Part shown: positions 1-48,302 of the stretch, piece by piece
How positions within the stretch are numbered: the stretch's first letter is position 1
How the letters are laid out: every line of letters starts with the position of its first letter
DNA from: Escherichia phage vB_EcoD_Opt-719
Length of the DNA stretch: 48,302 nt
Sequence record: OL539451.1
Direction: 5' to 3' (one strand)
Position numbers and translations under genes: made by a program
Notes under the pieces: model-generated
Told to the model about the DNA's origin: nothing
The model's input: the letters and a program-made list of their open reading frames with translations, nothing else
Databases searched by the model: none

Positions 1-73
1 TATAGCATCAATATTTGGGGTTATTGTCGGATTTACTATAATTTACAACATCTGGAAGATTAGGAGTTAAGCT

Positions 74-589
74 ATGTCAGAAGAGAAAAAGATTCACCAG
101 AAGATAGGGAACTTCAAGGAGCTCTATAATAAGAAGTATGGCGACATTGCCAATCTGAAAATTAACCACAAGTTCACGCCAGAGCAGGTGTTCGATTTGG
201 CTGTTAAGTACTTCACGTGGGCAGAAGAACAAGCAATCAAAGCAATTGAGACGGCCAGCTTCCAGGGTATCGTAACTGAGAACCTTATTCACAAGCCGCG
301 AGTATTTACGATAACTGGGTTCCAGCTGTTCTGCGGCGTAGGTCATAATGCTATCAGCAAGTGGCGCTCATCGCCTGGGTTCGATGAGGTCATGGAGTTC
401 GTTGACTCGGTCATCTTTGAGCAGAAGTATCAGCTGGGTGTTAACAACATCGTCAACCCCGGACTGATTGGCAAAGACCTTGGCATCGATAAGCCGCAAG
501 AGGTTAACATCAACAATGCTTCTAATGCCGTGGTAAACGATGAGGAAGCAATGAAGGCCGCCCTGACTTCGGTAATGGAAAAACTATGA
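74..589 (+). CDS. putative terminase small subunit
   Basis: 171-aa ORF, AGGAG RBS at 62-66, immediately upstream of the terminase large subunit gene; assignment by position only. Confidence 0.45.
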   Translation: MSEEKKIHQKIGNFKELYNKKYGDIANLKINHKFTPEQVFDLAVKYFTWAEEQAIKAIETASFQGIVTENLIHKPRVFTITGFQLFCGVGHNAISKWRSSPGFDEVMEFVDSVIFEQKYQLGVNNIVNPGLIGKDLGIDKPQEVNINNASNAVVNDEEAMKAALTSVMEKL

Positions 590-690
590 AAATACTAAAA
601 TCTATACTGGCATACTACGTCCTTTCTTGCATGGCATTCACTAGCGGCTTTCTTATTGGTGTAATTATTGGAGCAATAAAAAATCTATGA
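586..690 (+). CDS. hypothetical small hydrophobic peptide (34 aa)
   Basis: ATG 586 overlaps upstream stop (ATGA) and its TGA overlaps ATG 687 (ATGA); MKILKSILAYYVLSCMAFTSGFLIGVIIGAIKNL is TM-like; below ORF-track cutoff. Confidence 0.3.
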   Translation: MKILKSILAYYVLSCMAFTSGFLIGVIIGAIKNL

Positions 691-2255
691 ATACATTAGC
701 ATGGGAGGAGATGACGCCAGCCGAAAAGCTGGCAGTTAAGGCGCTATCCACTCACAGCTTCGAGGCATTCCTTCGCGTATGGTTCCAGTTATCGCAGGGT
801 GAGAGATACATCCCTAACTGGCATCATAAATACCTTTGCCGAATCATTGACGAGGTTATTAGTGGGGAGCGCAGGGATACCATCATTAACGTAGCTCCTG
901 GGGCCGGTAAAACCGAGATTACATCTATTCACTTTCCGGTCTACTCAATGATCAGGCTACCAAAGGTTAGGAACCTTAGCTTGTCATTCTCAGACAGTCT
1001 GGTGAAGCGTAACTCCAAGCGTGTTCGCGACCTAATCAAGTCCCCTGAGTTCCAGGAACTATGGCCTTGCAAGTTTGGCACGTGCAAGGATGATGAAATT
1101 CAGGTTCTTGATGAGAGTGGAAAGGTTAGATTCGAAGCTATATCGAAAGCAATTGGCGGTCAGATTACTGGTGCAAGGGGTGGATACATTACAGATAGCT
1201 ACAGCGGCTGCTTGATGCTGGATGACCCCGACAAACCAGACGACATGCTCAGCAAGGTAAGGCGTGAGGCTGTGCACGTTTTACTCAAGAATACCATCCG
1301 CTCACGTAGGGCTAGTAGCGTTAAAGGTAAAGCTACGCCGATTCTGTCAATTCAGCAAAGGCTTCATACGCAGGATTCAACGTGGTTCATGACTTCTGGC
1401 GGTATGGGTATCGACTTTGATGTAGTGAAGATACCAGCGCTGGTTAATGAAGACTATGTGAACGAGCTTCCTGACTGGATTCGTGAGCAGTTCGAGAAGG
1501 ACGTGCTTTCATCTGAATCAGTTGAGCGTGATGGGGTCAGGTACTATAGCTATTTCCCTCAAAAGGAATCCGTGCATGATTTGATGGCAATGTGGGAATC
1601 AGACCCGTACACATTCCTAAGCCAGTACCAACAATCACCAGTAGCTCTAGGTGGAAACCTGATCAACGTCGATTGGTTCGTAAGACTTGATGAGAATAAC
1701 AGGCCGCCAGTCAAGTATGACTACCGATTCATTACTGCCGATACTGCCATGACTACGAAGAGTTATAGCGACTACTCTGTGTTACAGCTGTGGGGTCGTA
1801 AGGGTAACAAGCTTTACCTTCTGGACATGGTAAGAGGTAAGTGGGAAGCGCCTGAGCTTGAGCAAACTCTTCTGGACTTTGAGAGTAAGCACAGAGCCAC
1901 CAGTAAAGCGGACGGTATCTTACGCAAGGTTATTATCGAGAAAAAGGCATCTGGTATCGGTCTTATCCAGTCAGCGGGTCGGACGATGCGAACTCCTATC
2001 GAGCCTTTCGTTCCTGATACAGATAAGTTGACCAGGGTGATGAGCGCATTGCCACAAATTAAGGCGGGTAACGTAATTCTGCCAGACTCTGCTCCATGGC
2101 TTACATCTTTGCTAACTGAGTTCTCAGCATTCACTGCTGATGATTCTCATCCCCATGATGACATTGTGGATACCACAACGATGGCTATCAACTGTGAACT
2201 AAACTTAGCGGACGATCCAAGGGCTAGGTTGATGAGGTTAGCAGGTGTTAGATAG
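687..2255 (+). CDS. terL: terminase large subunit
   Basis: 522 aa; P-loop-like VAPGAGKTE near N-terminus, acidic nuclease-like C-terminal half; sits between terS-like and portal genes. Confidence 0.8.
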   Translation: MNTLAWEEMTPAEKLAVKALSTHSFEAFLRVWFQLSQGERYIPNWHHKYLCRIIDEVISGERRDTIINVAPGAGKTEITSIHFPVYSMIRLPKVRNLSLSFSDSLVKRNSKRVRDLIKSPEFQELWPCKFGTCKDDEIQVLDESGKVRFEAISKAIGGQITGARGGYITDSYSGCLMLDDPDKPDDMLSKVRREAVHVLLKNTIRSRRASSVKGKATPILSIQQRLHTQDSTWFMTSGGMGIDFDVVKIPALVNEDYVNELPDWIREQFEKDVLSSESVERDGVRYYSYFPQKESVHDLMAMWESDPYTFLSQYQQSPVALGGNLINVDWFVRLDENNRPPVKYDYRFITADTAMTTKSYSDYSVLQLWGRKGNKLYLLDMVRGKWEAPELEQTLLDFESKHRATSKADGILRKVIIEKKASGIGLIQSAGRTMRTPIEPFVPDTDKLTRVMSALPQIKAGNVILPDSAPWLTSLLTEFSAFTADDSHPHDDIVDTTTMAINCELNLADDPRARLMRLAGVR

Positions 2256-2269
2256 CACGAATTGCTAAA
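2252..2269 (+). promoter_or_regulatory. promoter-cassette motif copy (ATAGCACGAATTGCTAAA)
   Basis: inverted repeat TAGCA-N5-TGCTA; contains terL TAG stop; followed by GGATGG, TATAAT, A-rich leader and GAGAGGAG RBS before ATG 2325. Confidence 0.5.
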
Positions 2270-2324
2270 GACAATAGCCACGGATGGCATATAATTAACT
2301 CACTTAAACGAGAGGAGATAGTAA

Positions 2325-2681
2325 ATGTTTAAAGCTAAATTTGTAAATTACAAAACACCAGCATCTGGTTATATTGGTATTTTCACTCCTGGTAGGGAGT
2401 ACAAACTAGATGTCATTGAGAATGACAGATATTATAGAACATACGATGATTACGGCGTAGAGGTTAAGTTCAATTCACTTTTTTTAGATAATTATGTTTT
2501 TGAGCGAGTTTCAGATTCCGAGCTGTTTGACATGATTGAGGAGCCAGCAAGCCTAAAGTATTATATCAATGGCAACTTGGTGCAAAAAAGCTACTTCTAC
2601 GAGTTAATTGGCGAGCTAAATGAGGCTGATAGACTTGGCGCCAAAGTGTCTTCAGTCAAATTTGAAATCAAGTTCGAGTAA
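2325..2681 (+). CDS. hypothetical protein (118 aa), moron-like
   Basis: own promoter cassette upstream and rho-independent terminator downstream; inserted between terL and portal. Confidence 0.5.
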   Translation: MFKAKFVNYKTPASGYIGIFTPGREYKLDVIENDRYYRTYDDYGVEVKFNSLFLDNYVFERVSDSELFDMIEEPASLKYYINGNLVQKSYFYELIGELNEADRLGAKVSSVKFEIKFE

Positions 2682-2701
2682 TCAAAACTCTGTGATACAC
2701 T

Positions 2702-2725
2702 AGCCCCTACTCAGGGGCTTTTTTA
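2702..2725 (+). terminator. rho-independent terminator
   Basis: hairpin AGCCCC-loop-GGGGCT followed by TTTTTT. Confidence 0.7.
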
Positions 2726-2738
2726 TTGGAGAAATTAC

Positions 2739-4007
2739 ATGGTAAAAGCAGACAGCTACGCAAACATCTTTCTTAACGGGAGTGATGGTAGCGAGATTTA
2801 CGGAAGGTTTGGCGGCCTTGGCTTAACAGCTCCAGCGCAGCTTGAGCAGCTTTACGTCAGTAGCGCACTGGTTCGTCGAATTATTGATATCGTGCCAGAG
2901 GTTGCACTTGGCGCTGGCTTTAACATTGAGGGTATCGACGATGAAGGTGCTTTCTGGTCGCGCTGGGATGATTTAGACCTTTCAGATAGTGTAATCGACG
3001 CACTGGCGTGGGCAAGATTATACGGTGGAGCTGCTGTAGTGGCAATTGTCAAGGATGGCAGGGCGCTAACTAGCCAGGTTAGGGAGGGAGCTGAACTTGA
3101 AACTATCCGCGTCTACGACCGACAGCAAATTAAGGTTCAGACTCGAGAGGAGAATCCACGTAACGCGCGATTTGGAAAGCCAGTTACCTATCGCATTACG
3201 CCAAATGGTTCGGCCACATTCTACGACGTGCATTACACTCGCTGCCACATCATCGATGGCGAAAGGGTTCCGAACAACCTACGCCGCAACAACGATGGTT
3301 GGGGCGCAAGCGTGCTAACTGGTGACTTAATCGACGCGATTGACGACTATCAGAACTGTGAGAGACTGGCTACTCAGTTACTTCGTCGAAAGCAACAGGC
3401 TGTGTGGAAAGCGAAAGGTTTGGCTGATTTATGCGATGATTCTGATGGATTTGGTGCAGCTCGCTTACGCCTGGCGCAGGTTGATAATAACAGCGGCGTT
3501 GGTCAGGCTATTGGTATTGATGCAGAGAGTGAAGAATATGACGTTCTTAACTCTGACATTGGTGGTATTGATGCATTCTTGAGCCAGAAGTTCGACAGAA
3601 TCGTTGCCCTGAGCGGCATCCATGAAATCATTCTCAAGGCCAAGAATACTGGAGGTGTATCAGCTAGCCAAAACACAGCCCTTGAGACTTTCTATGGTTA
3701 TGTTGACCGCAAGCGCAAGTCAGACCTGCTTCCTTTACTTGGTTTCCTGATTCAATTTATTGTCACTCAGGACGAATGGTCAGTTGAATTTAATCCACTA
3801 TCTCAAGTTAGCGATAAAGATAAATCTGAGATTCTAGAGAAGAACGTTAACTCAGTTTCAGCTCTTGTTGCTGGTGGCGTGATGAATACTGATGAAGCCC
3901 GTGATACACTACGAGCTATTGCGCCAGAGGTTAAGCTGCAAGATGGTGATATTGAGCAAACCGCTCAGGGGAAAACAGTCGAGGAGGTAGTGATTAATGA
4001 AGAGTAA
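2739..4007 (+). CDS. putative portal protein
   Basis: 422-aa ORF directly after terminase region, acidic C-terminus; portal call by position and size, family not verified. Confidence 0.55.
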   Translation: MVKADSYANIFLNGSDGSEIYGRFGGLGLTAPAQLEQLYVSSALVRRIIDIVPEVALGAGFNIEGIDDEGAFWSRWDDLDLSDSVIDALAWARLYGGAAVVAIVKDGRALTSQVREGAELETIRVYDRQQIKVQTREENPRNARFGKPVTYRITPNGSATFYDVHYTRCHIIDGERVPNNLRRNNDGWGASVLTGDLIDAIDDYQNCERLATQLLRRKQQAVWKAKGLADLCDDSDGFGAARLRLAQVDNNSGVGQAIGIDAESEEYDVLNSDIGGIDAFLSQKFDRIVALSGIHEIILKAKNTGGVSASQNTALETFYGYVDRKRKSDLLPLLGFLIQFIVTQDEWSVEFNPLSQVSDKDKSEILEKNVNSVSALVAGGVMNTDEARDTLRAIAPEVKLQDGDIEQTAQGKTVEEVVINEE

Positions 4008-5106
4008 AATGCGTTATGACAGCGCTAAAGTAAAAGCCCGTTTCGATGAGAACGGGTTTCTAGTGGACACTCCAGTGGTTGCTCGTGTTGGTGTTCAAAC
4101 ATACTACATGCCAGATGGCTCAGAGCGCCGAGAGTTCCGACCAGCATCAGAGGTGTTTAAATCCGATTCCCTGCAAAGCTATCAGGGCAAGCCGCTTACG
4201 CTTGGTCATGTAGTTGTTAATTCAGATAACGCCAAGGATGTTGTAGTTGGAGCAGTATCTGGTGCAGCTATGCGTCAGGATTCTACAGTTGTCGTTCCTC
4301 TAACAGTTTACGATAAGCAGGCAATAGAAAAGGCTAAGTCTGGCGTTGCTGGTGAGCTATCGGTTGGCTATAACACTGTTGATATTGAGTCTCCTGGCTG
4401 GGGTAGTAACGAAACGGGTGAGTATAAGCTTGATGGAGAGTACGCAAGCCAGGATGATATCCCTGCTGATTGGGTACGCTTTGATGCCCTGCAAACAAAC
4501 ATCGTTGTGAACCACATTGCTCTGGTATATAAAGGCCGCGCGCAAGTAGCTAAACTGAATCTGGACGCGGAACAGGAAAACCCGTATACTGATACCGTTC
4601 AATCAAATAAAGAGGATAAATTGATGATTAAGATTAAACTGGATGGCGAGCAGGAGTTCGAAATCGCCCCGGAAGTTGCTAAGCACATCGAAGCTGTTAA
4701 AGCTGATGCAGAACAGGCAAAAGCAAAAGCTGACACCCTTGAAGCTGAGCGTGACGCACTGAAAGCTAAAGTTGATGGCATTCCTGCTGAAATTGAATCT
4801 GCCGTAGCGAAAGCTAAAGCTGATGCTGACGAACTGGCCGCTCTGGTTGCTACCGCTGCAGAAGCTGGCGTTAAAGCTGATGGTATGGATGCTAAAGCAA
4901 TCAAAGTTGCTTACGTTAAAGAAGTATCCGGCCTTGACGTTGCAGAGAAATCTGACGCATACATCGATGCGGCCTTTGATATCGCTAAAGATAGTGATAA
5001 AATGGCTGAAGTCCGCAAAGCAGTTGTTGCTGCGGATAAATCTGACGCTGCCGACGCGCCTAAGAAATTAGACCCGCGCGCTCGCCTCGCTAAATTGAAA
5101 AAATAA
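3997..5106 (+). CDS. putative head maturation protease/scaffolding protein
   Basis: 369 aa; globular N-terminal domain then long Ala/Lys/Glu/Asp-rich coiled-coil-like C-terminus; GAGGAGG RBS; between portal and capsid genes. Confidence 0.45.
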   Translation: MKSKMRYDSAKVKARFDENGFLVDTPVVARVGVQTYYMPDGSERREFRPASEVFKSDSLQSYQGKPLTLGHVVVNSDNAKDVVVGAVSGAAMRQDSTVVVPLTVYDKQAIEKAKSGVAGELSVGYNTVDIESPGWGSNETGEYKLDGEYASQDDIPADWVRFDALQTNIVVNHIALVYKGRAQVAKLNLDAEQENPYTDTVQSNKEDKLMIKIKLDGEQEFEIAPEVAKHIEAVKADAEQAKAKADTLEAERDALKAKVDGIPAEIESAVAKAKADADELAALVATAAEAGVKADGMDAKAIKVAYVKEVSGLDVAEKSDAYIDAAFDIAKDSDKMAEVRKAVVAADKSDAADAPKKLDPRARLAKLKK

Positions 5107-5117
5107 GGAGTCTTAAT

Positions 5118-5588
5118 ATGGCAATTCGTCGTCAAGCTACTGCTGGTATGGTTGCAGATACCTCTCTGTACAATATCGATGGTGCCTGTGTAATGTCTAC
5201 CGGCGTAGTCCAGGGTGTCGGTTATGCTGTTGGTGTCGGTTCTGTTGATGCTGATGGTCACAAAGTTCTGATTTCCGCTGTTGCTGATAACGTATACGGC
5301 GTCCTGGTGAAGTCACACTACGAAAGCCCGCGTGGTTCTTACGGTGGTGTTGTTGGTAACATTGATAACTTCCAGGTCGCAAACGTAATGACTCACGGTC
5401 GCATCTGGATGGTTACCGGCCTTCCTTCTGCTCCTGCATTTGGTAGTGCTGTTACCATTGATACTAATGGTTCCGCAACAAGCGGCGGCGCAGTCACTAC
5501 CAACTGGACCTTCGCCGGTGGTTTCCAGGCAGCTGACACTGTGTCTGGCGAACCAGCACTGGTTGAAGTTCAGGTTATTCAGAAATAA
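5118..5588 (+). CDS. putative head decoration or minor capsid protein
   Basis: 156 aa Gly/Val/Ala-rich; AAGGAG RBS; strong terminator downstream; function by position only. Confidence 0.35.
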   Translation: MAIRRQATAGMVADTSLYNIDGACVMSTGVVQGVGYAVGVGSVDADGHKVLISAVADNVYGVLVKSHYESPRGSYGGVVGNIDNFQVANVMTHGRIWMVTGLPSAPAFGSAVTIDTNGSATSGGAVTTNWTFAGGFQAADTVSGEPALVEVQVIQK

Positions 5589-5604
5589 TTAGCAAAGCTA
5601 AACT

Positions 5605-5628
5605 AAACCTCCTCCGGGAGGTTTTTTT
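5605..5628 (+). terminator. rho-independent terminator
   Basis: hairpin AAACCTCC-TCCG-GGAGGTTT followed by T-run. Confidence 0.75.
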
Positions 5629-5640
5629 ATGCCTGTAAAC

Positions 5641-5649
5641 TGGTACAAT
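5641..5649 (+). promoter_or_regulatory. extended -10 promoter element TGgTACAAT
   Basis: TGnTACAAT right after terminator and ~25 bp before RBS of the SGNH gene; identical element recurs at 48196-48204. Confidence 0.4.
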
Positions 5650-5678
5650 TAGTTTCACTTTAAATCGGAGGAATGAAA

Positions 5679-6965
5679 ATGGCTAGCTTCTTGGAATTGG
5701 TAAGAGATAACATTGATAAGGGTTTAGCGACAATGCAGCCCGTTCAGTTATCAACTGAGTTTACTGCAATTAAAGAGATTAGGGTAGCAACATCAATCAC
5801 CACGCCACAAACAATATCAAGGAGTGATGAAACAAAGCTAATGTATACAACTTACGGGCTTGCTAACGTAGCTGGTGGTTCATACACAGGACAATCGCCA
5901 AACGGAGTCCAGATGAAGGTTGAGTTTATGACTGACTCAACTTTGTTCGAAATCAAAACCATCGGCTCAATCGGCACTTACTCAATTTTTATTGACGGCA
6001 AACTGGTAAATGCTGATGCATTCGCTACGCCAAATGGAGAGGCGGTGAGCTGGATGCAAGTTAAAGCTAATGACGGAGTTATCAGCGGGAAACTTCGACA
6101 CGTTGAAATCTACGGCATCAACTCAGCATTCGGAGCCTTCGTGTTTGGTGCTGGCGACACGGTTAGTCGTGAAATCTCAATCAAGCGCCCGCTTATTTAT
6201 CAGATGGGTGATAGTTATACTTATGGAACTGGTGCTGGATTCAGGACTCAAGCTTACGGCTCATCTCCTGCCGTAAATGACTTCTATGCATTCACCAGGT
6301 CTCTTGGTTTTGATGGTATTGCTGAAGGAATTGGTGGATCAGGATGGAACTCAGCTGCCGGTCAGTATCCAATGTCTCGCGTGCAAACAAGGCTTGCAAA
6401 GCTAAATCGCAAGCCGTCAGTTATCTCCTGGGCGCTTGGATATAATGATGCCGCTGCCATCCTGACTGGAACAAATAGCCAAAAGCTACTAGTTTCGATG
6501 GGTGAGTGTCTCGCTGAGACTAGGAAGGTTTATAGTGACGTTCCAATCATCCAGATTAGCAGCGCAACGCCGAAGGGAATTACCACTGGAATTCAGAAGG
6601 TAATTGATTTGGTTAATGGTTTTTGTTCTGATAACGACATTCCAGTAATTAACATAAGTAGCTATGTTACTAATGCTAACTCGGCAATTTATACAGGAAC
6701 AGACAACGTTCACCCGGGAACTCTTGGCCATGAGTTTAGGGGAATGGCAATGGCTCGCGAGGTTCTGCTTGCAGCCTCGGGTCAGAAATCACTAACAGTC
6801 CCAGTTACGCCGCGTGCATTTAACGTGGTAGCAAGGCTGACTAAAAGTTTTGGAGTTACAATCTTCTCTGGTGTAGTAAATGCTATTGATGAGAATGATG
6901 TTGCCGGACAGCTATACTTGCAGACTGGTGCTCGAGTGGAAATTCTCTCAGTATCTCGCGCCTAA
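5679..6965 (+). CDS. SGNH/GDSL-family hydrolase domain protein
   Basis: ordered GDSL blocks in C-terminal half: GDSYTYG, GYND, DNVHPGTLGH; ~170-aa non-catalytic N-domain; start set to ATG 5679 (GGAGGA RBS spacing); track start 5673. Confidence 0.65.
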   Translation: MASFLELVRDNIDKGLATMQPVQLSTEFTAIKEIRVATSITTPQTISRSDETKLMYTTYGLANVAGGSYTGQSPNGVQMKVEFMTDSTLFEIKTIGSIGTYSIFIDGKLVNADAFATPNGEAVSWMQVKANDGVISGKLRHVEIYGINSAFGAFVFGAGDTVSREISIKRPLIYQMGDSYTYGTGAGFRTQAYGSSPAVNDFYAFTRSLGFDGIAEGIGGSGWNSAAGQYPMSRVQTRLAKLNRKPSVISWALGYNDAAAILTGTNSQKLLVSMGECLAETRKVYSDVPIIQISSATPKGITTGIQKVIDLVNGFCSDNDIPVINISSYVTNANSAIYTGTDNVHPGTLGHEFRGMAMAREVLLAASGQKSLTVPVTPRAFNVVARLTKSFGVTIFSGVVNAIDENDVAGQLYLQTGARVEILSVSRA

Positions 6966-6969
6966 TATC

Positions 6970-6992
6970 AAACCTCCTTCGGGAGGTTTTTT
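6970..6992 (+). terminator. rho-independent terminator
   Basis: hairpin AACCTCC-TTCG-GGAGGTT followed by TTTTTT. Confidence 0.75.
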
Positions 6993-7046
6993 ATTGCTCT
7001 TTTTCTGTTAGACTGTCAATGATTATTAACCAATCAGGAGATAAAG

Positions 7047-7577
7047 ATGGCTTACACAGAAATTGCTATGGCGGTAGGGAATTCACCTGAAATCTTAGCC
7101 AGGAACGTAAAAATGATGATGTCATCTGGATTTCAGCCATATGGTGACGTCCAGATGCTAAGCGGCACTCTCTTTGGCATGAAAATGGCCAAGGGAACAG
7201 CAAACAACGTTGAAGACTTTATGGTGACATCCGACACCACAGTTCAGGGATTGATTAACAGGGTTAACCGATATCTTTTGCAGGGCTGGAAAAGGTTTGG
7301 CAATGCTCACTTTGAGGATGGAGCATATCTTTCAGCACTTGCGAAAGGTGATTTTGTAAGTGATGAAGACGGAGGCTCAGGTGAAGCAGGCCCACAAGGT
7401 CCGATTGGTCCACAGGGTCCAGCAGGTCCCGCAGGCGCAGCTGGTCCGCAAGGTCCTCAAGGTCCAACTGGTGCAACTGGCCCAGCGGGTGCGGCAGGTG
7501 CTAAAGGTGACACTGGCCCACAAGGTCCGGCAGGTCCGCAAGGTCCTCAAGGTGAAACTGGCGAGGCTGGTCCATAG
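7047..7577 (+). CDS. collagen-like repeat protein, upstream segment ending at in-frame amber
   Basis: ~110-aa N-domain then ~22 uninterrupted Gly-X-Y triplets (GPQGP...); ends at TAG 7575-7577 inside the repeat. Confidence 0.6.
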
Positions 7578-8558
7578 GGTCCTATCGGCCCAACGGGCGC
7601 CACAGGTCCGGCTGGCCCAAAAGGTGATAAAGGTGATGCAGGCCCAGTTGGCCCGGCAGGATTAACTTTCCGCGGGATGTACGACGCAGCTACTGCTTAC
7701 GTTAAAGATGATGTGGTTACATTCAATAACTCTAGCTGGTTTGCTACCGCCGCTGTGACCGGAGAGAATCCAGATGTTAGCGATTCCTGGGAGTTGCTGG
7801 CCGCGCAGGGCGCTCCAGGTCCGCAAGGCGCAACTGGTCCAGCAGGCCCAACTGGCCCGGCAGGCCCTGCAGGTATTCAGGGACCTCAGGGAGAGAGAGG
7901 GCTTCATGGTGAGCAAGGTCCGTCAGGCCCGCAAGGCTTGCAAGGTGCAGCTGGTCCAGTTGGACCTCAAGGCCCAGCAGGTCCTCAGGGTGAGCGAGGA
8001 ATACAGGGTCCGGTTGGCCCTCAAGGATTGCAGGGTGTAAAAGGTGATCCAGGCGTTAATTCTACATATACACTACCTTTAAAAAACTACCTTGTAATAG
8101 CCCTTAATGAAGAGGAGGGGGCGAGGCAGACATTCAGGGTGCCAGAAGACAGTTCGGGAGCTGAAATAGCTTTTGTGGTCAGAAATAAAGATTCTTCAAA
8201 CACTTCACCATCTGGAGTTTATGAGCTGGGATGTGGAGTGACTGGTACGGCTTCAATGCACTTTTCAGGTTGGATTATTAGTAACCTTAACCAACCAGAT
8301 AAAATAAGATCAGCCTCTATGCTAATTGCTTCCATGACTAATAGTCAGCGATACTTTACGCAGTTAGCAATAGGAACAAGGGGTGATCTTTTTAAAGGTT
8401 GCTTAACCAATCAGGAAACTGGTGAGCTATGGTACATTGAGGCTTTTGGTACCAAGCCAAGAGGGGCAGGGCAAACCGACTTAGGTAGACTCTCAGTTAA
8501 GATTGAGAAAAGAGTTGATACAGTAGTTGGAAGCTTAACAAAATTCCCAAGAGTTTAA
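7578..8558 (+). CDS. collagen-like repeat protein, downstream segment in same frame (possible readthrough product or pseudogene remnant)
   Basis: frame open immediately after the TAG; Gly-X-Y phase continues for 10 triplets, second collagen run, then ~200-aa C-terminal globular domain; first ATG at 7677. Confidence 0.5.
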
Positions 8559-8598
8559 GCTTTGCTCAAGGATGAGCACCCATGCATTGATATAGCTA

Positions 8599-8626
8599 TT
8601 GTCCCAATCGAAATCTCGTGTATAAT
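8599..8626 (+). promoter_or_regulatory. sigma70-like promoter (-35 TTGTCC, -10 TATAAT)
   Basis: perfect TATAAT at 8621-8626 preceded by TG, 16-bp spacer to TTGTCC; ~40 bp upstream of capsid gene start. Confidence 0.45.
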
Positions 8627-8664
8627 TGACACGTAAACTCATAAACAAAAGGATGCATCTTAAT

Positions 8665-9612
8665 ATGACTATCAAACTTGACGCTTTCGAGCAAGAAAAG
8701 ATTACTAACCACCTGCGCGCTATGGGTGTTGATAAGGCTGATGCGGCTGGTATCTGGACTGTTAAGCAGCTCACCGCAAGCCTGAATAAAGCTTACGAAA
8801 CCGAGTACGACCAGAACTCCGTAGTAAATCTGTTCCCTGTAAGTAATGAAATCCCTGGCTACGCTAAATATTTTGAGTATCCGGTATTTGATGGCGTAGG
8901 TATTGCTCAGATCGTAGCTGATTACACTGATGACCTGCCGCTGGTTGATGCCTTGGCAACTGAACGTCAGGGTAAAGTTTTCCGCTTCGGTAACGCTTTC
9001 CTGATTTCCATTGATGAAATTAAAGTTGGTCAAGCTACCGGTCAGTCTCTGTCTACTCGCAAGCAGTCTCTTGCTTTCGAAGCTCACGACAAGCTTCTTG
9101 ATAAACTGGTGTGGTCCGGCTCTACTGCTCACGGCATCCCTAGCGTTTTCGACTACCCGAACATCAACAACGTTGTTAGCGCTGGCTCATGGTCTCAGCC
9201 AACTACTGCGGTAAGTGATATTACAAGTCTCTTGGATATTATCGAGACTTCAACCAATGGTCAGCACCGTGCGACTCACCTGCTTCTGCCTACTACCGCT
9301 CGTCGTATCATGCAGAACCTGGTACCTGGCACTTCTGTTAGCTACGGTGAATTCTTCCGTCAGAACAATAGCGGCGTAACAGTTGAGTTCGTTCAGTACC
9401 TGAATGATTACAATGGTTCTGGCACCTCTGCAGCTATCGCTTATGAGAAAGACCCTAACAACATGGCAATCGAGATTCCGGAAGCGACTAACGCACTGCC
9501 GGCTCAGCCGCGCGACTTGCACTTCCGTGTTCCGGTAACTTCTAAAGCAACTGGCTTGATCGTGTATCGTCCTTTGACCATGGCTGTAATGAAAGGCATC
9601 ACCTTCGCGTAA
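8665..9612 (+). CDS. putative major capsid protein
   Basis: ~316 aa from ATG 8665 (track start TTG 8626); own promoter and strong terminator; position in head module; family not verified. Confidence 0.6.
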   Translation: MTIKLDAFEQEKITNHLRAMGVDKADAAGIWTVKQLTASLNKAYETEYDQNSVVNLFPVSNEIPGYAKYFEYPVFDGVGIAQIVADYTDDLPLVDALATERQGKVFRFGNAFLISIDEIKVGQATGQSLSTRKQSLAFEAHDKLLDKLVWSGSTAHGIPSVFDYPNINNVVSAGSWSQPTTAVSDITSLLDIIETSTNGQHRATHLLLPTTARRIMQNLVPGTSVSYGEFFRQNNSGVTVEFVQYLNDYNGSGTSAAIAYEKDPNNMAIEIPEATNALPAQPRDLHFRVPVTSKATGLIVYRPLTMAVMKGITFA

Positions 9613-9634
9613 TAGCAATTATTGCTTACCACTT

Positions 9635-9660
9635 GCCACCCTTCGGGGTGGTATTTTTGT
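9635..9660 (+). terminator. rho-independent terminator
   Basis: hairpin CCACCC-TTCG-GGGTGG followed by T-rich run. Confidence 0.7.
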
Positions 9661-9704
9661 TTATATGACTATATAATCAAACAATCGAAACAAAGGAGGA
9701 AAGA

Positions 9705-9950
9705 ATGAAACTGTTACATAAAGGTGCTTGTGTTATCCGTCTTGGCGCAAAAGATTATCTTCCAGGCGACACCATCGAGGTTGAAGAGTTATCAGTTGGA
9801 TTAAAGATTCTGGTAGCTGAAGGCAAGCTTGAGGTTGAGGATGACCACAAGGCAACTAAAGAAATCGAGCAGGAAGTTAAAGCCAAGGCTAAGCCGAAGA
9901 AGCAACCAAAGAGTATTGATGAAGCTGAGAATGGCGGCGACTACAAATAA
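9705..9950 (+). CDS. hypothetical protein (81 aa)
   Basis: strong AGGAGG RBS; Lys/Glu-rich C-terminus; between capsid and head-tail genes. Confidence 0.4.
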   Translation: MKLLHKGACVIRLGAKDYLPGDTIEVEELSVGLKILVAEGKLEVEDDHKATKEIEQEVKAKAKPKKQPKSIDEAENGGDYK

Positions 9951-9994
9951 ACCAAGAGGGCGCTTCGGCGTCCTTTATTGTATGGAGATATAAA

Positions 9995-10396
9995 ATGAAT
10001 GAAGAAGTAATTGCGTACATGCGCACGCTTTACCCGCCTCTTAAGGGTCAGCCTGATGATGTTCTTAACGCATGGATTGAGGTGGCAAGGCTATTTATCT
10101 GCTTAGATAAGTTTGGCGACAAGCAGGTTCAGGCATTGGCATTCTACACGCTTCACTTGCTTAGCCAGGATATCGCACTGAAGACTGAGAATGATTCAAG
10201 CCAGACATCCTCTGACCGGGTTAAGTCCTACTCCCTTTCCGGCGAATACACTATTAGCTATGATACAAGCACAGCTTCCGCAAGCTCATCTAACCTTGAG
10301 GCTTCATCATGGGGTAAGCTTTACATTGATTTGATGCGTCGTAAAGTTGGCCGCTGGGGTTTGATTACGTCTGGTGGGTCGAGGTGCTGCCGATGA
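9995..10396 (+). CDS. putative head-tail connector/adaptor protein
   Basis: 133-aa ORF in head-tail joining position; GGAGA RBS; assignment by synteny only. Confidence 0.35.
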   Translation: MNEEVIAYMRTLYPPLKGQPDDVLNAWIEVARLFICLDKFGDKQVQALAFYTLHLLSQDIALKTENDSSQTSSDRVKSYSLSGEYTISYDTSTASASSSNLEASSWGKLYIDLMRRKVGRWGLITSGGSRCCR

Positions 10397-10761
10397 ATCA
10401 CGCACTCTTGCAGCAGCAGATCAAGGCTGGTATTAATCTCCTGTCAGATGGTGATGGCGCTTTCGAAGCTACTACCCAGCCAACCATCTCGATAGTAAAT
10501 GGCTACGAAGTGCGCACGCCTGGCACTTCATACGCAGTGAGGGGTGTTATCCGTGAATTCAAAGCGCGAGACATTGACGGTGACATCATCAAATTCGGTG
10601 ACCGTCGCGGAATTTTTACTGCTGATTCAGTTGTATCGGAAGGCGACCGCATCTACATTGACCAGGAGGCCTACACAGTCATTGACCCGCGACCAGTGAA
10701 GCCAACTGGCACGGTAATCGCCTACAGGCCAGTATTACGGAGGGCTGCTACTTATGGCTAA
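10384..10761 (+). CDS. putative head-tail joining protein
   Basis: 125-aa ORF overlapping neighbours by a few codons; synteny only. Confidence 0.35.
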   Translation: MLPMNHALLQQQIKAGINLLSDGDGAFEATTQPTISIVNGYEVRTPGTSYAVRGVIREFKARDIDGDIIKFGDRRGIFTADSVVSEGDRIYIDQEAYTVIDPRPVKPTGTVIAYRPVLRRAATYG

Positions 10762-11182
10762 TGACGTTGTAAGTTTCAGGAACTCAATTAACGCATGGAT
10801 TGATGGCGTCACTGATGGTGTAGAATTGATTGTGGAAGGCACGCTAACTAAGGCTGCCAACGACATAGTTAAGCTATCTCCAGTTGATACAGGTCGATTC
10901 AGGGGTAACTGGCAGGCCACTGGCAATTCACCAGCCGCACAGTCACTAAATAATTACGACCCTGACGGCAGTGAGACTCGTAACTCTCTTCGTAGGCAAA
11001 TCTACGCACTAGCAAGAGATACAAATACGAACGTAATTTACGTTACCAACCGGCTTGATTATGCGCAAGGACTTGAGTTTGGTTCATCCAATCAGGCGCC
11101 TTCTGGTGTTCTTGGTGTTGTCCAGAAGAGGCTTGGTCGTTACTTCGCCGAGGCGGTACAGGAGGCTAAACGTGCACTATGA
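10754..11182 (+). CDS. putative neck/tail completion protein
   Basis: 142-aa ORF; start overlaps upstream stop; synteny only. Confidence 0.35.
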   Translation: MANDVVSFRNSINAWIDGVTDGVELIVEGTLTKAANDIVKLSPVDTGRFRGNWQATGNSPAAQSLNNYDPDGSETRNSLRRQIYALARDTNTNVIYVTNRLDYAQGLEFGSSNQAPSGVLGVVQKRLGRYFAEAVQEAKRAL

Positions 11183-11570
11183 AATGATGGTAGCATCAAG
11201 AAAGCTGGTTAGCGATGCTGCGGTTGATATTGCCGGCGGACTACCAGTGGCTTACGAGAACTGCGGATTCACGCCGCCCAAAAACGGAAGTTCATGGCTG
11301 AAGTTTGACTACACGGAGGTTGATAGTGTTACGTGGGGATTGCAGAGAACATGTCGGTATTACGTTGGCATGGTTCAGGTCTCTATATTCTTTTCACCAG
11401 GTGAGGGTACTGATAGGCCTCGCCAATTGGCTGGGCGATTGTCAGAAGCTTTCGCCGATGGTACAATGCTTGACAGCGGATACATTTATGAAGGCGGTTC
11501 TGTGTTTCCTCCAGTGAAATCACAATCCGGCTGGTTCATTCCTGTCCGATTCTACGTACGTATGGATTAA
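11172..11570 (+). CDS. putative tail terminator-like protein
   Basis: start set to GTG 11172 with GGAGG RBS 6 nt upstream (track TTG/GTG start 11055 overlaps previous gene); synteny only. Confidence 0.3.
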   Translation: MHYEMMVASRKLVSDAAVDIAGGLPVAYENCGFTPPKNGSSWLKFDYTEVDSVTWGLQRTCRYYVGMVQVSIFFSPGEGTDRPRQLAGRLSEAFADGTMLDSGYIYEGGSVFPPVKSQSGWFIPVRFYVRMD

Positions 11571-11584
11571 TTAAGGAGATTTAC

Positions 11585-12235
11585 ATGGCCCATCTTAGCA
11601 ATGGCACACAAATTTTTTTGCAGGGTTCCAAATCTGAAGCGGTAGCCGTAACAGCTATCACTAACGCAGCTCAGCCAGTTATGACCGTAGCTGATGCCTC
11701 AACTTTCGCAGCTGGTGACTTCATTGTTGTTGAGTCATCGTCATGGTCTAAACTTTCAGAAAAACAGTTGCGAGTAGTAACATCAACGGATACAACAATT
11801 ACCGTTGAAGGCATTGACACTACCGACCCGCTTCAGTTCCCAGCTGGCGGAACGGCATCGATCTACAAGGTTCTTACCTGGTATGAGATGCCTTGTGTTC
11901 AGGACGTTTCAACTGATGGCGGCGAGCAGCAGTTCGTTACCTATCAGTGCTTGGCTGATGACCGTGAACAGCAGATTCCAACCTATAAGTCAGCGGTAAA
12001 TACGACCTATACGTTTGCTCATGAGTTCACCAACCCTATCTACCCGGTTCTCCGTAACTACGACGAGTCCGGCGCACTGATTGCGATTCGTGCATATGTA
12101 CCAAAAGCTGGCGAAGTTCGCCTGTGGACCGGAACTATTGCTTTTAACGAAACTCCAAACGTTTCAGTTAACGAAATCGAAACTGTATCCGTAGCAATTA
12201 CGGTACGTGGACGCTACAGCTTCCTCGCTGCATAA
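11585..12235 (+). CDS. putative major tail protein
   Basis: 216 aa; AAGGAG RBS; followed by strong terminator; directly upstream of chaperone and tape measure genes. Confidence 0.5.
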   Translation: MAHLSNGTQIFLQGSKSEAVAVTAITNAAQPVMTVADASTFAAGDFIVVESSSWSKLSEKQLRVVTSTDTTITVEGIDTTDPLQFPAGGTASIYKVLTWYEMPCVQDVSTDGGEQQFVTYQCLADDREQQIPTYKSAVNTTYTFAHEFTNPIYPVLRNYDESGALIAIRAYVPKAGEVRLWTGTIAFNETPNVSVNEIETVSVAITVRGRYSFLAA

Positions 12236-12241
12236 CAATCA

Positions 12242-12266
12242 AGCCCCTTCACAGGGGCTTTTTTTA
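12242..12266 (+). terminator. rho-independent terminator followed by extended -10 (TGtTATAAT 12267-12275)
   Basis: hairpin AGCCCC-TTCACA-GGGGCT plus T-run; TGnTATAAT immediately downstream. Confidence 0.7.
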
Positions 12267-12308
12267 TGTTATAATTTCAACTCAAACAAACACGAGAGGA
12301 TTATTTAA

Positions 12309-12623
12309 ATGGCTAAGTTCAAATTAAAATTAGGCGCACTCCCTGATTTCAAACTTCCTGTTAAGTTCCAGATGATCAACGGAGAAGAAGCTGAGGTTAT
12401 TTTCAACGCCAAGCATCGTAAGGCTAAAGAGATTCAGGAAGTATTCCAGACTGAAGGCCTTAAGGACTTTGACTTTGTTAAAGAGATTTGCAGCGGTTGG
12501 AACCTTGAAGAGGAATTTAACGACGAGAACATCGAGGAGCTGGTATCTCTGTTCCCAGCATCCGTTCTGGCACTGACTAACGCTTACATGCAAGCTCTGG
12601 CGGGCCAGCGCGCAAAGGTCTAA
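12309..12623 (+). CDS. putative tail assembly chaperone (G-like)
   Basis: 104-aa acidic ORF immediately upstream of tape measure gene; GAGAGGA RBS. Confidence 0.45.
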   Translation: MAKFKLKLGALPDFKLPVKFQMINGEEAEVIFNAKHRKAKEIQEVFQTEGLKDFDFVKEICSGWNLEEEFNDENIEELVSLFPASVLALTNAYMQALAGQRAKV

Positions 12624-12940
12624 AGCGCGCAGTATATCTACAATACCAAAGAGAGCCAACGGACGCCGAACTTGAAGCTATTGGCATGCGGCGTTCCGAT
12701 TATGAAGATGAAGAGCCAGAGGAGTTATACTTCGATGATGACATGATGCTGGCATGGACTGTTTACCAGGCAACTTCAACTCAATGGCGTGTAGGTATGA
12801 ACGGCGCTACCGGAATAGATTATTCAGTACTCCCTTTCCTCTTTGATGTGTATAATGTCAAGGACAAAGAGATGACTTTAAATGACTTGCGAATACTGGA
12901 GTGCAAAGCACTTGAGATGATGCAAGTAAGGCAAAAATAA
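12581..12940 (+). CDS. possible -1 frameshift extension of tail assembly chaperone (T-like) or independent 84-aa ORF
   Basis: -1 frame opens at 12581 and overlaps the 3' end of the G-like ORF by ~40 nt; no canonical slippery heptamer, only A-AAG at 12614-12617. Confidence 0.3.
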   Translation, partial: RLHASSGGPARKGLKRAVYLQYQREPTDAELEAIGMRRSDYEDEEPEELYFDDDMMLAWTVYQATSTQWRVGMNGATGIDYSVLPFLFDVYNVKDKEMTLNDLRILECKALEMMQVRQK

Positions 12941-12963
12941 CCTCCCTTTGTGGAGGTTTTTTT
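12939..12963 (+). terminator. hairpin/terminator overlapping tape measure RBS
   Basis: CCTCC-CTTTGT-GGAGG followed by TTTTTTT; GGAGG arm doubles as RBS for ATG 12975. Confidence 0.5.
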
Positions 12964-12974
12964 ATGGAGGTTAC

Positions 12975-15953
12975 ATGGCAGAATTTGCAGGTATCACTCT
13001 TGGCGTTGACGTTCGCCAGGTTGACCAGGGCACAAAGTCCCTGCAAGAATTTAAACGTGCCAATGAGCAGGCTGCGGCTGGTGTTAGCGAATTTGTTAAC
13101 GCTGAGCTAGTTGCGAAGAATCAGGCTCGCGATACTGCCAGATATCTTTCTGAGCAGCGAACTGCTTTCCGTCAGCTGCAAACCGCAATCGACCCAACGG
13201 CAGGAAAACTTCGCAAACTACAGGAAGCGGCTGACGCACTGGATAAATCCTTCTCCGCAGGAGTTGTTCCTGAGGCTGAATTCTACCGCTTAAGCGAGGC
13301 TCTTGAGACTCAGACTAACAGGCTTCGCAACTCACAGCGCGCATTGACTGAGGAAGGCAGGGCGGCAATTGAGGCATCAAAAGCCAAGGCTCAGGCAGCT
13401 ACACAGGCGGAAAGATTCCTTAAGTCTTTGCAGGCTGAAGCTCAGGCGGCAACATTAACGCGAGAGGAGCTGTTAAAGCTCAGGGCTGCTGAGTTAGGAG
13501 TCTCAAGCCAGGCTGCGCCAATTATTGCACAAATCGGAGCAGCAGCTGACCAGTCCGCAGCGGCATTAACAAGGCAGAGCCAGGCTTTGCAACGTTCCGG
13601 GCTATCTGTTGGCGCATATAAGAACGCAATACGCACACTTCCGGCGCAGATTACAGATATTGGAACCTCATTGGCTGGCGGCATTCCAATCTGGTTAATT
13701 GCAATTCAGCAGGGTGGCCAGATTAAGGATAGCTTTGGTGGTGTAGCTAACACATTCAGGTTTGCGCTTGCTGCATTAAACCCGTTCGTTGTTGCAGCTG
13801 GAGCTCTCGGTGTTGCTCTTGGTGCTCTTGGGCTATCAGCTTATCAGGCTTATCAGAACACATCACAGCTAAACCAGACGCTTACCCTGACCGGGCAATC
13901 AGCGAACTTATCAGCTGCAGCGGTTCAGAACCTAGCAAGGAATGCTGCTGAAGCTGCCGGAGCTACTCAGGGTTTAGGCCAGGAAATTGCTAATGGATTG
14001 GTCGCAAGTGGAAACCGCACGGTAGCTCAGATTTCAATTATCACTGAGGCAACTGCGCGCTGGGCTACGGTTACTGGTGATTCAGCTGACGATATCGTCA
14101 AGAACTTCGATAAAATCGCAAATGACCCGGTCAAAGGGCTGGCTGAGCTTGATAAGCAGTTTAATTTCTTAACCGCTGGTCAACTTAAGTACATCGAGCA
14201 GATTAGGGTTACAGAGGGTCAAACTCAAGCTGTAACGGCCGCCACGAAAATATTTGCTGATGTGATGGAGAATCGCTTAACCAAAGTTGCAGAGTCGCTA
14301 ACGCCGCTTGAGAGGGCTTGGGATAGCTTCAAAAACTTCGTTTCTCGGGTTTGGACAGATATCGGGAACAGAACGCTTGGCGCGCTAAACCTAATTGTAG
14401 ACGTTGTTGCTGGCACTATTGAGCAGATTCAGTTTCTGATTGGTCAGGGTGACGTTCTTATCAACAACTTCCTGATATCGACAATCAAAGCATTCCAGAA
14501 TATCCCTGGCGCTGATGGAGTTGGTAGTGAGTTGGTTCAGCAATTTGAGAAGCAAAACGAAGGGATAAAGAAAGCTAACGAGGAGTTAGTTAAGTCAGTA
14601 GCTGAGCGTGACGCAAGGATTCGTAAGGGTGAGCTTGGTTATGTCACCTCAACTCAGGAGGAGCAGCAAAGGAATGGAGAATCTGACGCTGAGTTCGAGA
14701 AACGCAGAAAGTCACGTGAGCAGGAACTTAAAGATATTGAGGCAGCGAATAAGGCAAGGAAGACTGGAGTTAAGGACCAGCAAGACCTTACTATCAACTA
14801 TGAGTCAGGCGTCTTAGCTCTACAGGCTCAGCTTAAGGTTCTTCAGGAACACCGCCAGATTAGTGATGTCATCAGTAACGAGCGAAAGCAGCTGTTCGCA
14901 GAAGAAGCAAGGTTTGCAATCCTTAATGAAAGGCTGGCTGATGGCACTATCACCAAACAGCAAAGGGCGTTACTGCTACAGCAAGATAAAATCTTAGGAC
15001 TGGCTCGTGAGAAAGCTGAGATTGGTGACCAGATTGTTCTGCAGGAAAGGGCCAATAAACTCCTTGATGATAACATCAAGAAGACTCGCCAGATTAACGC
15101 TGAAGCAGTATCAATAAGTGTTGGCGCTGGATTATCTCAGCGCGAAGCTGAAAGGAAGCGAGAGTTGGCGGCGCTAGAAGCCCAGCAGATTTCTAAAGGC
15201 GGCTCCGTAGATGACACTGACTTCCAAGCATTGTTGCAGGCTCGTCAGAATTTCTACAATCAGGAAGACGCATTACGTGGCAACTGGTTGGCTGGTGTTA
15301 AGTCTGCGTTTGCTGAGACGGCTGATGAATTAGCAAACTTCAATCAGATTGGTTCTGAATTGGCAATGAGTGCCTTCAATGGATTGACTGACCAGATTAC
15401 AAACCTGGTTACTACCGGAGAGGCAAACTTTAAAGAGTTTACCGCTTCAATTCTGAAGCAGATTGCACGCATTGCAACGCAATTACTTTTGATTAAAGCT
15501 ATTGAGTCAACCATATCTAGTTTTGGTGGTGGCGGCGGCTCAACAGGTACAGCTATAGCTAACTTTGGTAAATCTTTTGGCTTTGCATCTGGTGGCTACA
15601 CAGGTAGTGGTGGTAAGTACGAGCCAGCTGGCACGGTGCATAAAGGTGAATTCGTATTTACTAAAGAGGCAACCTCAAGGATTGGCGTTGATAACCTTTA
15701 CAAGTTGATGCGCGGATACGCAAACGGTGGGGTGGTTGGCTCTGGTCCTGGCTATGCGACTGGTGGACTTGTTGGTGGAAGCAACGTTAACGTTGGTGGA
15801 GTGAATGTTACCGTTCAGACAGGTCTTGGCGGTGGTGGCGGCAATGACGCTAAACAGTTAGAATCTGGTATCAGGGTTATCATCGCGGAAGAGATTACTC
15901 AATCTTTCCAGCAGGGCGGAACGGCTTACCAGTTCTTGCGTGGTTACAGTTAA
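12975..15953 (+). CDS. tail tape measure protein
   Basis: ~990 aa, Ala/Gln/Glu-rich coiled-coil-like regions and Gly-rich C-terminal segments; canonical position; start at ATG 12975 (track TTG 12948). Confidence 0.85.
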   Translation: MAEFAGITLGVDVRQVDQGTKSLQEFKRANEQAAAGVSEFVNAELVAKNQARDTARYLSEQRTAFRQLQTAIDPTAGKLRKLQEAADALDKSFSAGVVPEAEFYRLSEALETQTNRLRNSQRALTEEGRAAIEASKAKAQAATQAERFLKSLQAEAQAATLTREELLKLRAAELGVSSQAAPIIAQIGAAADQSAAALTRQSQALQRSGLSVGAYKNAIRTLPAQITDIGTSLAGGIPIWLIAIQQGGQIKDSFGGVANTFRFALAALNPFVVAAGALGVALGALGLSAYQAYQNTSQLNQTLTLTGQSANLSAAAVQNLARNAAEAAGATQGLGQEIANGLVASGNRTVAQISIITEATARWATVTGDSADDIVKNFDKIANDPVKGLAELDKQFNFLTAGQLKYIEQIRVTEGQTQAVTAATKIFADVMENRLTKVAESLTPLERAWDSFKNFVSRVWTDIGNRTLGALNLIVDVVAGTIEQIQFLIGQGDVLINNFLISTIKAFQNIPGADGVGSELVQQFEKQNEGIKKANEELVKSVAERDARIRKGELGYVTSTQEEQQRNGESDAEFEKRRKSREQELKDIEAANKARKTGVKDQQDLTINYESGVLALQAQLKVLQEHRQISDVISNERKQLFAEEARFAILNERLADGTITKQQRALLLQQDKILGLAREKAEIGDQIVLQERANKLLDDNIKKTRQINAEAVSISVGAGLSQREAERKRELAALEAQQISKGGSVDDTDFQALLQARQNFYNQEDALRGNWLAGVKSAFAETADELANFNQIGSELAMSAFNGLTDQITNLVTTGEANFKEFTASILKQIARIATQLLLIKAIESTISSFGGGGGSTGTAIANFGKSFGFASGGYTGSGGKYEPAGTVHKGEFVFTKEATSRIGVDNLYKLMRGYANGGVVGSGPGYATGGLVGGSNVNVGGVNVTVQTGLGGGGGNDAKQLESGIRVIIAEEITQSFQQGGTAYQFLRGYS

Positions 15954-15984
15954 TAAATGGGGCTTCGGCCCCTAAGGATTTTAG

Positions 15985-16335
15985 ATGGCATTGGAAACAT
16001 TTCGTTGGTGTACACAAATTCAAGGTGGATCAGCAAACTTCACCAACGCGAATAACGTTAGGGTGGTTAGCTTTGGTAATGGCTACGAGCAGCGTGGGAC
16101 TGGTGGCTATAGGACCAATAGGCGCACATACAATATGACCTACACTAACACTAACTGGAAGGAAGTGTTAGACTTCTGCTTTTCGCACATCATTACACCT
16201 TTTGCGTGGACAACTCCGCAAGGTGAACTTAAGCTGTTTGTTGTGGCTCAAGATAGCATCAGCGTCACACCAAATACTAAGGAAGTACAGACTGTATCAA
16301 TGCAGTTTGTAGAAGTTTTCACCTCGATGCAGTAA
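15985..16335 (+). CDS. putative minor tail protein (M-like)
   Basis: 116-aa ORF directly after tape measure gene; AAGGA RBS. Confidence 0.45.
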   Translation: MALETFRWCTQIQGGSANFTNANNVRVVSFGNGYEQRGTGGYRTNRRTYNMTYTNTNWKEVLDFCFSHIITPFAWTTPQGELKLFVVAQDSISVTPNTKEVQTVSMQFVEVFTSMQ

Positions 16336-16339
16336 ACTA

Positions 16340-16361
16340 AGACCCTACGGGGTCTTTTTTA
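16340..16361 (+). terminator. rho-independent terminator
   Basis: hairpin AGACCC-TACG-GGGTCT followed by TTTTTT. Confidence 0.7.
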
Positions 16362-16374
16362 TTGGAGAAATATC

Positions 16375-17139
16375 ATGGCAACGCCATTAAGCACTAAGTT
16401 TGAGAATCAATTACAAAGCTTGTTCCCTGGTGAGGTCGTTACGCTTATCGAGGTTGACGGAGGAAAGTTTGGCGCACCAGTTTACCGCTTTCATGGGGAG
16501 AATATCAGCTATACGCCAGAAGAAATCATGATGGCACAATCAACAGGTCAGCCACTGCCAGCAAAGGCAATCACTTTCCGTGGAGAAGAGTATGGCGCAA
16601 GGCCTTTTGGCATTCAGGGTATTAACATGACTTCTGACGGCAAGGCAAACAAGGTAACTCTGGTTGTATCAAACGTTGACCAGAACATCTCGGCGCTCAT
16701 CCGCACTTATAATGGTCTTGTTCAGGCTAAGGTTACTATCTGGATAACCCTTCGTGAGAATATTAATGAAGATGGCACCATTGCTGATGGGGATTACCGT
16801 AAGCTAGTTTACTTCATTGAGCGACCTAAGCAGGTTGACTACAACACGGCGTCATTTGAACTAACTAGCCCAATGGATATGGATGGTATCTACATTCCGG
16901 CTCGACTTGTTCAGTCTGTTTGTTATTGGGCACAGCGCAATCAGTACCGCTCAGGGAATGGATGTAACTACATGGGCAATCGATACTTCGATAAGGACAA
17001 CGTGCCTGTGACTGACCCATCCCAAGACTTCTGCGCCGGAACGGTGACCGCCTGTAAGTTAAGGTTTGGAGCTAACAATCAATTAGACTTTGGCGGTTGT
17101 GCGGCTGCAAGTCTGCAAGCGAAAGCCAACCAGAACTAA
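16375..17139 (+). CDS. putative minor tail protein (L-like)
   Basis: 254 aa; C-terminal cysteine cluster (CYW...C...C...C) reminiscent of Fe-S-binding L-type tail-tip proteins. Confidence 0.55.
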   Translation: MATPLSTKFENQLQSLFPGEVVTLIEVDGGKFGAPVYRFHGENISYTPEEIMMAQSTGQPLPAKAITFRGEEYGARPFGIQGINMTSDGKANKVTLVVSNVDQNISALIRTYNGLVQAKVTIWITLRENINEDGTIADGDYRKLVYFIERPKQVDYNTASFELTSPMDMDGIYIPARLVQSVCYWAQRNQYRSGNGCNYMGNRYFDKDNVPVTDPSQDFCAGTVTACKLRFGANNQLDFGGCAAASLQAKANQN

Positions 17140-17149
17140 GGAGTTGAAA

Positions 17150-17242
17150 ATGAAATTATTGTGTGCTTATTTGATATTTATATTTTTGTCAATGTTTGGA
17201 TTGTCATTAACATTAATTCTCAATATGGCTGGTGTTTTATGA
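17150..17242 (+). CDS. hypothetical small hydrophobic peptide (30 aa)
   Basis: AAGGAG RBS 6 nt upstream of ATG 17150; stop overlaps ATG 17239 (ATGA); MKLLCAYLIFIFLSMFGLSLTLILNMAGVL. Confidence 0.3.
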   Translation: MKLLCAYLIFIFLSMFGLSLTLILNMAGVL

Positions 17243-17985
17243 TTACACCTAAAGTTAAACTAGAAATATTTCGCCACGCCAACGAGGTTTACCCGCAGGA
17301 ATCTTGCGGGGTTGTAACTCAAAAGGGAATGGCGCAGAAATATCACAGGATTACCAATGTATCCAAAACTCCTGAGCAATCATTCATTCTTGACCCAGCA
17401 GAATTCATGGAGATTTCAGATAGTGAACAAATTGTTTACGTGGTTCATTCTCATACTGGTGACGGTGCCACTACTCGCCCTAGCGCTGCAGACATTTGTA
17501 GTTGTAATGAGTGCGAAATTCCTTATGTCATTGTTAGCATTCCCGAAGGCGATTTGCGAATTATTGAACCTAGCACAATGCCTTTAGCTGGCAGGCCGTG
17601 GGGTTTGGGCAGCTTCGATTGTTGGAGTTTGGTCATGGAATTTCACAAGCTACACGGCGTTAAGCTGAACGACTACCGAGTTGATTACCAGTGGTGGACG
17701 AATGAATACCCTGACAATATCTACGATGATAATTGGCAACTTGAAGGGTTTGAGTTAGTTCGAGGTAATGATATTCCCATTGGCTCAATGGTTATGATGC
17801 AGATTCAAAGCGAGAAGACAAACCACGCTGCAATCTACATTGGTGATAATAAAATCCTGCACCATTTATATGGTAAGATGAGTAAGGTTGATTTGTACGG
17901 TGATTACTATCGTGAGCGGACTGTGCGAATCGTAAGGCATAAAGATTTACCGGAGGATGCTGGTTATGACCCAGAACGTGATTGA
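17239..17985 (+). CDS. tail tip assembly protein (K-like; JAMM/MPN plus NlpC/P60-like)
   Basis: JAMM-like HSHTGDGATTRPSAAD and catalytic-Cys-like FDCWSL motifs; start at ATG 17239 (track GTG 17161). Confidence 0.65.
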   Translation: MITPKVKLEIFRHANEVYPQESCGVVTQKGMAQKYHRITNVSKTPEQSFILDPAEFMEISDSEQIVYVVHSHTGDGATTRPSAADICSCNECEIPYVIVSIPEGDLRIIEPSTMPLAGRPWGLGSFDCWSLVMEFHKLHGVKLNDYRVDYQWWTNEYPDNIYDDNWQLEGFELVRGNDIPIGSMVMMQIQSEKTNHAAIYIGDNKILHHLYGKMSKVDLYGDYYRERTVRIVRHKDLPEDAGYDPERD

Positions 17986-18532
17986 TGTTAAGTTAGGATT
18001 AGGTTTAGGCAGGAAGTTTGGAAAGCTACATAAACTGTGCGTTAAGACAGTTCCAGAAGCAATGCGGGCCCTATCTGTAAACATCCCTGAATTTAAGGAA
18101 TTCATGCGTAGTCATGTTGGCCAGAACACAAGGTTTGCTGTATTCGTTGACGGTAAAAATGTTAACGAACACAAGATTAACGACCTGCAGACTGTGCGTG
18201 AAATCAGGATTATGCCAATCCCACAAGGTCGAAAATCAGGAGGTTTATTCCAGACAATCCTTGGTGGCGTACTTCTGGTGGCATCTTACTTCTTCCCCGT
18301 TCTTTTGCCAGTGGCTGTAGGCCTTCTTGCTGGTGGCGTAGCTCAGTTATTGGCACCGCAAGCGACAGGATTGAATGACCAGGCATCACAAACAAGCAAC
18401 AGGGCTTCATACGCATTTGGCTCAGCAGTAAACACCATTGCTGCTGGTAACCCGGTTTGTTTGCCTTATGGTTACAGGACTGTTGGTGGCGCCGTGTTTA
18501 GCGCTGGTTCATTTGCTGAAGATATTGTTTAA
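17966..18532 (+). CDS. putative tail assembly protein (I-like)
   Basis: hydrophobic Gly/Ala/Leu-rich central segment; follows K-like gene; start ATG 17966 with GGAGG RBS. Confidence 0.5.
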   Translation: MTQNVIDVKLGLGLGRKFGKLHKLCVKTVPEAMRALSVNIPEFKEFMRSHVGQNTRFAVFVDGKNVNEHKINDLQTVREIRIMPIPQGRKSGGLFQTILGGVLLVASYFFPVLLPVAVGLLAGGVAQLLAPQATGLNDQASQTSNRASYAFGSAVNTIAAGNPVCLPYGYRTVGGAVFSAGSFAEDIV

Positions 18533-18538
18533 AATTAC

Positions 18539-18563
18539 AACCCGCCTAGTGCGGGTTTTTTAT
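18539..18563 (+). terminator. rho-independent terminator
   Basis: hairpin ACCCGC-CTAGT-GCGGGT followed by TTTTTT; TGTAGAAT -10-like element just downstream. Confidence 0.7.
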
Positions 18564-18612
18564 TTAGTGTAGAATGGCACAAATGGTTAAACAAACAACG
18601 AGGTTATATGAT

Positions 18613-21600
18613 ATGGCCGATTTGCCAAAGATTTATGGAAGCAAGGGTGGTGGCAAGAAGCCACACACACCTGTGGAGCAAGAAGATAACCTGGTTTCAC
18701 TAAACAAGATTAAGGTGCTGCTGGCCGTTGCTGATGGTGAGGTTGATTCTAGCTTCTCACTTAAGGATGTTTACCTTGCTGACGTTCCAGTGCAGAACCA
18801 GGACAACTCATTCAACTATGAAGGTGTAACCGCTGAGTTTCGCCCAGGCACTCAATCTCAAGATTACATCGCCGGGCTAGACGGTGAGGCATCAGAGATT
18901 CAGGTTAGTCGTGAGATTAACAATGATACACCTTACATCATCGCAGTTAACAACAGTCAGCTTTCAGCAATCCGAGTCAAGCTGTTCTGGCCTCGACTCG
19001 TTAAGCAAGAAGAGAATGGAGATTTAAATGGCACAACATGTGAATATGCAATCGATTTATCAGTTAATGGCTCAGCGTACACTGAATATACCAGAGGCGT
19101 GGCTAACGGTAAAACTACAACAGGTTACGACCGCAGTATCAGGGTTAACTTACCAGCCGAGTTTAGCAGCGCTCTTGTTCGTATTAGGAAGTTAACGCCA
19201 GACTCAACAAGCAGCACACTGGTTAACGGAATGCAGATTACAACCTATCAGGAAGTAATCGACGCTAAGTTCCGCTACCCTCTTACAGCGCTTGTTTACG
19301 TTGAGTTCAGCTCCGACCTATTCCCCAATGGCATCCCAACGATAGCTATTAAGAAAAAGTGGAAGCTTATCCGCGTACCGACAAACTACAATCCAGAGAC
19401 AAGGACTTATAGCGGCACATGGGATGGTACCTTTAAGATGGCGTGGTCTGACAACCCGGCCTGGGTTTTATATGACCTTGTGGTTAGTCAGCGTTACGGA
19501 TTAGATCAGCGAGAACTTGGTGTAGAGATTGATAAATGGGGTCTGTATGAAGCTGCGCAATTCTGTGACCAGATGGTTCCTGATGGTAAGGGTGGAATGG
19601 AGCCGCGATATACTTGCAACGTTGTAATTCAGCAGAAGGTTGAAGCATACCAGCTTATTCGTGACATCTGTTCTATATTCCGCGGTTTAACCTTCTATGA
19701 TGGTGAGCAAATCGGGATTGTTGTAGACAGGCCGCGCCAGCCAAGTTACGTGTTCACCAATGATAACGTTGTTGATGGATTGTTTAACAGGACATTCTCT
19801 AGCGATAAGTCTCTTTACACGACTGCAAACGTTCAGTTTGATGACGTAGAGAATAACTATCAGCAAGATGTTGAACCAGTGTTCGACCTTGAAGCAACTC
19901 GCCGCTTTGGTTATAACCCTGTAGACCTGACCGCAATTGGATGCGTAAGGCGTAGTGAAGCTAACCGTCGAGGTCGCTGGTTGCTGAAAACAAACCTTCG
20001 AAGTGAAACGGTAACGTTCACAACTGGCCTCGAAGGGATGATTCCTATGATTGGTGATGTAATTGCTGTCAATGACCAGGCTTGGTCAAGCAACTACACA
20101 TTGAACCTTTCGGGTCGAATCGTTGAGGCTACTGGTCTGCAGGTTTTTGTTCCTTTCGCTATTGATGCGGACCCAGGCGACAGGATTTTAATCAACAAGC
20201 CCGATGGAAGCCCGGAGTACAGGACTATCGCTTCAGTATCTGCAGATAAGCTTACGCTTGAACTGAACACAGCATTCAGTTTCACGCCGCAGCCGGATAC
20301 GGTATTCGCAATCGATAAGCAGAATCTGGCGTTGCAGCAGTATGTGGTGACCGGGATTCAAAAAGCTAACACGGATGGAGAGGACTCATTCCAGTACAGC
20401 ATCACAGCTGTTCAGTATGATCCTAACAAGTACGATGAGATTGACTACGGAGTAAACATCGATGACAGGCCAACAAGCATCGTTGACCCTGACAGGATTT
20501 TGCCACCGCAGAACATCACCGTTACTAGCTACAGCAAGGTAGTGCAGGGCTTAAGCGTTGAGACGATGGTTATTGGTTACGACAAAGTGCAGTATGCGAA
20601 AACATACAACGTACAATGGCGTAAGAATAACGGAAACTGGATTAACGTTCCTGAGACGGCTAACACTGAAGTTGATATTGAAGGTATCTACGCTGGCATT
20701 TACGACGTCAGGGTTCGTGCTGTAACTGACCAAAAATCAGTATCGGCATGGTCAGAAATCACAACTGTTAGCCTCACTGGCAAAATTGGAGAACCATCTG
20801 CGCCGCCTGTAATTACGGCTTCTGATGATGAGGTTTTCGGAATTAGGGTTAAGTGGGGCTTCCCTACTGACTCAGCGGATACTGCGTACACCGAGCTTCA
20901 GCAGGTTCCTGATAATGGTGACGGTACATACAATCCAGAGAATGCATCACTGCTTACCCTGGTTCCTTATCCTCAGTACGAATACTGGCACACAACTTTA
21001 CCAGCAGGTAACGTGAGGTGGTACAGGGCGAGGATTATTGACAGGATAGGTAACGTATCTCCATGGACTGATTTTGTCAGGGGTATGGCATCTGATGATG
21101 TAAGTGCAATCATTGGCGACATCAAGGTTGATATCGAAAACTCTGATGGTTACAAGTATCTTCTCCAGAACGCCATTGATGCAAATACTGACATCCAGAA
21201 CCAGGCCGAAGCAATAATTGAGAACGCATTAGCAAACGATACTGACGTGCGCGTTATGAAGCGCGAGAATGGAGCAAGGAAGGCTGAATATCGCCAGGCT
21301 GTTAGTTTGATTGCTGATGAAACTCAGGCGCGTGTAAATGCTCTCACAGAACTTAAAGCGCAGATTGATGATGAGATTGTTGGTCAGATTACGACAATTG
21401 AAACTGCTTTAGCTACAGAGACCGAGGCAAGGGCTACTGCTGATACCGCTCTAAGCGCAAGGCTTGGTGATAACGAGGCGGCTTTGAATCAGAAGCTTGA
21501 CTCTTACGCCACGGTCGAAGGCGTTGGTGTTCAGTACGGCGTTAAGCTAGGTCTGAAGTACAATGGAGTTGAGTATGGCGCTGGCATGAGCATGGAGTTA

Positions 21601-21969
21601 ACTGGTAGTGGTGGAAATGTTCGCAGTCAGTTCATTTTCGACGCCAACAGATTTGCAATCAGTAACGGCATTAGTTCTGGTTCCGGTCAGTGGTCACTGC
21701 CTTTTGTTGTCGATAATAACCAGGTTTTCATTCAAAGCGCTGTGATACAGGACGGTTCAATCACTAACGCGAAGATTGGAGACGCAATTCAGTCTAACAA
21801 CTTTGTAGCAAACTCTGTTGGCTGGAGGCTTGATAAGGCTGGAACTTTCGAAAATAACGGTTCTACGCCTGGCGAGGGTAAAATGAAGCAAACTAACCAG
21901 ACAATTTCGGTTGCTGATGCTAACGGAAGGCTTCGTGTTCAGATTGGCCGTTTGACTGGAGTTTACTAA
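18613..21969 (+). CDS. central tail fibre / host specificity protein (J-like)
   Basis: ~1118 aa; N-terminus GSKGGGKKPHTPVEQEDNL resembles lambda J N-terminus; start ATG 18613 (track 18574). Confidence 0.8.
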   Translation: MADLPKIYGSKGGGKKPHTPVEQEDNLVSLNKIKVLLAVADGEVDSSFSLKDVYLADVPVQNQDNSFNYEGVTAEFRPGTQSQDYIAGLDGEASEIQVSREINNDTPYIIAVNNSQLSAIRVKLFWPRLVKQEENGDLNGTTCEYAIDLSVNGSAYTEYTRGVANGKTTTGYDRSIRVNLPAEFSSALVRIRKLTPDSTSSTLVNGMQITTYQEVIDAKFRYPLTALVYVEFSSDLFPNGIPTIAIKKKWKLIRVPTNYNPETRTYSGTWDGTFKMAWSDNPAWVLYDLVVSQRYGLDQRELGVEIDKWGLYEAAQFCDQMVPDGKGGMEPRYTCNVVIQQKVEAYQLIRDICSIFRGLTFYDGEQIGIVVDRPRQPSYVFTNDNVVDGLFNRTFSSDKSLYTTANVQFDDVENNYQQDVEPVFDLEATRRFGYNPVDLTAIGCVRRSEANRRGRWLLKTNLRSETVTFTTGLEGMIPMIGDVIAVNDQAWSSNYTLNLSGRIVEATGLQVFVPFAIDADPGDRILINKPDGSPEYRTIASVSADKLTLELNTAFSFTPQPDTVFAIDKQNLALQQYVVTGIQKANTDGEDSFQYSITAVQYDPNKYDEIDYGVNIDDRPTSIVDPDRILPPQNITVTSYSKVVQGLSVETMVIGYDKVQYAKTYNVQWRKNNGNWINVPETANTEVDIEGIYAGIYDVRVRAVTDQKSVSAWSEITTVSLTGKIGEPSAPPVITASDDEVFGIRVKWGFPTDSADTAYTELQQVPDNGDGTYNPENASLLTLVPYPQYEYWHTTLPAGNVRWYRARIIDRIGNVSPWTDFVRGMASDDVSAIIGDIKVDIENSDGYKYLLQNAIDANTDIQNQAEAIIENALANDTDVRVMKRENGARKAEYRQAVSLIADETQARVNALTELKAQIDDEIVGQITTIETALATETEARATADTALSARLGDNEAALNQKLDSYATVEGVGVQYGVKLGLKYNGVEYGAGMSMELTGSGGNVRSQFIFDANRFAISNGISSGSGQWSLPFVVDNNQVFIQSAVIQDGSITNAKIGDAIQSNNFVANSVGWRLDKAGTFENNGSTPGEGKMKQTNQTISVADANGRLRVQIGRLTGVY

Positions 21970-22016
21970 CTGATAGAATGGGCAAATGGAATTGCCCTTA
22001 TCAACAGGAGGAATTT

Positions 22017-22325
22017 ATGGCTGAGTATGGGATTGCTACATATGATGCAAATGGTAATTACAATAACTATGGGATTAAGCCAGTTACGGTTGTTGGCTTT
22101 GATTTCCTTTCCGCTGGCAATAATTCTTACTCGTTTTCTTACTCAATACCAGAAGGCACAAAGGTTGGATTCACTATTAGTCTGGATGATGGGGCGATAT
22201 CTGGACCAGCAAGGAGAATAGTGGCAAGTGGGAACACAATAACGATAACACCAACATCAACACCAGGACCTGGTGTTTACCCATCATCAAATTGCTACCT
22301 CATAGCTTATCTGGAGAATCAATAA
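22017..22325 (+). CDS. hypothetical tail-associated protein (102 aa)
   Basis: AGGAGG RBS; N-terminus MAEYGIATYDANGNY paralogous to next gene; follows J-like gene. Confidence 0.45.
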   Translation: MAEYGIATYDANGNYNNYGIKPVTVVGFDFLSAGNNSYSFSYSIPEGTKVGFTISLDDGAISGPARRIVASGNTITITPTSTPGPGVYPSSNCYLIAYLENQ

Positions 22326-23017
22326 TGGCTGATTACGGAGCTTTTATAGATGTAAATGGAAATCCATTCATAACGCCACTATCAACACCATTCGCACTTT
22401 ACTCAAAAGGAACAATCGCATCAGGTAATGTTAACAACACCCAGTATGCTGATAGATATGTTGACATTCCTCTCAATGTTCCAGTGATAGCTTTTTGCAA
22501 AACGACAAACACAAACAATGGTACAGCTTTGTCAGCATTCACATTTAGGGAGGGATCCAACATTGGAAAGATCTACTTTCAGGGTGTTAATCCAGCAAAT
22601 CAGGCGTTTGTTATGACGTACTACATATTTGCGATATTCCCACAGACTCTACCTGATTGGGGTATGGCTATATGGGATGCGCAGGGTAAATTGATACTTA
22701 CAAATGAAACAAAGGTTCTTAGCGACCTAGCAACAATTGGCACGCCAGGTTATCAATCTGGTGGTTTAAATATAGACGTAACATTGCAAGGAAGTTGGGC
22801 CGTGGTTCCAACAACCCTGGGGAATAGTCAGATACAAATAGGAACGCTACCAACTGGTCAGCCAGTTATAACAAATGCGACAGCTGGAACATCCTGCAGG
22901 TACAACGGAGTGCAGACAAGAATAAACGCGCAGTCAACACGTGGCTCTGGAAATGTGTTAAGCACAACAAATAACGGAAATGTAATAACAGCAATTAACA
23001 CATCAGCATACGACTAA
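22325..23017 (+). CDS. hypothetical tail-associated protein (230 aa), paralog of 22017..22325
   Basis: N-terminus MADYGAFIDVNGNPF; ATG overlaps upstream TAA (TAATG). Confidence 0.45.
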   Translation: MADYGAFIDVNGNPFITPLSTPFALYSKGTIASGNVNNTQYADRYVDIPLNVPVIAFCKTTNTNNGTALSAFTFREGSNIGKIYFQGVNPANQAFVMTYYIFAIFPQTLPDWGMAIWDAQGKLILTNETKVLSDLATIGTPGYQSGGLNIDVTLQGSWAVVPTTLGNSQIQIGTLPTGQPVITNATAGTSCRYNGVQTRINAQSTRGSGNVLSTTNNGNVITAINTSAYD

Positions 23018-23040
23018 GCCCCTTTCGGGGCTTTTTCTTT
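23017..23040. terminator. bidirectional rho-independent terminator
   Basis: hairpin AGCCCC-TTTC-GGGGCT with T-run; separates convergent plus structural genes and minus lipoprotein gene. Confidence 0.7.
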
Positions 23041-23041
23041 A

Positions 23042-23263
23042 TCAACCTCCACAATCGTGGTCTTTAAAATTCCGCTCAGAGACGTACTGAAACGAGAATG
23101 GATATCCGGCCCTAAGTAAAAACTCCTCACCGCGCTTCTGCGTGCCAAAAACATAAACAGAGTAACTCATTCCGCTTGACTCATAAATCGCCGTACAAGT
23201 GCGCTCCGGCATCGTAGAGCACCCGCCTAACGTCATTGCTGCGATAACGATTAATTTTTTCAT
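23042..23263 (-). CDS. small lipoprotein, candidate Cor-like superinfection-exclusion factor
   Basis: 73 aa from ATG 23263 (track GTG 23272); signal peptide MKKLIVIAAMTLGGC with lipobox LGGC; AAGGTG RBS; small lipoprotein next to tail genes. Confidence 0.45.
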   Translation of the reverse strand: MKKLIVIAAMTLGGCSTMPERTCTAIYESSGMSYSVYVFGTQKRGEEFLLRAGYPFSFQYVSERNFKDHDCGG

Positions 23264-23273
23264 CTCATTCACC

Positions 23274-23378
23274 TTAGAAACCGTTAAAGTTTGAAGCCAG
23301 CAGCAGAACCCAAACGAAGAAGCTGGTAGTTGCTACGCCGAAGATTGCAGAGATTAAGTTAGTGGTTAAGTTAGTCAT
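23274..23378 (-). CDS. hypothetical small membrane peptide (34 aa)
   Basis: MTNLTTNLISAIFGVATTSFFVWVLLLASNFNGF; AAGGA RBS; stop abuts lipoprotein start; same minus-strand operon. Confidence 0.3.
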   Translation of the reverse strand: MTNLTTNLISAIFGVATTSFFVWVLLLASNFNGF

Positions 23379-23444
23379 TTTGTATTCCTTAGTAAGTATG
23401 TTTCGTTTCGATGGAGTAACTATAGCAAAGGCTTCAGCGGTAGT

Positions 23445-23465
23445 CTTTAGCAAATCGTGCTATTT
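23445..23465 (-). promoter_or_regulatory. promoter-cassette motif copy (minus orientation)
   Basis: reverse complement AAATAGCACGATTTGCTAAAG followed on minus strand by TATAGT and CATCGAAACGAAAC leader toward the lipoprotein operon. Confidence 0.45.
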
Positions 23466-23820
23466 GATATACGCGTAACCGATGTAACTCGATGTATACA
23501 ATCTCATCCGCGGAAAATTGTATACGCTTTTTTACGCGCAGATACGCATTAGTTACATTTATAAATCCTTATATAATAAGGTTTTAGAGTAGTATTATTA
23601 TTATATATATTACTATGTATATCTTGTAACTACTCTCTATAGCTATGTTGGTATGTTTTTCTAAAAGACTATGTTTGATTTCCTGTTAAGGAGGAAATGC
23701 ATATAGATATAGATAGGGTGCAAAATTGGTGGATACATTGGTTACAAGAGTTACATTCAGCATCCATGCGGCCTAGAGACTAGCAAGGCGTATTTAGGTG
23801 CGTTTTACACCGATATACAA

Positions 23821-23840
23821 AATAGCACGATTAATCAAAA
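23821..23840 (+). promoter_or_regulatory. promoter-cassette motif variant
   Basis: AATAGCACGATTAATCAAAA with GGGTATAGTG ~20 bp downstream; upstream of Rha-like gene. Confidence 0.4.
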
Positions 23841-23928
23841 CGGCTGCTTCTTGATTGGGTATAGTGCACTCATCGGCAGCAATGGTGCTGCGTCTATCTA
23901 CCAAAAAATGGTAGATACAAATGAAATA

Positions 23929-23947
23929 GCTCCTCAACTTGAGGAGC
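23929..23947 (+). promoter_or_regulatory. perfect 19-bp palindrome GCTCCTCAAcTTGAGGAGC (operator or hairpin)
   Basis: 9-bp arms around one central base, ~20 bp upstream of Rha-like gene ATG; second inverted repeat ATCTACC-N7-GGTAGAT at 23896-23916. Confidence 0.4.
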
Positions 23948-23966
23948 AAGGATAAGAGAGAAGATA

Positions 23967-24593
23967 ATGAACTTAATCAATACCAAGAAAGAAATGACCA
24001 TGACGACAACTGAGATTGCTAAGATTGTTGGTCAGCGACACGATAACTTAATGAATGATGTTAAATCAATGTACCTTGAGTTGTATGGTGAAAATCATTC
24101 TCCTGAGATTCAGGAGATTAAAATTCACAACAACAGAAGCCAAAAAATTGCAATTCTTGATAAAAAACACACACTATGCCTTGCTGCAAAGTACAGCGCA
24201 AAGGTTAGAATGAACATGATCGAGAAGATTGAGAGCCTTGAGCAGGAAAACAAATTACTGAAAGAGCATATGGCTAAGATGGTTTCAATTGACGAGATCA
24301 AAGTTTATAAGATAGAAGCTGCGTCAGCAAAAGCTGCACAGCACAGAGCTGAAGATAACTATTACGCAATTGAGAAGTTCATGTTTAAGAACATGGATAA
24401 GTGCGGAAATCCTGCAGAACTTGATGAGCAATACTTCGATGTTAAATTCGAGTCAAATCGTTACCATGACTCTCAAGAGGTTGTTTACAAGTACCAGGCC
24501 CAGCTTGAGGTTGCTTGCGAGAAGTTAAAGGCCAAAGATGAGCTGATTGCTAATCTGGTAGACAAGAATAGCGAGATTCTTAAGTTGAAATGA
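23967..24593 (+). CDS. Rha-family-like phage regulatory protein
   Basis: N-terminal TTEIAKIVGQRHDNLMNDV resembles Rha-domain signature; coiled-coil-like C-terminal half. Confidence 0.5.
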   Translation: MNLINTKKEMTMTTTEIAKIVGQRHDNLMNDVKSMYLELYGENHSPEIQEIKIHNNRSQKIAILDKKHTLCLAAKYSAKVRMNMIEKIESLEQENKLLKEHMAKMVSIDEIKVYKIEAASAKAAQHRAEDNYYAIEKFMFKNMDKCGNPAELDEQYFDVKFESNRYHDSQEVVYKYQAQLEVACEKLKAKDELIANLVDKNSEILKLK

Positions 24594-24666
24594 TAGGCAA
24601 AACCAATTGGATAAACTTATCCACGGATGGCATAGTTAAATCACACAAACAAAGAGAGATATAGAA

Positions 24667-24861
24667 ATGGCATACTTCATTATTCAAGAGCGAAACAATC
24701 CGATTTTCGGCACGGTATACTACTGCGAGGATGGTTCCGGATACTGCGACCACAAAGCTGACGCCAAGAGATTCGATACTAAAGCTGAGGCAATGGAATG
24801 GGGCAGCATTAACGATGAGGAGCTGGGTGGAATTGTTAAGGTGATTAAGGTTAAGGAGTAA
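24667..24861 (+). CDS. hypothetical protein (64 aa)
   Basis: GAGAGA RBS; compact ORF between Rha-like and exonuclease genes. Confidence 0.4.
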   Translation: MAYFIIQERNNPIFGTVYYCEDGSGYCDHKADAKRFDTKAEAMEWGSINDEELGGIVKVIKVKE

Positions 24862-24864
24862 TTC

Positions 24865-25824
24865 ATGAGCTTCAAGGTTTACACTAACGATGAGTTAACC
24901 AACGAAGCCTACCATGAGGAGTCTGACCATGTGTCTGGCTCTGGTCTGGCTCACATCTTCTCAACTTGCCCAGCCGCATACAAATACGCTGAGCATGATG
25001 ATAGCAGTAAAGCGTTAAAGTTCGGTACATTGGCTCACACGATGGTTTTGGAGAGCTCTGTATTTGATGCGACATACTATCGTCAGCCAGCGCAGGAAGA
25101 GTTTGAAGACCTGATTACCAGTAAGGCTGCATTAGCAGCAAGACTGAAAGCGATGGGAATTGCTGGAACTTCTGGAAAGGATTACCCTGAATTAATGGAG
25201 ATACTGGCACTGACTGGTGAATCACTCAACGTATGGTGGGATATCCAGCGCTCTAGCGAGATTAAAGCAGAAGGCCGCGAGATTGTATCAGCTAAGGACT
25301 TTGACACCGTACAGGCGATGCGAGAGGTTTTGTGTGGAATTCCTGCTTACAATGCAATAGTTAACAGTGAAACCGCTCAGCGTGAACTATCAATTTTCGG
25401 TGAGATTAACGATTGTGGAGTGAAGGTAAGACTGGACCATGTTGATGTAGTTGGTGATGTTGTTTATATCCGAGATTACAAAACAACTAGCGACGCTTCT
25501 CCGTCAGGTTTCGGTCGCCTCGCCTTTAAGCATGGTTACTTGTTAAAGATGGCACTTCAACATGACTTATTTGTGCGAGCCTTTAATGAAAAGAGGCGAG
25601 TTGTTGTTCAGCTATTGGCGCAGGAAAAAAAGAGCCCGTACCTACCAATGTGCTACACGATAACAAAAGAACAGTTAAGGGTTGGTAGGTTGCAATACAT
25701 GAGTGCGCTTTCTACATACAAGCATTGTAAGAAGCTTGATATCTGGCCTGGGTATGGGTTCGGTGAAACAGAGATGGAATTGCAGATACCTGAATATGAG
25801 ATGAAGAAATATGAATTGGCATGA
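24865..25824 (+). CDS. putative PD-(D/E)XK recombination exonuclease
   Basis: 319 aa; DHVDVVGDVVYIRDYKTT (D...DxK-like) and downstream QHDLF motif; adjacent to Erf-like and SSB genes. Confidence 0.5.
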   Translation: MSFKVYTNDELTNEAYHEESDHVSGSGLAHIFSTCPAAYKYAEHDDSSKALKFGTLAHTMVLESSVFDATYYRQPAQEEFEDLITSKAALAARLKAMGIAGTSGKDYPELMEILALTGESLNVWWDIQRSSEIKAEGREIVSAKDFDTVQAMREVLCGIPAYNAIVNSETAQRELSIFGEINDCGVKVRLDHVDVVGDVVYIRDYKTTSDASPSGFGRLAFKHGYLLKMALQHDLFVRAFNEKRRVVVQLLAQEKKSPYLPMCYTITKEQLRVGRLQYMSALSTYKHCKKLDIWPGYGFGETEMELQIPEYEMKKYELA

Positions 25825-26266
25825 TATTTTTGAGTATATAGATGGATGCATAATATGGCGTGCTAGTGGTAATGTTGCTGGTTACAAACGAAAGGATGGT
25901 TATGTGATTGTGACAATAAATGGTAAGAAAATACTAGCGCATCGGATAATATACGAAATGAATAACGGAGATATAGAGCCAGGTATGCAAATTGACCATA
26001 TTGACCACAATCCATCAAACAACAGGATTGAAAACCTTAGGGTGGTTAACCACCAGGAGAACCAATCCAATAAGTCAAAGCAGTCAAATAACACTTCAGG
26101 GGTTACTGGCGTTTGGCTACATAAGAAATCTGGAAGGTTTGTAGCTGAAATAATGGTTGAAAAGAAGAAGATACATATAGGCTACTTTGATGACAAGCTG
26201 AATGCGGCAAAGGCTAGAAAGGATGCTGAAATTAAGTTTGGGTTTCATAAAAATCATGGAAAATAG
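25811..26266 (+). CDS. HNH homing endonuclease with AP2-like DNA-binding domain
   Basis: HNH motif DHIDHNPSNNRIENLRVVNHQEN; C-terminal GVTGVW...GRFVAEI...IHIGYF AP2-like segment; inserted between exonuclease and Erf-like genes. Confidence 0.8.
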   Translation: MNWHDIFEYIDGCIIWRASGNVAGYKRKDGYVIVTINGKKILAHRIIYEMNNGDIEPGMQIDHIDHNPSNNRIENLRVVNHQENQSNKSKQSNNTSGVTGVWLHKKSGRFVAEIMVEKKKIHIGYFDDKLNAAKARKDAEIKFGFHKNHGK

Positions 26267-26280
26267 CACGAATAGCTAAA
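26261..26280 (+). promoter_or_regulatory. promoter-cassette motif copy
   Basis: AAATAGCACGAATAGCTAAA; contains TAG stop of HNH gene; TATAGT and CATCGACAACGAGAGGA leader downstream. Confidence 0.5.
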
Positions 26281-26333
26281 ACAACATTAAATCGGTGAGG
26301 TATAGTTACCTCATCGACAACGAGAGGAAAAGT

Positions 26334-26984
26334 ATGAATACCAGCGACAAAAACACAAACGTTTTAAAGGCTCTATTTGAAGCTAAGAGCAAGTTTGCCA
26401 AGGCTGAAAAGTCAAAGCAGAACTCGCACCTCAAGAACAAATATGCAACATTAGATGACGTACTCGCAGCTGTAGAGCCTGGATTGGAGGATAGCGGTCT
26501 TGTGATGTTCCAGAGCATGATTGAGTCAGAAGTTGCAAATCAGATTAAGGTTGAGACTAAGATTTATCATGCTGAGTCTGCTGAATGGGTTTCTTTCCTG
26601 ACTATCGTTCCGTTGGCTAAAAATGACTGCCAGGGAACCGGCTCGTCATTAACGTACGCTCGACGCTACGCTATTACGGCAGCTCTCGGTCTTAGTCAGG
26701 CTGATGATGACGGCAATCTTGCAGTCAAGAGCGTCAAGGACTGGCGTAAAGATGTGGAAAAAGCAGAGTCTCGCGATGAACTTGTAGAGGTTTACAAGGC
26801 TTGTAAATCACAAGCTGATGCAGCAACGTGGGGTATTGTAGAGAAGGCCATCATCGAAAAGCAGGCGGAGATTAAGATGGCATCTGCGAGCGGGTTCAAT
26901 CCAGCTAAACCAAAAGAAGTAACTAAAGTTGTTGCAAATGCACCGAGTGAAGCTGTAGAATCACAATCAATCGAACGGTTCTAA
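26334..26984 (+). CDS. Erf-like single-strand annealing protein
   Basis: KALFEAKSKFAKAEKSKQNSHLKNKYATLDDVLAAVEP and TYARRYAITAALGL resemble ERF-family motifs; start ATG 26334 with GAGAGGA RBS (track GTG 26295). Confidence 0.55.
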   Translation: MNTSDKNTNVLKALFEAKSKFAKAEKSKQNSHLKNKYATLDDVLAAVEPGLEDSGLVMFQSMIESEVANQIKVETKIYHAESAEWVSFLTIVPLAKNDCQGTGSSLTYARRYAITAALGLSQADDDGNLAVKSVKDWRKDVEKAESRDELVEVYKACKSQADAATWGIVEKAIIEKQAEIKMASASGFNPAKPKEVTKVVANAPSEAVESQSIERF

Positions 26985-27031
26985 ATTAAACGGGGCTTCG
27001 GCCCCAAAATCAAACGAGAAGAGAATATAAA

Positions 27032-27457
27032 ATGCATACTTTAACAGGCGTAATTCGCAAAGCTCCTTACACCAAAGATGGTCAGAATGCTAAAGGCAAA
27101 TGGAAGATGTACGCTATCGAGATGAGCGAATCCTACAAGACTAAAGACGGAGAGCGTAAATATACTAACTATCGAATAACGATGTTTGCTAGTGAGGCGC
27201 AGATTGGCTGGTATGATGAGGCATTTCAGGAAGGAAAAGTTATCTCTGTGAGTGGTGATTCATTGGTGGTTAATGAGCGTGAGCATAATGGTAAGGTCTA
27301 CATCACTCTGGAGTTTCAGAATCCTCGATTAATGTTTAGCCAGCGAGGTGGGGAATCGGAACCACAGCAACAACAACAACGCCAGCAGCCTCAGCCTCAG
27401 CAGCAGCGACAGCAGCCACAGCAGCAAAGCCAGTTCGATGACGATATTCCGTTCTGA
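27032..27457 (+). CDS. ssb: single-stranded DNA-binding protein
   Basis: 141 aa; Gln/Pro-rich linker and C-terminal DDDIPF tip identical to the canonical bacterial SSB tail. Confidence 0.8.
   Translation: MHTLTGVIRKAPYTKDGQNAKGKWKMYAIEMSESYKTKDGERKYTNYRITMFASEAQIGWYDEAFQEGKVISVSGDSLVVNEREHNGKVYITLEFQNPRLMFSQRGGESEPQQQQQRQQPQPQQQRQQPQQQSQFDDDIPF
27364..27432 (+). repeat. CAG/CAA/CAGC low-complexity tract (poly-Gln linker of SSB)
   Basis: encodes QQQQQRQQPQPQQQRQQPQQQSQ; imperfect trinucleotide repeats. Confidence 0.6.
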
Positions 27458-27467
27458 TGTAAAATAT

Positions 27468-27491
27468 AAAGCCCCTTTCGGGGCTTTTTTT
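27468..27491. terminator. bidirectional rho-independent terminator
   Basis: hairpin GCCCC-TTTC-GGGGC flanked by A-run and T-run; between convergent ssb and tail fibre genes. Confidence 0.75.
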
Positions 27492-30102
27492 ATATTGCTC
27501 TAACCTGCCACCTTTTATCATAAAAGTGAGCAAATCCACTATATGTTAATTTAAGGTGGCAAAGGAATGTGCTTACCGATGCAGTTGGTGTTAAAATCCT
27601 CAGGAATGTCTGACCACCAGTCACGTACTTAGTAATAGAAACCCCATCAAGAGAAGTGCTTTTTGAGCCAGTCGACTTAGCTATCTTGTTATACCAAGGT
27701 ATTCCTGATGAGACATTGGCCTTAGTGCTTCCAGATAAGCTAAATTGAATAATACCTCCTGATTCCTGACCGCCTAATCCATTCTTATTAATTGGTATAA
27801 GGCTCAACTCTCCAGCAATAAATGTTGACCCATACCTGGACTCCTCACCAACTGTAGTAAGAAGGATATCAAGCGCCCTGTTATAAGGCAGCAATAAAGT
27901 AGCATCCTCAGTTCTGACCTGATTGAAGTCCATTCCACTAGTAACATGAACAGCAGATAACGTAGTTCCGTTATATGAGTTCCTTGCTTCAACTGGTGAC
28001 TCGCCATATGTCACGTTGCCAACTTTAGTGCTCCTCAACGTGCTCTTTGAGAATGAACCAGTGTATTGACTGTTAATAATCCTGAAGTCATCACCAAAAT
28101 GAACAGAGTTACCTTCTGCAGTTGGGTTTGAAATGGTGTTTTCCATAATCATCAAGGCGTAATCAGACTTGAAATAACCATCGCTAAAACGTATCGATCC
28201 AACTGGCATTCTACTTTCATTAGCTGGCAATTTTATCATCCTAAGGACTCCAGTGTTCATGCTTGATTGAATCCAGCAAGAAAACCCCTTTACATCAAAT
28301 CCAAACTGATCGTCATCACCACCATAGTCGGAGAAATCAAATACAGTATCTCCATTAACACCCTCAACCCCAGCACCTACGATATTAACAGACCTTAACT
28401 GGCCACCAATCTTGTGTGGAGTTAAGCAACCATCAGCAGCTATGTTTGTCGCAGTGACATACATAACAGGAAAACCACCAGCTACAGGCTCCAGGGTTGT
28501 TGTGTTAATGCCGTAACCCCAAAGAAAGCCAACATCACAGTGGTGTGCCCATACAGAATCAAGGGCGGTACTTGTATTACCTGAAAGTCCAATGCCGTAT
28601 GTGCAATCGTACATGTATACATTTGAAATTTTAGAAACAAATGTCAGTGTTGATAATGCATACTTGTAATGATAAAACTCAACGTTATCTATTGTGTACT
28701 GCTTGCCGCCACCACCTTGACCTGAGTCATTTCCGCTAATTAGAGGTGAGCCGTTATAATCAGCATCTGCGTTCCTGAAGCCAATGTTTTTAACAAACAT
28801 ATTGTGACCCCAAGGCGAAACAATGAAGCCACCATTGCCAGATGTGTAAATCAAACACCTCCTAGGAGTTGCTGTACCTTCAATCCTAATTGTCTGTCCT
28901 GAGAACCTCTCACCAGATACGTTGACCCTTGTTGTGCCAATGTAGATAGGCCTATCAATGAGAATCTTCTTGTTTAATTTGATTGATGCTGTGTAGCACT
29001 TCTGCATAGCAACGCCATCGTTAGACACGCCAGTCAAATCAGCGGCGCCCATGCTTGGTGCTTTTGGATATGGCGTACCTTGGATTGTATTTCCATCAAT
29101 ATATGGCGCGTTCATCAGAGCACCAAACATCATTGGTGACAAGCCTTCAATCAATGAAAGATCTCGCTTCCATCTGTGGTTTCCGGTAGTGACAATAACA
29201 ACACCATCATCATCTGTGCTGGTTGAATCATTGGCATCGTAATAGAACCAGCCACCGCCAAGCATGCTAGTCCCTGAGTGACTAGATACATAAACCCGCT
29301 CACCGTCACGAAGTGGCACCAAGCCCCTCAAAATAGATAAGTTATCAACATTACGATCAGCAAATGACAAAGGCACCCATCCAGAAGATGAAACCCCTCC
29401 AGTTGACTCAGGGGTTGAGTTAGCCGGGACGGTTTTAGGAAGCGCGCCCGCCCAAATGTAAGGGACAGCAATACCAGATGAAATGTCAATTACCTGTTGA
29501 GTTGCTGATTGAATAGTTACGCCAGACTGAAATGAGCCAATGAGAGCACCAGAAACTGACTGAGCTGCTGACTCAGCACTTTGAGCAGAGGATGCTGCGT
29601 TAGATGCACTTAAACCCGCTGCATCCCTCGCCGCCTCAGCTTGAGATAATGAGGACTGAACATCTGCCTTATCTGCCGATACTTGCAAGGCATCACTGGC
29701 AACCTGCTGAGACTGGTTGTTTACGTTTGTGACATTTTGCTGGAATGCATCAGCATCAAACTGATTAAAAGCATCAACAGCTGCTGCGACTTCAGTCTCA
29801 TTTGACTGATAGTAACGCAAGGTTTCAGCAACATCCTGAGCAAGTCCCTGAACAGTAATCCCGTCGTGAGCAAGAATTGAGTACTGAGTACCAGTCGGAG
29901 CGGTAAATCCCTTGTCGTTAAAAACTCGAATTTCGGTATCACTGATTATTTCAGCAATGGTAACAATACTTGCTGGCGTGGTATTGAAAATCATTGTTGC
30001 GCCAACTCGAATTAGAGTTAACGGCTGCCTCCAGGTAGTACCAACACCAGTTACAGTTCCGTCAGCTGCAAGCGATGCTGTTCCCGCGTCATAAATTGCC
30101 AT
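27490..30102 (-). CDS. tail fibre/tailspike-like protein
   Basis: 870 aa; N-terminus MAIYDAGTASLAADGTVTGVGTTW typical of fibre anchors; Ser/Ala/Gln-rich stalk then large Gly/Asn/Thr-rich beta-rich C-domain; AGAGGAG RBS. Confidence 0.6.
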   Translation of the reverse strand: MAIYDAGTASLAADGTVTGVGTTWRQPLTLIRVGATMIFNTTPASIVTIAEIISDTEIRVFNDKGFTAPTGTQYSILAHDGITVQGLAQDVAETLRYYQSNETEVAAAVDAFNQFDADAFQQNVTNVNNQSQQVASDALQVSADKADVQSSLSQAEAARDAAGLSASNAASSAQSAESAAQSVSGALIGSFQSGVTIQSATQQVIDISSGIAVPYIWAGALPKTVPANSTPESTGGVSSSGWVPLSFADRNVDNLSILRGLVPLRDGERVYVSSHSGTSMLGGGWFYYDANDSTSTDDDGVVIVTTGNHRWKRDLSLIEGLSPMMFGALMNAPYIDGNTIQGTPYPKAPSMGAADLTGVSNDGVAMQKCYTASIKLNKKILIDRPIYIGTTRVNVSGERFSGQTIRIEGTATPRRCLIYTSGNGGFIVSPWGHNMFVKNIGFRNADADYNGSPLISGNDSGQGGGGKQYTIDNVEFYHYKYALSTLTFVSKISNVYMYDCTYGIGLSGNTSTALDSVWAHHCDVGFLWGYGINTTTLEPVAGGFPVMYVTATNIAADGCLTPHKIGGQLRSVNIVGAGVEGVNGDTVFDFSDYGGDDDQFGFDVKGFSCWIQSSMNTGVLRMIKLPANESRMPVGSIRFSDGYFKSDYALMIMENTISNPTAEGNSVHFGDDFRIINSQYTGSFSKSTLRSTKVGNVTYGESPVEARNSYNGTTLSAVHVTSGMDFNQVRTEDATLLLPYNRALDILLTTVGEESRYGSTFIAGELSLIPINKNGLGGQESGGIIQFSLSGSTKANVSSGIPWYNKIAKSTGSKSTSLDGVSITKYVTGGQTFLRILTPTASVSTFLCHLKLTYSGFAHFYDKRWQVRAI

Positions 30103-30153
30103 TTTATTTCTCCTCTTTGATAGATGAAACCTATTGTATCAGATTAGTTGTAA

Positions 30154-30175
30154 TAAAAAACCCTCCGAAGAGGGT
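30154..30175 (-). terminator. rho-independent terminator (minus strand)
   Basis: hairpin CCCTC-CGAA-GAGGG with A-run on plus strand (T-run on minus) just downstream of primase-like gene end. Confidence 0.6.
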
Positions 30176-30180
30176 AATTG

Positions 30181-31128
30181 TTATGAATGCTTATCTATCA
30201 GATCTTGCGGGTTATATAACTTTCGCTCAAGTCCCATTTTGAAGTTCCCACCGTTTGGAACTACAACTTTTAGGCCTCTATCATCAGCAACGTAAAGTGA
30301 TTCATTGTCATCAGGGAGGCAGGCTACCCGTAATTCGCGTTCACCTCCGAGATAACGATACGCCACTATTTCAAGATTTTCTGGCGTGAAAGTAACCCAA
30401 ACCTCCTGATTGGTTGCCACCTTAACACGATAACCATCAATCAGATCGCTTGTCATATATATAGCAGCATCAGGCTGGCCGCTTCCTAGCTTAACAACAG
30501 AGCCACGCGAATAATCACGCGCCAGAAATGTGTACTCACCATTATCATAAGCAAACATGACGTTACACATTTCATCATCAATACCGTCAGCGTGAACCAT
30601 GTGGCATGGCAATGCATGTATTAGCTCTTCAGAGCCATCATGGCGCAATTTAACACCAACGTCATAAGAATCTTCAGTTAGGCACTCATACACGCTTAAA
30701 TCGGTGTTCTCGCGCTTTTCCGTACGCTCCATTACTGCTACACACGATTCATGATCAGCCATCTTACCTAATCCTTTTTCAGGTACGCGTGACGCCCTGC
30801 GATAAGCCCTTGCCTTGTAATCCTGCGGAACTTTACCAAGGAATCGACCGAGAATGTTAATAACCTCACTATAAGGTTCTCCAGTCAACTTCATCATCCA
30901 GCCAACACCAGAGTCGTTACCGCATTGGTTACAGATGGCGCCACCGTCACCAGGGGAGTTAATATTGTCAGTCCAGCGGAAGCGGTCTTTTCCCGAGCAG
31001 TGAGGGCATGGGCCGTGCTTTTTGCTAAAGTATGAATCATTAAGCCCGCATATAGATTGCAGCGCCTCCCTCCAGAGGCCTTTCATGTACGGAAGAACCT
31101 CTTCTTTCTGGTAACTTATCTCGCTCAC
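30181..31128 (-). CDS. putative DNA primase (zinc-ribbon type)
   Basis: N-terminal CPHCSGKDRFRW...CNQCGN zinc-ribbon; acidic DxD-containing C-terminal half; next to helicase gene; GTG start. Confidence 0.4.
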   Translation of the reverse strand: MSEISYQKEEVLPYMKGLWREALQSICGLNDSYFSKKHGPCPHCSGKDRFRWTDNINSPGDGGAICNQCGNDSGVGWMMKLTGEPYSEVINILGRFLGKVPQDYKARAYRRASRVPEKGLGKMADHESCVAVMERTEKRENTDLSVYECLTEDSYDVGVKLRHDGSEELIHALPCHMVHADGIDDEMCNVMFAYDNGEYTFLARDYSRGSVVKLGSGQPDAAIYMTSDLIDGYRVKVATNQEVWVTFTPENLEIVAYRYLGGERELRVACLPDDNESLYVADDRGLKVVVPNGGNFKMGLERKLYNPQDLIDKHS

Positions 31129-31143
31129 TGTATTTACTCCAAT

Positions 31144-31180
31144 AAAAAAGGTTGCACCGATTATGGCACAACCTTAATTT
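31144..31180. terminator. bidirectional terminator hairpin
   Basis: 7-bp stem AAGGTTG/CAACCTT with A-run and T-run flanks between primase-like start and HTH gene end. Confidence 0.5.
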
Positions 31181-31663
31181 TTACTCTTTAGCTTTTCGTG
31201 CTGCTTCATTAGCTGCTTTAATTTTACGCCAAGAGCGACACTCTGGTTTGGTAGCTAACTCAGCATCAGTAACCACGCGCAGCATGTGACGCTTCTTGCA
31301 GCGCAGAGTAAGTGGCTTGCCGTTACCATCAAATTGAAGGTCTGGACGGCAGAATGTAGCGCGGAACCCTTCGCCAGTTCGCTTGTATCGATTGTGAGCA
31401 AGCTGGGCGCCACGTGCCGACATCATGCCGCGATTAAACCACTCCTCAACAGCCTGTCGAGTAACCTTTAATTGCTTCGCCATATTAGCCTTGCTGCCGT
31501 AGAAGTCTAAAACAATCTCAAGCCTCGCCCTTAAACCCGCTCTTACTTCATCCTTTAACACATAGTAACCTGACGGTCGTTTGCGAGGTTTTTTGTCTTC
31601 TGTTCGTATTGTTCCGTTATTACCGTTAAGGGTACGCTTATCAATTTCACACACTTTTATCAC
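31181..31663 (-). CDS. putative HTH DNA-binding protein
   Basis: 160 aa; helix-turn-helix-like segment SKANMAKQLKVTRQAVEEWFNRG; basic N- and C-termini; divergent from helicase gene. Confidence 0.4.
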   Translation of the reverse strand: MIKVCEIDKRTLNGNNGTIRTEDKKPRKRPSGYYVLKDEVRAGLRARLEIVLDFYGSKANMAKQLKVTRQAVEEWFNRGMMSARGAQLAHNRYKRTGEGFRATFCRPDLQFDGNGKPLTLRCKKRHMLRVVTDAELATKPECRSWRKIKAANEAARKAKE

Positions 31664-31665
31664 CT

Positions 31666-31685
31666 CGATAGCACTTTTTGTTAAA
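31666..31685 (+). promoter_or_regulatory. promoter-cassette motif copy
   Basis: CGATAGCACTTTTTGTTAAA then GATGGCTGTTATTATAAC and GTCAATCGAACGAAC leader before helicase ATG. Confidence 0.5.
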
Positions 31686-31747
31686 CATTGTCTTTGATGG
31701 CTGTTATTATAACGTCAATCGAACGAACATGAAAGGCATTTGAGAAC

Positions 31748-33691
31748 ATGACTATGCGATTGAAATCAATACAAAAACAAATTGAAGAACTAGGCAAAGA
31801 TAAGATTAAAGAGATTCAGGAAAAATTCACATCATCAAATGGCATGGTTCCTTACAGCTATCAGTGCGTGATGTATGACGAGATCGCCAAGCGCATTGGT
31901 AAATATAAATACCCATTCATCGCTATGGCTTCAGTATCCGCTGGTAAGACTCTGGTTTTCGCCATGGTCGCAAAGCGTTGCTCTGAACTTGGTTTGCCGA
32001 TGCTTTTACTTGCGAGACAGGCTGAGCTTGTTAGCCAGAGCGCCTCTGAAATTTCAGACTACGGCGTTCCTAACTCTGTCTATTGTTCAGGCCTTGGCAT
32101 TAAGTCCTCTTATTTCCCTGTAATTGTTGGCTCTGAAGGTACAGTTGTTGGTGGCCTTGATAAGGCGCTTGGTGACTTCTGCCCCGCAGTAGTCGCAATA
32201 GATGAATGTCACATGGTAGATGACCAGGATATCGCTGAAGCAATAGACAACAATGAGACATCTCAGCAAGCGAGAGATAAAGGACGAAGCCAGTACACAA
32301 TAATTATCCTTACATTGATGGAGAGATGCCGCGCTAAGTATGGTCGTGAATTGAGAATATTTGGCCTGACTGGTTCTCCTTTCCGCGGGACCGCGCCAAT
32401 TGTTGTAGAGAACCTTAAGGAACTTGGATTCTGGCGTGAAGCAGCGACTAACATTGATACCAACTATCTGGTTGAGTTTGGCTCTGTTGTTCCTACAAAT
32501 TTCGGGTCTACTGATGGTGTTGGCTATGACCTATCTGAGTTTGATACCTCAGCTGATGATGGTGTTCAGGACTTCACTAAATCCCAGCTAGAAGCAATGG
32601 AGAAGAAGATTCAGCAGTCGGGCACAATGACAGCTGAGATTATGAAGAAGGTGTGGTTGGCAGCTAAAGAACGAAACGGTGTTCTCGTGACGTGCGCTGG
32701 TGAGCGCCATTGCAAGGAGGCTGCAAGCTATCTTCCTGAAGGTGAAACTTACTGCATAATTACTGGAAAAACTGGTGAGAAGCAGCGTAAGGAACTACTG
32801 GATAAGTGCTTCACTGGAGAGATTAAATATTGCTTCCAGGTTCAGGCGCTTACTACTGGGGTTAACGTTCCAACATGGGATACTAGCGTAATTCTTCGCA
32901 AGATTGGCAGCCTAACTCTTCTAGTCCAACTTCTAGGTCGTGGAATGCGCAAACTGAAGAAGCTACATGAAGACAAGGGAATGGTTAAGAATGACCATTT
33001 AGTTTTAGATTTCGCTGGAACTATGGACTCGATGGCTTCACTGTACTTCAATCCCATTCTTGAGCAAGCTCAGTATCAGCTACGGAAGAGTAACGGCAAG
33101 GAGACTAAGCAGTGTCCAGTTTGCGGAACTGAGAACAGCTTCTTTGCTCGCCGCTGTATGCATGTTGACGAAAGCAATAATCGATGTGAATACTTCTGGG
33201 TTAGTCGCACATGCGAAGACCAGAAAGACCCTCGCACTGGTAAAGTTATAGTTAAAGGATGCGGGGTTCAGAATGACGTTGCAGCTAAGATTTGCAGGGG
33301 CTGTGATTGCACATTACTTGACCCGAACCTAAAGTTAAGCGGGAAACATTACAGAAAAAACGATTGGTTTGACGTTGTTGATTTTAAGGTTGGACTAACA
33401 AAGAACCAATCAGGAATCATCTATAACTATGTGCTTGATGATGGCATGGGCGGAACCTTCAAGGCTTATGAGGTTTTCTTCGTAGAGTCTGACCATAGAG
33501 TATGTAAAACTCTCTGGCTGAATAATGGAATTAAAGGTCACGTAGTTGATATGAATGCCAAGCGATATATGGCTGCATATCGAAATGCTCGCAAGATTAT
33601 GGAGTACGCGCAGTACATTCAGGCCCCGAAGCGAGTAACACACCGCAAGACCGCTAAAGGCGGAGATAACATGGCAAATAAGGAGTTCTGA
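31748..33691 (+). CDS. SF2 DNA helicase (DEAH-like) with C-terminal zinc ribbon
   Basis: Walker A SVSAGKTLV, DECH box, C-terminal CPVCGTEN...C...C...C cysteine cluster. Confidence 0.7.
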   Translation: MTMRLKSIQKQIEELGKDKIKEIQEKFTSSNGMVPYSYQCVMYDEIAKRIGKYKYPFIAMASVSAGKTLVFAMVAKRCSELGLPMLLLARQAELVSQSASEISDYGVPNSVYCSGLGIKSSYFPVIVGSEGTVVGGLDKALGDFCPAVVAIDECHMVDDQDIAEAIDNNETSQQARDKGRSQYTIIILTLMERCRAKYGRELRIFGLTGSPFRGTAPIVVENLKELGFWREAATNIDTNYLVEFGSVVPTNFGSTDGVGYDLSEFDTSADDGVQDFTKSQLEAMEKKIQQSGTMTAEIMKKVWLAAKERNGVLVTCAGERHCKEAASYLPEGETYCIITGKTGEKQRKELLDKCFTGEIKYCFQVQALTTGVNVPTWDTSVILRKIGSLTLLVQLLGRGMRKLKKLHEDKGMVKNDHLVLDFAGTMDSMASLYFNPILEQAQYQLRKSNGKETKQCPVCGTENSFFARRCMHVDESNNRCEYFWVSRTCEDQKDPRTGKVIVKGCGVQNDVAAKICRGCDCTLLDPNLKLSGKHYRKNDWFDVVDFKVGLTKNQSGIIYNYVLDDGMGGTFKAYEVFFVESDHRVCKTLWLNNGIKGHVVDMNAKRYMAAYRNARKIMEYAQYIQAPKRVTHRKTAKGGDNMANKEF

Positions 33692-34080
33692 TGATTAAGG
33701 TATTTTACGATAAGACAAGCACGGACAAGGCCAAAGAGTTTGTACACCAGGTTAACTGTATCGCATGGGTTCGCCATAACCACCCTGAGATATTTGCATG
33801 GCACGTGAAGAATGAAGGCTTAAAGTCAATCGGCACTGCAGTGAAGGATAAGCAGGAGGGCGTAATCAAGGGAGTGTCGGATATATTACTGATCGGGCCA
33901 AAAGGATTTGGAGCAATAGAACTTAAGCGAGCAATAAAATCAGATAGCAAAGTTTCGAAGGAGCAAAAGGAGTTTCTTGAAAAGGTATCAGAAACAGGCG
34001 GTTACGCAGCAATCTGCTACGGATTCGAAATGTTTAAACTGGCAATTGAGGATTATCTATCAAATAGCACGAATTGCTAA
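33691..34080 (+). CDS. putative VRR-NUC-like nuclease
   Basis: 129 aa; PD-(D/E)XK-like core GVSDILLIGPKGFGAIELKR; ATG overlaps helicase stop (ATGA). Confidence 0.45.
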   Translation: MIKVFYDKTSTDKAKEFVHQVNCIAWVRHNHPEIFAWHVKNEGLKSIGTAVKDKQEGVIKGVSDILLIGPKGFGAIELKRAIKSDSKVSKEQKEFLEKVSETGGYAAICYGFEMFKLAIEDYLSNSTNC

Positions 34081-34081
34081 A
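34063..34081 (+). promoter_or_regulatory. promoter-cassette motif copy
   Basis: AAATAGCACGAATTGCTAAA; supplies TAA stop (C-terminal NSTNC) of upstream gene; GGATGG, TGTATTAT and CATCGAAACGAAA downstream. Confidence 0.5.
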
Positions 34082-34146
34082 GACGAAAACCAAGGATGGT
34101 GTATTATCACTTCATCGAAACGAAACGCACAAATGAGGCAAACAAA

Positions 34147-34470
34147 ATGAAAAAGTTAATTATCGCAACTATCCTGATGGCGGCAGCAAGTGTTAATGCA
34201 GACGCGAAAGCTAACAACTGTCATGACATCGTTCAGTACGCTTACAACCTTGCAGTTAACGAATGGGGCGCTAACAAAACTGATGTGGTTAATGCTAAAA
34301 CTGTCAGTCTCTACCTGGATACATGTGAAATTGCTATCAAATCACGAGGCACTTACACTAAAGATGAACTTACAGCTAAGTATGATTCAGTAAAAACAAG
34401 CACTAAATCAGAGATGGATGTTCAGGATATTGTAATCCTTGTATCTAGAATCTCTTACGATAAGGCATAA
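34147..34470 (+). CDS. secreted/periplasmic protein (107 aa), hypothetical
   Basis: Sec-type signal peptide MKKLIIATILMAAASVNA with AxA cleavage site; start ATG 34147 (track TTG 34096). Confidence 0.5.
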   Translation: MKKLIIATILMAAASVNADAKANNCHDIVQYAYNLAVNEWGANKTDVVNAKTVSLYLDTCEIAIKSRGTYTKDELTAKYDSVKTSTKSEMDVQDIVILVSRISYDKA

Positions 34471-34474
34471 TTTT

Positions 34475-34702
34475 ATGAAACTTTCTTTAGAAACAAAGTG
34501 GGAACTGTTCCAGGGATTAGCAGCAAAGAAGCTGGTTGATAACGGATTTAATCAAGATCCTTTTGAAATGGCTAGCAGTCTAGATATGAGCTTTGAAGAA
34601 GATTACTTGCACGCTGATTTAGAGGATTGGGAAGATATGATGCAAGGTAACATTGAAGAGTTTAAAGAGGATGTGCCTGAACTTTTTGCGGAGATTCACT
34701 AA
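34475..34702 (+). CDS. hypothetical acidic protein (75 aa)
   Basis: start ATG 34475 (track TTG 34439); Asp/Glu-rich C-terminal half. Confidence 0.4.
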   Translation: MKLSLETKWELFQGLAAKKLVDNGFNQDPFEMASSLDMSFEEDYLHADLEDWEDMMQGNIEEFKEDVPELFAEIH

Positions 34703-35004
34703 TGAGTGAGGAACTTAAAGTATTCTATAAAGCCTATGCCGCTTGGCTTGACGCTGGCGCTGTTAACAAGGGTGCATTCTGGCGTGACTGTGGTTTGTGT
34801 ACGTGTATCGTGTCTTGGACGAACGACGATGAAGGTTATGAGTTACTGAATGAAATGAAATCGCAGTTTACCGCCGCTGGTCTGAGCGATCGATTCCCGT
34901 TCAACGTTAGCGACGAGGATTACGCCCGGGAGCATCTCAATAGCGCCATGCACCTTAACGAAGACCGCGTAGCCTGGGTACGCAAACATGTGGAGATCCA
35001 CTAA
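34702..35004 (+). CDS. hypothetical protein (100 aa)
   Basis: ATG overlaps upstream TAA (TAATG); contains CGLCTC cysteine cluster. Confidence 0.45.
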   Translation: MSEELKVFYKAYAAWLDAGAVNKGAFWRDCGLCTCIVSWTNDDEGYELLNEMKSQFTAAGLSDRFPFNVSDEDYAREHLNSAMHLNEDRVAWVRKHVEIH

Positions 35005-35141
35005 TGAAGATTGATAGAAAGCAATTCTCAAAAGCTCAAATTAACGCATGGATTGCAACGCAGTTTAATAACTCAGAACATTGGATTAAAGCAATCGAAC
35101 AGCTTAGGTGTGCTTATGATACTAAAAACCGGAAGGGCTGA
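35004..35141 (+). CDS. hypothetical small basic protein (45 aa)
   Basis: ATG overlaps upstream TAA (TAATG); alternative to the TTG-initiated track ORF 35011..35355. Confidence 0.3.
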   Translation: MKIDRKQFSKAQINAWIATQFNNSEHWIKAIEQLRCAYDTKNRKG

Positions 35142-35355
35142 GGTCTGGAAGCACTGCGGAGAGGCTGGACTACAGGATGATATCAAGATAATAAGTAAGT
35201 ACTTTGACATTGATGATATCTCTGTAGTTTATGATGGAAAATTCAGCTATATGAACCAGCGCCCTCGAAAGTATGTAAGAGTTCCGGCAACCCCAAGCCT
35301 TGCGATGTATCGCGAGGAAGGTAAGAAGATATTTAAGAAAGGTGCTAAGAAATGA
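35116..35355 (+). CDS. hypothetical protein (80 aa)
   Basis: ATG 35116 with AGGTG RBS; same frame as track ORF 35011..35355 whose TTG start lacks RBS. Confidence 0.4.
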   Translation: MILKTGRAEVWKHCGEAGLQDDIKIISKYFDIDDISVVYDGKFSYMNQRPRKYVRVPATPSLAMYREEGKKIFKKGAKK

Positions 35356-35609
35356 ATTTACCTGGACTTGATTTTGATGAGAGTAAGTATCCAGTTGTCT
35401 TTTTTGGTGAGAAGCCTTACCGGAAGATCCCTTTTGCTGATTGGATTCCACCAGACTATCTTGATGTGCTGGTTCAGATTGAAGTTGGTAAGGCTGAACT
35501 CATGTATTACTCACCAGGCTGCAACATGATGATGCCTAGTGAATACTCTCCGGCAATAGCCGCGCTTGAAACTGAGTTTCTTGATTACTGGCTAAAAGAA
35601 GTTAAATAG
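35352..35609 (+). CDS. hypothetical protein (85 aa)
   Basis: ATG overlaps upstream stop (ATGA); stop TAG lies inside promoter-cassette motif. Confidence 0.45.
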   Translation: MNLPGLDFDESKYPVVFFGEKPYRKIPFADWIPPDYLDVLVQIEVGKAELMYYSPGCNMMMPSEYSPAIAALETEFLDYWLKEVK

Positions 35610-35623
35610 CACTTTTTGTTAAA
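35604..35623 (+). promoter_or_regulatory. promoter-cassette motif copy
   Basis: AAATAGCACTTTTTGTTAAA; GGATGG, CGTATAGT and CATCGAAACGAGAGAAG leader downstream. Confidence 0.5.
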
Positions 35624-35677
35624 ACGCACCGCCAAGGATGGCGTATAGTGTGTTCATCGAAACGAGAGAAGCTTTAG

Positions 35678-35746
35678 ATGAAAACATTACTACCGTTGAT
35701 GGCTATGCCATTAACCTTTATAATCATGTACTTCATAATCTGCTAA
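35678..35746 (+). CDS. hypothetical leader micro-ORF (22 aa, hydrophobic)
   Basis: occupies the usual first-cistron position of the promoter cassette (GAGAGAAG RBS); MKTLLPLMAMPLTFIIMYFIIC; precedes the HTH-phosphoesterase gene. Confidence 0.3.
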   Translation: MKTLLPLMAMPLTFIIMYFIIC

Positions 35747-35760
35747 CAGGAAATTAAATA

Positions 35761-36894
35761 ATGGCTATTGCTAAAATTACGAACGAACAACTTAAAGAAG
35801 AACTAGCTAACGGTATGACTAACAAATCAATCGCAGAGAAGTACGGTATGAATATTCGTAACGTAGAACTGCGTCGCAGCAAGCTGGCTAAGGCTGGGGA
35901 TGGTCACGGTCGCGATGTTAGTAACCTAATTCCTCAAGGCTACATGGTTAAGGGTGTATCTAGCCTCGTTGATAATGATGGAAATGTAAAGTTGCAGTGG
36001 GTTAAGTCCTCCATTGATGCAGAAAAGCTTGAAGAGATTATGAATCAAGCGCGAGAGGCATTTTCTAGTGAGTTACCAAAAGAAAAAGCAGTGAAGTCTG
36101 AAGGTCTGGATTTTGATGAAGATACTTTAGCCATGTATCCAGTGTTTGACCTTCATATTGGCGCGATGGCTCATAAGCATGAGTGTGGAGAAAACTACGA
36201 CACAGCAACAGCTGAGAAAGTAATGAATGACTACTTTGATTACGCTGTTCAGAAAGCTCCAAATTCAAAGAATGCGGTACTAGTTCTTGGAGGAGATTTA
36301 CTTCACTATGATTCTCTAGAGGCTAAAACTCCAGCTAGTGGTCACATCCTTGATAGTGACAGTCGCTACGCTAAAATTGTTTATGTTTGCATACGTTCGG
36401 TTCGTCGTGCAATTAGAAACATGCTTAGCAAACATGAAAATGTAGAGGTTAAAGTTATATCCGGGAATCATGATGAAAGTGGTATGGTTTGGTTGCGAGC
36501 TGCACTTGCGGCATTTTATGAGGAAGAACCACGCGTAAGTATTGATGTTAGCCCCGCGGCAATGATGGTAACTAAGTTTGGTTCTACAATGCTCGGGTTC
36601 ACTCACGGCCATCAAATGCGGAAAGCTGATACTCGCCTTACGGTTATGGCTACTGACTGGCGACGTGACTTTGGCTTAAGTGATTATGTATACACCCACT
36701 CAGGCCACTGGCATTCACAGAAGATTACAGAAACAAATCTTGGTATTGATGAGGTTCATGGTCAGCTTGGTTCACCAGATGCATATAGTGCGAATGGTGG
36801 ATGGCGCTCACAAAGGCAGGCTGCGGTAATCATATATCATAAAGAGTTTGGTGAAGTTGGTCGCTTTATCTGTCGCCCTGAAATGTTTAAATAA
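35761..36894 (+). CDS. calcineurin-like metallophosphoesterase (Mre11/SbcD-like motifs) with N-terminal HTH
   Basis: ordered motifs DLHIG, GGDLLH, GNHDE, THGH, GHWH; N-terminal HTH-like NKSIAEKYGMNIRNVELRRSKL. Confidence 0.6.
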   Translation: MAIAKITNEQLKEELANGMTNKSIAEKYGMNIRNVELRRSKLAKAGDGHGRDVSNLIPQGYMVKGVSSLVDNDGNVKLQWVKSSIDAEKLEEIMNQAREAFSSELPKEKAVKSEGLDFDEDTLAMYPVFDLHIGAMAHKHECGENYDTATAEKVMNDYFDYAVQKAPNSKNAVLVLGGDLLHYDSLEAKTPASGHILDSDSRYAKIVYVCIRSVRRAIRNMLSKHENVEVKVISGNHDESGMVWLRAALAAFYEEEPRVSIDVSPAAMMVTKFGSTMLGFTHGHQMRKADTRLTVMATDWRRDFGLSDYVYTHSGHWHSQKITETNLGIDEVHGQLGSPDAYSANGGWRSQRQAAVIIYHKEFGEVGRFICRPEMFK

Positions 36895-36911
36895 TAGCAC
36901 TTTTTGCTAAA
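36893..36911 (+). promoter_or_regulatory. promoter-cassette motif copy with adjacent hairpin
   Basis: AATAGCACTTTTTGCTAAA immediately followed by hairpin GCCCTCCGGGGC and TTTT. Confidence 0.45.
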
Positions 36912-36960
36912 GCCCTCCGGGGCTTTTGAAAGGTGTCAATTACAGACTGAGGAATCAAAA

Positions 36961-37158
36961 ATGATTACAGAGATGATTTTAGTTGCAAGCCTGTCGTCTC
37001 CATTGGCATCTCATCAGTATTGTGAGCTTGGCAAAGAGATTTATCACGATGGAGTGGAAGTAAACACAGTTGTTGAGTGGCTAAATCACAGTACGATGAA
37101 CATTGATGATAAGAAGGTTGTCCTTGAGTGCTATCTGGTGGAGGCAAATAAAGTTTAA
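36961..37158 (+). CDS. hypothetical protein (65 aa)
   Basis: start ATG 36961 (track TTG 36904); GAGGAA RBS. Confidence 0.4.
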   Translation: MITEMILVASLSSPLASHQYCELGKEIYHDGVEVNTVVEWLNHSTMNIDDKKVVLECYLVEANKV

Positions 37159-37176
37159 ATAGCACGAATTGCTAAA
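37157..37176 (+). promoter_or_regulatory. promoter-cassette motif copy
   Basis: AAATAGCACGAATTGCTAAA; TATAGT and CATCGAAACAAACGAGAGGA leader downstream. Confidence 0.5.
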
Positions 37177-37234
37177 ACACAAATTAAAAGATTGGGTATA
37201 GTTACTCCATCGAAACAAACGAGAGGATACAAAT

Positions 37235-37420
37235 ATGGCTAAGTTCACACAATCAGATGCACAAATCGAAGTTAAAGATGTTGGTTTTGGTAAGGCATTC
37301 AAGATTGCGCAGGCGTACGGGTCTAGCGAAGAAGATGTGAAAGTTGACACTATTAACCTTACTGCTAAGAATGCACGTGAGATCGCTTATGCAATCCTTG
37401 CAGCACTTGGAGAAAAATGA
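37235..37420 (+). CDS. hypothetical protein (61 aa)
   Basis: GAGAGGA RBS; first cistron after promoter cassette. Confidence 0.45.
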   Translation: MAKFTQSDAQIEVKDVGFGKAFKIAQAYGSSEEDVKVDTINLTAKNAREIAYAILAALGEK

Positions 37421-37421
37421 A

Positions 37422-37595
37422 ATGACTAAATTATTTTGCGTAATCAACAAATCAAAAACTCTGCCGTTCACTGTAAACAATCCGTATAGCGCTGAGTATC
37501 AGGGTGAAGGAAACTACAAGATTTATGGCGATGACATGACATGGATTTTTGCGCCAATCGATGGAGCTTTGTTGGAATTCATTATCGCAGACTAA
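37422..37595 (+). CDS. hypothetical protein (57 aa)
   Basis: ATG 2 nt after upstream TGA; same frame as track ORF 37344..37595. Confidence 0.35.
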   Translation: MTKLFCVINKSKTLPFTVNNPYSAEYQGEGNYKIYGDDMTWIFAPIDGALLEFIIAD

Positions 37596-37621
37596 GTTAT
37601 TAAAAACATTAACTTGCAAAT

Positions 37622-37648
37622 AGGCGGCCTTTAAGGCTGCCTTTTTTC
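37622..37648 (+). terminator. rho-independent terminator
   Basis: hairpin AGGCGGCC-TTTAA-GGCTGCCT (one G-U) followed by TTTTTT; precedes lysis cassette. Confidence 0.65.
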
Positions 37649-37709
37649 GTTTATGTCAAAGGCTAATGTCTGGTATTATTTAACCAAATCAACTAAACAA
37701 GGCCGCAAC

Positions 37710-37925
37710 ATGAAACATTTCTATGACGCAGCCGCCTTGTCCGGTAGCGGAGTAGCTATGGGCGGCGGTTTATCTGACAACACAATCATCGGCATTATCG
37801 GATTAGTTATCGCCGTATGCTTTGGTATTTTTGGCGCATGGCTGCGCTGGCGTGACAGTAAAGCGCTCCATAAGGCACTTGAAGATGGAGACATCCGAGA
37901 GGCAATGAGAATCAGGAGCAAATGA
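37710..37925 (+). CDS. putative holin (single-TM, possibly pinholin)
   Basis: 71 aa from ATG 37710; one hydrophobic helix IIGIIGLVIAVCFGIFGAWL and charged C-terminus; immediately upstream of lysozyme; alternative upstream ATG 37653. Confidence 0.55.
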   Translation: MKHFYDAAALSGSGVAMGGGLSDNTIIGIIGLVIAVCFGIFGAWLRWRDSKALHKALEDGDIREAMRIRSK

Positions 37926-38407
37926 TGAGCATCAAAAATAAGGTAATTGGTTCGGCAGTAGCTGGTGCCATGGCGTTAGCGGTTCCGTTCCTTAATGAGC
38001 ATGAAGGCGTTGAGTACAAGCCTTACAGAGATATTGCTGGGGTATGGACCACATGCGCTGGAATTACTGGTCCTGACGTTATTCTAGGTAAGGTTTATAC
38101 TAAGAAAGAGTGTGACGCGCTTCTTGCAAAGCACTTAGCAATTCATCAGCGCGCTGTTGATAAAGCTCTGAATGTTAATGTTCCAGTTAGCACCAGGGCG
38201 GCACTGTACAGTTTTTCATTCAATGTGGGAACCAGTGCAATGCGCAACTCGACTGTTATTAGGCGCATGAATCGTGGCGATATCCGCGGAGGATGCGAGG
38301 CGCTATCTATGTGGAATAAAATTAGCGTTGGTGGCAAGAAGGTTGTTAGTAAAGGCCTGGTTAACAGGCGTAACGCGGAGATTAAACTATGCGTCTCGGA
38401 ATTGTAA
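37922..38407 (+). CDS. endolysin, phage lysozyme (GH24-like), probable SAR type
   Basis: EGVEYKPYRDIAGVWTTCAGITG resembles P22/T4-type lysozyme catalytic region; Gly/Ala-rich weakly hydrophobic N-terminus VIGSAVAGAMALAVPF. Confidence 0.8.
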   Translation: MMSIKNKVIGSAVAGAMALAVPFLNEHEGVEYKPYRDIAGVWTTCAGITGPDVILGKVYTKKECDALLAKHLAIHQRAVDKALNVNVPVSTRAALYSFSFNVGTSAMRNSTVIRRMNRGDIRGGCEALSMWNKISVGGKKVVSKGLVNRRNAEIKLCVSEL

Positions 38408-38793
38408 TTATTGCAACTGTATTACTGACTGGTTGCTCTGGCCTATCGGCTATTTCTGATTTTTTACCAGCAAAGGATGGCGTCGAGGCAACAGCGCAGG
38501 TGGGTGAATCTAACCAGAAAACAGGGGTTGGGCTATCAAATCAGACAGACAAATCTAGCTCTATAGAAAGCGATATGCGCAACTCAACTAACAGAGACGT
38601 GGACTCATCAAGCCAGAAAAAGACCGCCGCTACTGGCCTATCAGCTAACACAATAACGGCTGAAAAGATTGAAATTCATAGTACTGAAAACTCAGGGGTA
38701 GATTCATTAGTCTGGGGTATTCTTGCCGGGCTAGTTTCTTGTTTGTTAACTTACTTCACTTTAAGATTTGCAGGAAACAAAAAAGGAGCCTAA
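38389..38793 (+). CDS. unimolecular spanin-like protein (lipoprotein with C-terminal TM)
   Basis: N-terminal lipobox LLTGC and C-terminal TM helix LVWGILAGLVSCLLTYFTL; last gene of lysis cassette. Confidence 0.65.
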   Translation: MRLGIVIIATVLLTGCSGLSAISDFLPAKDGVEATAQVGESNQKTGVGLSNQTDKSSSIESDMRNSTNRDVDSSSQKKTAATGLSANTITAEKIEIHSTENSGVDSLVWGILAGLVSCLLTYFTLRFAGNKKGA

Positions 38794-38806
38794 TGGCTCC
38801 TTTCTC
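38778..38806. terminator. bidirectional rho-independent terminator
   Basis: hairpin AGGAGCC-TAAT-GGCTCCT flanked by A-run and T-run; between convergent lysis genes and minus-strand block. Confidence 0.7.
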
Positions 38807-38808
38807 TA

Positions 38809-39006
38809 TTAATAATCATCCTCCTCGAGGTTGTCACCCTCATACACTAAAAAGAACCCAAGCCTTTGTAATTCAGCTCCCGCCATGAAGTAACCCAACG
38901 CTTCGGCTCGCTCTGAGTCATTTTTTAAACCATCTAAAGGGTATCTCTCATAAAATTTATTAATCAACATAGCTTGGTCAAACTTGCTTGAATTGTATTC
39001 TTTCAT
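38809..39006 (-). CDS. hypothetical protein (65 aa)
   Basis: minus-strand ORF, acidic C-terminus; last gene of minus block. Confidence 0.35.
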   Translation of the reverse strand: MKEYNSSKFDQAMLINKFYERYPLDGLKNDSERAEALGYFMAGAELQRLGFFLVYEGDNLEEDDY

Positions 39007-39338
39007 TTAAATAATTCCTCGTCTGTCATTTCTTTTATCGTCATCATCTCATTGGTGTACTTATCACTCTCACCATTAAGGCATCTGAAGCTAAATCCGA
39101 ATGGTCGCTTCATGCTTCCTTTACTCCAGTAATTACCATTAACTCCATCGATGTAACCTTCAGTCATACATCTTGCCAGAAACTCCTTTGACGCGGATGA
39201 TGCAAAGTAACGCGTAGTAACTCCAGCCGCTTTAGCCATTCTTTCACAGTCTTTATGGCGGTAAATGAACACCGCCAGATGCTGCCTGTTAAATCTCTCG
39301 TAGCTCTCGCAGAACTTGAACACATCTAGTAAAAACAT
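39003..39338 (-). CDS. hypothetical protein (111 aa)
   Basis: minus-strand ORF with GGGTGA RBS; overlaps downstream gene start. Confidence 0.4.
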   Translation of the reverse strand: MFLLDVFKFCESYERFNRQHLAVFIYRHKDCERMAKAAGVTTRYFASSASKEFLARCMTEGYIDGVNGNYWSKGSMKRPFGFSFRCLNGESDKYTNEMMTIKEMTDEELFK

Positions 39339-39437
39339 AAATCACCCATAAATTAATGATAATATGCAAAACAAAATACTCATCAAATGAATAGGAATTA
39401 GAGAGTACATGACAAAATTTTCAACCTTTCTCATAAA

Positions 39438-41021
39438 TCACCCCAGCAGTCGTGGATTAATGTAAACCTTATCACCAATCAGGCAGGTGTAGTTTTTCTC
39501 ATCAAGCATCGGAAGTAAATGGTCTTTAATCTTAGCCATTACGCCAGCCTGAGCCTCAAACGGTCTAACCTTACGTGCCGCTTCATAGAGTGATCGCAAC
39601 CCCACCACTCCTTTACTGTTCTTTCCTTGCTTAATAAGAATATCAATTAGCTTGTTCATCTCTGCATTATCACCAGCGTGACCAGCAGCATTAGCGGAAG
39701 ACAAGTAAGTCTTACTCAGTTCTTCAAACATAAGAAGAGCTTCTTGCATCGTTTCAAGCCCAATCTCCCTGGACTTCTGCGGACTCCCTCCGTTTGGATT
39801 AAACCAGTTACGGATAGTGTGAAGAACTGCCGCTATCCTGATTACCTGCTTATCCATTTTACCTAACGCTCCGCGCAACATTGTGTGCGAGTACTTACCG
39901 CCATCTGCAAGGTGCGGCTCCATTTCCTGACGAGCACGGTTGAGGTGCTTCATTGCTGAATTACTGACAGTTAGTTTTACATCTTGCTCGCTCATTATTT
40001 CATGAACAAGACGAAAGTAATCTGCCTTTAATCCACCATCAATTGGTTTATATGTTGACTCGCCCTCATCATCAACAAACACACGCTCACCAAGGAATGA
40101 CTTCTCGCGCACAAGAAGGAAACGCTCTGATACACCGATACCGCGAGCGCCAGCATTCATGATTGCGACGATTGTTTCATCCTGCGCAATTACAGAAATG
40201 CAACCCATAGCAATAAAGCTCATGTTGTTCTCTGCGTTCGCACGCGCGATAGATACGTTACCAGCATCCCAGGCCTTCAGAACAAGTTCGCTGTTAGTTT
40301 TCTTCGAGCCATCACCGTAAGTCATACCAAGAAGTGAGTTAACACTTGTCGCTTCATCAGAAATCACGGAGAAGTTGCCCTGGCGGTTGTTGATTCGCGC
40401 AAGACCTTCCGGGGTAGTATCAGATACCGGAAACACAATGTCGCACAGCTTTTCTAACTTCTCTTCCAACTCCTCTTTATCTTCGAATAATCCAGCCATC
40501 TCAGATGGTGACTTCTCTTGCTTCATTTCTTTTGCCAGGGCTGACAATTTAGCCATAATCTTCTTACGGTCACGCTTGCGTAATTCGTTCAATCGCTCAG
40601 TCTCAGCAATCATTGGCGCTAGTGCGAGTGAGTTAATAGCTGACTTACCAGTTGATGGAGGCTGACTGGTTACTACGTACAGCGCGGTAGGCTGCTGAGT
40701 TCCATGATACTCAACCGTAAAGCGACCAAGCATTGCTGCTGAAATACACCCAAGGAAGTGCATGTAAGCTGAAGACTCTGGGAACTGAACTGAGCGTGCG
40801 ATATTGCTTGATAATTTACCAACGACATCACAATCATTTCCTAGCGAGATGACCGGATATTTGTCACCAGTTGAATCAATTTCTACCGGAGCCTTCCAGA
40901 ATGATGCACTCTGTCGATAACCATTGGCATTAATAGCAACTCGCAATGGTGGTAAATTTTCAGCTGCCGCAACAGACATTACTTGTTCGACTGATAATTT
41001 ATCTTCGTTAAAATCAAACAT
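39438..41021 (-). CDS. P-loop NTPase with N- and C-terminal modules shared with mini-paralog 43328..43870
   Basis: 527 aa; deviant Walker A QPPSTGKS (aa ~120-127) and Walker B FSVISDEAT (aa ~218-224); N-terminal 45 aa and C-terminal ~75 aa ~60-65% identical to the 180-aa plus-strand protein. Confidence 0.55.
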   Translation of the reverse strand: MFDFNEDKLSVEQVMSVAAAENLPPLRVAINANGYRQSASFWKAPVEIDSTGDKYPVISLGNDCDVVGKLSSNIARSVQFPESSAYMHFLGCISAAMLGRFTVEYHGTQQPTALYVVTSQPPSTGKSAINSLALAPMIAETERLNELRKRDRKKIMAKLSALAKEMKQEKSPSEMAGLFEDKEELEEKLEKLCDIVFPVSDTTPEGLARINNRQGNFSVISDEATSVNSLLGMTYGDGSKKTNSELVLKAWDAGNVSIARANAENNMSFIAMGCISVIAQDETIVAIMNAGARGIGVSERFLLVREKSFLGERVFVDDEGESTYKPIDGGLKADYFRLVHEIMSEQDVKLTVSNSAMKHLNRARQEMEPHLADGGKYSHTMLRGALGKMDKQVIRIAAVLHTIRNWFNPNGGSPQKSREIGLETMQEALLMFEELSKTYLSSANAAGHAGDNAEMNKLIDILIKQGKNSKGVVGLRSLYEAARKVRPFEAQAGVMAKIKDHLLPMLDEKNYTCLIGDKVYINPRLLG

Positions 41022-41057
41022 CTTATTCTCTCTATTTGTTATCGATGGGTATAAATA

Positions 41058-41075
41058 TACCCGCCGAAGCGGGTA
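41058..41075 (-). other. hairpin within promoter cassette (ACCCGC-CGAA-GCGGGT)
   Basis: perfect 6-bp stem between motif copy and ATPase gene RBS. Confidence 0.4.
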
Positions 41076-41081
41076 GTGTCA

Positions 41082-41100
41082 TTAACAAAAAGTGCTATTT
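41082..41100 (-). promoter_or_regulatory. promoter-cassette motif copy (minus orientation)
   Basis: reverse complement AAATAGCACTTTTTGTTAA; abuts stop of 41099..41452. Confidence 0.5.
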
Positions 41101-41452
41101 ACTTATACTGAGCTTCAAACTTATACATCCCATAACCAACATCATAGCCAACTTCATCATCGCGAGTAAGTTGCCAGCCGTCACCTTCGTTGTCGTAGAT
41201 GTAGCCAGCATTACGACCTAATCCAGCGTGCATGGAGACCTGGTAACGCTTACCTTCAGTAAATGATTTCTTGAGCGGATTGCTGTGGTCAACCCTGGTG
41301 CACAGTAGTGTCTTTGTCTTAATGTAGTGACCGTTCATGTCTATATTAACCCATTTGCCATCGACCTTAATTTGTTCAACTCCATCTTTTGCTCGAGCTT
41401 TAAATAATTTGTTATCGCTGCTTACCCAGTTCTTTGTGATGGTAGTGGCCAT
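41099..41452 (-). CDS. hypothetical protein (117 aa)
   Basis: AAAGGAAAG RBS; first gene after motif/hairpin cassette on minus strand. Confidence 0.45.
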   Translation of the reverse strand: MATTITKNWVSSDNKLFKARAKDGVEQIKVDGKWVNIDMNGHYIKTKTLLCTRVDHSNPLKKSFTEGKRYQVSMHAGLGRNAGYIYDNEGDGWQLTRDDEVGYDVGYGMYKFEAQYK

Positions 41453-41517
41453 TATTACTTTCCTTTTATGCGTGTCATTTCAGTGATTTCAATATACATC
41501 ATAAGCCCCGAAGGGCT

Positions 41518-41536
41518 TTAACAATTAGTGCTATTT
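41518..41536 (-). promoter_or_regulatory. promoter-cassette motif copy (minus orientation) with adjacent hairpin
   Basis: reverse complement AAATAGCACTAATTGTTAAA followed by hairpin GCCC-CGAA-GGGC. Confidence 0.45.
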
Positions 41537-41683
41537 CTTTGCTGCTTTTGCAATTGCTTTCTGAACAATGTCGAAACTCTCAATCAAATCTTCTTTAAAG
41601 TAGTCACCAACAGGCCAGCCCTTGCCGCTGTACTTTGCTATGGTTTCTAGATCGTAATAGTTCAAATCAGATGGCTTAAGCAT
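41531..41683 (-). CDS. hypothetical small protein (50 aa)
   Basis: GAGGTGAG RBS; ATG immediately follows upstream TAA; stop lies in motif. Confidence 0.3.
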   Translation of the reverse strand: MLKPSDLNYYDLETIAKYSGKGWPVGDYFKEDLIESFDIVQKAIAKAAKK

Positions 41684-41923
41684 TTATCTCACCTCATCAA
41701 AAGTGGCGATTCCAGGGATGAACATACCAACCTTCCAGCCAGCTATAGCAATCCACCCCGAATCGTGCTTGTGCGGACGCTCAGCGCCATTAATCACCCA
41801 TTCGTTCGGGATTGTCTTACCGTTAATGATAAGCGGCTCAGCGTCGTATACAGAGTCTTTTACGAACGGTGTTAAAACCTTCTTATCCGTGCTTTGGATA
41901 ACGTTAGTGCAGCGAATCTTCAT
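41684..41923 (-). CDS. hypothetical protein (79 aa)
   Basis: GAGGT RBS; overlaps stop of upstream acidic gene. Confidence 0.45.
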   Translation of the reverse strand: MKIRCTNVIQSTDKKVLTPFVKDSVYDAEPLIINGKTIPNEWVINGAERPHKHDSGWIAIAGWKVGMFIPGIATFDEVR

Positions 41924-42138
41924 GCTAATACCTCGATTTCTTCTTCCGTAACGCTGAATTCTTCACCTTCATAAACAGCCGTGATGCCATCAATTACAAC
42001 ATCGCGCTTCGCATCAATGAAGTACTCACCTTCAAGTTCAAACACCTCAACCTCTTCACCAACTTCATAGCCCATCTCAGCCAGGCTTAATGCATCTTCG
42101 TCAAACTTGATTTCGTTGTTGATAATAATCGCTTTCAT
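41920..42138 (-). CDS. hypothetical acidic protein (72 aa), paralog of 46598..46810
   Basis: start ATG 42138 with GAGGAG RBS (track TTG 42177); MKAIIINNEIKFDED...GYEVGEEVEV versus MKIKIIDVDYVTDDE...GFEIGDVVEV. Confidence 0.45.
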   Translation of the reverse strand: MKAIIINNEIKFDEDALSLAEMGYEVGEEVEVFELEGEYFIDAKRDVVIDGITAVYEGEEFSVTEEEIEVLA

Positions 42139-42191
42139 CTGATATCTCCTCGTTGTCGATGTGATAACTATAACCAATCAGGGCTGAATGG

Positions 42192-42211
42192 TCATTAGCA
42201 AAAAGTGCTAT
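42192..42211 (-). promoter_or_regulatory. promoter-cassette motif copy (minus orientation)
   Basis: reverse complement AATAGCACTTTTTGCTAATG with TATAGT and CATCGACAACGAGGAG leader toward 41920..42138. Confidence 0.5.
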
Positions 42212-42214
42212 TCG

Positions 42215-42345
42215 TTCGATTTATGGATTGTTGCAGATATTGCAATGATTCACTTCACTATTGCATGTATAGCAATATTGCATCGATTGCAATGATTTTC
42301 TGGACTGTTGCGAAATTTAGCAATGATTGATGGATTGATGGAATG
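42215..42345. repeat. iteron-like array (GCAATGATT x3, ATTGCAAT palindromes, ATTGATGG x2); candidate origin/operator
   Basis: approx. coordinates; three direct GCAATGATT copies near 42241, 42288, 42319, two perfect ATTGCAAT palindromes and several ATTGCA/TAGCAAT half-sites in an ORF-free divergent region. Confidence 0.5.
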
Positions 42346-42509
42346 AAGGAGGGCGCATCAACTAGTTGGTTGGTTTTAGCTTACACGAGGAGCTTTCCTT
42401 TATATACGCGTTATGGCTTGTTCAACCGTGTGGAGAAATTGCCATATTTACGCCATCCACGCCAGTTTACGCGCTGGTTACAAAATAAATCCCTTATATA
42501 ACAACCTTT

Positions 42510-42540
42510 TAGATTTATTATTATTATTATTATTATATAT
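42510..42540. repeat. (TTA)n microsatellite in AT-rich spacer
   Basis: approx. coordinates; TTATTATTATTATTATTAT followed by ATATATG; candidate DNA-unwinding element next to iterons. Confidence 0.4.
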
Positions 42541-42812
42541 GTTATCCCGTAACCATGATTATCCAAGATATTGGTGATATTTTTTTGATATTGCGCGGCG
42601 CATAAAGATTTAGATAAAGAGATAGGGATGCAAGTGGGGTGGAGAAAATGGCTTAACAGACCATAACGGCAATAACAGCCTTGATATGACTAGCGTCAGC
42701 ATGTAACAATTTAGCATAACGTGCGATTACTGAGTTGAACGTGTAAATAATGCTTGCGACATTCACCCATCATGGTAAGATGCTCTCACACTAAACGAGA
42801 GGAGTAGTAAAA

Positions 42813-43328
42813 ATGAGTAATACAATTCGTGAAGCAAACCCGACACTTGGCGACCTGGTGCGCCACCTTGTTAAGATGGCACTCAATTCAGAGGATGGAA
42901 GCGTAACAGTTCCCGTTAAGTTGCTTTACAAGAATCTTTACGGAGAAATTGATAACGGCTATGTAGCAGCCGACTTTAGACCTGGCGGCAAATATTCACT
43001 TCCAAAGCTTAAGGCTTCCTATGTTTCAAATACAGCCAGTAGAATGCAGGAAGTTAAAGACGCAGATAAGCGCGCAAGGTTCTCTTGTGGAGAGATGGAT
43101 TATAATGGTGATGAGCATTATTGCGTAAAAATCACAATGGTCGACGGAGCTGTTAAGAATGGAACCCGAGCTAAGACAAGCAGTCAATTAGAGGAGAAAG
43201 CGGTAAGCGAGTTTAAAGCCAGGCTACTTAAGCTTTCCCCTAGCGTTGCAGGCATGAGTGGTGATGAACTTAAGGGCGCGGTAACTATGATTAACGCATA
43301 TCAGGAAATGATTAAGGAGACTAAATAA
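42813..43328 (+). CDS. hypothetical protein (171 aa)
   Basis: first gene of rightward early block; GAGAGGAG RBS. Confidence 0.5.
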   Translation: MSNTIREANPTLGDLVRHLVKMALNSEDGSVTVPVKLLYKNLYGEIDNGYVAADFRPGGKYSLPKLKASYVSNTASRMQEVKDADKRARFSCGEMDYNGDEHYCVKITMVDGAVKNGTRAKTSSQLEEKAVSEFKARLLKLSPSVAGMSGDELKGAVTMINAYQEMIKETK

Positions 43329-43870
43329 TGTTTGATTTCAAAGAGGATAAACTTACTTATGAGCAGGTGTTAGCAGCAGCAGCGGCAGACAATCTGCCTC
43401 CCTTGCGAGTATCAATAATTGCAAATGGTTACCGACAATCTGCAAATCTATGGCCTGAACTGGATAAGGTCAAAGATTTCGAACTAGACACTGGAGCTTT
43501 AAAGATTATAGAAATCCTCATTAATCAAGGAATGAGCAGTAAAGGTGTCGTTGGTCTCGGGTCACTATATAATACAGTAAGGAAAGTTAAACCATTCGAA
43601 GGTAAAAGTGAAGTAATTATGGATATCAGAGATGTCATCATCCCAAACCTTGATAAGCTTGGCTATGCATGCCTAATCGGAGATAAGATTTACATCAACC
43701 CTAAACTGCTTGATGGCAACCAGGACTGGACTTACAAGGTTAAGCTGCTGGAAGATGATTTCAACATCGACGATTGCGAGAAGATTGTTGACGAGATTAC
43801 TATCAAGGCAATTGATGAGCAAATCGAGAGGCTCAAGCGGAAGAAGAAGTACCTCCTGACCGGTAAATAG
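43328..43870 (+). CDS. ATPase-less mini-paralog of the 39438..41021 P-loop protein
   Basis: 180 aa; MFDFKEDKLTYEQVLAAAAADNLPPLRVSIIANGYRQSA and KGVVGLGSLY...CLIGDKIYINPKLL match the N- and C-termini of the 527-aa protein; ATG overlaps upstream TAA. Confidence 0.55.
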   Translation: MFDFKEDKLTYEQVLAAAAADNLPPLRVSIIANGYRQSANLWPELDKVKDFELDTGALKIIEILINQGMSSKGVVGLGSLYNTVRKVKPFEGKSEVIMDIRDVIIPNLDKLGYACLIGDKIYINPKLLDGNQDWTYKVKLLEDDFNIDDCEKIVDEITIKAIDEQIERLKRKKKYLLTGK

Positions 43871-43884
43871 CACGAATTGCTAAA
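43865..43884 (+). promoter_or_regulatory. promoter-cassette motif copy
   Basis: AAATAGCACGAATTGCTAAA; contains TAG stop; GGGATGCG, TTATAGT and CATCGAAACGAAA downstream. Confidence 0.5.
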
Positions 43885-43948
43885 CCAGTTCCGCAGGGAT
43901 GCGTTATAGTTATTTCATCGAAACGAAATGGTTAATAGAGGAAGGCAA

Positions 43949-44107
43949 ATGAGTTATTACGAAGTTATCGACACTGGCAATAAATCATTACTTGGCTCAA
44001 AGCGCTTTAAATGTACCGGCCAAGGGTTCACTGGATACGGCTTTGACGAGAAAGATGCCATCCTGGAATGGAAAGAAGCTAAATACATTGGGGAGTTCGA
44101 CGAATGA
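43949..44107 (+). CDS. hypothetical small protein (52 aa)
   Basis: first cistron after promoter cassette (GAGGAAGG RBS); below ORF-track cutoff. Confidence 0.35.
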   Translation: MSYYEVIDTGNKSLLGSKRFKCTGQGFTGYGFDEKDAILEWKEAKYIGEFDE

Positions 44108-44247
44108 AACACATTGGATGGCTGGTAAACGGAACGTTCTACTCACTAACCGACGCAGTAAGGGTGGAAAGAATTAGAGTTAACTGCGGACGAAATGTCC
44201 AGATTCTTGAAATTTACGCAGAGGAGGAAGTATGCGTAAGGTACTGA
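44104..44247 (+). CDS. hypothetical small protein (47 aa)
   Basis: ATG overlaps upstream TGA (ATGA); 3' end overlaps start of membrane-protein gene; GGAG RBS. Confidence 0.3.
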   Translation: MKHIGWLVNGTFYSLTDAVRVERIRVNCGRNVQILEIYAEEEVCVRY

Positions 44248-44708
44248 TGATATGCGTCTATGTTGCCATATTCTTATTGGCAAACCTCCTGGTAGCCTCA
44301 TTTGGTCCAGCGGTAACTCCATTTAACGCACTTTTTCTTATAGCGGCAGACATGGTATTAAGGGACAGGATTCAGTTTGAGAGCGGTGCGGCATGGTCAA
44401 TACTAGCATGCTTCCTTGCCGGATTTGCGACTGTATTAATAGCGCCAGGTTCAGAGATGATTGCTTTAGCATCTGGCCTATCATGCTTACTTGCTGGATC
44501 AGCTTCAGCGATTGCATTCAAATTAAAGTCTGGTGGATTTTTTCAGAAGGCGTTGCCAGCAAACGTAATTGCTGCTGCGGTAGATTCAATTGCATTCCCA
44601 TTAATTGCTTTCGGGTCTATAATGCCAGGCATAACAGCAGCCCAGTTTGCCGCTAAAACTATTGGCGCATCAATCATACTATTAATCATAAGGAAATTAT
44701 CTAAGTGA
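44232..44708 (+). CDS. polytopic inner-membrane protein, tentatively YhhQ/Vut-like (DUF165) transporter
   Basis: 158 aa, ~5 predicted TM helices, GAGGAGG RBS; family guess from size, topology and conserved-looking Asp/Arg residues (AADMVLRDR, AVDSIAFPLIAF); unverified. Confidence 0.4.
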   Translation: MRKVLMICVYVAIFLLANLLVASFGPAVTPFNALFLIAADMVLRDRIQFESGAAWSILACFLAGFATVLIAPGSEMIALASGLSCLLAGSASAIAFKLKSGGFFQKALPANVIAAAVDSIAFPLIAFGSIMPGITAAQFAAKTIGASIILLIIRKLSK

Positions 44709-45535
44709 CAATTCACTTCCATGGCTCCCCTATAACGGGGGGCAAGGGCGATGCACTTGCTCGGACCGCGTATACAAATGGCGGTGCTTTCGTGTCATTC
44801 GCCCACCCGCAGCAGATAGAATTGGCGTTTAAGGTAGCGAATGCAGTATGCATAGATAATGGTGCGTTCTCTAAGAAGAATAGCGGCAAAGCTACTGACT
44901 GGCATAAATTCTATAATGACTTTTTACCCAGATTTATCGACAGAGAAAAGTTACGATTCTTTGTTATACCTGATGATATCAGCGGGTGCGACAAAGAGAA
45001 CGACAGATTAATAAGCGAACTTCCATTACACCTAAAGCACAAAGGAGCTCCAGTCTGGCATATGCATGAGAGCTTAGACAGGCTAGTCCACCTTGCCAAC
45101 GAGTGGGAATACATGTGTATAGGCTCGTCAGGCGAGTACTACTCTATCCGTTCAGAGAAATGGAAGCGGCGCATGAATGATGCCTTTAACGCTCTAATTC
45201 AGAGGGGCTACTCAGCAAAAATTCACGGCCTCAGAATGCTGGATGGTCGAGTTCTTGGCAACTACCCACTGGATCAGGCTGACTCAACAAACCTGGCTAT
45301 TAATGCGCCTAAGTGGATATGCAAATATATAGATATGACCATTGAGGCGTGCCGAGCTCAGACTCACAGAGACGCATGGATTTCAACCTCAGATCCGAAG
45401 TTTGCACTTGAGCAATTAATCGCAGACGGCGGCACAAGGGAGCAGATGCTGGCACAGAGATGCGCGATACTCAGGAATTGCATAGAAGCAGTAAGGCCAC
45501 CATCAAGGGATTCATGGAATAGCACGAATTGCTAA
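44705..45535 (+). CDS. hypothetical enzyme, tentatively TGT/DpdA-like transglycosylase
   Basis: 276 aa; GTG start overlapping upstream TGA (GTGA); motif VCIDNGAFS loosely resembles TGT catalytic DSGGFQ; call rests mainly on gene context; unverified. Confidence 0.3.
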   Translation: MTIHFHGSPITGGKGDALARTAYTNGGAFVSFAHPQQIELAFKVANAVCIDNGAFSKKNSGKATDWHKFYNDFLPRFIDREKLRFFVIPDDISGCDKENDRLISELPLHLKHKGAPVWHMHESLDRLVHLANEWEYMCIGSSGEYYSIRSEKWKRRMNDAFNALIQRGYSAKIHGLRMLDGRVLGNYPLDQADSTNLAINAPKWICKYIDMTIEACRAQTHRDAWISTSDPKFALEQLIADGGTREQMLAQRCAILRNCIEAVRPPSRDSWNSTNC

Positions 45536-45536
45536 A
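45517..45536 (+). promoter_or_regulatory. promoter-cassette motif copy
   Basis: GAATAGCACGAATTGCTAAA; supplies TAA stop (C-terminal NSTNC) of upstream gene. Confidence 0.5.
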
Positions 45537-45592
45537 CAATAAATCGGGTAGTCAGCTATGATTACCCTATCAACAACGAAGAGGAAATGATT

Positions 45593-45805
45593 ATGGATAC
45601 TGGAATTTTACGCATTGACGATGTTCACTTTGACCAGGCTGAGGTCAGTGTCACCAAGTTAACCTTTCGAGGTAATGTTGTTAGCCTTGACTTCGATCCT
45701 GACGACTACGGCGACGGTCAAACACTTATGCAATACTCACCTGTTGCGGCCCGCAAATTAGCGGCGGCATTAATCCTGGCGGCAGAAGAGGCGGAAGAGC
45801 AATGA
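45593..45805 (+). CDS. hypothetical protein (70 aa)
   Basis: start ATG 45593 with GAGGAA RBS (track ATG 45587 has no spacing); Ala-rich acidic C-terminus. Confidence 0.4.
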   Translation: MDTGILRIDDVHFDQAEVSVTKLTFRGNVVSLDFDPDDYGDGQTLMQYSPVAARKLAAALILAAEEAEEQ

Positions 45806-46041
45806 TTACCATTAACCTGTCTTATGAACAAGCTGCAGAGCTAAAAGATATAATGCAGCACTCACTCATTAACAAGAATTATAGCTGCACAGAGGTGCTA
45901 TCAGAAGCGATTACACAGATTCAGAACCAACAGATAGCTGACGATGATGAACTCCCATGGGACACTGATACCGCCTGGAGCCGATACGAGCAGATTTGCA
46001 CAGCGCTATCAGGTTGTCAGCTGGCTAGCCAATACAAATGA
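45802..46041 (+). CDS. hypothetical protein (79 aa)
   Basis: ATG overlaps upstream TGA (ATGA). Confidence 0.4.
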   Translation: MITINLSYEQAAELKDIMQHSLINKNYSCTEVLSEAITQIQNQQIADDDELPWDTDTAWSRYEQICTALSGCQLASQYK

Positions 46042-46163
46042 CAATATACGAACACAAATTCAGTAGCAGGGGTATTGATATGCTCCTGCATTATGTAGAC
46101 GAGAGATACGCCATGTTGATGCAGAAGACGCATGGCGGCACAATAACGAGGATTGAGATATGA
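46038..46163 (+). CDS. hypothetical micro-ORF (41 aa)
   Basis: ATG overlaps upstream stop (ATGA); translationally coupled chain. Confidence 0.25.
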   Translation: MTIYEHKFSSRGIDMLLHYVDERYAMLMQKTHGGTITRIEI

Positions 46164-46294
46164 AGATTCATAATGGCGAATACAGTAATTTTTACATTGA
46201 TGAGTGCGTTGAACTATATGAAGGATATGGCGAGCCAACTGCGTGCCATGGAGATGAGCTTGGTATCAGCTTTCCCGAAGAGCGTGAGGATTGA
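46160..46294 (+). CDS. hypothetical micro-ORF (44 aa)
   Basis: ATG overlaps upstream stop (ATGA); GAGG RBS. Confidence 0.25.
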   Translation: MKIHNGEYSNFYIDECVELYEGYGEPTACHGDELGISFPEERED

Positions 46295-46297
46295 TAT

Positions 46298-46540
46298 ATG
46301 AGCAAGTACAACCGAGAGATTATCGGCCTGGATGGAACGTTAACGACAGTCGATGTATATCGTGTTCTGGATGCATTCCAGGTAACAGACCCAGCAATTC
46401 AGCACGCAATCAAGAAAATGCTCTGTACTGGGTTGCGAGGCCACAAGGATTACCTCACCGACATTGATGACTCAATAGAATCACTTAGGAAAGCAAAGGA
46501 GCTTTACGGTCAGAAGAAGATAAATAGCACGAATTGCTAA
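46298..46540 (+). CDS. hypothetical protein (80 aa)
   Basis: track ORF; C-terminus NSTNC supplied by promoter-cassette motif. Confidence 0.45.
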   Translation: MSKYNREIIGLDGTLTTVDVYRVLDAFQVTDPAIQHAIKKMLCTGLRGHKDYLTDIDDSIESLRKAKELYGQKKINSTNC

Positions 46541-46541
46541 A
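46522..46541 (+). promoter_or_regulatory. promoter-cassette motif copy
   Basis: AAATAGCACGAATTGCTAAA; GGGATGCG and CTAAATCGAAACGAA downstream. Confidence 0.5.
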
Positions 46542-46597
46542 CATCAATCGCAGGGATGCGTTACTATTACTAAATCGAAACGAACTAGGAAGAAGAA

Positions 46598-46810
46598 ATG
46601 AAAATTAAAATTATCGATGTTGATTATGTTACTGATGACGAGTCTATCACGCTTCGCGAATGCGGCTTCGAGATTGGCGATGTTGTAGAGGTGTCTGGTA
46701 AGTACAACAACGGAGAGCTTTCAATCCAGGCAATCCGTGAGACTGATTTTGTTAATGTTGGCAATGAGGTTAGTATAAGCGAATTTGAATATGAGGTAGT
46801 GGAAGAATGA
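46598..46810 (+). CDS. hypothetical acidic protein (70 aa), paralog of 41920..42138
   Basis: GGAAGAAG RBS; MKIKIIDVDYVTDDE...GFEIGDVVEV...EYEVVEE. Confidence 0.45.
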   Translation: MKIKIIDVDYVTDDESITLRECGFEIGDVVEVSGKYNNGELSIQAIRETDFVNVGNEVSISEFEYEVVEE

Positions 46811-46923
46811 AACCCTCTGAGTGGTGCAAAAAGATGATGGATGAGGCAAAAGACGGCGAGGAGGCGATGACATACTTTGAGTTGATGAATATGTGGCGTG
46901 AGCGCGAGGAGAAGAAATCGTGA
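46807..46923 (+). CDS. hypothetical micro-ORF (38 aa)
   Basis: ATG overlaps upstream TGA (ATGA); Glu/Lys-rich. Confidence 0.25.
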   Translation: MKPSEWCKKMMDEAKDGEEAMTYFELMNMWREREEKKS

Positions 46924-47054
46924 TTTGGATTCACACGTACTATACTGGCAAGTTCAATAGCGTAATGCACAAGAGGATGTATGACAGCTATGAAGCAGCA
47001 AAAGCACAACACGCAGTTCTCGGTGGCGACATTCAATCTTACAAGAAGGCTTAA
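46920..47054 (+). CDS. hypothetical micro-ORF (44 aa)
   Basis: GTG overlapping upstream TGA (GTGA); fills gap before ATG 47057. Confidence 0.2.
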   Translation: MIWIHTYYTGKFNSVMHKRMYDSYEAAKAQHAVLGGDIQSYKKA

Positions 47055-47056
47055 TT

Positions 47057-47296
47057 ATGTTCGGACTTACTCAACCGCAATTCAATGCAGTGCGCGCCCA
47101 GGCTAAGAAGCTAAACGAGGCAGTGGATAAGCTAACAGCCAAGCAGAAGCAGGATAACGATATCATGAAGGCAGTTATCTGTGAGTTCCATAGCCCGGTC
47201 AGTACAATCATCGAGAAGATGCGGTTCGTCTGGGTTGCTGGTTATCTGGCTGGCCGCGTTGGTAAGCGTGAAGATGGGAGTAATATCTATGATTAA
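47057..47296 (+). CDS. hypothetical protein (79 aa)
   Basis: track ORF; ATG 2 nt after upstream stop. Confidence 0.4.
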   Translation: MFGLTQPQFNAVRAQAKKLNEAVDKLTAKQKQDNDIMKAVICEFHSPVSTIIEKMRFVWVAGYLAGRVGKREDGSNIYD

Positions 47297-47489
47297 TCCA
47301 TTCAAGAGTTTCGCTGTTTCTATGGGATGGACTTGCAGGAAGCATGTATTCGTACTCTTTAGGCATATCAAGTGGTATGAGATTGAGTACTACCGCAAAG
47401 GATATAGAAGTAAGCTGGTATGTCGCAATTGCAATAAAATGATTTACTCTAAGATTGATTTTAATGATAAATTTGGATTGCCACTATGA
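47289..47489 (+). CDS. hypothetical protein (66 aa), possible Cys-containing small zinc-binding protein
   Basis: start ATG 47289 (track TTG 47181 overlaps previous gene); contains WTCRKH and CRNCNK. Confidence 0.35.
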   Translation: MINPFKSFAVSMGWTCRKHVFVLFRHIKWYEIEYYRKGYRSKLVCRNCNKMIYSKIDFNDKFGLPL

Positions 47490-47554
47490 CTGAACTATCA
47501 ATATGGTTCCTGGCTGGCATGCTGACTTGGATTTATTTCGTGGTCATGGCTTGA
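47486..47554 (+). CDS. hypothetical hydrophobic micro-ORF (22 aa)
   Basis: ATG overlaps upstream TGA (ATGA); MTELSIWFLAGMLTWIYFVVMA. Confidence 0.25.
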   Translation: MTELSIWFLAGMLTWIYFVVMA

Positions 47555-47746
47555 CTCAAATGTTTAATATGGTTAGTATTAAACACGTAGACGGCAATGA
47601 CCGTAACGCGCATCGCGGAGATGAAAGCCGATAGCCGGGCTGGATAAAGATACGAGGCAACTACCGCATCGCCAAAAGCAAAGTGTAAGTCGGACTTGCG
47701 GAGCATTGTGAAAGCTCGCCGGATTCCGTAACCGGCACCTATTCAA

Positions 47747-47822
47747 GTTCTGTTAGTGTAAGTGGACAGCACGAAGACCTCCTAAGTCTTAGGTACTGGT
47801 TCAAGTCCAGTGCGGAACGCCA
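47747..47822 (+). tRNA. tRNA-Arg (anticodon CCU)
   Basis: 76 nt cloverleaf by hand: 7-bp acceptor (GTTCTGT/GCGGAAC, two G-U), D-stem GTGT/GCAC with GG in loop, anticodon loop CUCCUAA, T-arm ACTGG-TTCAAGT-CCAGT, encoded CCA. Confidence 0.8.
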
Positions 47823-47827
47823 AATAT

Positions 47828-47929
47828 GCTCACGTTGCTAATGTTGGCCTAAGGGTGGAGCTTATACCTCCATAAAGCAATCACCAGATAAGTGATGTAA
47901 CGCAGGTTCGATTCCTGCCGTGAGCACCA
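47828..47929 (+). tRNA. atypical tRNA-like element (102 nt incl. CCA)
   Basis: perfect 7-bp acceptor pairing GCTCACG/CGTGAGC, T-arm GCAGG-TTCGATT-CCTGC, discriminator A plus CCA; two candidate anticodon stem-loops (CUUAUAC, CAGAUAA); D-region ~26 nt too long. Confidence 0.35.
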
Positions 47930-47945
47930 ATCATGGAGCATCCTA

Positions 47946-48131
47946 GTGAATAACTACGAAGTCCGTTTAACTTCCCGCCTAATGGGCAGGCAATGCAAAT
48001 CTTGCCAGCAATCCTACGAAGGTAGGTTCCCTGCTAACAGCCCTGAAGAAGCAGTTGCAGCCGCAAAGGCAGCATTTAAGATTGACCTGACGGTTCACAA
48101 AGTCAGCGTTGATAAAGTATCCCTCGTTTGA
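47946..48131 (+). CDS. hypothetical protein (61 aa)
   Basis: GTG start with GGAG 8 nt upstream; Ala/Lys-rich; followed by strong terminator. Confidence 0.35.
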   Translation: MNNYEVRLTSRLMGRQCKSCQQSYEGRFPANSPEEAVAAAKAAFKIDLTVHKVSVDKVSLV

Positions 48132-48159
48132 GATTGGTAATCTCGCAATGTAGTGTTTC

Positions 48160-48183
48160 GCCCTCCTCGTGAGGGCTTTTTTT
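48160..48183 (+). terminator. rho-independent terminator
   Basis: hairpin GCCCTC-CTCGT-GAGGGC followed by TTTTTTTT. Confidence 0.7.
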
Positions 48184-48195
48184 CGTCTCTACTCA

Positions 48196-48204
48196 TGGTA
48201 CAAT
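48196..48204 (+). promoter_or_regulatory. extended -10 promoter element TGgTACAAT
   Basis: same TGnTACAAT element as at 5641-5649; ~20 bp upstream of AGGAGG RBS. Confidence 0.4.
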
Positions 48205-48229
48205 GACTTTTAAAACAGGAGGAATGACA

Positions 48230-48292
48230 ATGACAGGCTATCAACCAAAACCACACGATGGCGAAATAAAACCACCGCCAAGGAGACCTTGA
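48230..48292 (+). CDS. hypothetical micro-ORF (20 aa, Pro-rich)
   Basis: AGGAGG RBS 7 nt upstream; TGA overlaps next ATG (ATGA). Confidence 0.25.
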   Translation: MTGYQPKPHDGEIKPPPRRP

Positions 48293-48302
48293 TGATTGAG
48301 TC
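48292..48302 (+). CDS. 5' end of a gene truncated by the window edge (continues in frame at 1..70 if the molecule is circular)
   Basis: AGGAG RBS 6 nt upstream of ATG 48292; joined to window start gives 26-aa TM-like ORF MIESIASIFGVIVGFTIIYNIWKIRS ending at TAA 68-70. Confidence 0.35.

Follow-up and report, generated by a model that had tools for sequence, protein, structure and literature searches.

The 105-nt open reading frame (micro-ORF) located between the genes for the small and large terminase subunits (terS and terL) of Escherichia phage vB_EcoD_Opt-719 is, judging from the way in which it has diverged from a homologue in another phage, a real protein-coding gene of 34 codons. The reading that we consider probable is that of a genuine accessory gene, i.e., a single-pass membrane micropeptide whose translation is relayed between the two terminase cistrons, where both the relay and the membrane helix are what we infer from the data. 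Throughout, the window is the whole stretch of 48,302 nucleotides that was analysed. At positions 1–2400 it shows 100% identity with Escherichia phage vB_EcoD_Sadiya (OL539467) and with PhleaSolo and Opt-79, near-clones of that phage; these are T1-like coliphages of the family Drexlerviridae, subfamily Rogunavirinae, and we use the name Sadiya for this lineage, for which there is a genome announcement (PMC9119101). An ORF of 105 nt with an ATGA at both ends had been noted before at this place, and it is present there with both overlaps confirmed in the sequence (Table 1). Overlaps of four bases are frequent in this genome, where they were found at 13 of the 70 same-strand junctions.

Table 1. 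Features of the window around the terminase genes, other small ORFs of the window, and occupants of the same junction in other phages.
Feature	Position	Strand	Description
ORFa	48224..48292	+	22 aa, MTMTGYQPKPHDGEIKPPPRRP; proline-rich, non-hydrophobic; the earlier of the two ORFs in a ~145-nt insertion
ORFb	48292..48302 and 1..70	+	26 aa, MIESIASIFGVIVGFTIIYNIWKIRS; hydrophobic, GxxxG motif; TGATG overlap with ORFa
terS	74..589	+	Terminase small subunit, 171 aa; TGA stop inside ATGA 586–589; 92–95% aa identity to terS of Sd1, Rogue1 and e4/1c
ATGA overlap 1	586..589	+	terS stop TGA 587–589, micro-ORF start ATG 586–588
AT-rich insertion	586..686	+	101 nt, relative to phages with CTATGA; GC 34% vs 46–48% in the flanks (terS, terL)
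Micro-ORF	586..690	+	105 nt, ATG start, 34 aa, MKILKSILAYYVLSCMAFTSGFLIGVIIGAIKNL; predicted single transmembrane helix; already listed in GenBank as SADIYA_2, hypothetical protein
Glycine-zipper motif GxxxGxxxG	646..672	+	Codons for G21-FLI-G25-VII-G29; A110b counterpart GFLIGVMVG
ATGA overlap 2	687..690	+	Micro-ORF stop TGA 688–690, terL ATG 687–689
terL	687..2255	+	Terminase large subunit, 522 aa; start at 687 judged correct from the N-terminus MNTLAWEEM, which agrees with relatives
ORF 17150–17242	17150..17242	+	30 aa, MKLLCAYLIFIFLSMFGLSLTLILNMAGVL; hydrophobic; inside a 97-nt insertion (17142–17238) absent from Sd1 and Rogue1
ORF 39342–39434	39342..39434	-	30 aa, MRKVENFVMYSLIPIHLMSILFCILSLIYG; start overlaps the stop of the upstream 527-aa gene (ATGA); flanked by a 12-nt direct repeat, GGGTGATTTATG
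Sd1 gp52	terS–terL junction		37 aa with a hydrophobic C-terminus; an ATGA at either end
e4/1c ORF	terS–terL junction		25 aa, MMIRYYIFWFVVPSIAIGALMEMIH; ATGA upstream, apparent TTGA downstream
MM01/PCEc3 ORF	terS–terL junction		33 aa; MM01/PCEc3 dN/dS 0.18
BEK6 ORF	terS–terL junction		49 aa, soluble
HNH endonuclease genes	terS–terL junction		AHP24, AHS24, AHP42, AKS96, BECP10, phiEB49, JeanPiccard, BEK2/3, 2725-N35 and others

The comparison with relatives indicates that a 101-nt segment has been inserted into an ancestral four-base overlap between terS and terL, or has been lost from it in the relatives. The stop of terS overlaps the start of terL directly (CTATGA) in Rogue1, JK06, Sf12, phiKP26 and two metagenome contigs (L060 and L061), the terL genes of the contigs being 93–94% identical to that of Sadiya. 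The direct junctions read ...AAACT ATGA AGACATTAG... or ...AAGCT ATGA ATACATTA..., and the junction is equally tight in more distant Drexlerviridae, with ATGA, TAATG or a spacer of 2–25 nt that contains a Shine-Dalgarno (SD) sequence. The exact borders of the insertion are ambiguous within the repeated CTATGAA, and this repeat also blurs them in the genome alignment against Rogue1, where the insertion shows as a gap of 91 nt. The ATG of the micro-ORF takes the place of the ancestral terL start codon, with the sequence context kept. Because the insertion fell in the ancestral ATGA, the upstream overlap is inherited and did not evolve for the micro-ORF. Duplication of the 5' end of terL was considered as the origin of the insert and rejected, as CTATGAA (7 nt) is the only repeated sequence and nothing comparable was found in the other inserts. 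A metagenome survey of terL relatives returned three loci, none of them with the insert.

The main evidence for coding comes from the phage A110b, which carries a homologous ORF (MIKVMKLLLAYYMMLATCFTTGFLIGVMVGLVKLWLI) at the same terS–terL junction. The record is named “Campylobacter phage A110b” and is marked UNVERIFIED, but it is in fact a Braunvirinae coliphage-like genome. Alignment of the Sadiya and A110b peptides scores 97 in BLOSUM62, which is z = 15.4 relative to shuffles. The selection test covered 33 codons from two clearly homologous lineages (the Sadiya clones and A110b), aligned at the protein level, and in this alignment 42 of 99 nucleotides differ, distributed as 14, 7 and 21 over the three codon positions, with 17 of the 33 residues identical. 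Changes are concentrated at synonymous sites (18 of 23 changed; pS 0.79 vs pN 0.31, Fisher p = 9.5e-5 for synonymous against non-synonymous changes). When the same 42 substitutions were placed at random only 9.9 ± 1.9 residues remained identical, compared to the 17 observed (P ~0.001). The features kept in both lineages are a basic N-terminus, LAYY, FTxGFLIGV and the G-x3-G-x3-G spacing. With synonymous sites saturated and amino acids conserved, the peptide can therefore be taken to be under purifying selection. Identity between the two phages is 52% for the peptide, 63% for terS and 79% for terL, i.e., the peptide evolves faster than its neighbors and is nevertheless constrained. The earlier note had proposed that the micro-ORF is real and that conservation of the frame in related phages, and not just of the DNA, should be looked for; the A110b homologue provides it, with amino acids conserved beyond what is conserved in the DNA.

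The gain or loss of the insert in the A110b lineage must have been recent and precise, since OzMSK and Msk, whose flanks share 96% identity with those of A110b, lack the insert and differ from it by a clean indel (AACAATG|...|TTTAGT). A shorter annotated ORF, MKG[LF]IKLF..YYLLTS.SLCVFMLVVKLWLI, is found at the junction of JulesPiccard and AugustePiccard (BASEL phages Bas03 and Bas01), and the dN/dS between these two versions is 0.37. The JulesPiccard peptide aligns to that of A110b with z = 4.5, part of which is imposed by the overlap with terL that both ORFs have, and by its sequence this ORF is a probable distant relative of the micro-ORF.

The terS–terL junction is clearly an insertion hot spot. 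Our survey took in some 120 listed records (more than 200 matched) together with loci from IMG/VR and metagenomes, and showed the site occupied by the variety of ORFs collected in Table 1, of which those of Sd1, e4/1c, MM01/PCEc3 and BEK6 are unrelated to the micro-ORF. PsgS01F probably has the same 33-aa ORF as MM01 and PCEc3, its alignment rows being identical to those of PCEc3. In every case inspected the occupant's stop codon either overlaps the start of terL or lies right beside it. At the Braunvirinae-type junctions (A110b, the two Piccard phages, MM01, PCEc3 and BEK6) the insert captures the SD (GAGGGTATAACA-ATG; GATGG in BEK6) that serves terL in relatives without an insert, and terL starts inside the last codons of the hydrophobic ORFs or, in BEK6, 1 nt past the stop. 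A relative that kept the spacer and had lost the frame, the situation named beforehand as contrary to a coding role, was found in none of the relatives inspected; all of them either lacked the spacer or held an ORF or an HNH gene. The site needs no particular peptide, as it is filled by unrelated ORFs, including the soluble one of BEK6, and is left without an insert in close relatives.

The fact that needs explanation is the absence of any break in the frame across the 101-nt insert, together with its in-frame ending on a new terL ATG. Dinucleotide shuffles of the Sadiya insert leave the frame open with a probability of ~0.10, and a length of the class that is needed (2 mod 3) would arise with a chance of 1/3. 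Taken on its own, the Sadiya insert is only suggestive as evidence against chance. The same probability ranges from 0.06 to 0.25 per insert, and five independent non-homologous types of insert at this junction are all open, which gives a product of ~3e-5. The double ATGA had been put forward as something beyond chance. Overall the arrangement does exceed chance; however, no separate weight can be given to the left ATGA, which the relatives show to be the ancestral terS/terL overlap.

The peptide itself has the characters of a small membrane protein. Our threshold for a transmembrane segment was a Kyte-Doolittle value of 1.6 over 19 or more hydrophobic residues, combined with a predicted helix, and the micro-ORF peptide has both (GRAVY 1.46; top 19-residue window 2.10), its AlphaFold2 model being one helix over residues 2–33 with a mean pLDDT of 92. 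These two results agree with the single-TM-like product suggested for it earlier. A hydrophobic core of 26 residues separates Lys2 and Lys5 from Lys32. Shuffles showed that the T-rich composition accounts for part of the hydrophobicity of the peptide, which nevertheless exceeds that of a composition-matched null (P = 0.007). For several of the other inserts T-rich composition alone renders the open shuffles fairly hydrophobic.

Database searches indicate a narrow distribution. No meaningful profile match was obtained in Pfam-A or PHROGs v4 (top E-values 0.3–0.9). A phmmer search of 1.84 billion representatives returned the peptide itself and two repeat-driven matches, both of which we took as chance; one is a translated tandem repeat and the other a protein with four repeats of the motif FWYVLQCIAFGxGY, without Pfam identity, whose score is the sum of weak repeats. 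When ~15 billion proteins are clustered at 90% identity, the micro-ORF peptide and Sd1 gp52 each stand alone. The degenerate motif YY-N18-FTxGFLIGV had no match in IMG/VR, in the JGI metagenome contigs or in 185,579 species genomes. Searching the phage collection by tblastn, the Sadiya peptide recovered only the Sadiya clones and a weak match in A110b, and the A110b peptide recovered A110b alone, probably due to low-complexity masking. The passages of the 2026 Drexlerviridae comparison (PMC13164509) that deal with terminase, small ORFs and homing make no mention of the micro-ORF.

Regarding expression, the micro-ORF start is preceded by a weak SD (GGA, −3.3 kcal/mol), and the only SD-like element before terL in Sadiya is GGAG at 670–673 (−5.6 kcal/mol), located 13 nt upstream of the ATG. 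The SD before terL is weak likewise in Rogue1 (−3.1) and Sd1 (−1.5). We propose a two-step relay in which ribosomes that finish terS would re-initiate on the micro-ORF, translate its 34 codons, terminate on the UGA and re-initiate on terL, and TerL in this lineage would be made mainly by ribosomes handed over from terS. Inserts at the junction would survive only as cistrons that carry ribosomes across, and a premature stop or a shift of frame within the insert would cut off the supply of TerL, a cost that would keep the frame open. Such a relay would thus explain the open frame and the double overlap. It would leave the conservation of particular residues unexplained, and for this reason the peptide itself would have to matter.

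The most serious competitor is an explanation that stops at the relay, namely that the insert is a passenger whose frame is open solely because terL needs ribosomes from terS, the peptide being a functionless by-product of T-rich DNA. The non-homologous ORFs of Sd1, e4/1c and MM01/PCEc3 and the soluble ORF of BEK6 at the same site are what would be expected from it, as are the weak terL SDs and the 13-nt spacing in Sadiya, the T content of the inserts (34–49%), the hydrophobicity of several of them, unexceptional among open shuffles, and their condition of lineage-restricted orphans. However, avoidance of stop codons alone would not have kept LAYY, FTxGFLIGV and the spaced glycines while most of the synonymous sites were changing, and dN/dS is also below 1 in two further pairs, JulesPiccard/AugustePiccard and MM01/PCEc3. 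The excess hydrophobicity of the Sadiya peptide over its null also speaks against it, and we consider this explanation unlikely for the Sadiya micro-ORF.

Under the preferred reading, a relayed gene with a functional product, the peptide would be a single-pass helix of the inner membrane, probably with the N-terminus inside according to the positive-inside rule. It would have to insert post-translationally, because with only 34 residues it would be released before emerging from the ribosome. The conserved GxxxGxxxG face suggests self-association, or packing against a membrane protein of host or phage at a late stage of infection. Close relatives do without the insert, and hence the micro-ORF should be dispensable, i.e., accessory. 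The most likely role would be to tune a membrane-linked interaction with the host (exclusion, defence or counter-defence, lysis timing) and not DNA packaging.

A broader generalization is more doubtful. The coupled starts of late genes in Drexlerviridae (terS, terL, gpK and others) could act as traps for short AT-rich inserts that fall inside an overlap or between an SD and its start codon and are survivable only if translated through, so that such sites would repeatedly import, or create de novo, single-helix micropeptides that are hard to lose, some of which would later come under selection. The difficulty of losing them would follow from the fact that only a precise deletion restores the downstream start. 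If this were true, coupled junctions of late genes would be a natural nursery for small membrane proteins. More speculatively, the SD-capture pattern might point to a way in which phages repeatedly acquire micropeptide genes or create them.

HNH endonuclease genes sit at the same junction in many phages (Table 1), and the insert could be the stump of a decayed HNH gene or, alternatively, could disrupt the target site of the junction HNH enzymes of co-infecting relatives. A connection of this kind seems improbable. When all the micro-inserts were compared to three HNH inserts by blastn-short and tblastx only chance-level similarity was found (E >= 0.04), and the A110b homologue reveals coding constraint on the frame of the micro-ORF.

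Even less probable is a role of the spacer as RNA or DNA (an attenuator, a small RNA or a pac-related site) with an incidental ORF. The segment is AT-rich and adjoins terS, and the pac sites of headful-packaging phages are often adjacent to this gene. But the RNA fold of the insert is no better than that of shuffles (z = −1.2), positions 560–700 contain no terminator-like site nor a promoter-like one on the plus strand, and Rfam yields one chance-level miRNA match only. Besides, close relatives package their DNA without the insert, and the substitutions between Sadiya and A110b follow a coding-type pattern. Finally, a −1 slip on GAAAAAC (579–585), which could join TerS to the peptide as a membrane-anchored variant given that the frame of the micro-ORF is −1 to that of terS and that a run of five A precedes the junction, is scarcely credible: the run is missing in Sd1 (GAGAAGCTATGA) and Rogue1 (GATAAACTATGA), in A110b and the Piccard phages a stop codon and an SD-bearing spacer keep the ORF apart from terS, and no stimulatory structure is present.

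By its sequence the micro-ORF resembles a very small promoterless moron that is expressed as an overlap-coupled cistron and has a product like known small membrane proteins. Morons are reportedly extra genes located between genes that are adjacent in related phages, as is said of the work of Juhala and Hendrix (2000) on lambdoid phages. Like them, the micro-ORF is present or absent between conserved neighbors that are adjacent in relatives, deviates in composition (Table 1), has its borders at gene boundaries and would be dispensable cargo. It differs in having no promoter or terminator of its own, in its size of ~100 nt, in its location in the late operon of a virulent phage and, we propose, in its expression by overlap coupling, by which the essential gene downstream would become dependent on it. 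As for translationally coupled overlapping genes in general (ATGA or TAATG), the four-base overlaps at both ends and the weak downstream SDs are shared, and the difference is that a whole extra cistron appears spliced into an existing overlap, from which the two-step relay is predicted. The free-standing HNH genes of AHP24, phiEB49, JeanPiccard and BEK2/3 use the same site, with their stop overlapping or abutting the start of terL, but they are ~500 nt long, have a recognisable HNH domain and show no similarity to the micro-ORF; that of AHP24 has its own annotated promoter and terminator and that of phiEB49 a long spacer that holds an SD.

The bacterial and phage small membrane proteins associated with the names of Hemm and Storz, said to include type I toxins such as TisB, Ibs and Ldr, offer a parallel for the product. 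The shared traits are a size of 20–50 aa, one hydrophobic helix flanked by Lys and a small-xxx-small motif; in contrast, no antisense RNA, independent promoter or family relationship was found for the micro-ORF. A type I toxin locus, which would be transcribed independently and have an overlapping antisense RNA, was rejected, the micro-ORF being embedded in the terS–terL operon with one weak (9/12) promoter-like match on the minus strand (691–664) and no support from Rfam. Holins and antiholins are encoded in the lysis cassette beside the endolysin, usually have 60–150 aa and carry a charged C-terminal tail. This possibility was rejected as well, as the peptide has 34 aa, ends in KNL and is encoded outside the lysis cassette (37653–38793). 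In T7 the spanin genes 18.5 and 18.7 lie between terS (gene 18) and terL (gene 19), i.e., this is another virulent coliphage with genes for membrane proteins between the two terminase genes, but the T7 proteins are much larger and have a known role in lysis, while the Sadiya lysis cassette is elsewhere.

What is added here is comparative proof of coding for an ORF of 34 codons and an explanation of its double ATGA by insertion into an overlap. For phage annotation it means that coupled micro-ORFs should be called and the starts of the genes downstream of them checked. For phage engineering, an imprecise deletion of such a hypothetical ORF could switch off the terminase. Small-protein biology gains a compact natural test bed in the paired phages with and without an insert, e.g., A110b and OzMSK.

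The window contains other small ORFs of this kind. Coupled hydrophobic micro-ORFs were said in the earlier note to recur at 17150–17242, 35678–35746, 47486–47554, 23274–23378 (minus strand) and across the ends of the window. All of these exist and are hydrophobic, but that at 23274–23378 is not coupled by an overlap and corresponds to the 3' part of a longer annotated ORF. Homology among the micro-ORFs of the window and those of other phages was detectable only between Sadiya and A110b and between A110b and JulesPiccard. At least four inserts are found at gene starts in this genome, three of them preceding late structural or packaging genes, and two are unannotated in the Sadiya record, namely ORF 39342–39434 and the pair upstream of terS that straddles the ends of the record.

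ORF 17150–17242 and the ORF spanning the ends of the window are insertions with respect to Sd1 and Rogue1. The former captures the GGAG SD of a gpK-like tail gene, which starts by an ATGA overlap at the ATG 17239 (MITPKVK, vs MLTPKVK in Rogue1), and the GTG at window position 17161 given in GenBank as the start of this gene is, from this comparison, probably wrong. Upstream of terS, the insertion of ~145 nt lies between the AGGAGG SD and the terS ATG as compared to Rogue1 and Sd1, and holds the coupled ORFa and ORFb. ORFa captures the AGGAGG that terS uses in those two phages, and the 3' part of ORFb (1–70) holds a new AGGAG SD for terS, which starts at 74. ORFb is contiguous across the window ends in the Opt-79 record, where it is annotated as OPT79_84.

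The micro-inserts lie at the lower extreme in size of the indels, usually as large as a gene, that the genome alignment shows at gene borders. ORF 39342–39434 is unannotated in any record checked; it is absent from Rogue1 and present in Sd1 (27/30 aa). The ORF at 35678–35746 is identical in Rogue1, and the Rogue1 copy of the 22-aa ORF at 47486–47554 has five synonymous changes and no non-synonymous ones.

Small ORFs were found at several other places in the window (see the table below). Two of these features lie in insertions relative to both Rogue1 and Sd1, the first being a two-ORF cassette situated between the Shine-Dalgarno (SD) sequence of terS and its ATG. In the record of Escherichia phage vB_EcoD_Sadiya (OL539467) the cassette is unannotated because it spans the ends of the record, while its second ORF is annotated in the near-identical Opt-79 (OPT79_84). 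The other precedes the gpK-like tail gene and is limited to Sadiya and its near-identical clones. Here the inserted ORF has taken over the SD of the tail gene, which starts at ATG 17239 via an ATGA overlap with it. The GTG start given in GenBank (17161), by which the tail protein runs into the insert, is thus probably wrong. A clean insertion of 443 nt relative to both Sd1 and Rogue1 was also seen at 25816–26258; it corresponds to the HNH endonuclease gene SADIYA_34, located between the exonuclease and recombinase genes.

Small ORFs and associated features in the window
Position	Strand	Feature	Remarks
48224–48302 + 1–70		22-aa proline-rich ORF, then 26-aa hydrophobic ORF	Joined by TGATG overlap
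17142–17242		97-nt insertion with 30-aa hydrophobic ORF	Missing in Sd1 and Rogue1
23274–23453	minus	Annotated 59-aa "putative lipoprotein"	TTG start
35678–35746		22-aa hydrophobic ORF	Identical in Rogue1, unannotated there
39342–39434	minus	Unannotated 30-aa ORF between 527-aa gene and next gene	ATGA overlap upstream
47486–47554		22-aa hydrophobic ORF, MTELSIWFLAGMLTWIYFVVMA	Kept in Rogue1 and Sd1

Other ORFs are shared with Rogue1, Sd1 or both. Compared with Rogue1, the one at 47486–47554 has five synonymous and no non-synonymous changes, and a single change separates it from Sd1; the GenBank annotation here is instead SADIYA_80 (about 47502–47633), which overlaps this ORF but is read in a different frame. 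At 35678–35746 GenBank likewise carries a different overlapping frame, of 39 aa (SADIYA_48), and the DNA similarity to Rogue1 was too high for a selection test. The ORF at 39342–39434 is flanked on both sides by a 12-nt direct repeat, GGGTGATTTATG; it is kept in Sd1 (27/30 aa, unannotated there too) and missing in Rogue1.

The earlier note had also counted 23274–23378 (minus strand) among the coupled hydrophobic micro-ORFs. This stretch turned out to be the 3' part of the annotated lipoprotein ORF and is not overlap-coupled to the downstream cor-like gene. A good SD (AAGGAA) precedes the internal ATG of the lipoprotein ORF, so that the protein actually made may be the shorter one of 34 aa.

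At the terS-terL junction of phage BEK6 (L059, 526–675) we found a soluble 49-aa ORF, MIDAKLSTSMVAGEPFYTLEVFKDGELIHIEGFFDIYKAKSAQRKWWRN, and therefore this hot spot is not confined to hydrophobic peptides. The representative-library search with the Sadiya peptide, the 34-aa hydrophobic product encoded between terS and terL, retrieved a 223-aa protein (P0004) with four repeats, FWYVLQCIAFGxGY[FL]AK, resembling residues 10–28 of the peptide (summed E = 3e-4). It had no Pfam identity, and the resemblance is probably a chance likeness of short hydrophobic repeats.

The genomes OL539467, OL539447 and OL539453 are essentially the same, yet each was deposited under a host of its own (Serratia marcescens, E. 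coli or Klebsiella pneumoniae). "Campylobacter phage A110b" (UNVERIFIED), which has a homologous micro-ORF, is an ordinary coliphage-like member of the Drexlerviridae, and so is "Pseudomonas phage PsgS01F"; all these host labels should be taken with caution. The prohead-protease ORF is whole in the window (3997–5106, 369 aa), while GenBank lists it for Sadiya as a misc_feature divided between SADIYA_6 and SADIYA_7. The two sequences, 48302 nt for the window and 48303 nt for the Sadiya record, therefore do not agree at every base.

Follow-up and report, generated by a model that had tools for sequence, protein, structure and literature searches.

Repeated promoter cassettes of a T1-like Escherichia phage match the design of class II MarA/SoxS/Rob promoters

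The window analysed here, the whole 48,302-nt sequence of Escherichia phage vB_EcoD_Opt-719 (OL539451.1), is the complete genome of a T1-like phage (Drexlerviridae, Rogunavirinae), and phages Phleasolo, Opt-79 and Sadiya are 100% identical to it. Copies of a short repeat, each with its surrounding elements forming what we call a cassette, cluster in the replication region and in the small-gene regions at the genome ends; only one cassette (2252) lies among the structural genes. We take the cassette-rich regions to be early and middle genes, expressed before any phage protein is available. Phages TLS, T1, Rtp and Rogue1 are already known to carry this repeat, described for them as a direct repeat of 21 nt (PMC11447400). 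That work did not settle on a function, considering a stoperator, an enhancer or an UP element, and listed the repeats apart from promoters, of which it found only three, of the sigma-70 type. The TLS repeats (aaATAGCACnnnTTGnTAAAA; PMC11447400) have the same sequence as those of the window, run in the same direction as transcription and fall into the same G, T and A subgroups. Neither the fixed 18-bp link to a -10 element nor the marbox identity, both reported below, is stated there.

The core of the repeat is ATAGCAC-N4-TG(C/T)TAA, and the conserved 20-mer is ATAGCAC(G/T)WWTTG(C/T)TAAAAC, also written ATAGCAC(G/T)WWTTGYTAAAAC. A preliminary description of this DNA had given the pattern as AAATAGCAC-N5-TG(C/T)TAAA, which has no match in the window even with 2 mismatches because the true spacer, N4, is one N shorter; the 15 copies that it listed nevertheless all carry the motif at their listed places, and the inverted repeat TAGCA-N5-TGCTA that it recognized is correct. 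ATAGCAC-N4-TGYTAA has 14 exact and two one-mismatch matches in the window. With up to 2 mismatches the number rises to 20, compared with 3.4 expected from shuffled sequence, and none of 100 shuffles reached 20 (maximum 9). A sixteenth, degenerate copy was added at 42708-42727(-), and the TTGCTA part is degenerate in the copy at 23822. Two subtypes of the box occur, GAA-TTGCTA and TTT-TTGTTA, and the motif is identical across four subfamilies.

The motif carries stop codons in two of the three frames (AAA-TAG and AAT-AGC-ACG-AAT-TGC-TAA). When gene ends were compared with motif positions, the upstream gene was found to end inside or at the motif in 11 of the 16 copies, so that the stop-codon overlap noted earlier is real, as is the shared NSTNC C-terminus of three proteins (33691-34080, 44705-45535 and 46298-46540). 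Because the motif has stops in two frames, this overlap is best seen as a by-product of packing in a compact genome. A GGATGG block, previously thought to be universal, actually consists of the loop and 3' arm of small hairpins in the spacer, with stems that vary between copies (GCCA/TGGC, CGCCA/TGGCG and CGCA/TGCG). In 70% of copies an unusually stable hairpin (z below -2) is located just 3' of the repeat. The two copies said to be followed directly by a hairpin, at 36894 and 41534(-), do have GC-rich terminator hairpins; the former has no -10 at the proper distance, so that it is probably a terminator whose box is a remnant or does not serve a promoter.

Among 177 non-redundant copies, the distance from the repeat to a downstream sigma-70 -10 hexamer is fixed; the hexamer often has a TGn extension, and a CA start follows it. 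The family-wide logo, TGnTATAAT-N6-CA at a fixed distance from the motif, bears out the original view of these elements as promoter cassettes. Of the 177 copies, 137 have 18 bp between the 20-mer and the -10; in the window this gap is 17-19 bp in 14 of 16 copies, and in 10 of 16 the -10-like hexamer lies, in the order first proposed, 22 bp past the motif's ...TA, which is 18 bp past the 20-mer. G occurs at -14 in 77% of copies, and most T1 and TLS cassettes have an extended -10 (TGn). The predicted +1 is A in 13 of 14 window cassettes (Table 1). Next come a leader of the CATCGAAAC type, a Shine-Dalgarno sequence and a start codon, the last located 67-85 nt from the motif start, compared with about 76 nt in TLS (PMC11447400). 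In every copy with a recognizable downstream gene, the box is oriented like that gene. The boxes occupy -50 to -31 (centre -40.5); the motif is, as had been argued, too distant to be a -35 and has an activator-type position, centred near -41. A canonical -35 is absent from the cassettes, and a generic two-hexamer sigma-70 scan yielded no enrichment (40 versus 37.4 expected), picking up only 4 cassettes.

Table 1. Cassettes and related elements in the window, with predicted promoter features (positions in the window)
Feature (strand)	Context	Marbox	Hairpin	-10	Predicted +1	ATG	Remarks
2252..2327 (+)	after large terminase gene	2252-2271 (ATAGCACGAATTGCTAAAGA)	spacer, GCCA-cgga-TGGC 2277-2288	TATAAT 2290-2295	2302	2325	
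23376..23463 (-)	before small lipoprotein/Cor genes	23444-23463		TATAGT 23419-23424	23412	23378	19-bp gap; TGC just before -10 (extended -10)
23822..23969 (+)	before Rha-like gene	23822-23841 (ATAGCACGATTAATCAAAAC)		TATAGT 23860-23865	23872	23967	micF-like RYYAAA (ATCAAA); ~95-nt structured leader
26263..26336 (+)	before Erf-like recombinase gene	26263-26282	10 pairs (one G-T), 26293-26316, contains -10	TATAGT 26301-26306	26313	26334	upstream HNH gene ends inside motif
31668..31750 (+)	before helicase gene	31668-31687		TATTAT 31705-31710	31717	31748	exact match to 20-mer consensus; 17-bp gap; -10 after TGT
34064..34149 (+)	product resembles signal peptide	34064-34083		TATTAT 34102-34107	34114	34147	NSTNC end of upstream protein inside motif
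35606..35680 (+)	before 35761-36894, or small ORF from 35678	35606-35625	spacer, CGCCA-agga-TGGCG 35630-35643	TATAGT 35644-35649	35656		
36894..36963 (+), element		36894-36913	terminator directly after marbox, AAGCCC-tccg-GGGCTT + T run			36961	
37159..37237 (+)	upstream of lysis gene block	37159-37178		TATAGT 37197-37202	37209	37235	best PWM score, 36.1 bits
41019..41098 (-)	before 527-aa helicase-like gene	41079-41098	terminator-like, CCCGC-ttcg-GCGGG in gap	TATATT 41054-41059		41021	
41450..41534 (-)		41515-41534	GCCC-ttcg-GGGC in 18-bp gap	TATATT 41491-41496	41484	41452	
42136..42211 (-)	first of leftward early operon	42192-42211		TATAGT 42167-42172	42160	42138	19-bp gap
42708..42727 (-), candidate box		42708-42727 (ATCGCACGTTATGCTAAATT)					exact match to 20-mer consensus; no convincing -10; absent from earlier list
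43867..43951 (+)	rightward early region	43867-43886	spacer, CGCA-ggga-TGCG 43892-43903	TATAGT 43905-43910	43917	43949	exact match to 20-mer consensus
45519..45595 (+)		45519-45538	45546-45567, contains -10	TATGAT 45557-45562	45569	45587 or 45593	exact match to 20-mer consensus; upstream protein ends NSTNC
46524..46600 (+)		46524-46543	spacer, CGCA-ggga-TGCG 46549-46560	TACTAT 46562-46567	46574	46598	exact match to 20-mer consensus; upstream protein ends NSTNC

The phage 20-mer fits both the soxbox/marbox consensus, AYNGCACNNWNNRYYAAAYN (PMC2064960), and the consensus for MarA, GCANNWWNTGNNAAA (gcannwwntgnnaaa; PMC12052159). Exact matches to the 20-mer consensus number 6 in the window (0.04 expected) and 15 if position 19 is relaxed (0.08 expected), and the 15-mer MarA consensus has 12 exact matches (0.93 expected). 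None of the 16 boxes departs from the 20-mer consensus at more than 2 positions, and the micF box likewise has A at position 19. When GCA, AA and a TAnnnT 18 bp further on were the only anchors of a search, every specified position of the consensus apart from 19 was recovered, and variation among the boxes is highest at the N/W positions 8-10, 19 and 20. The A at position 3 and the TT at positions 11-12 are nearly fixed, making the phage box tighter than the marbox consensus, perhaps because its partner is a different or more specific one.

The geometry agrees as well. In class II sites, a forward box overlaps the -35 and is centred between -36 and -55 (PMC12052159); in Salmonella these sites cluster near -41, the micF site is at about -41, and class II marbox promoters lack a -35. 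In the sequence of E. coli K-12, the gap between box and -10 is 18 bp at micF, 18 bp at nfo and ~19 bp at fumC. Rob contacts -47G and -45A in the structure of the Rob-RNA polymerase-micF complex, and the G and A of the phage GCAC are located at -47 and -45. The cassettes resemble the class II promoters of micF, nfo and fumC in having a 20-bp asymmetric forward marbox, a sigma-70 -10 and no recognizable -35. They differ in that some 15 occur per 48 kb, as a general architecture rather than at scattered stress genes, in that their boxes are nearer the consensus than the host boxes examined and nearly identical to each other, and in their built-in hairpins, conserved leader and two box subtypes.

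From these sequence features, we consider it rather likely that the cassettes are sigma-70 promoters of the class II MarA/SoxS/Rob type, and the phage probably borrows these host proteins to switch on its genes. The near-consensus forward marbox would replace the -35 hexamer; its recognition element GCAC would cover about -47 to -44, and its TAAA about -36 to -33. Between the box and a TATAGT-type -10 there are 18 bp, and transcription is predicted to start at the A of CATCGAAAC. We infer both that the box is bound by a host activator of the AraC/XylS type, as a monomer, and that this protein activates from there, using sigma region 4 and the alpha C-terminal domain to recruit RNA polymerase in the way seen with micF complexes. 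Rob, whose expression is constitutive and high, is one candidate activator; MarA and SoxS are others under inducing conditions, and RamA would be a further one in Klebsiella, Salmonella and Enterobacter. Identity of the motif in four subfamilies fits a conserved host partner. An hmmsearch of the six-frame translation of the window, with a small AraC-family profile, detected no AraC/MarA-like ORF (best E 0.87), and a Pfam scan limited to the 46 hypothetical proteins detected no AraC-type HTH. A literature search for binding, footprint, transcription-start or host-mutant data on cassette promoters found none. Dependence on these activators seems risky for an early promoter, since Rob is largely kept inactive when cells are not stressed, and little MarA or SoxS is present unless induced; with the extended -10 present in most T1 and TLS cassettes, the promoters could work activator-free, the box then being modulatory rather than essential. 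If the proposal is correct, early and middle phage genes would be expressed with unmodified host machinery, and phage expression would be tied to the xenobiotic and stress state of the host.

Published reporter data from T1 support the view of the cassettes as promoters that work with the host machinery, and they bear on whether a phage protein could read the repeat instead. The T1 Porf65-gfp reporter (101 bp, T1 4335-4435) shows promoter activity in uninfected E. coli, reportedly without dependence on the T1 regulator Pir; this fragment contains one cassette only, with a perfect box. The T1 Pdam fragment also contains a cassette, and Pir alters the activity of cassette-bearing fragments, Pdam going up and Ppir down. 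The repeat might be the operator of a phage regulator, either the Cro-like Pir homologue (31181-31663) or an unrecognized small protein, with activation from the class II position and repression where the box lies in the transcribed region. In favour of this, T1 Pir activates Pdam and represses its own promoter, and a transcript from the pir promoter must cross the box of the helicase cassette. The box is present in the pir 5' region of the window, T1 and TLS (in the window because the helicase gene and the pir-like regulator have a common divergent region). Confinement of the multi-copy repeat to contigs of T1-like size and the tightness of the box relative to the host consensus also favour such a regulator. 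We consider it unlikely, however, since the predicted Pir recognition helix varies by subfamily (TRQAVEEW, SNQTVQGW, NLKTVWGW) whereas the box is invariant, and an asymmetric one-way box is not what a dimeric Cro-type HTH protein would be expected to have as its operator. In addition, Porf65 is reportedly Pir-independent and is active without any phage protein, Pir also represses PrecE, which is boxless but has TGTAACA repeats, the cassettes are densest in presumed early regions, firing before any phage protein, and the window has no homologue of T1 Orf65. The invariance of the motif and the reported Pir independence of Porf65 equally oppose the preliminary idea of a phage-specific element read by phage HTH proteins, one of which, 35761-36894, resembles a metallophosphoesterase, matches an HTH only faintly at its N-terminus (E 0.04) and is no clear regulator. 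What survives of that interpretation is the promoter cassettes, the activator position and the stop overlap.

RNA polymerase itself could read the repeat as an UP-like or unusual upstream element, with sigma region 4 or the alpha C-terminal domain making the contact and without a transcription factor. This would explain the fixed distance to the -10, the location in the territory of alpha and sigma region 4 (-52 to -31), the A runs flanking the core and the activity of a minimal cassette in uninfected cells, and the UP-element idea was raised by the TLS authors (PMC11447400). But TTGCTA, 22 bp from the -10, is too far away for a -35, and the exact fit to an activator site together with the geometry would be a coincidence of roughly 21 bits. 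The UP element consensus is A/T-rich, unlike the invariant G/C-containing blocks (GCAC, TTG), and we find this reading improbable. Still less probable are stoperator-like silencing sites, at which a bound repressor would block initiation or elongation, for example in a T1 carrier or pseudolysogenic state. T1 can reportedly persist outside the chromosome in a lysogen-like state, and the TLS authors drew the comparison with mycobacteriophage L5 (PMC11447400), whose stoperators are likewise many asymmetric copies in short intergenic gaps, oriented along transcription at gene ends and overlapping stop codons. L5 stoperators, however, bind a phage repressor, silence transcription and have no -10 phasing, whereas the phage boxes are strictly phased at 18 bp with a -10 and CA start in an activator position, lie upstream of predicted starts and outside transcription units, have no identified repressor gene and are found in fragments that act as promoters. 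Least credible is an element acting in RNA, in which read-through transcripts would have their 3' ends or processing sites marked by a short UAGCA/UGCUA stem together with the hairpin after it. The C/T variation does preserve pairing as G-U (the TGTTA variant), stable hairpins are frequent just downstream and true terminators follow some copies; yet the 5-bp stem is weak and varies at only one position, conservation follows the pattern that a marbox would show, reaching loop positions and unpaired flanks, the repeat keeps phase with a -10, which is an element of DNA, and the downstream hairpins differ in register.

The cassettes also resemble T4 middle promoters (MotA box plus sigma-70 -10), in which an activator site replaces the -35 and which share a TGCT core. 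In T4, the MotA box has its centre at -30 and stands 11-13 bp from the -10. T4 middle promoters need the phage proteins MotA and AsiA, whereas a box near -41 fits a host factor. Finally, TAGCAC ... TTGCT bears a superficial likeness to sigma-54 (-24/-12) promoters, TGGCAC-N5-TTGCW. The doublet is AG instead of GG, the blocks are 2 bp closer (N3 versus N5) and a sigma-70 -10 lies at a fixed distance; therefore, the cassettes are not sigma-54 promoters.

The preliminary description had given the repeated motif a five-base spacer, a pattern that matches nothing in the window even with two mismatches allowed, because the real spacer, on inspection of the 15 listed places, is 4 bases long. Written as ATAGCAC-N4-TGYTAA, the motif has 14 exact and 2 one-mismatch matches; with up to 2 mismatches there are 20 matches against 3.4 expected, a count attained by no shuffle. 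All 15 copies originally listed are genuine, and we found a degenerate sixteenth at 42708-42727 on the minus strand, which has no recognisable downstream gene. The proposed downstream order was also borne out: a TATAGT-like hexamer lies 22 bp past the final TA of the motif and is followed in turn by a leader of the CATCGAAAC type, a Shine-Dalgarno sequence and the start codon, and the seventh base past the hexamer is A in 13 of 14 window copies. Three unrelated proteins do share the C-terminus NSTNC, since the motif holds a stop codon in two of the three frames. The GGATGG block, described as a fixed component, instead belongs to small hairpins in the spacer, of which it forms the loop and 3' arm; their stems vary from copy to copy. 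TTGCTA was rightly excluded as a -35 element, as its distance of 22 bp from the -10 (77% of copies) is too long, and no -10-like hexamer occurs 16-18 bp downstream of it.

The repeat itself was previously known. In a 2024 re-annotation of phage TLS (PMC11447400), this element appears as the 21-nt direct repeat aaATAGCACnnnTTGnTAAAA, with 21 copies oriented along transcription about 76 nt before start codons; the authors divide it into A, T and G subgroups and mention similar repeats in T1, Rtp and Rogue1. The same paper lists only three sigma-70 promoters in TLS, catalogues the repeats apart from promoters, and considers a stoperator, an enhancer site or an UP element as their function. The window repeats belong to this family, being multicopy, transcription-oriented and of the aaATAGCACnnnTTGnTAAAA type; there are 14-16 copies located 67-85 nt from start codons, with one at 145 nt. 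T1, TLS and Rtp carry 14-19 copies each, always with the same kind of module on the 3' side; a scan of viral contigs added many further copies, and every multi-copy contig in it was T1-like in size. What is new is that the repeat matches the marbox, the sequence recognised by MarA, SoxS and Rob of the host, and that it lies at a fixed distance from a -10 element; we found neither point in the papers that could be searched. Our literature search found no transcription start or RNA-seq data for Drexlerviridae.

An ungapped consensus of 177 non-redundant copies from the family reads aAATAGCAC(T/G)(T/A)(T/A)TTG(C/T)TAAAAc, 16 variable bases, tGnTATAaT, six bases, CAtcgAAAc. The motif is 22 bp from the -10 in 137 of the 177 copies and 21-23 bp in 153. 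Judged by its sequence, this logo is that of a sigma-70 promoter, often with an extended -10 and with a predicted CA start. The -10 logo reads TATAaT, and 77% of family copies have a G at -14; numbering from the predicted start sites places the T of TAGCAC at -49. The -35 position is occupied by AAAACn or TAAAAC, and the canonical hexamer is absent. Scanning the window for generic two-hexamer promoters gave no overall enrichment and picked up only 4 of 16 cassettes (box, -10, predicted start, leader and start codon); this explains how the cassettes escaped earlier annotation. The TGn extension is present in only 2 of 14 window cassettes, so stronger activator dependence would be expected here than in the cassettes of T1 and TLS.

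Read one base earlier, the conserved 20-mer of each cassette (the box) is A-T-A-G-C-A-C-(G/T)-W-W-T-T-G-Y-T-A-A-A-A-C. MarA, SoxS and Rob are paralogues with the published site consensus AYNGCACNNWNNRYYAAAYN (PMC2064960), and a later MarA consensus, used for genome-wide marbox searches, is GCANNWWNTGNNAAA, or gcannwwntgnnaaa (PMC12052159). None of the 16 boxes has more than 2 mismatches to the 20-bp consensus AYNGCACNNWNNRYYAAAYN, for which the window contains 6 exact matches (0.04 expected), or 15 when position 19 is relaxed (0.08 expected); for GCANNWWNTGNNAAA there are 12 exact matches, with 0.93 expected. Position 19 of the micF box of E. coli K-12 is also A. When GCA, AA and TAnnnT 18 bp downstream were used as the sole anchors of a search, the consensus was recovered at every specified position except 19, and variation was highest at its N and W positions 8-10, 19 and 20. 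The mar operon box in reverse, ATGCCACGTTTTGCTAAATC, is close to ATAGCACTTTTTGCTAAAA, the T-type subtype of the phage box. In the window, T1, TLS and Rtp, the two main box subtypes have linked differences (GAA with TTGCTA, TTT with TTGTTA; AAA and TAA forms are rarer), and orthologous cassettes, e.g., those of helicase and dam, tend to retain their subtype across subfamilies. The subtypes may exist because MarA, SoxS and Rob differ in the sequence they prefer, or they may be a matter of ancestry alone.

The arrangement of the cassettes is that of class II promoters of the MarA/SoxS/Rob regulon, in which a forward box covers the -35 region (PMC12052159); published class II sites are near -41 and have no recognisable -35. 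Relative to predicted start sites, the phage boxes run along transcription from -50 to -31, thus covering -35 with a centre near -41, and are followed by a canonical sigma-70 -10 without a recognisable -35. In all 15 boxes with a recognisable downstream gene, GCAC is distal and AAA proximal on the transcript strand, which is the orientation in micF of E. coli K-12. Read directly from that genome, micF consists of ACAGCACTGAATGTCAAAAC, 18 bp and TAGAAT; the corresponding gap is 18 bp in nfo and about 19 bp in fumC (inaA, whose box placement is insecure, was left out of this comparison). The phage mode is likewise 18 bp, found in 137 of 177 copies family-wide and in 10 of 16 in the window, where 14 of 16 have 17-19 bp. 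In the structure of Rob with RNA polymerase at micF, Rob makes contact with -47G and -45A as well as with the alpha C-terminal domain, and it keeps sigma region 4 from the -35 position. The phage GCAC has G at -47 and A at -45 in the predicted start numbering.

Several known elements resemble the motif in part. Sigma-54 promoters follow TGGCAC-N5-TTGCW, with GG at -24, GC at -12 and invariant spacing; the phage TAGCAC-N3-TTGCT has AG for GG and its blocks are 2 bp too close, which excludes this class. No fit was seen to the sites of CRP, IHF, Fis, FNR, OxyR and ArcA. The Lrp consensus YAGHAWATTWTDCTR fits in its two 5-bp arms but not in the centre and conserved flanks, and Lrp was dropped because the marbox accounts for the asymmetry and the spacing as well as for every conserved position. 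An UP element is A/T-rich, extends from -59 to -38, contacts the alpha C-terminal domain and has no invariant G/C blocks; in the cassettes only the flanking A runs are UP-like, and GCAC and TTG are invariant. An element intrinsic to RNA polymerase is thus improbable. Stoperators of the L5 type are bound by a phage repressor, are found inside transcription units and show no phasing with core promoter elements. Silencing of this type appears less likely still, with boxes strictly phased with the -10 and upstream of predicted starts and no phage repressor gene recognised in the window, and a role at the RNA level is the least credible of all. These three readings fit poorly to the phasing or to the conserved positions.

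Binding of the box by a phage-encoded protein is a more serious alternative, though an unlikely one. T1 Pir modulates some T1 promoters, and its homologue in the window (31181-31663) has a Cro-like but weak helix-turn-helix match. The predicted recognition helix of this regulator differs among subfamilies, whereas the box does not, and the T1 Porf65 reporter was reported to be Pir-independent; both observations weaken the Pir homologue as the box binder. No AraC/XylS-type protein of the phage was detected by a profile search of the six-frame translation or by a Pfam scan of the hypothetical proteins. By mapping the published primers, we found that the Porf65 reporter (T1 4335-4435) is exactly one cassette, and hence the bare cassette is a promoter in uninfected E. 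coli; the window lacks a homologue of T1 Orf65. The cassettes are concentrated in the replication region and among the small genes of the genome ends; only one, at 2252 after the large terminase gene, is found among structural genes. Cassette-bearing genes are taken to be early and middle genes, transcribed before phage proteins exist, and Rob is constitutively abundant. Because of the missing AraC-type protein, the variable Pir helix, the activity of the bare cassette, the early genes and the abundance of Rob, we favor host activators: MarA, SoxS and Rob, or RamA in other hosts, probably activate the cassettes. That nearly all early and middle promoters of Drexlerviridae are wired to these four proteins is a broader proposal, to which we give an even chance. 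An AT-rich, non-coding region of about 340 bp (23470-23810), flanked by two divergent cassettes, holds short palindromes along with several GTTACA/TGTAAC repeats; T1 has repeats of this kind upstream of recE, at a Pir-repressed promoter. A replication origin is one possible role for this region, and the true operator region of Pir is another.

Hairpins are a further property of the cassettes. In 70% of the 137 well-phased copies, the stretch from box to start site contains a hairpin with z below -2 relative to shuffles (mean z -2.8). The commonest register is -24 to -1, which encloses the -10; at least 6 consecutive pairs occur there in 27% of copies, compared with about 1% in most other registers. 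Real as they are, the hairpins do not amount to one conserved structure around the -10, an idea that we rejected: their registers are mixed, which accounts for the weak per-column covariation. The arm sequences differ between copies, and structure rather than sequence therefore seems to be selected. In three cassettes the 18-bp gap contains a terminator, which therefore overlaps the promoter; at the 36894 copy a correctly spaced -10 is lacking. We can only guess at the roles of these hairpins; they may protect 3' ends or attenuate transcripts that read through from the gene upstream.

Hairpins and terminators within cassettes of the window
Feature	Coordinates	Strand
Spacer hairpin, covarying stem, (A/C/G)GGA loop	2277-2288	
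Spacer hairpin, covarying stem, (A/C/G)GGA loop	35630-35643	
Spacer hairpin, covarying stem, (A/C/G)GGA loop	43892-43903	
Spacer hairpin, covarying stem, (A/C/G)GGA loop	46549-46560	
Hairpin enclosing the -10, ending about -1	26293-26316	
Hairpin enclosing the -10, ending about -1	45546-45567	
Box to -10, with terminator CCCGC-ttcg-GCGGG in the gap	41054-41098	-
Box to -10, with terminator GCCC-ttcg-GGGC in the gap	41491-41534	-
Box with terminator AAGCCC-tccg-GGGCTT in 18-bp stretch after it	36894-36930	+

Cassettes of T1 and TLS also have hairpins, some with stems of 14-17 bp. A terminator follows the pir-like gene in the window (31148-31206, minus strand) and in TLS (35178-35242, minus strand), preceded by a degenerate box in the former and a perfect box in the latter, and its loop contains a -10-like CATAAT or TATCAT. 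This cassette-like unit before the primase gene would terminate and then restart transcription.

T1-like phages are common in gut and sewage, occur as laboratory contaminants and are candidates for therapy, and standard promoter searches find almost nothing in them. The class II marbox reading would provide a concrete promoter map, with about 15 predicted starts in this genome, and correct several annotated start codons. If it is true, phage expression would read the xenobiotic state of the host, i.e., bile salts, salicylate, superoxide and antibiotic-resistant mutants with elevated mar, ram or sox, and we would have a clear example of dependence on a host transcription activator, and not on its own factors, in a virulent phage. 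The window cassettes would then add to a known promoter class in an unexpected place, a phage. As phage DNA replicates, its numerous near-consensus boxes might also titrate activators off host promoters. The hypothesis is simple to test, as it ties phage growth to the regulators of intrinsic antibiotic resistance (AcrAB-TolC up, OmpF down). If it holds, phage gene expression might be improved in resistant strains constitutive for mar, sox or ram, or under exposure to bile salts, which would bear on phage-antibiotic combinations. TolC is the TLS receptor and itself a target of MarA, SoxS and Rob.

The window, 48.3 kb long, is the complete genome of a T1-like phage. Over its right 18 kb it shows 100% identity with Escherichia phage Phleasolo, Klebsiella phage Opt-79 and Escherichia phage Sadiya (Drexlerviridae, Rogunavirinae); for AKS96, Rogue1, Jk06 and others the figure is about 84-87%. 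The Sadiya annotation lines up with the window at an offset of 9-11 bases. Three of its starts (34096, 23453 and 43928) are inside predicted promoters, and better starts with a Shine-Dalgarno sequence are at 34147 (signal-peptide-like product), 23378 and 43949. A 39-aa ORF at 35638-35757 starts within a promoter spacer and may be spurious. Free-standing HNH endonuclease genes have their own cassette at Rtp 6317 and 21394 and at T1 41954, which suggests that gene and promoter are mobile as one unit. Past the major capsid gene (about 9610-9700), a degenerate box, ATAGCAATTATTGCTTACCA, is followed by a terminator and then a TATATAAT promoter, which has the same CAATCGAAAC leader as the cassettes and no box at the class II position; leader conservation is thus independent of the box. 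Finally, a marbox-like ATGGCACAAATGGTTAAACA at 18574-18593 is so close to the long tail-fibre gene, only about 24 nt ahead of its start, that no space is left for a -10; it is kept at the same place in T1 (25019) and TLS (direct repeat DR8).

Follow-up and report, generated by a model that had tools for sequence, protein, structure and literature searches.

The window, meaning the whole 48,302-nucleotide stretch of DNA that was analysed, comes from Escherichia phage vB_EcoD_Opt-719 (OL539451.1). This phage belongs to the T1-like Rogunavirinae and is identical to Opt-79, Phleasolo and Sadiya over the compared stretch. Between its terminase gene, terL, and its portal gene lies a short open reading frame with predicted expression signals on either side, and the following features can be recognised there.

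2252..2269, + strand: DR box ATAGCACGAATTGCTAAA (18 nt), a perfect match to the published TLS consensus aaATAGCACnnnTTGnTAAAA
2268..2295, + strand: sigma-70-like promoter core, with −35 AAGACA (2268-2273), a 16-nt spacer and −10 TATAAT (2290-2295); 10 of 12 matches
2296..2324, + strand: leader with ribosome-binding site, CACTTAAACGAGAGGAG, in which GAGGAG (2312-2317) stands 7 nt before the ATG
2325..2681, + strand: putative accessory gene, 118 aa, ATG start (ORF listing; PHROG 14592 match)
2328..2535, + strand: N-domain coding block, type N2, closest to tail-slot paralogues (alignment of the window with Sd1; scores)
2536..2681, + strand: end of the linker and C-domain coding block, type C1, specific to terL|portal (identity to Sd1)
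2702..2724, + strand: rho-independent terminator, stem-loop 2702-2719 and T-run 2719-2724 (folding; comparison with empty sites)
2719..2741, + strand: TTTTTTATTGGAG block, comprising the T-run and the portal ribosome-binding site GGAG (2728-2731), with the portal start codon at 2739 (13-mer count)

Predicted expression signals around the gene

The DR box contains the terL stop codon TAG (2253-2255), has zero mismatches to the ATAGCACnnnTTGnTAAA core, and falls in the “GAA” subgroup. It belongs to a family of 14 copies in the window, where 0.02 would be expected. Most of these copies have a −10 element like TATAGT or TATAAT at a constant distance of about 38 nt, counted from the first base of the box, and 13 of the 14 are followed by a start codon 67–85 nt downstream. 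No copy other than that at 2252 lies within the structural block (74-23000). A check of ten genes behind other DR copies showed an Erf-like recombinase, two helicases, and small proteins without known function.

Direct repeats of this kind, 21 nt long and about 76 nt before start codons, were described family-wide in the Drexlerviridae in a re-annotation of phage TLS (PMC11447400). The box in the window is likewise placed in the direction of transcription, on the same + strand as the gene, and is 73 nt from the ATG. The re-annotation leaves the role of the repeats open among a stoperator (inhibitory), an enhancer site and a UP element, and draws no link from them to optional cassettes or to the terL|portal junction. 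A literature search found no transcriptome data for the Drexlerviridae.

A preliminary description of this DNA had proposed a complete promoter cassette upstream of the gene. The DR box and the TATAAT are indeed in place, but the −35 hexamer AAGACA is weak and is not conserved. Moreover, hexamer promoter matches across the region are at chance level (16 found, 10.4 ± 3.5 expected), so the −35 and −10 hexamers alone prove little, and the 14-copy DR family is the stronger evidence for a promoter. Host RNA polymerase would be expected to start near 2302, some 7 nt past TATAAT, which would place the DR box at about −50 to −33, where it may act as a UP-element-like or activator site. The gene would therefore be co-regulated with the recombination, replication and small genes behind other DRs, not with the packaging and head genes that surround it. 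From these signals we infer that the cassette is transcribed independently.

Downstream of the gene, the terminator consists of the stem AGCCCCT/AGGGGCT, a 4-nt loop and six T. The 54-nt stretch that contains it folds with −18.2 kcal/mol (z = −4.05); terminator-type counts for the whole region are at chance level and are not relied on. Most transcripts would end at this hairpin. An identical or near-identical hairpin follows terL in every relative in which the junction was read, including the empty sites of AHP24 and phiJLA23. In addition, the sequence TAATCA...TGATAAACT followed by the same hairpin is found after terL in the empty site of AHP24 and after the stop codon of the insert in JK06. 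Since empty sites keep it, the terminator at terL|portal belongs to the phage backbone. The terminator is not specific to the insert at this position, and the proposed self-contained unit, with its DR box and −10 upstream and its strong hairpin downstream, is only partly self-contained.

The encoded protein

The reading frame is short, AT-rich, and without a match to a curated domain, as would be expected of a chance reading frame in an intergenic spacer. The probability that no real gene exists here is nevertheless negligible. The protein matches PHROG 14592 over its full length (E = 3e-25, residues 1–118 on profile positions 1–116 of 116), and has 154 homologues with conserved columns. The AF2 models are confident, and the listed frame has a strong, correctly spaced ribosome-binding site. 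The conservation data already refute a chance origin, and the PHROG match overturns the initial remark that its product has no recognisable motif.

Among the matches listed, homologues are mostly 104–145 aa long, and many are found on contigs of about 45–50 kb. An alignment of 118 family members has three invariant columns (Y26, N82 and F91) and 10 that are near-invariant (at least 90%). No His or Cys is invariant in these 118 members, and HNH, GIY-YIG and LAGLIDADG signatures are absent from the family. By tblastn, the window contains no second copy.

The protein can be divided into three parts.

Residues 1-62: SH3-like beta-barrel (AF2 model)
Residues 63-76: acidic linker
Residues 77-118: mini-domain of beta-hairpin, helix and strand

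The AF2 model has a pLDDT of 83.6 for the full-length protein and of 92.7 for the C-domain modelled alone. For the N-domain, Foldseek supports the SH3-like fold weakly (E about 0.2; TM-score, normalised to the target, about 0.6), and the C-domain (46 aa) searched alone against the PDB by Foldseek has no match, all E values being above 4. Structural neighbours in BFVD are uncharacterised phage proteins, one of which is a DUF7244 protein. Searches of Pfam, NCBIfam and the anti-phage defence families of PADLOC with the 118-aa protein returned no match (the latter two at E up to 1), and neither did the Pfam HNH profiles. A sequence search of the PDB with full-length and C-domain profiles gave spurious summed matches to designed repeat proteins only, and these were discarded.

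The predicted product, of about 14 kDa, would be soluble and mildly acidic. Its architecture would be that of a variable and exchangeable SH3-like binding domain, a flexible linker, and a small conserved beta-beta-alpha-beta domain, which is possibly an anchoring or oligomerisation module.

A paper on phage KanT1 (PMC13164509) describes a stand-alone SH3 protein (Pfam DUF7244) that adjoins the Drexlerviridae lysis cassette. That protein, too, is a small beta-barrel of SH3-like fold, and its gene likewise belongs to the non-universal (“shell”) genes of this phage family. The 118-aa protein differs from it in having an additional linker and C-domain, other genome positions, and no link to lysis genes. 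A true DUF7244 gene is present in the window at about 37422-37595, in an operon behind the DR at 37159. The DUF7244 profile does not match the 118-aa protein even at E up to 10 (gathering threshold 27 bits), and 29 of its 118 relatives have sub-threshold matches, the best at E = 5.9e-5. Homology to the window's own DUF7244 protein was rejected, as was homology to a neighbouring 61-aa protein. Given hhalign probabilities of 3% and 1%, respectively, membership with either is not claimed.

The gene is compositionally foreign. Its GC content is 36.1%, compared to 47.7% for terL and 47.9% for the portal gene, and falls in the lowest 1.4% of 357-nt windows.

Presence, absence and exchange among relatives

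Adjacency of terL and the portal gene was checked with a chimeric query made of the terL C-terminus and the portal N-terminus. In all sampled distant Drexlerviridae, including T1, this query spans about 705–805 nt, which leaves no room for a gene. T1 and the TLS-like and Klebsiella relatives have an empty gap, as do about 17 close relatives, and the initial statement that the two genes are normally adjacent holds. In about 21 close relatives the junction carries a gene-sized insert, and in two, e4/1c and IME542, an HNH endonuclease gene. The comparison of T1-like relatives recommended at the outset thus finds a polymorphic locus (empty, gene or HNH), at which the gene is not universal; no demonstrated structural role was found for it. 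The result that would have refuted the moron-like interpretation, a universally conserved gene with such a role, was thus not obtained.

The boundaries of the insertion are precise and lie at stop codons. In Sf12, phiKP26, C119, Rogue1, AHP24 and others, the terL stop codon is directly followed by the terminator, and the aligned C-terminal segment of terL and N-terminal segment of the portal gene are 94–97% identical to those of the window. Each of the 12 other occupied loci that were examined has a DR box ahead of the gene, and the empty site of AHP24 has none. An intermediate gap size in phiJLA23 was dismissed as an assembly artefact with runs of N. A scan of IMG/VR for further loci returned four, all of them already-known isolates.

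Homologous cassettes also occur at two tail junctions, gpL|gpK and gpM|gpL, behind the same repeat at the loci examined. Homologues from all three slots share a conserved leader block, ...AAACGAGAGGAG, on their upstream side, and at both tail junctions the gene has the same terminator hairpin behind it. The exact 13-mer TTTTTTATTGGAG occurs three times in the window (0.01 expected), and phiEB49 and P0114 also have it 3′ of their tail-slot cassettes; SU57 and JulesPiccard have it there with one T fewer or more. The 5′ and 3′ modules that bracket the gene recur at three slots, and they recur at an “empty” junction as well.

Exchange is also seen within the gene. Window and Sd1 share about 45% identity over 2328..2535, and 100% nucleotide identity from 2536 onward. 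The N-domain of the window protein scores 116–117 against tail-slot proteins (phiEB49, SU57), compared to 38–51 against terL-slot proteins. The C-domain comes in two types, C1 ending in ..KFE[IV]KFE in terL-slot copies and C2 ending in ..FIDFEV.FE in tail slots. Judged from these alignments, the window gene is a chimera of a tail-slot-like N-domain and a terL-slot-like C-domain, and copies have exchanged the N-domain as one block. Family variants with the N-domain only and with an N-N-C arrangement exist, and the slot-1 copy of phiEB49 is frameshifted in an A-run. The frameshift and the two variants are counted here toward dispensability.

The HNH genes raise a further explanation, in which the cassette is primarily a selfish or homing-related element. 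It would be spread as cargo by the free-standing HNH homing endonucleases found at these junctions, or would be a remnant or immunity determinant of theirs, and its product would do nothing in infection except occupy or protect the site. HNH genes of T1-like phages resemble the present gene in slots, upstream DR box and sporadic distribution. DR-preceded HNH genes occur at terL|portal in e4/1c and IME542 and at gpL|gpK in JulesPiccard and phage DTL, a DR likewise precedes HNH genes at other places in the structural region, and the insertion ends exactly at stop codons. However, the 118-aa protein has neither a nuclease motif nor any similarity in sequence or fold to these enzymes, and its family lacks invariant His or Cys, nuclease signatures and a Pfam match. 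An HNH-like reading of the beta-beta-alpha part of the C-domain was rejected, as no His or Cys is conserved in the 118 sequences. No HNH gene flanks the cassette in the window. Conservation over 154 homologues and a well-folded two-domain model argue for selection on the protein itself, and a homing-related origin is judged improbable.

Nature and relationships of the cassette

The positions of the slots also bear on whether the protein belongs to the virion. The terL|portal copy might then be, for example, a decoration close to the head or portal, and the tail-slot copies might be accessories of the tail tip. The conserved C-domain would dock onto a module-specific partner and leave the variable SH3-like N-domain on display, where it might bind surface glycans, for instance. 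Decoration and adhesin proteins typically combine a conserved anchor with a variable exposed domain, an architecture that the 118-aa protein would share. All three slots are within morphogenesis modules, the C-domain type goes with the head side or the tail side, the N-domains are exchangeable, and PHROG 14592 and several RefSeq or Pharokka-style records carry the label “virion structural protein”.

This label, however, is not that of the original GenBank entries, which read hypothetical, gp37, JK_35P or rtp22. A proteomic source for it was not found in a literature search that covered the ACG-M12 paper, which reports no proteomics. RefSeq gives the same label to JK_34, a portal fragment, and it therefore appears to be generic. 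Moreover, the gene is missing in the sister phages with 94–97% identical flanks, is frameshifted in phiEB49, and has a DR-type promoter that otherwise precedes non-structural genes. The link between C-domain type and slot is also explained by the mechanics of recombination, because the slots have their 5′ homology in common but differ in their 3′ flanks. A virion-associated role is considered unlikely, though less so than a homing-related one.

The reading preferred here, and a probable one, treats the segment 2252-2701 as an optional cassette that Rtp-like and JK06-like T1-type phages (Braunvirinae and Rogunavirinae) have exchanged horizontally. Its point of insertion is the terL stop codon itself, ahead of the terminator that is resident behind terL, and the phage can probably do without the gene. 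As a best guess, and the weakest step of the argument, the product would be a dispensable accessory factor with a variable binding target in the host or in a competitor, and not a core part of the virion. Several observations run against this preferred reading. The −35 hexamer is poor and the hexamer matches are at chance level, an inhibitory role of the DR is among those considered by the TLS authors, and the searches of Pfam, NCBIfam, PADLOC and, for the C-domain, structures gave no match that would point to a target. In addition, all three slots are inside virion-morphogenesis modules and the C-domain type tracks the head side or the tail side, a pattern that would also fit a module-specific structural partner.

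The preliminary description had called the unit moron-like, and this is supported by presence/absence polymorphism, an AT-rich insert, and a promoter box of the phage family. Following the concept of Juhala and Hendrix, morons of lambdoid phages are said to be promoter-gene-terminator units between conserved late genes. The cassette shares with them insertion between genes that are adjacent in relatives, a promoter-like element of its own, a downstream terminator, deviant composition (36% compared to 48% GC), and sporadic distribution. It differs from them in that the promoter is the DR-type element of the phage family, not a generic foreign sigma-70 promoter, and in that the terminator at terL|portal is resident, not carried in by the insert. 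In addition, the cassette is carried by a virulent phage, in which neither expression from a prophage nor an advantage to a lysogen would arise. A virulent lifestyle is generally ascribed to T1-like phages, and SU57 is described as virulent. “Moron-like” is therefore the proper wording, since a moron in the strict sense is expressed from a prophage, which does not apply to a virulent phage.

T4-type phages reportedly carry mobile regulatory cassettes called PeSLs (promoter-early stem-loop), an observation attributed to Arbiol et al. in 2010. As in PeSLs, repeated promoter and stem-loop sequences bracket optional open reading frames and offer short homologies for shuffling them; here the 5′ module consists of the DR, the −10 and the leader, and the 3′ module of AAACTAG-hairpin-TTTTTTATTGGAG. 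In contrast to PeSLs, both the sequence family and the phage family are different, and shuffling also occurs within the gene, at the linker. The mosaic boundaries suggest recombination through the bracketing repeats. It is conceivable, though rather doubtful, that the two modules form a PeSL-like shuffling system specific to the Drexlerviridae, which would move whole promoter-gene-terminator units between safe-harbour junctions of the late operons. A second crossover in the linker would swap the SH3-like specificity domain, and the family would consist of diversifying effectors that target hosts or competitors, or of displayed adhesins, with one to two paralogues per genome.

The accessory cassette is real and of an ordinary moron-like kind, and its points of interest are slot mobility and the swap of the front half of the gene. 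It provides a clean, well-bounded case of optional gene carriage in T1-like phages, and of recombination at the domain level within an accessory cassette. The DR repeats of the Drexlerviridae, so far unexplained, are now tied to accessory cassettes, including those with HNH endonuclease genes. The label “virion structural protein” should be treated as unverified. Finally, terL|portal, gpM|gpL and gpL|gpK are natural safe harbours with a ready-made expression signal, and could serve in the engineering of T1-like phages.

The terL–portal gap

Between terL and the portal gene lies a short ORF flanked by the following features, in which DR denotes the direct repeat of the Drexlerviridae.

687–2255 (+): terL (Terminase_6C, PHROG 38)
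2252–2269 (+): DR box ATAGCACGAATTGCTAAA, 18 nt, a perfect match to the TLS repeat aaATAGCACnnnTTGnTAAAA
2268–2295 (+): promoter-like AAGACA-16 nt-TATAAT, from the promoter scan
2312–2317 (+): GAGGAG ribosome-binding site, 7 nt 5′ of the ORF's ATG
2325–2681 (+): accessory ORF, ATG start, 118 aa
2702–2719 (+): stem-loop of the terminator hairpin AGCCCCT-ACTC-AGGGGCT, followed by six T, from the terminator scan
2739–4007 (+): portal gene (Phage_portal_3)

The preliminary description had placed a gene here and recognized no motif in its product. The gene is confirmed, and its product, which has no match in Pfam, NCBIfam or PADLOC, does match PHROG 14592 over its full length (E = 3e-25). Its GC content is 36.1%, compared to 47.7% and 47.9% in the neighboring terL and portal genes, and falls in the lowest 1.4% of same-size windows.

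Klebsiella phage vB_KpnD_Opt-79 (Opt-79) and Escherichia phages Phleasolo and Sadiya are 100% identical to the window over the compared stretch, while 82–89% identity is seen in Sd1, JK06, Rogue1, the AHP24 group and e4/1c, which all belong to the subfamily Rogunavirinae of the Drexlerviridae. Among these and other relatives, the gap exists in three states. In AHP24 and its group it is empty, and the terL TAA leads directly into TCATGATAAACT, then the hairpin seen in the window, TTTTTTATTGGAG and the ATG of portal. The ORF has a homologue there in Sd1, JK06, CEB_EC3a, AN_ECEAS and Rtp, and in e4/1c an HNH endonuclease replaces the family gene.

Gap size was read from the match span of a chimeric query, in which the C-terminal 120 aa of terL were joined to the N-terminal 120 aa of portal. 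In the 60 best records, about 21 distinct phages carry a gene-sized insert (span 1172–1230 nt), two (e4/1c and IME542) carry an HNH gene, and about 17 are empty (761–779 nt). An even sample of the remaining ~870 lower records, which took in T1, Shfl1, TLS-like, Klebsiella and Citrobacter phages, has a gap too small for a gene throughout (705–805 nt). An apparent intermediate size in phiJLA23 was rejected as an assembly artefact full of N; its record (NC_047740.1, 490–560) has an N run in the gap, where the end of terL is also duplicated. Quality problems at this locus also affect the JK06 record, in which terL and portal are each broken into several ORFs.

It follows that terL and portal are normally adjacent, as had been assumed, and that the gene is not universal at this position in T1-like relatives, the comparison by which the moron-like reading was to be checked and which supports it. 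With the gap either empty or filled among relatives, and no room in the distant sample, the gene is accessory and restricted to Rtp-like and JK06-like coliphages.

The direct repeat as a predicted promoter element

Region-wide scans find promoter-like matches (16 versus 10.4 ± 3.5 expected) and terminator-like matches (7 versus 6.3 ± 2.4) at chance level, so the case for both signals rests on other evidence. For the terminator, this is the folding of the hairpin region (−18.2 kcal/mol, z = −4.05). The promoter that had been placed upstream of the gene is likewise predicted from its DR box and TATAAT, and not from hexamer matches alone.

The direct repeat of TLS, present also in T1, Rtp and Rogue1, lies ~76 nt 5′ of start codons, and its authors considered it a candidate stoperator, enhancer site or UP element (PMC11447400). 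In the window, 14 copies occur at no more than one mismatch, compared to 0.02 expected.

2252, 23463(−), 26263, 31668, 34064, 35606, 36894, 37159, 41098(−), 41534(−), 42211(−), 43867, 45519, 46524: DR family ATAGCACnnnTTGnTAAA, 14 sites

All 14 point the way transcription runs, and they fall into GAA, TTT and TAA sub-types that TLS also has. A set distance separates the box from a −10-like hexamer (TATAGT/TATAAT-like, at ~38 nt in most copies), after which comes the conserved leader TCATCGAAACGA or a similar one, and a start codon was found 67–85 nt 3′ of the repeat in 13 of the 14. The upstream gene often takes its stop codon from the box (TAG of ATAG or TAA of CTAAA); the terL stop codon TAG lies within the box at 2252–2269.

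This copy is the only one within the structural block (74 to ~23000). The ten other DR-preceded genes scanned encode an Erf-like annealing protein, two helicases, six small proteins of unknown function and one protein without a PHROG match, and none of the ten has a structural annotation. In other phages, a DR box lies ~73 nt 5′ of the gene in all 12 other gene-carrying loci examined, and none is found at the empty AHP24 site. The promoter of the cassette is predicted to be the phage family's own DR element. If transcription starts ~7 nt past the TATAAT, the box would lie at about −50 to −33, which might fit a UP-element-like or class-II-activator-like site.

Other genes behind the repeat include a 107-aa ORF at 34147–34470 (+) that lacks a PHROG match at E up to 1e-5. 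Its N-terminus, MKKLIIATILMAAASVNADA, resembles a signal peptide, and it could encode a secreted or periplasmic accessory protein. Two paralogues of PHROG 5684 (unknown function, 70–72 aa) each lie behind a DR on opposite strands, at 46598–46810 (+) and 41920–42138 (−).

Family and fold of the 118-aa protein

Profile search recovers 154 relatives, including two copies from JulesPiccard; those listed are mostly 104–145 aa long, and many lie on ~45–50 kb contigs. When 1.84 billion cluster representatives were searched exhaustively with HMMER, the only additions were N-domain-only fragments, N-N-C tandems and small-repeat array proteins, whose repeats are DUF6501- or DUF7244-like. In family members P0017 (198 aa) and P0137 (216 aa), one C-domain follows two tandem N-domains, and P0135, P0139 and P0140 (~85–95 aa) have the N-domain only. 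The family is mildly acidic (median pI 4.9), and no signal peptide or membrane segment is obvious on reading the ORF sequence. The AlphaFold2 model (mean pLDDT 83.6) divides the protein into three parts.

Residues 1–62: N-domain, five-stranded SH3-like barrel
Residues 63–76: linker, disordered and acidic
Residues 77–118: C-domain, beta-hairpin/helix/strand mini-domain

Structure prediction had been suggested earlier as a check. Foldseek gives only weak SH3 matches in the PDB (E ~0.2, target-normalised TM-score ~0.6), and in BFVD it finds uncharacterised phage proteins, including some of 55–70 aa, one of them a DUF7244 protein. Modelled alone, the C-domain reaches pLDDT 92.7 and has no structural neighbour (all E > 4).

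DUF7244 is a recently described stand-alone SH3 protein adjoining the Drexlerviridae lysis cassette (PMC13164509). It matches 29 of 118 family members below threshold (best E = 5.9e-5). A true DUF7244 gene lies elsewhere in the window.

~37422–37595 (+): DUF7244 gene, Pfam E = 1.8e-27

In a small operon behind a DR it comes second, downstream of 37235–37420, an arrangement described for T1 and KanT1 (PMC13164509), and it lies just 5′ of an apparent lysis-gene region. Alignment of its product with the ORF family by hhalign is not significant (3% probability); therefore, a fold similar to DUF7244 is claimed, and membership is not.

Three slots, domain exchange and function

Homologues also occur at two tail-gene junctions: gpL-like|gpK-like in phiEB49 (gp37), SU57 and a metagenomic contig, and gpM-like|gpL-like in JulesPiccard, which has an HNH gene at gpL|gpK. 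For phage DTL, an HNH gene is likewise listed at gpL|gpK in the published gene table. At both tail junctions, the same hairpin GGTCAATCGAGAGATTGGCC, a T-run and ATTGGAG come after the family gene, which points to a move of the promoter-gene-terminator unit as a whole. Empty terL|portal sites have the hairpin too, so in that slot it belongs to the backbone; the strong terminator attributed to the unit is resident there.

Three copies of the 13-mer TTTTTTATTGGAG lie in the window (0.01 expected), one of them at gpM|gpL, within a module found 3′ of the cassette elsewhere. This junction looks like an unoccupied slot.

16336–16374 (+): 3′ module of the gpM|gpL junction, TAAACTAAG, hairpin GACCCTACGGGTC, TTTTTTATTGGAG
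17151–17243 (+): gpL|gpK mini-ORF, 93 nt, own GGAG ribosome-binding site, 30-aa strongly hydrophobic peptide MKLLCAYLIFIFLSMFGLSLTLILNMAGVL

The gpL|gpK junction is ~90 nt shorter in e4/1c, AKS96, C119, Sd1, JK06 and other relatives, so only the trio of Opt-79, Phleasolo and Sadiya seems to have the mini-ORF insert.

HNH genes are frequent in packaging and tail-module junctions (terS|terL, TMP|gpM, gpL|gpK and terL|portal; compared loci L003, L005, L007, L009, L014 and L015), and those of the structural region have a DR box upstream where checked. The cassette family uses three slots, alternating with HNH genes. A homing-related selfish role is a weaker rival explanation of the cassette, because its protein has no nuclease features.

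Compared to the Sd1 gene, the window gene is ~88% identical in promoter and leader and ~45% in the N-domain block (~2328–2535); from 2536 on, across the terminator and as far as the start of portal, identity is 100%. There are two main N-domain types, N1 and N2, and two C-domain types, C1 (ending ..KFE[IV]KFE, terL|portal slot) and C2 (ending ..FIDFEV.FE, tail slots). Most members are N1-C1 or N2-C2, while the window clade (with P0002, P0003, P0004 and P0077) is N2-C1, and P0087, P0104, P0108 and P0114 are N1-C2. The window's N-domain scores 116–117 against the phiEB49 and SU57 tail-slot proteins compared to 38–51 against terL-slot proteins, and its C-domain has the opposite pattern. By these comparisons, the window gene is a domain chimera. 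The simplest reading would be recombination through two crossovers, the first in the DR and leader that the copies share and the other within the linker, which would also explain why the C-type tracks the slot.

The correlation of C-type with module, and the location of all three slots within morphogenesis modules, favour the main rival, which follows the database label "virion structural protein" and makes the product a virion-associated accessory. Against it stand the sporadic distribution of the gene and its DR promoter type. Moreover, no proteomic source for the label could be traced, the protein is hypothetical in the original records, and RefSeq gives a JK06 portal fragment that label too.

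In the terL|portal copy of phiEB49 (L013, 3801–4132), a frameshift in the linker A-run splits the gene into ORFs of 68 aa (Gp57, the N-domain) and 34 aa (the C-domain), and P0133, from an independent assembly, has the same kind of variant. This could be sequencing error, pseudogenisation or slippage, and is compatible with a non-essential gene. The best guess is that a DR-type promoter drives expression of a dispensable accessory protein, whose exchangeable SH3-like N-domain would bind a variable partner and whose conserved C-domain would anchor or oligomerise it. The moron-like reading is supported, refined by the predicted DR promoter, the resident terminator, the three slots shared with HNH genes and the domain chimera.

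Follow-up and report, generated by a model that had tools for sequence, protein, structure and literature searches.

In the genome of Escherichia phage vB_EcoD_Opt-719, a T1-like coliphage of the Rogunavirinae (Drexlerviridae), the gap between the capsid cement gene and the major capsid protein gene is a variable slot with two rare accessory structural genes, acquired independently. One encodes a putative SGNH esterase and the other a collagen-like fibre, interrupted in Opt-719 by an amber codon. On balance, the two products are probably dispensable proteins of the virion surface, more precisely of the capsid, which would bind and deacetylate glycans. The window analysed is the whole stretch of 48,302 nucleotides (record OL539451.1), and the region is 100% identical in records OL539447, OL539453 and OL539467. 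The slot and its borders comprise the following features:

5118–5588, + strand: capsid cement/decoration gene, 156 aa, upstream border of the slot (PF22758 Phage_cement, E 6e-22)
5605–5627, + strand: intrinsic terminator, copy 1 of a 23-nt direct repeat, AAACCTCCTCCGGGAGGTTTTTT (hairpin 5605–5624, then a T-run)
5641–5649, + strand: TGGTACAAT, extended -10-like promoter element, 14 nt past the terminator T-run
5679–6965, + strand: SGNH esterase gene, 428 aa, 45.6 kDa (PF13472, PF00657)
6970–6992, + strand: intrinsic terminator, copy 2 of the direct repeat (hairpin 6970–6989, then a T-run; one loop base different)
7047–8558, + strand: collagen-like gene, whole frame including the internal TAG (503 aa, 51 kDa if read through)
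8599–8626, + strand: sigma-70-like promoter, TTGTCC-16-TATAAT, ahead of the capsid gene (10/12 consensus positions)
8665–9612, + strand: major capsid protein gene, downstream border of the slot (GenBank annotation of an identical record)

The Pfam match of the upstream border gene bears out the original prediction of a decoration-like gene ending at 5588; the cement protein family is represented in 831 phage records. Phage Sf11, also of the Drexlerviridae, has a decoration protein of 155 aa whose gene adjoins the capsid gene and which forms trimers at all threefold sites (PMC12724387). The orthologue of the Opt-719 major capsid protein encoded on the metagenome scaffold L011 matches PF09950, and the promoter-like site noted ahead of the capsid gene is present, in agreement with the consensus at the positions given above.

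The content of the slot varies among related phages. It holds the collagen gene only in Rogue1, JK06, C119 and phiKP26, the esterase gene only in IME542 and the P0013 contig, and both genes in Sd1, Sf12, AugustePiccard and Opt-719; in Sf11 it appears to be empty, judging solely from consecutive gene numbers. Ten Drexlerviridae records contain an esterase homologue, and 23 phage records the collagen protein's N-terminal domain (tblastn against phage records); the position of both genes in the slot is constant in two Drexlerviridae subfamilies. Since either gene is found without the other, they constitute two modules; the single accessory cassette proposed earlier does not stand up to this synteny comparison, in which the genes are distributed independently. 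The proposed bounding of the 3-kb stretch by terminators also fails at the 3′ side: no terminator-like hairpin follows the collagen gene (8556–8600 folded, z -0.8), so the stretch is not terminator-bounded on both sides.

The terminators predicted to flank the esterase gene are supported by folding, with -12.8 kcal/mol (z -3.9) for the copy at 5605 and -14.0 kcal/mol (z -5.2) for the copy at 6970; none of 200 shuffles folds as well as either hairpin. The 23-nt hairpin sequence occurs at these two sites only in the whole window, with 0 occurrences expected by chance. The promoter proposed for the esterase gene is a candidate. The TGGTACAAT element is present as an extended -10-like motif, and its spacing from a terminator recurs, with TGnTAnAAT lying about 15–20 nt past a terminator at three or four genome sites (elsewhere at 12267 (+), 48196 (+) and 30141 (-)), but a -35 element is missing and the bare motif TGNTACAAT is weakly enriched (5 found versus 2.1 expected; 5 of 100 shuffles reach 5).

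In alignments, Opt-719 follows the Rogue1 and JK06 sequences as far as terminator copy 1 and rejoins them from copy 2 on, where the collinear stretch corresponds to the sequence preceding the collagen gene in these two phages. The esterase gene is missing from Rogue1, JK06, C119 and phiKP26, with junctions exactly at the duplicated terminator, which supports the horizontal insertion suggested for this gene. As far as can be read from the DNA, the esterase unit is a moron-like clean insertion with a duplicated terminator: it is missing from close relatives and has precise junctions between two conserved genes. The esterase gene may have arrived in one piece, complete with promoter-like element and terminator; entry by recombination at the terminator hairpin would have left this hairpin on both sides.

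The start of the esterase gene is placed at 5679 (the ORF lister gives 5673), the only ATG that relatives have being equivalent to 5679. The product is assigned by profile and predicted fold to the SGNH/GDSL superfamily as a putative esterase. The predicted hydrolase with its motifs GDSYTYG, GYND and DNVHPGTLGH was recovered, and the profile search confirms it, with 43.7 bits for PF13472 (cut-off 32.9) and 34.4 bits for PF00657 (cut-off 23.6). The SGNH residues G177-D178-S179, G220/G222, N256-D257, D342 and H345 are invariant in 18 family members. The AF2 model (pLDDT 84, pTM 0.82) suggests the following organisation:

aa 4–13: N-terminal helix
aa 28–157 (nt 5757–6158): beta-sandwich
aa 172–366 (nt 6192–6776): SGNH domain
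nt 6213–6215: predicted catalytic Ser179
nt 6711–6713: predicted catalytic His345
aa 379–427 (nt 6813–6959): small beta-beta-alpha-beta C-terminal domain

The SGNH part of the model has an alpha/beta/alpha flavodoxin-like fold, with a Foldseek probability of 1.00 to many SGNH structures (TMt 0.73 to TAP, 5tic). The best fold matches are two-domain SGNH enzymes: SsfX3 (3skv; E 4.5e-13) and the CE2 esterases 2wab, 2wao, 2waa, 4xvh and Est2A (E 4e-11 to 3e-8); the peptidoglycan O-acetylesterase Ape1 is also among them. Alignments to 2wab, 2wao, 2waa, 2w9x and 4xvh are full-length (353–395 columns). Like the CE2 enzymes (CtCE2 2wab/2wao, CjCE2 2waa/2w9x, Est2A 3u37) and SsfX3, the protein has an N-terminal jelly-roll or beta-sandwich followed by the SGNH domain, with target-normalised TM-scores of 0.49–0.66; it differs from them in having additional terminal elements and in a sequence identity of just 11–17%. 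The CE2_N profile gives no match to the Opt-719 esterase at E<=0.1, and in its relatives reaches 15 bits, far under the cut-off of 27.9. By its modelled architecture the esterase is thus CE2-like; by sequence profile it falls outside CE2.

A homologous beta-sandwich and SGNH core is found in the Karamvirus ‘Hoc’ proteins, for example that of Enterobacter phage PG7 (YP_009005270). Residues 27–355 of the esterase align to residues 189–500 of the PG7 protein with 34% identity over 331 columns (E 8e-52), and residues 9–75 of the PG7 protein align to T4 Hoc 294–361, the C-terminal capsid-binding region (E 1e-10). The Opt-719 esterase lacks this N-terminal anchor segment and has instead the short N-terminal helix and the C-terminal domain of about 50 aa. 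A search for the Hoc capsid-binding domain (T4 Hoc ~290–376) gives no match of the esterase to PDB Hoc chains at E<=1, and there is no Ig-like Pfam match of the kind expected from T4 Hoc; the model contains a single jelly-roll-like sandwich joined to the enzyme domain. Both the esterase and the Karamvirus ‘Hoc’ proteins fall in PHROG 9703, labelled ‘head decoration’. The Karamvirus homologue of Cronobacter phage Pet-CM3-4 is deposited under the name ‘Head outer capsid protein (c-part SGNH hydrolase)’. No experimental characterisation of the Opt-719 esterase or of a Karamvirus ‘Hoc’ homologue was found in the literature searched.

The esterase might also act outside the virion, as a transcriptionally autonomous moron enzyme, lysis-released or intracellular; it might then destroy or modify O-acetylated receptors carried by debris and nearby cells, or exclude other phages. 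Its own promoter-like element and terminator, its patchy distribution and the missing recognisable capsid-binding domain are in keeping with such a role. This reading is nevertheless quite improbable, given that on inspection the N-terminus has no obvious signal peptide, that the extra termini outside the enzyme core (aa 1–26 and 366–428) are conserved among the Drexlerviridae homologues, and that the homologous module is joined to a capsid anchor in Karamvirus. In phage PhiPsa374, moreover, an unrelated SGNH hydrolase of 44.7 kDa is an abundant virion protein (PMC9796965).

The second gene of the slot encodes a collagen-like protein, as had been predicted. Its G-X-Y repeats are uninterrupted (33 + 28 triplets; PF01391 47.7 and 61 bits, cut-off 27.2), but it is not one open frame:

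7047–7577, + strand: 5′ part, predicted 176 aa, 17.6 kDa, ending at the TAG
7575–7577, + strand: in-frame amber TAG, codon 177, splitting the collagen-like frame
7578–8558, + strand: 3′ in-frame remainder
to 7667, + strand: rest of collagen segment 1
about 7668–7808, + strand: CBM5/12-like insert (match under the Pfam threshold)
7809–8060, + strand: collagen segment 2, 28 triplets
8061–8555, + strand: orphan all-beta C-terminal domain

The 5′ part comprises a lineage-conserved N-terminal domain (aa 1–108), with a weak DUF1737 match under the Pfam threshold, and 22 complete G-X-Y triplets. An internal duplication of this domain, as two DUF1737-like halves, was suspected and found no support by BLASTP. 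The N-terminal domain is 92–95% conserved within the Rogunavirinae and 25% in AugustePiccard; a large-database search with it returned one candidate only, a 90-aa fragment. The distal domain differs between Opt-719, Sf12/Sd1 and Rogue1/JK06. A HMMER search with the distal 170 aa against 1.84 billion representatives returned four proteins only, which are giant and adhesin-like; the matches cover stretches of about 50 aa of PKD/Big_9 repeats and hint at an Ig-like fold of the distal domain. The single-sequence, single-chain AF2 model of the 3′ part (7578–8555) has a pLDDT of 35. PADLOC and NCBIfam scans show only generic similarity to collagen adhesins, far under the cut-offs. The fibre may be a trimer with an N-terminal anchor domain, two collagen stalks around a CBM5/12-like module and, at the distal end, an exchangeable beta domain.

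Rogue1 gp21, JK06 JK_26 and the AugustePiccard ‘collagen repeat protein’ are orthologues in the same slot. In the JK06 fibre, most of the collagen region is gone, as is the CBM-like insert; among these orthologues and Opt-719, the nonsense codon is a feature of the Opt-719 copy. In Sf12, Sd1 and Rogue1, glutamine is encoded at the position of the TAG, and scaffold L011, with 10 differences from Opt-719 over about 3.6 kb, has CAG at the site within an intact ORF of 503 aa. In this comparison, a single C-to-T change at 7575 turned an ancestral CAG into TAG, and the codon is read as a nonsense mutation. As the relatives and L011 encode glutamine, the Opt-719 product would be a stump of 176 aa, barring suppression of the codon; such a truncated fibre would consist of the anchor and 22 triplets, with both putative binding modules removed. 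Both halves of the gene are mislabelled ‘DNA polymerase’ in the database.

Stop-codon reassignment and phage-encoded suppression of TAG were considered and ruled out by the usage of this codon, which ends 8 of the 74 ORFs, the large terminase gene included, and by the missing suppressor tRNA: apart from Arg(CCT), the genome contains just an odd tRNA-like gene, which has no CUA anticodon. It is also very unlikely that the full-length 51-kDa fibre is still made, through a glutamine-inserting host suppressor or read-through, or that an error of sequencing or assembly common to the records produced the TAG. A suppressor of the supE/glnV44 type would restore exactly the ancestral glutamine, and there is no second disabling mutation downstream of the TAG; the three records bearing it are identical and come from a single submission series. 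Against this stand the use of TAG to end other genes and the tRNA content just given; these three deposited records agree on the codon, and inspection reveals no slippery or read-through context. The collagen pair is the only pair of ORFs observed to continue in frame over a single stop and to be homologous to one intact gene in relatives.

The location of the fibre is suggested by its orthologue. Mass spectrometry of purified Rogue1 virions identified gp21, with 59.5% coverage, in a prominent band, one of three analysed among the roughly six that SDS-PAGE resolved (PMC3496638). The predicted capsid fibre is upheld to this extent as a virion protein, but its position on the capsid rather than the tail or neck is what we infer. 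The same holds for the proposed virion-borne deacetylase, for which the Hoc-fused Karamvirus homologues and the CE2 fold speak. Phage SPP1 offers a precedent in gp12, an auxiliary protein of the capsid that is collagen-like and trimeric and to which a role in host adhesion is ascribed (review PMC7602432). The Opt-719 frame is likened to it by description; with 503 aa and 61 triplets in two segments, it differs in having N-terminal, internal and C-terminal globular modules, and its capsid binding would follow by inference. SPP1 gp12 itself is tiny (~6.6 kDa), with 8 G-X-Y triplets, and its gene lies directly upstream of the SPP1 capsid gene.

Alternatively, the virion may carry both proteins at its tail or neck, in the form of side fibres or whiskers with a fibre-associated esterase, the position of the genes in the head module being incidental. 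The collagen protein is labelled as a tail fibre in PHROGs and RefSeq, and most of the viral proteins in BFVD with a fold close to that of the esterase bear a tail fibre or minor tail protein annotation. A distant esterase homologue lies after the terminase gene in Peggy, and another, in CN1A, is downstream of the head genes and beside tail-fibre genes. For the collagen-like proteins of E. coli prophages, a role as side tail fibres is assumed (PMC3368898), and tailspike SGNH esterases, such as those of Moo19/B2, are established as virion-borne enzymes acting on O-antigen acetyl groups (PMC11654681). SGNH esterases of the G7C gp63.1 type also belong to phage tailspikes and tail fibres. Those tailspike and tail-fibre esterases are trimeric tail proteins encoded in the tail module, whereas the Opt-719 enzyme is CE2-like, probably monomeric and encoded in the head module. 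The ‘tail fibre’ labels come from the collagen repeats, with no anchor-domain homology behind them; both subfamilies keep the two genes between those for the cement and capsid proteins, the Karamvirus homologues are fused to a Hoc capsid-binding domain, and the isolates with the TAG show that truncation of the fibre is compatible with viability. A tail or neck location is regarded as unlikely.

The favoured reading is that both proteins would be on the outside of the virion, most likely on the capsid. There, they could attach weakly and reversibly to surface glycans (O-antigen, capsule or similar), which the putative O-acetyl-esterase would deacetylate. Such contact would increase the chance of productive adsorption, in the manner suggested for Hoc, SPP1 gp12 and the head fibres of phi29, and both proteins would be dispensable for plaque formation. 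The published electron microscopy description of Rogue1 makes no mention of head fibres, and no description of capsid fibres or capsid esterases of Drexlerviridae was found in the literature searched.

Known decoration proteins of capsids serve either as cement (gpD, Soc) or as passive adhesins (Hoc, pb10, SPP1 gp12), and enzymes attacking host surface glycans are known on tails. The esterase and the fibre of the slot are a variant of known decoration and fibre systems. The database annotations can be corrected, as ‘DNA polymerase’ is wrong for the fibre halves and the labels ‘tail fiber’ and ‘head decoration’ are without evidence. The slot exists in four natural states (empty, esterase, fibre, both) in easily grown coliphages, one of them from the BASEL collection. 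Opt-719 represents a natural single-base knock-out of the fibre, the wild-type allele of which is known from the metagenome; if the proteins are displayed on the capsid, this amber mutant would be a ready-made fibre-less control. It is suggested tentatively, as a possibility rather than an expectation, that capsids of Drexlerviridae, and of Karamvirus, display an active carbohydrate O-acetyl-esterase as a decoration protein, acting jointly with long collagen head fibres with exchangeable receptor-binding-like tips. If true, a capsid-mounted esterase would blur the division between tail enzymes and passive capsids; the capsid would be a receptor-modifying surface instead of a passive shell, and there would be a testable route for a role of the head in host finding or in the release of progeny from debris.

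The original prediction of accessory genes between the cement and major capsid genes of phage vB_EcoD_Opt-719 is real, but in need of correction. The genes in and around this slot are arranged as follows:

2739–4007, portal
3997–5106, prohead protease
5118–5588, 156-aa protein matching Pfam Phage_cement (PF22758, E 6e-22)
5679–6965, SGNH hydrolase (the esterase)
7047–8558, collagen-like protein (the fibre)
8665–9612, major capsid protein

By cryo-EM, the Drexlerviridae phage Sf11 has trimers of a 155-aa decoration protein at all threefold sites of its T=7 capsid; this protein, gp40, is numbered consecutively with capsid gene gp39 (PMC12724387). Window positions 5100–9700 are 100% identical to OL539447 (Escherichia phage Phleasolo), OL539453 (Klebsiella phage Opt-79) and OL539467 (Escherichia phage Sadiya), all from Drexlerviridae subfamily Rogunavirinae; parts of the region are 84–89% identical to Sf12, Sd1, C119, phiKP26, Rogue1, phiJLA23 and JK06. 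The three records, identical over this region, are nearly equal in length and list hosts of three genera (E. coli, Klebsiella pneumoniae and Serratia marcescens), which suggests one phage isolated repeatedly, or carry-over between stocks.

The proposed single cassette resolves into two modules, each found without the other among relatives. The contents of the slot are:

Collagen-like gene only: Rogue1, JK06, C119, phiKP26
Esterase gene only: IME542 and a 50-kb metagenomic Drexlerviridae contig
Both genes: Sd1, Sf12, AugustePiccard (Bas01, subfamily Braunvirinae) and the window
Both genes and an additional orphan ORF that has its own terminator: Sf12
Apparently neither: Sf11, judged solely from the consecutive numbers gp39 and gp40

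The orphan of Sf12, gp59 (174 aa; positions 2030–2554 of the Sf12 stretch), is a third accessory ORF in the slot, with a different terminator hairpin and no Pfam match. Neither main gene is common: against 831 phage records with the cement protein, the esterase homologue turns up in 10 Drexlerviridae records and the fibre N-domain in 23.

Terminators had been proposed as bounds of the whole region. The hairpins exist at 5605–5624 and 6970–6989 (−12.8 and −14.0 kcal/mol; equalled by 0 of 200 shuffles), and the 23-nt hairpin plus T-run sequence occurs only twice in the genome, on either side of the esterase gene; a folding check of the 3′ side of the collagen-like gene found no terminator-like hairpin. 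The esterase unit (promoter-like element, gene and terminator) was cleanly inserted or deleted at the hairpin, since the window runs collinear with Rogue1 and JK06 until the first terminator copy and again from the second. Its anatomy is that of a classical moron. The promoter-like element, TGGTACAAT (5641–5649), is weakly enriched as a bare motif (5 found, 2.1 expected), and a terminator followed by TGnTAnAAT about 15–20 nt on recurs at 12267, 48196 and 30141 (minus strand). Units of GC-rich hairpin, T-run and TGnTAnAAT punctuate the genome at 12241–12275, 48160–48204 and 30133–30170 (minus strand); they are terminator–promoter pairs, with the same design as that ahead of the esterase gene. 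The predicted capsid promoter at 8599–8626 agrees with the consensus at 10 of 12 positions.

The first description of the SGNH gene and its motifs holds, with Pfam GDSL matches above thresholds, and the start at 5679 is correct since relatives have no other equivalent ATG. Across 18 aligned homologues, GDS (177–179), G220/G222, ND (256–257), D342 and H345 are all invariant. The AF2 model (pLDDT 84.4, pTM 0.82) comprises:

N-terminal helix
aa 28–157, beta-sandwich
aa 172–366, SGNH domain
aa 379–427, small beta-beta-alpha-beta C-terminal domain

Its best full-length structural matches are two-domain SGNH enzymes, including SsfX3 (E 4.5e-13) and the CE2 carbohydrate esterases 2wab, 2wao, 2waa, 2w9x, 4xvh and Est2A (E 4e-11 to 3e-8); the peptidoglycan O-acetylesterase Ape1 is a weaker match. 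By Pfam profile comparison, however, the protein lies outside the CE2 family.

Esterase residues 27–355 align with residues 189–500 of the 511-aa ‘Hoc’ of Enterobacter phage PG7 (34% identity, E 8e-52). Comparable matches occur in about 50 further records, mostly of T4-like phages (Karamvirus and relatives), with a few jumbo Erwinia phages. Residues 9–75 of PG7 Hoc align with T4 Hoc 294–361, the C-terminal capsid-binding region (E 1e-10). In Karamvirus-type phages, the homologous enzyme module is thus joined to a genuine capsid anchor, which explains the ‘head decoration’ label of PHROG 9703. Sequence comparison detected no Hoc anchor in the window esterase, the nearest viral predicted structures are mostly labelled tail proteins and distant homologues have other genomic contexts; a head location is therefore plausible rather than proven. 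The Karamvirus proteins lack the terminal elements aa 1–26 and 366–428, whereas Drexlerviridae homologues conserve both, and these may be considered candidate attachment elements. The PG7 ‘hoc’ gene (4437–5972 of the PG7 stretch) lies between gp39.1-like and topoisomerase genes, in the early region next to rIIA, which is presumably not the canonical position of T4 hoc.

The fibre has the following architecture:

Residues 1–108, N-domain, weak DUF1737 match (above threshold in AugustePiccard)
Residues 109–207, collagen segment 1, 33 triplets, TAG in triplet 23
Residues 208–254, CBM5/12-like insert, a sub-threshold match at E 0.004 (IPR003610 is cited in the Sd1 record)
Residues 255–338, collagen segment 2, 28 triplets
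Residues 339–503, C-terminal domain

The N-domain is found in Drexlerviridae only, with 92–95% identity in Rogunavirinae and 25–41% in e4/1c, MM01, Phagiculus, RobRod40 and AugustePiccard. The distal domain is wholly different among the window, Sf12/Sd1 and Rogue1/JK06; that of the window has no other match among 50,697 phage records and, among 1.84 billion representative proteins, matches only short PKD/Big_9 repeat stretches of giant adhesin-like proteins. A conserved anchor combined with an exchangeable tip is what one would expect of an attachment fibre. The JK06 orthologue (2079–2915 of the JK06 stretch) retains almost nothing of its two collagen segments and CBM-like insert, owing to a deletion between G-P-x-G-P repeats, noted previously (PMC3496638); stalk length is thus evolutionarily plastic.

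The collagen-like gene had been read as one open frame, but codon 177 is an in-frame TAG (7575–7577), giving G-P-stop-G-P where the Sf12, Sd1 and Rogue1 orthologues have G-P-Q-G-P. A 48,576-bp metagenome scaffold (ENA ERZ28647096, TSOL21-1 scaffold_138) encodes an identical esterase, differs from the window at just 10 positions between 5573 and 9200, and has C for T at 7575, so that the codon reads CAG and the 503-aa ORF is uninterrupted. TAG serves as a normal stop in this genome and closes 8 of 74 ORFs, among them the large terminase gene. In a host with a glutamine-inserting suppressor, the exact wild-type fibre protein would be made; the genome itself encodes no amber suppressor tRNA, its tRNA genes being tRNA-Arg(CCT) (47747–47822) and an aberrant tRNA-like gene, ruled out as a suppressor by its lack of a CUA anticodon. 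The TAG is therefore a nonsense mutation that arose recently, through one base change, in the isolate lineage. The unsuppressed product is a 17.6-kDa stump of N-domain and 22 triplets; by inspection, no obvious ribosome-binding site precedes the downstream ATG at 7677. Plaques are still formed, so under laboratory conditions the phage can do without the distal two thirds of the fibre, as expected of an accessory fibre and not of an essential receptor-binding protein.

The tRNA-like gene (47828–47926, plus strand) directly follows tRNA-Arg(CCT), scores 42.7 bits with Rfam tRNA and has a 33-nt D-loop insertion; ARAGORN places it at 47837–47929 with the anticodon unnamed, and the Rfam alignment suggests GAU. 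Differences between scaffold and window, compared over 5573–10465, jump to 138 from 9207 onward, indicating a recombination breakpoint near there, within the major capsid gene.

The fibre, truncated in the window, is virion-borne in a relative: gp21 of Rogue1, its orthologue, was identified by mass spectrometry of purified virions (59.5% coverage), one of three bands identified out of about six, although not recognised as collagen-like; the negative-stain description reports no head fibres (PMC3496638). Collagen-like E. coli prophage proteins are regarded as side tail fibres (PMC3368898), and SPP1 gp12 is a known collagen-like trimeric capsid decoration (PMC7602432). Both halves of the gene are annotated ‘DNA polymerase’ in OL539447, OL539453 and OL539467, an error inherited from JK06 JK_26 and flagged in 2012 (PMC3496638); in RefSeq, the collagen repeats have led to the orthologues being renamed ‘tail fiber protein’.

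Relative to Hoc, SPP1 gp12 and tailspike esterases, the pair is a variant and no new category. The esterase is predicted to be CE2-like, with a strong evolutionary link to capsid display. Both genes are independently mobile accessory structural genes of the cement-to-capsid slot of a T1-like phage, and their most likely function would be an auxiliary one, dispensable to the phage, in which the virion surface, probably that of the capsid, binds and deacetylates glycans.

Follow-up and report, generated by a model that had tools for sequence, protein, structure and literature searches.

A recent nonsense mutation probably truncates a nonessential collagen-like virion fiber protein in one clone of a T1-like coliphage

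Introduction

Hendrix and Duda are said to have described, in 1992, how the stf gene of phage lambda PaPa is split into two open reading frames (ORFs) by a frameshift, the result of a 1-nt deletion. In phage SPP1, gp12 is encoded next to the major capsid gene; it is dispensable and very small, with few collagen triplets and no distal domains. This protein is a collagen-like auxiliary decoration of the capsid and, together with the dispensable head fibers of phi29, is thought to aid adhesion to surfaces (PMC7602432).

The direct orthologs of the gene considered here are Rogue1 gp21, JK06 JK_26, and Sf12 gp57. Rogue1 gp21 made up one of the three bands that were excised after SDS-PAGE of virions, the others being the major capsid and major tail proteins, and it was identified with 59.5% coverage by mass spectrometry (PMC3496638). 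Annotation of the family has been uneven. The label “DNA polymerase” is an old misannotation from JK06 that had already been flagged by the Rogue1 authors (PMC3496638).

We examined the corresponding locus in Escherichia phage vB_EcoD_Opt-719 (OL539451.1), a coliphage of the Rogunavirinae (Drexlerviridae, T1-like), using its whole 48,302-nt genome as the window of analysis. Here, an amber codon interrupts the gene, and an original prediction made from the sequence alone had offered three explanations for it: programmed or host-dependent read-through, a very recent nonsense mutation, or a sequencing error. We conclude that the amber codon is an ordinary recent knockout, neither a sequencing error nor a recoding device. 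More fully, we consider it probable that a CAG-to-TAG nonsense mutation arose recently, became fixed in one clone, and truncates a nonessential accessory virion fiber protein.

Results

A single amber codon interrupts a continuous reading frame

On the + strand, which carries all the mapped features of the fiber locus, positions 7047..8558 read as a single 504-codon frame from the ATG at 7047 to the TAA at 8556-8558, with a Shine-Dalgarno sequence (AGGAG, 7036..7040) placed 6 nt 5′ of the ATG. The frame contains one internal stop, the TAG at 7575-7577 (codon 177), and the ORFs at 7047..7577 (176 aa) and 7677..8558 (293 aa) are both pieces of it. That the two ORFs share one frame with this TAG as the sole stop had been proposed in the original prediction, and rereading all 504 codons bore this out. 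Read through, the interrupted gene would encode a collagen-like virion fiber protein of 503 aa (51.0 kDa), which matches phrog_5073 (E=2e-144) and Pfam Collagen (E=3e-27). The TAG-terminated product of 7047..7577 is 176 aa long (17.6 kDa) and comprises the N-terminal domain and ~21 Gly-X-Y triplets.

The TAG occupies the Y position of a GP* triplet, which is triplet 22 of the 32 in the first collagen run. As had been foreseen together with this placement, GPQ is the most common triplet of the fiber gene (13 of 58), and the Gln codons of the gene are divided between CAG (n=15) and CAA (n=14). Beyond the TAG, the Gly-X-Y phase is kept through nine clean triplets followed by GLT, which correspond to the ten in-phase triplets noted earlier. 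The 326 codons that follow the TAG are free of any second lesion, and the probability of 326 stop-free codons arising by chance is ~3e-9 at the observed base composition.

Domain architecture of the fiber protein and its variation

The protein begins with a globular N-terminal domain (residues 1-110; 7047..7376), followed by collagen run 1, whose 32 Gly-X-Y triplets span residues 112-207 (7380..7667) and include the TAG. Next comes a CBM5/12-like (chitin-binding type 3-like) domain at about residues 208-254 (7668..7808), which matches PF02839 at E=0.0067, below the cutoff, and which is also reflected in the UniRef name of the Sd1 ortholog. Triplet reading then places the 27 Gly-X-Y triplets of collagen run 2 at residues 255-335 (7809..8051), and the protein ends in a globular C-terminal “knob” of 168 aa (8052..8555). 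The second collagen run and the C-terminal domain had both been anticipated in the original description of the downstream layout; the CBM5/12-like domain between the two collagen runs had been overlooked.

The N-terminal domain is 92-95% identical in the relatives considered below and 26-41% identical in MM01, e4/1c, Phagiculus, and RobRod40. It has a weak match to DUF1737 and may be the domain that anchors the protein to the virion or trimerizes it. A TPR-like assignment was considered and rejected as spurious, since the only PDB matches were designed TPR repeats in which a 20-aa motif was summed across repeats. AlphaFold2 single-sequence models were of low confidence for both ends of the protein (pLDDT of 48.3 for the N-terminal domain and 34.9 for the knob).

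The knob is the variable part. At least three unrelated versions sit on the same stalk: one in the Opt-719 clone, one in Sf12 and Sd1, and one in Rogue1, C119, phiKP26, and JK06. The Opt-719 version is known only from this clone. When 1.84 billion representatives were scanned in full with HMMER, no true homolog of the knob emerged, only four weak matches to repeats in giant proteins that covered query residues ~5-56. Likewise, a PDB sequence search gave no match for it, and a word-indexed protein search yielded 0 matches for the knob and one 90-aa Logan fragment for the N-terminal domain.

Stalk length also differs among relatives. The JK06 fiber has 278 aa owing to an in-frame deletion that removes both collagen runs and everything between them, and AKS96 gp08 follows the same plan in 294 aa, so the length of the stalk appears free to vary. 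Both the N- and C-terminal domains are nevertheless retained in every intact copy. This retention suggests that the full-length form matters in nature, and thus that the knockout may be costly in ways that laboratory growth does not reveal.

The amber codon is a genuine base shared by four records of one clone

Three other GenBank records, OL539467 (Sadiya), OL539447 (PhleaSolo), and OL539453 (the “Klebsiella phage” Opt-79), differ from Opt-719 by 0 base substitutions over 48.3 kb, and the TAG is present in all four. The only differences are an NN and an N in Sadiya, an extra A at 42319, and a block of ~130 bp that is displaced in PhleaSolo. Identical genomes came from samples taken in Denver and in southern California and bear three host labels, so our comparisons point to vB_EcoD_Opt-719, PhleaSolo, Sadiya, and Opt-79 being one clone carried within one laboratory. 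Sewage of different cities was the source of the phages, for which E. coli BW25113 served as the isolation host; they were plaque purified at least three times, and T1-like phages are noted as surviving drying (PMC9119101).

Were the TAG an error of sequencing or assembly, position 7575 would in truth be a C. The small defects within this batch of records could be taken to favor such an error, as could the tendency of collagen repeats to misassemble, of which the ambiguous bases in phiJLA23 and some frameshifted Logan proteins are examples. However, the same T is found not only in the four deposits but also in Logan contigs assembled independently for three or more runs (SRR17231353, SRR17231351, and SRR10580544), which span the TAG through unique flanks with 0 mismatches to Opt-719 and are each listed for two to four samples. 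The change is also a substitution in unique sequence, outside any homopolymer, and Illumina coverage was 17x for Sadiya, ~172x for Opt-719, and 2,162x (mean) for PhleaSolo (PMC9119101). Because independent contigs read through the site and the substitution lies away from homopolymers, the TAG is a genuine base; an error is very unlikely, with a probability that we regard as nearly negligible, and we reject this part of the original prediction.

Intact relatives carry a glutamine codon at the site

The gene is intact in five relatives, with 491 aa in Sf12 and Sd1 and 481 aa in Rogue1, C119, and phiKP26, and the alignment of these with the Opt-719 fiber is gap free to residue ~330. At the column of the TAG, Rogue1, C119, and phiKP26 have CAG, and Sf12 and Sd1 have CAA. 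In JK06, the in-frame deletion has removed the site and the gene is still uninterrupted. Inspection of the homologous locus, which had been put forward as a check, therefore found a Gln codon in five phages, a deleted site in the sixth, and an uninterrupted gene in all of them. On the evidence of this alignment, the ancestral codon is Gln and the lesion is a single C-to-T transition, CAG to TAG, in agreement with the one-step relationship to Gln that had been pointed out earlier.

We next consider selection on either side of the TAG. For codons 1-176, Nei-Gojobori dN/dS between Opt-719 and its relatives was 0.09-0.10; for codons 178-330, it was 0.06-0.17. Pairs of intact relatives gave 0.09-0.12. 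Since purifying selection downstream of the TAG equals that upstream, the downstream region has not drifted, which argues that the mutation is recent. By this measure, the nonsense mutation would be young relative to the divergence among these phages (dS of 0.2-0.7). Of the three explanations originally offered, a very recent nonsense mutation is thus the one that both the relatives and the dN/dS values uphold.

Neither a CAG-bearing sibling nor another copy of the Opt-719 knob was found in the phage collection, IMG/VR, JGI metagenomes, or GTDB genomes, and the latter three held nothing beyond Sf12, Sd1, and phiKP26. The mutation may have arisen in nature or in the laboratory. Two members of a Logan cluster (130 and 195 aa), both on a 46-kb contig, were considered as a possible second split gene, and we read them as a collagen repeat that was collapsed or frameshifted during assembly.

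The downstream ORF is most likely a gene-caller artifact

The GenBank annotation, in which 7677..8558 is a CDS named “DNA polymerase,” implies a different view, wherein the gene has been split into two working products, the 176-aa protein and a 293-aa protein that starts at the ATG at 7677. This ATG is in frame, lies 100 nt past the TAG, and is accepted by gene callers. However, it lacks a good Shine-Dalgarno sequence, the closest AGGA being 14 nt upstream, and the corresponding Met is a Val (GTG) in C119 and phiKP26. Moreover, the 100-nt gap from stop to start is too long for coupling, and a 293-aa product would be without the N-terminal domain, which is conserved in all the relatives. Given that the Met is internal and replaced by GTG in two relatives, that the AGGA is distant, and that the stop is 100 nt away, independent translation of the 293-aa ORF is unlikely. 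A gene split into two functional products strikes us as quite improbable, and the CDS is most likely a gene-caller artifact.

Tests for recoding and suppression

An intact frame downstream of a UAG, with its Gly-X-Y phase kept and purifying selection evident, is also what would be expected if the stop were read through. Leaky or programmed read-through in the style of Q-beta A1 would have the UAG set a fixed, low ratio of 51 kDa to 17.6 kDa product, giving capsids with mostly short stubs and few full fibers. Near-cognate tRNAs of E. coli can misread UAG as Gln, Tyr, Trp, Lys, and other residues, an effect that is conspicuous chiefly in cells without RF1 (PMC4333366), and insertion of Gln would restore the ancestral residue. 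A recent mutation, however, predicts an intact downstream frame equally well, and no stop is found at the same position in any of the six relatives examined. The sequence after the stop shows no sign of a recoding structure either: the 126 nt from the TAG onward fold at −40 kcal/mol, compared with −44.5 for shuffled sequences (z=+1.15), and so fold no better than shuffles. The +4 base after the TAG is G.

Nor does the rest of the genome suggest that UAG has a special meaning. Among 79 annotated genes, stop usage is TAA in 44, TGA in 28, and TAG in 7, and the TAG is a genuine terminator in six of the seven TAG-ending genes, including that of the large terminase; the in-frame TAG at 7575-7577 is the only one found. 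Since TAG ends six other genes, it has not been reassigned. ARAGORN and Rfam found two tRNA or tRNA-like genes in the 48,302-nt genome, a tRNA-Arg(CCU) and an Ile-like tRNA-like gene at 47828-47929, and a CUA anticodon is absent from both, so that neither can read UAG. The second of these is 99-102 nt long, with an anticodon of UAU in its minimum-energy, class-II-like fold and of GAU in the Rfam alignment, and its homologs in other phage records are annotated as tRNA-Ile. The original prediction was therefore right that tRNA-Arg(CCU) is no amber suppressor, although it had missed the tRNA-like gene, which also lacks CUA. With an unconserved stop, no structure behind it, no suppressor tRNA, and TAG serving elsewhere as an ordinary terminator, leaky or programmed read-through appears improbable.

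Suppression could alternatively come from outside the phage genome. A natural host or a coinfecting element might supply an amber suppressor tRNA, in which case the truncation would occur on laboratory hosts only, and CAG to TAG is exactly what a suppressor of the supE type, which inserts Gln, would silently correct. Yet the TAG allele is fixed on BW25113, in which the anticodons of glnV and glnX are both CTG (wild type), and which is hence not supE. We know of no other amber suppressor in the published BW25113 genotype. Furthermore, a suppressing host would extend the six TAG-ended genes, the large terminase gene among them. Suppression by a natural host is accordingly highly improbable, and neither the programmed nor the host-dependent form of read-through named in the original prediction finds support. 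In an RF1-proficient host, misreading should give only a trace of the full-length fiber chain. A recent knockout remains the reading that these results favor.

Likely location of the fiber on the virion

Around the locus, genes for a prohead protease, a cement-like protein (PF22758, E=6e-22), and an SGNH/GDSL hydrolase come first, in that order, followed by the fiber gene and the major capsid gene, and the slot directly 5′ of the major capsid gene is conserved among relatives. The hydrolase gene upstream of the fiber gene belongs to the PHROGs category head decoration. A hairpin with a T-run that resembles an intrinsic terminator (6970..6997) lies between these two genes, and a sigma-70-like promoter (TTGTCC-16-TATAAT, 8599..8626) lies directly 5′ of the major capsid gene.

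PHROGs and RefSeq name the family “tail fiber protein,” a label that competes with a head location. However, the prominent gp21 band of Rogue1 is more readily explained by a surface protein present in many copies than by a distal tail fiber, and so favors a head fiber, and separate large tail-fiber and tail-spike genes are found elsewhere in the Opt-719 genome. Based on gene order and the Rogue1 gel band, we lean toward the fiber protein being a head fiber or decoration protein. SPP1 gp12 and the phi29 head fibers would then be its counterparts in function. The family's “tail fiber protein” name itself stems from similarity in the collagen repeats.

Discussion

We suggest that the intact fiber would consist of an N-terminal anchor, a collagen stalk, a carbohydrate-binding-like domain, a second collagen stalk, and a variable distal knob, and that it may serve adhesion in the environment and not infection of a laboratory K-12 lawn. 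On a suppressor-free host, the ribosome would terminate at the UAG and release the 17.6-kDa product, which would lack the CBM-like domain, the second stalk, and the knob. Full-length chains would be made at most in trace amounts, via near-cognate misreading that inserts mainly Gln. The ~980 nt left untranslated could in principle bring polarity on the downstream capsid gene, but the sigma-70-like site at 8599-8626 would shield the capsid gene from it.

Given that these phages reach titers of >1e8 PFU/mL (PMC9119101) despite the TAG, the full-length fiber would seem to be dispensable under laboratory conditions. We infer from this that the fiber is nonessential, and the fate proposed above for the short product is similarly what we would expect from the position of the stop.

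There is a slim chance that the amber codon is instead a selected state. It could reflect laboratory adaptation, wherein shedding of the knob allowed better spread on rough K-12 lawns, and this would help explain the repeated recovery of one clone in one laboratory. Alternatively, it could be a leaky stop at which basal misreading as Gln gives capsids a tunable, sparse set of adhesive fibers among many short chains. We favor a recent knockout of the ordinary sort over either. This is a known kind of event, and the mutation as such brings no new biology.

What our analysis does provide is a correction to existing records, since four GenBank entries divide one disrupted gene into two CDSs named “DNA polymerase” or “tail protein,” and four published phages that were considered different, with separate cities and hosts reported for them, belong to a single clone. 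In addition, the Opt-719 clone offers a natural knockout for studying the abundant collagen-like fiber of Rogue1-like phages, with adhesion, stability, and host range as candidate roles.

How, then, does this locus compare with known systems? The nearest is the family of Rogue1 gp21, JK06 JK_26, and Sf12 gp57 (phrog_5073), with which the Opt-719 gene shares its slot in the genome, 92-95% identity in the N-terminal domain, two collagen runs, and the CBM-like insert. Two features set Opt-719 apart from this family, namely the amber codon at residue 177 and the knob, which is in no other record searched.

Several systems resemble the locus in that an in-frame UAG is followed by intact, in-phase coding sequence, as in Q-beta A1 and in conditional-lethal amber mutants. 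In contrast to Q-beta A1, the Opt-719 stop is unconserved and a recoding signal is absent. As in suppressor-dependent amber mutants, a sense codon became UAG by a change of one base, but the host carries no suppressor at glnV or glnX, and unlike conditional-lethal mutants Opt-719 grows on a host without supE. Phages of the code 15 type, in which TAG is read as Gln, differ as well, since Opt-719 has a single in-frame TAG, uses TAG as a terminator, and lacks a CUA tRNA.

With SPP1 gp12, the Opt-719 fiber shares the character of a Gly-X-Y collagen-like protein of a siphovirus, although the two have no sequence homology and capsid binding by the Opt-719 protein is a prediction, favored indirectly by its place in the head module and by the prominent Rogue1 gel band. 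The lambda PaPa stf gene offers a parallel for the lesion itself: in both cases, one point lesion has struck an accessory fiber gene, is tolerated on laboratory K-12, and has left two adjacent same-strand ORFs that are annotated separately. The difference is that Opt-719 carries a nonsense substitution in place of a 1-nt deletion, and that the appendage affected is probably one of the head and not of the tail.

Identical clones and record differences

The four GenBank "phages" represented by Opt-719, Sadiya (OL539467), PhleaSolo (OL539447), and Opt-79 (OL539453) are a single clone, with zero substitutions among them when the sibling records are compared to the entire window. The reported source of all four is sewage, collected in different cities, and their host labels name Escherichia coli, Klebsiella, and Serratia; further SRA runs from the same laboratory, the older-numbered SRR10580544 among them, also contain the clone's contig. 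Given this identity across cities and host labels, together with the recurrence of the contig in the laboratory's other runs, our results suggest carry-over of a T1-like phage within the laboratory.

The differences between the sibling records fall at window positions 4293, 22550, 32908, 42319, 43470, and 46172-46305. The window has an extra A at 42319 that is absent from the other three records, and a block of approximately 130 bp is found at 43470 in PhleaSolo rather than at 46172-46305. In Sadiya there are two N bases, as well as an NN within the prohead protease gene, which that record lists as a misc_feature. We also observed a mismatch in the host assigned to Sadiya, which is Serratia in the GenBank field and E. 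coli BW25113 in the associated paper (PMC9119101).

Collagen repeats in other records

Collagen repeats are prone to error and deletion in other records of the fiber gene. In phiJLA23 (L011, 1581-2480), the repeats contain ambiguous bases and a change of frame, while in JK06 (L012, 1580-2416) the whole middle of the gene has been lost by a clean in-frame deletion, and Logan proteins of related contigs (P0001, P0009, and P0010) carry frameshifts inside the repeats. A 101-aa "hypothetical protein" that Opt-79's annotation places over the collagen repeat in another frame (7360-7665, + strand) is almost certainly a spurious open reading frame produced by the G+C-rich repeat.

Variable modules at and beside the fiber

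Upstream of the fiber gene lies a gene for a 430-aa SGNH/GDSL hydrolase (5673-6965, + strand; phrog_9703, "head decoration"), flanked on its other side by a cement-like gene. We found this gene in the Opt-719 clone, Sf12, and Sd1, and not at that position in Rogue1, phiKP26, phiJLA23, or JK06, where the cement-like gene is followed directly by the fiber gene. The hydrolase may be an esterase displayed on the capsid.

The C-terminal knob of the fiber (8052-8555, + strand) is an orphan, with no homologue in phage records, IMG/VR, JGI metagenomes, or the PDB. A search of 1.84 billion protein representatives returned only weak matches to repeats within giant proteins (for example, 16 stretches of the 3,669-aa protein P0002), and these cover just residues 5-56 or so. 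Among close relatives, the same stalk carries at least three knobs that are unrelated to one another, which implies that modules have been exchanged where collagen run 2 ends.

Promoter-like repeat and second tRNA-like gene

A candidate promoter-like repeat consists of ATAGCAC, a few bases, a -35-like TTGCTAAA or TTGTTAAA, and, approximately 17 nt farther on, TATAGT or TATAAT. Example sites are at 2252, 23822, 26263, 34064, 35606, 37159, 43867, 45519, and 46524 on the + strand and at 42211, 41534, 41098, and 23463 on the - strand. Exact ATAGCAC occurs 17 times in the window (6.8 ± 2.7 expected), and the promoter-like motif also contains five of the six TAG codons that genuinely terminate other annotated genes.

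Directly 3' of tRNA-Arg(CCU) is an unannotated tRNA-like gene of 99-102 nt (47828-47929, + strand). Its Rfam tRNA score of 42.7 bits is reached only with a 33-nt insertion placed in the D-loop. Unlike that alignment, the minimum-energy fold (z = -2.8) is a class-II-like cloverleaf that has a long hairpin in the variable arm and CUUAUAC (UAU, Ile) as its anticodon loop. Similar sequences in phages of Pseudomonas, Pectobacterium, and Vibrio are annotated as tRNA-Ile.
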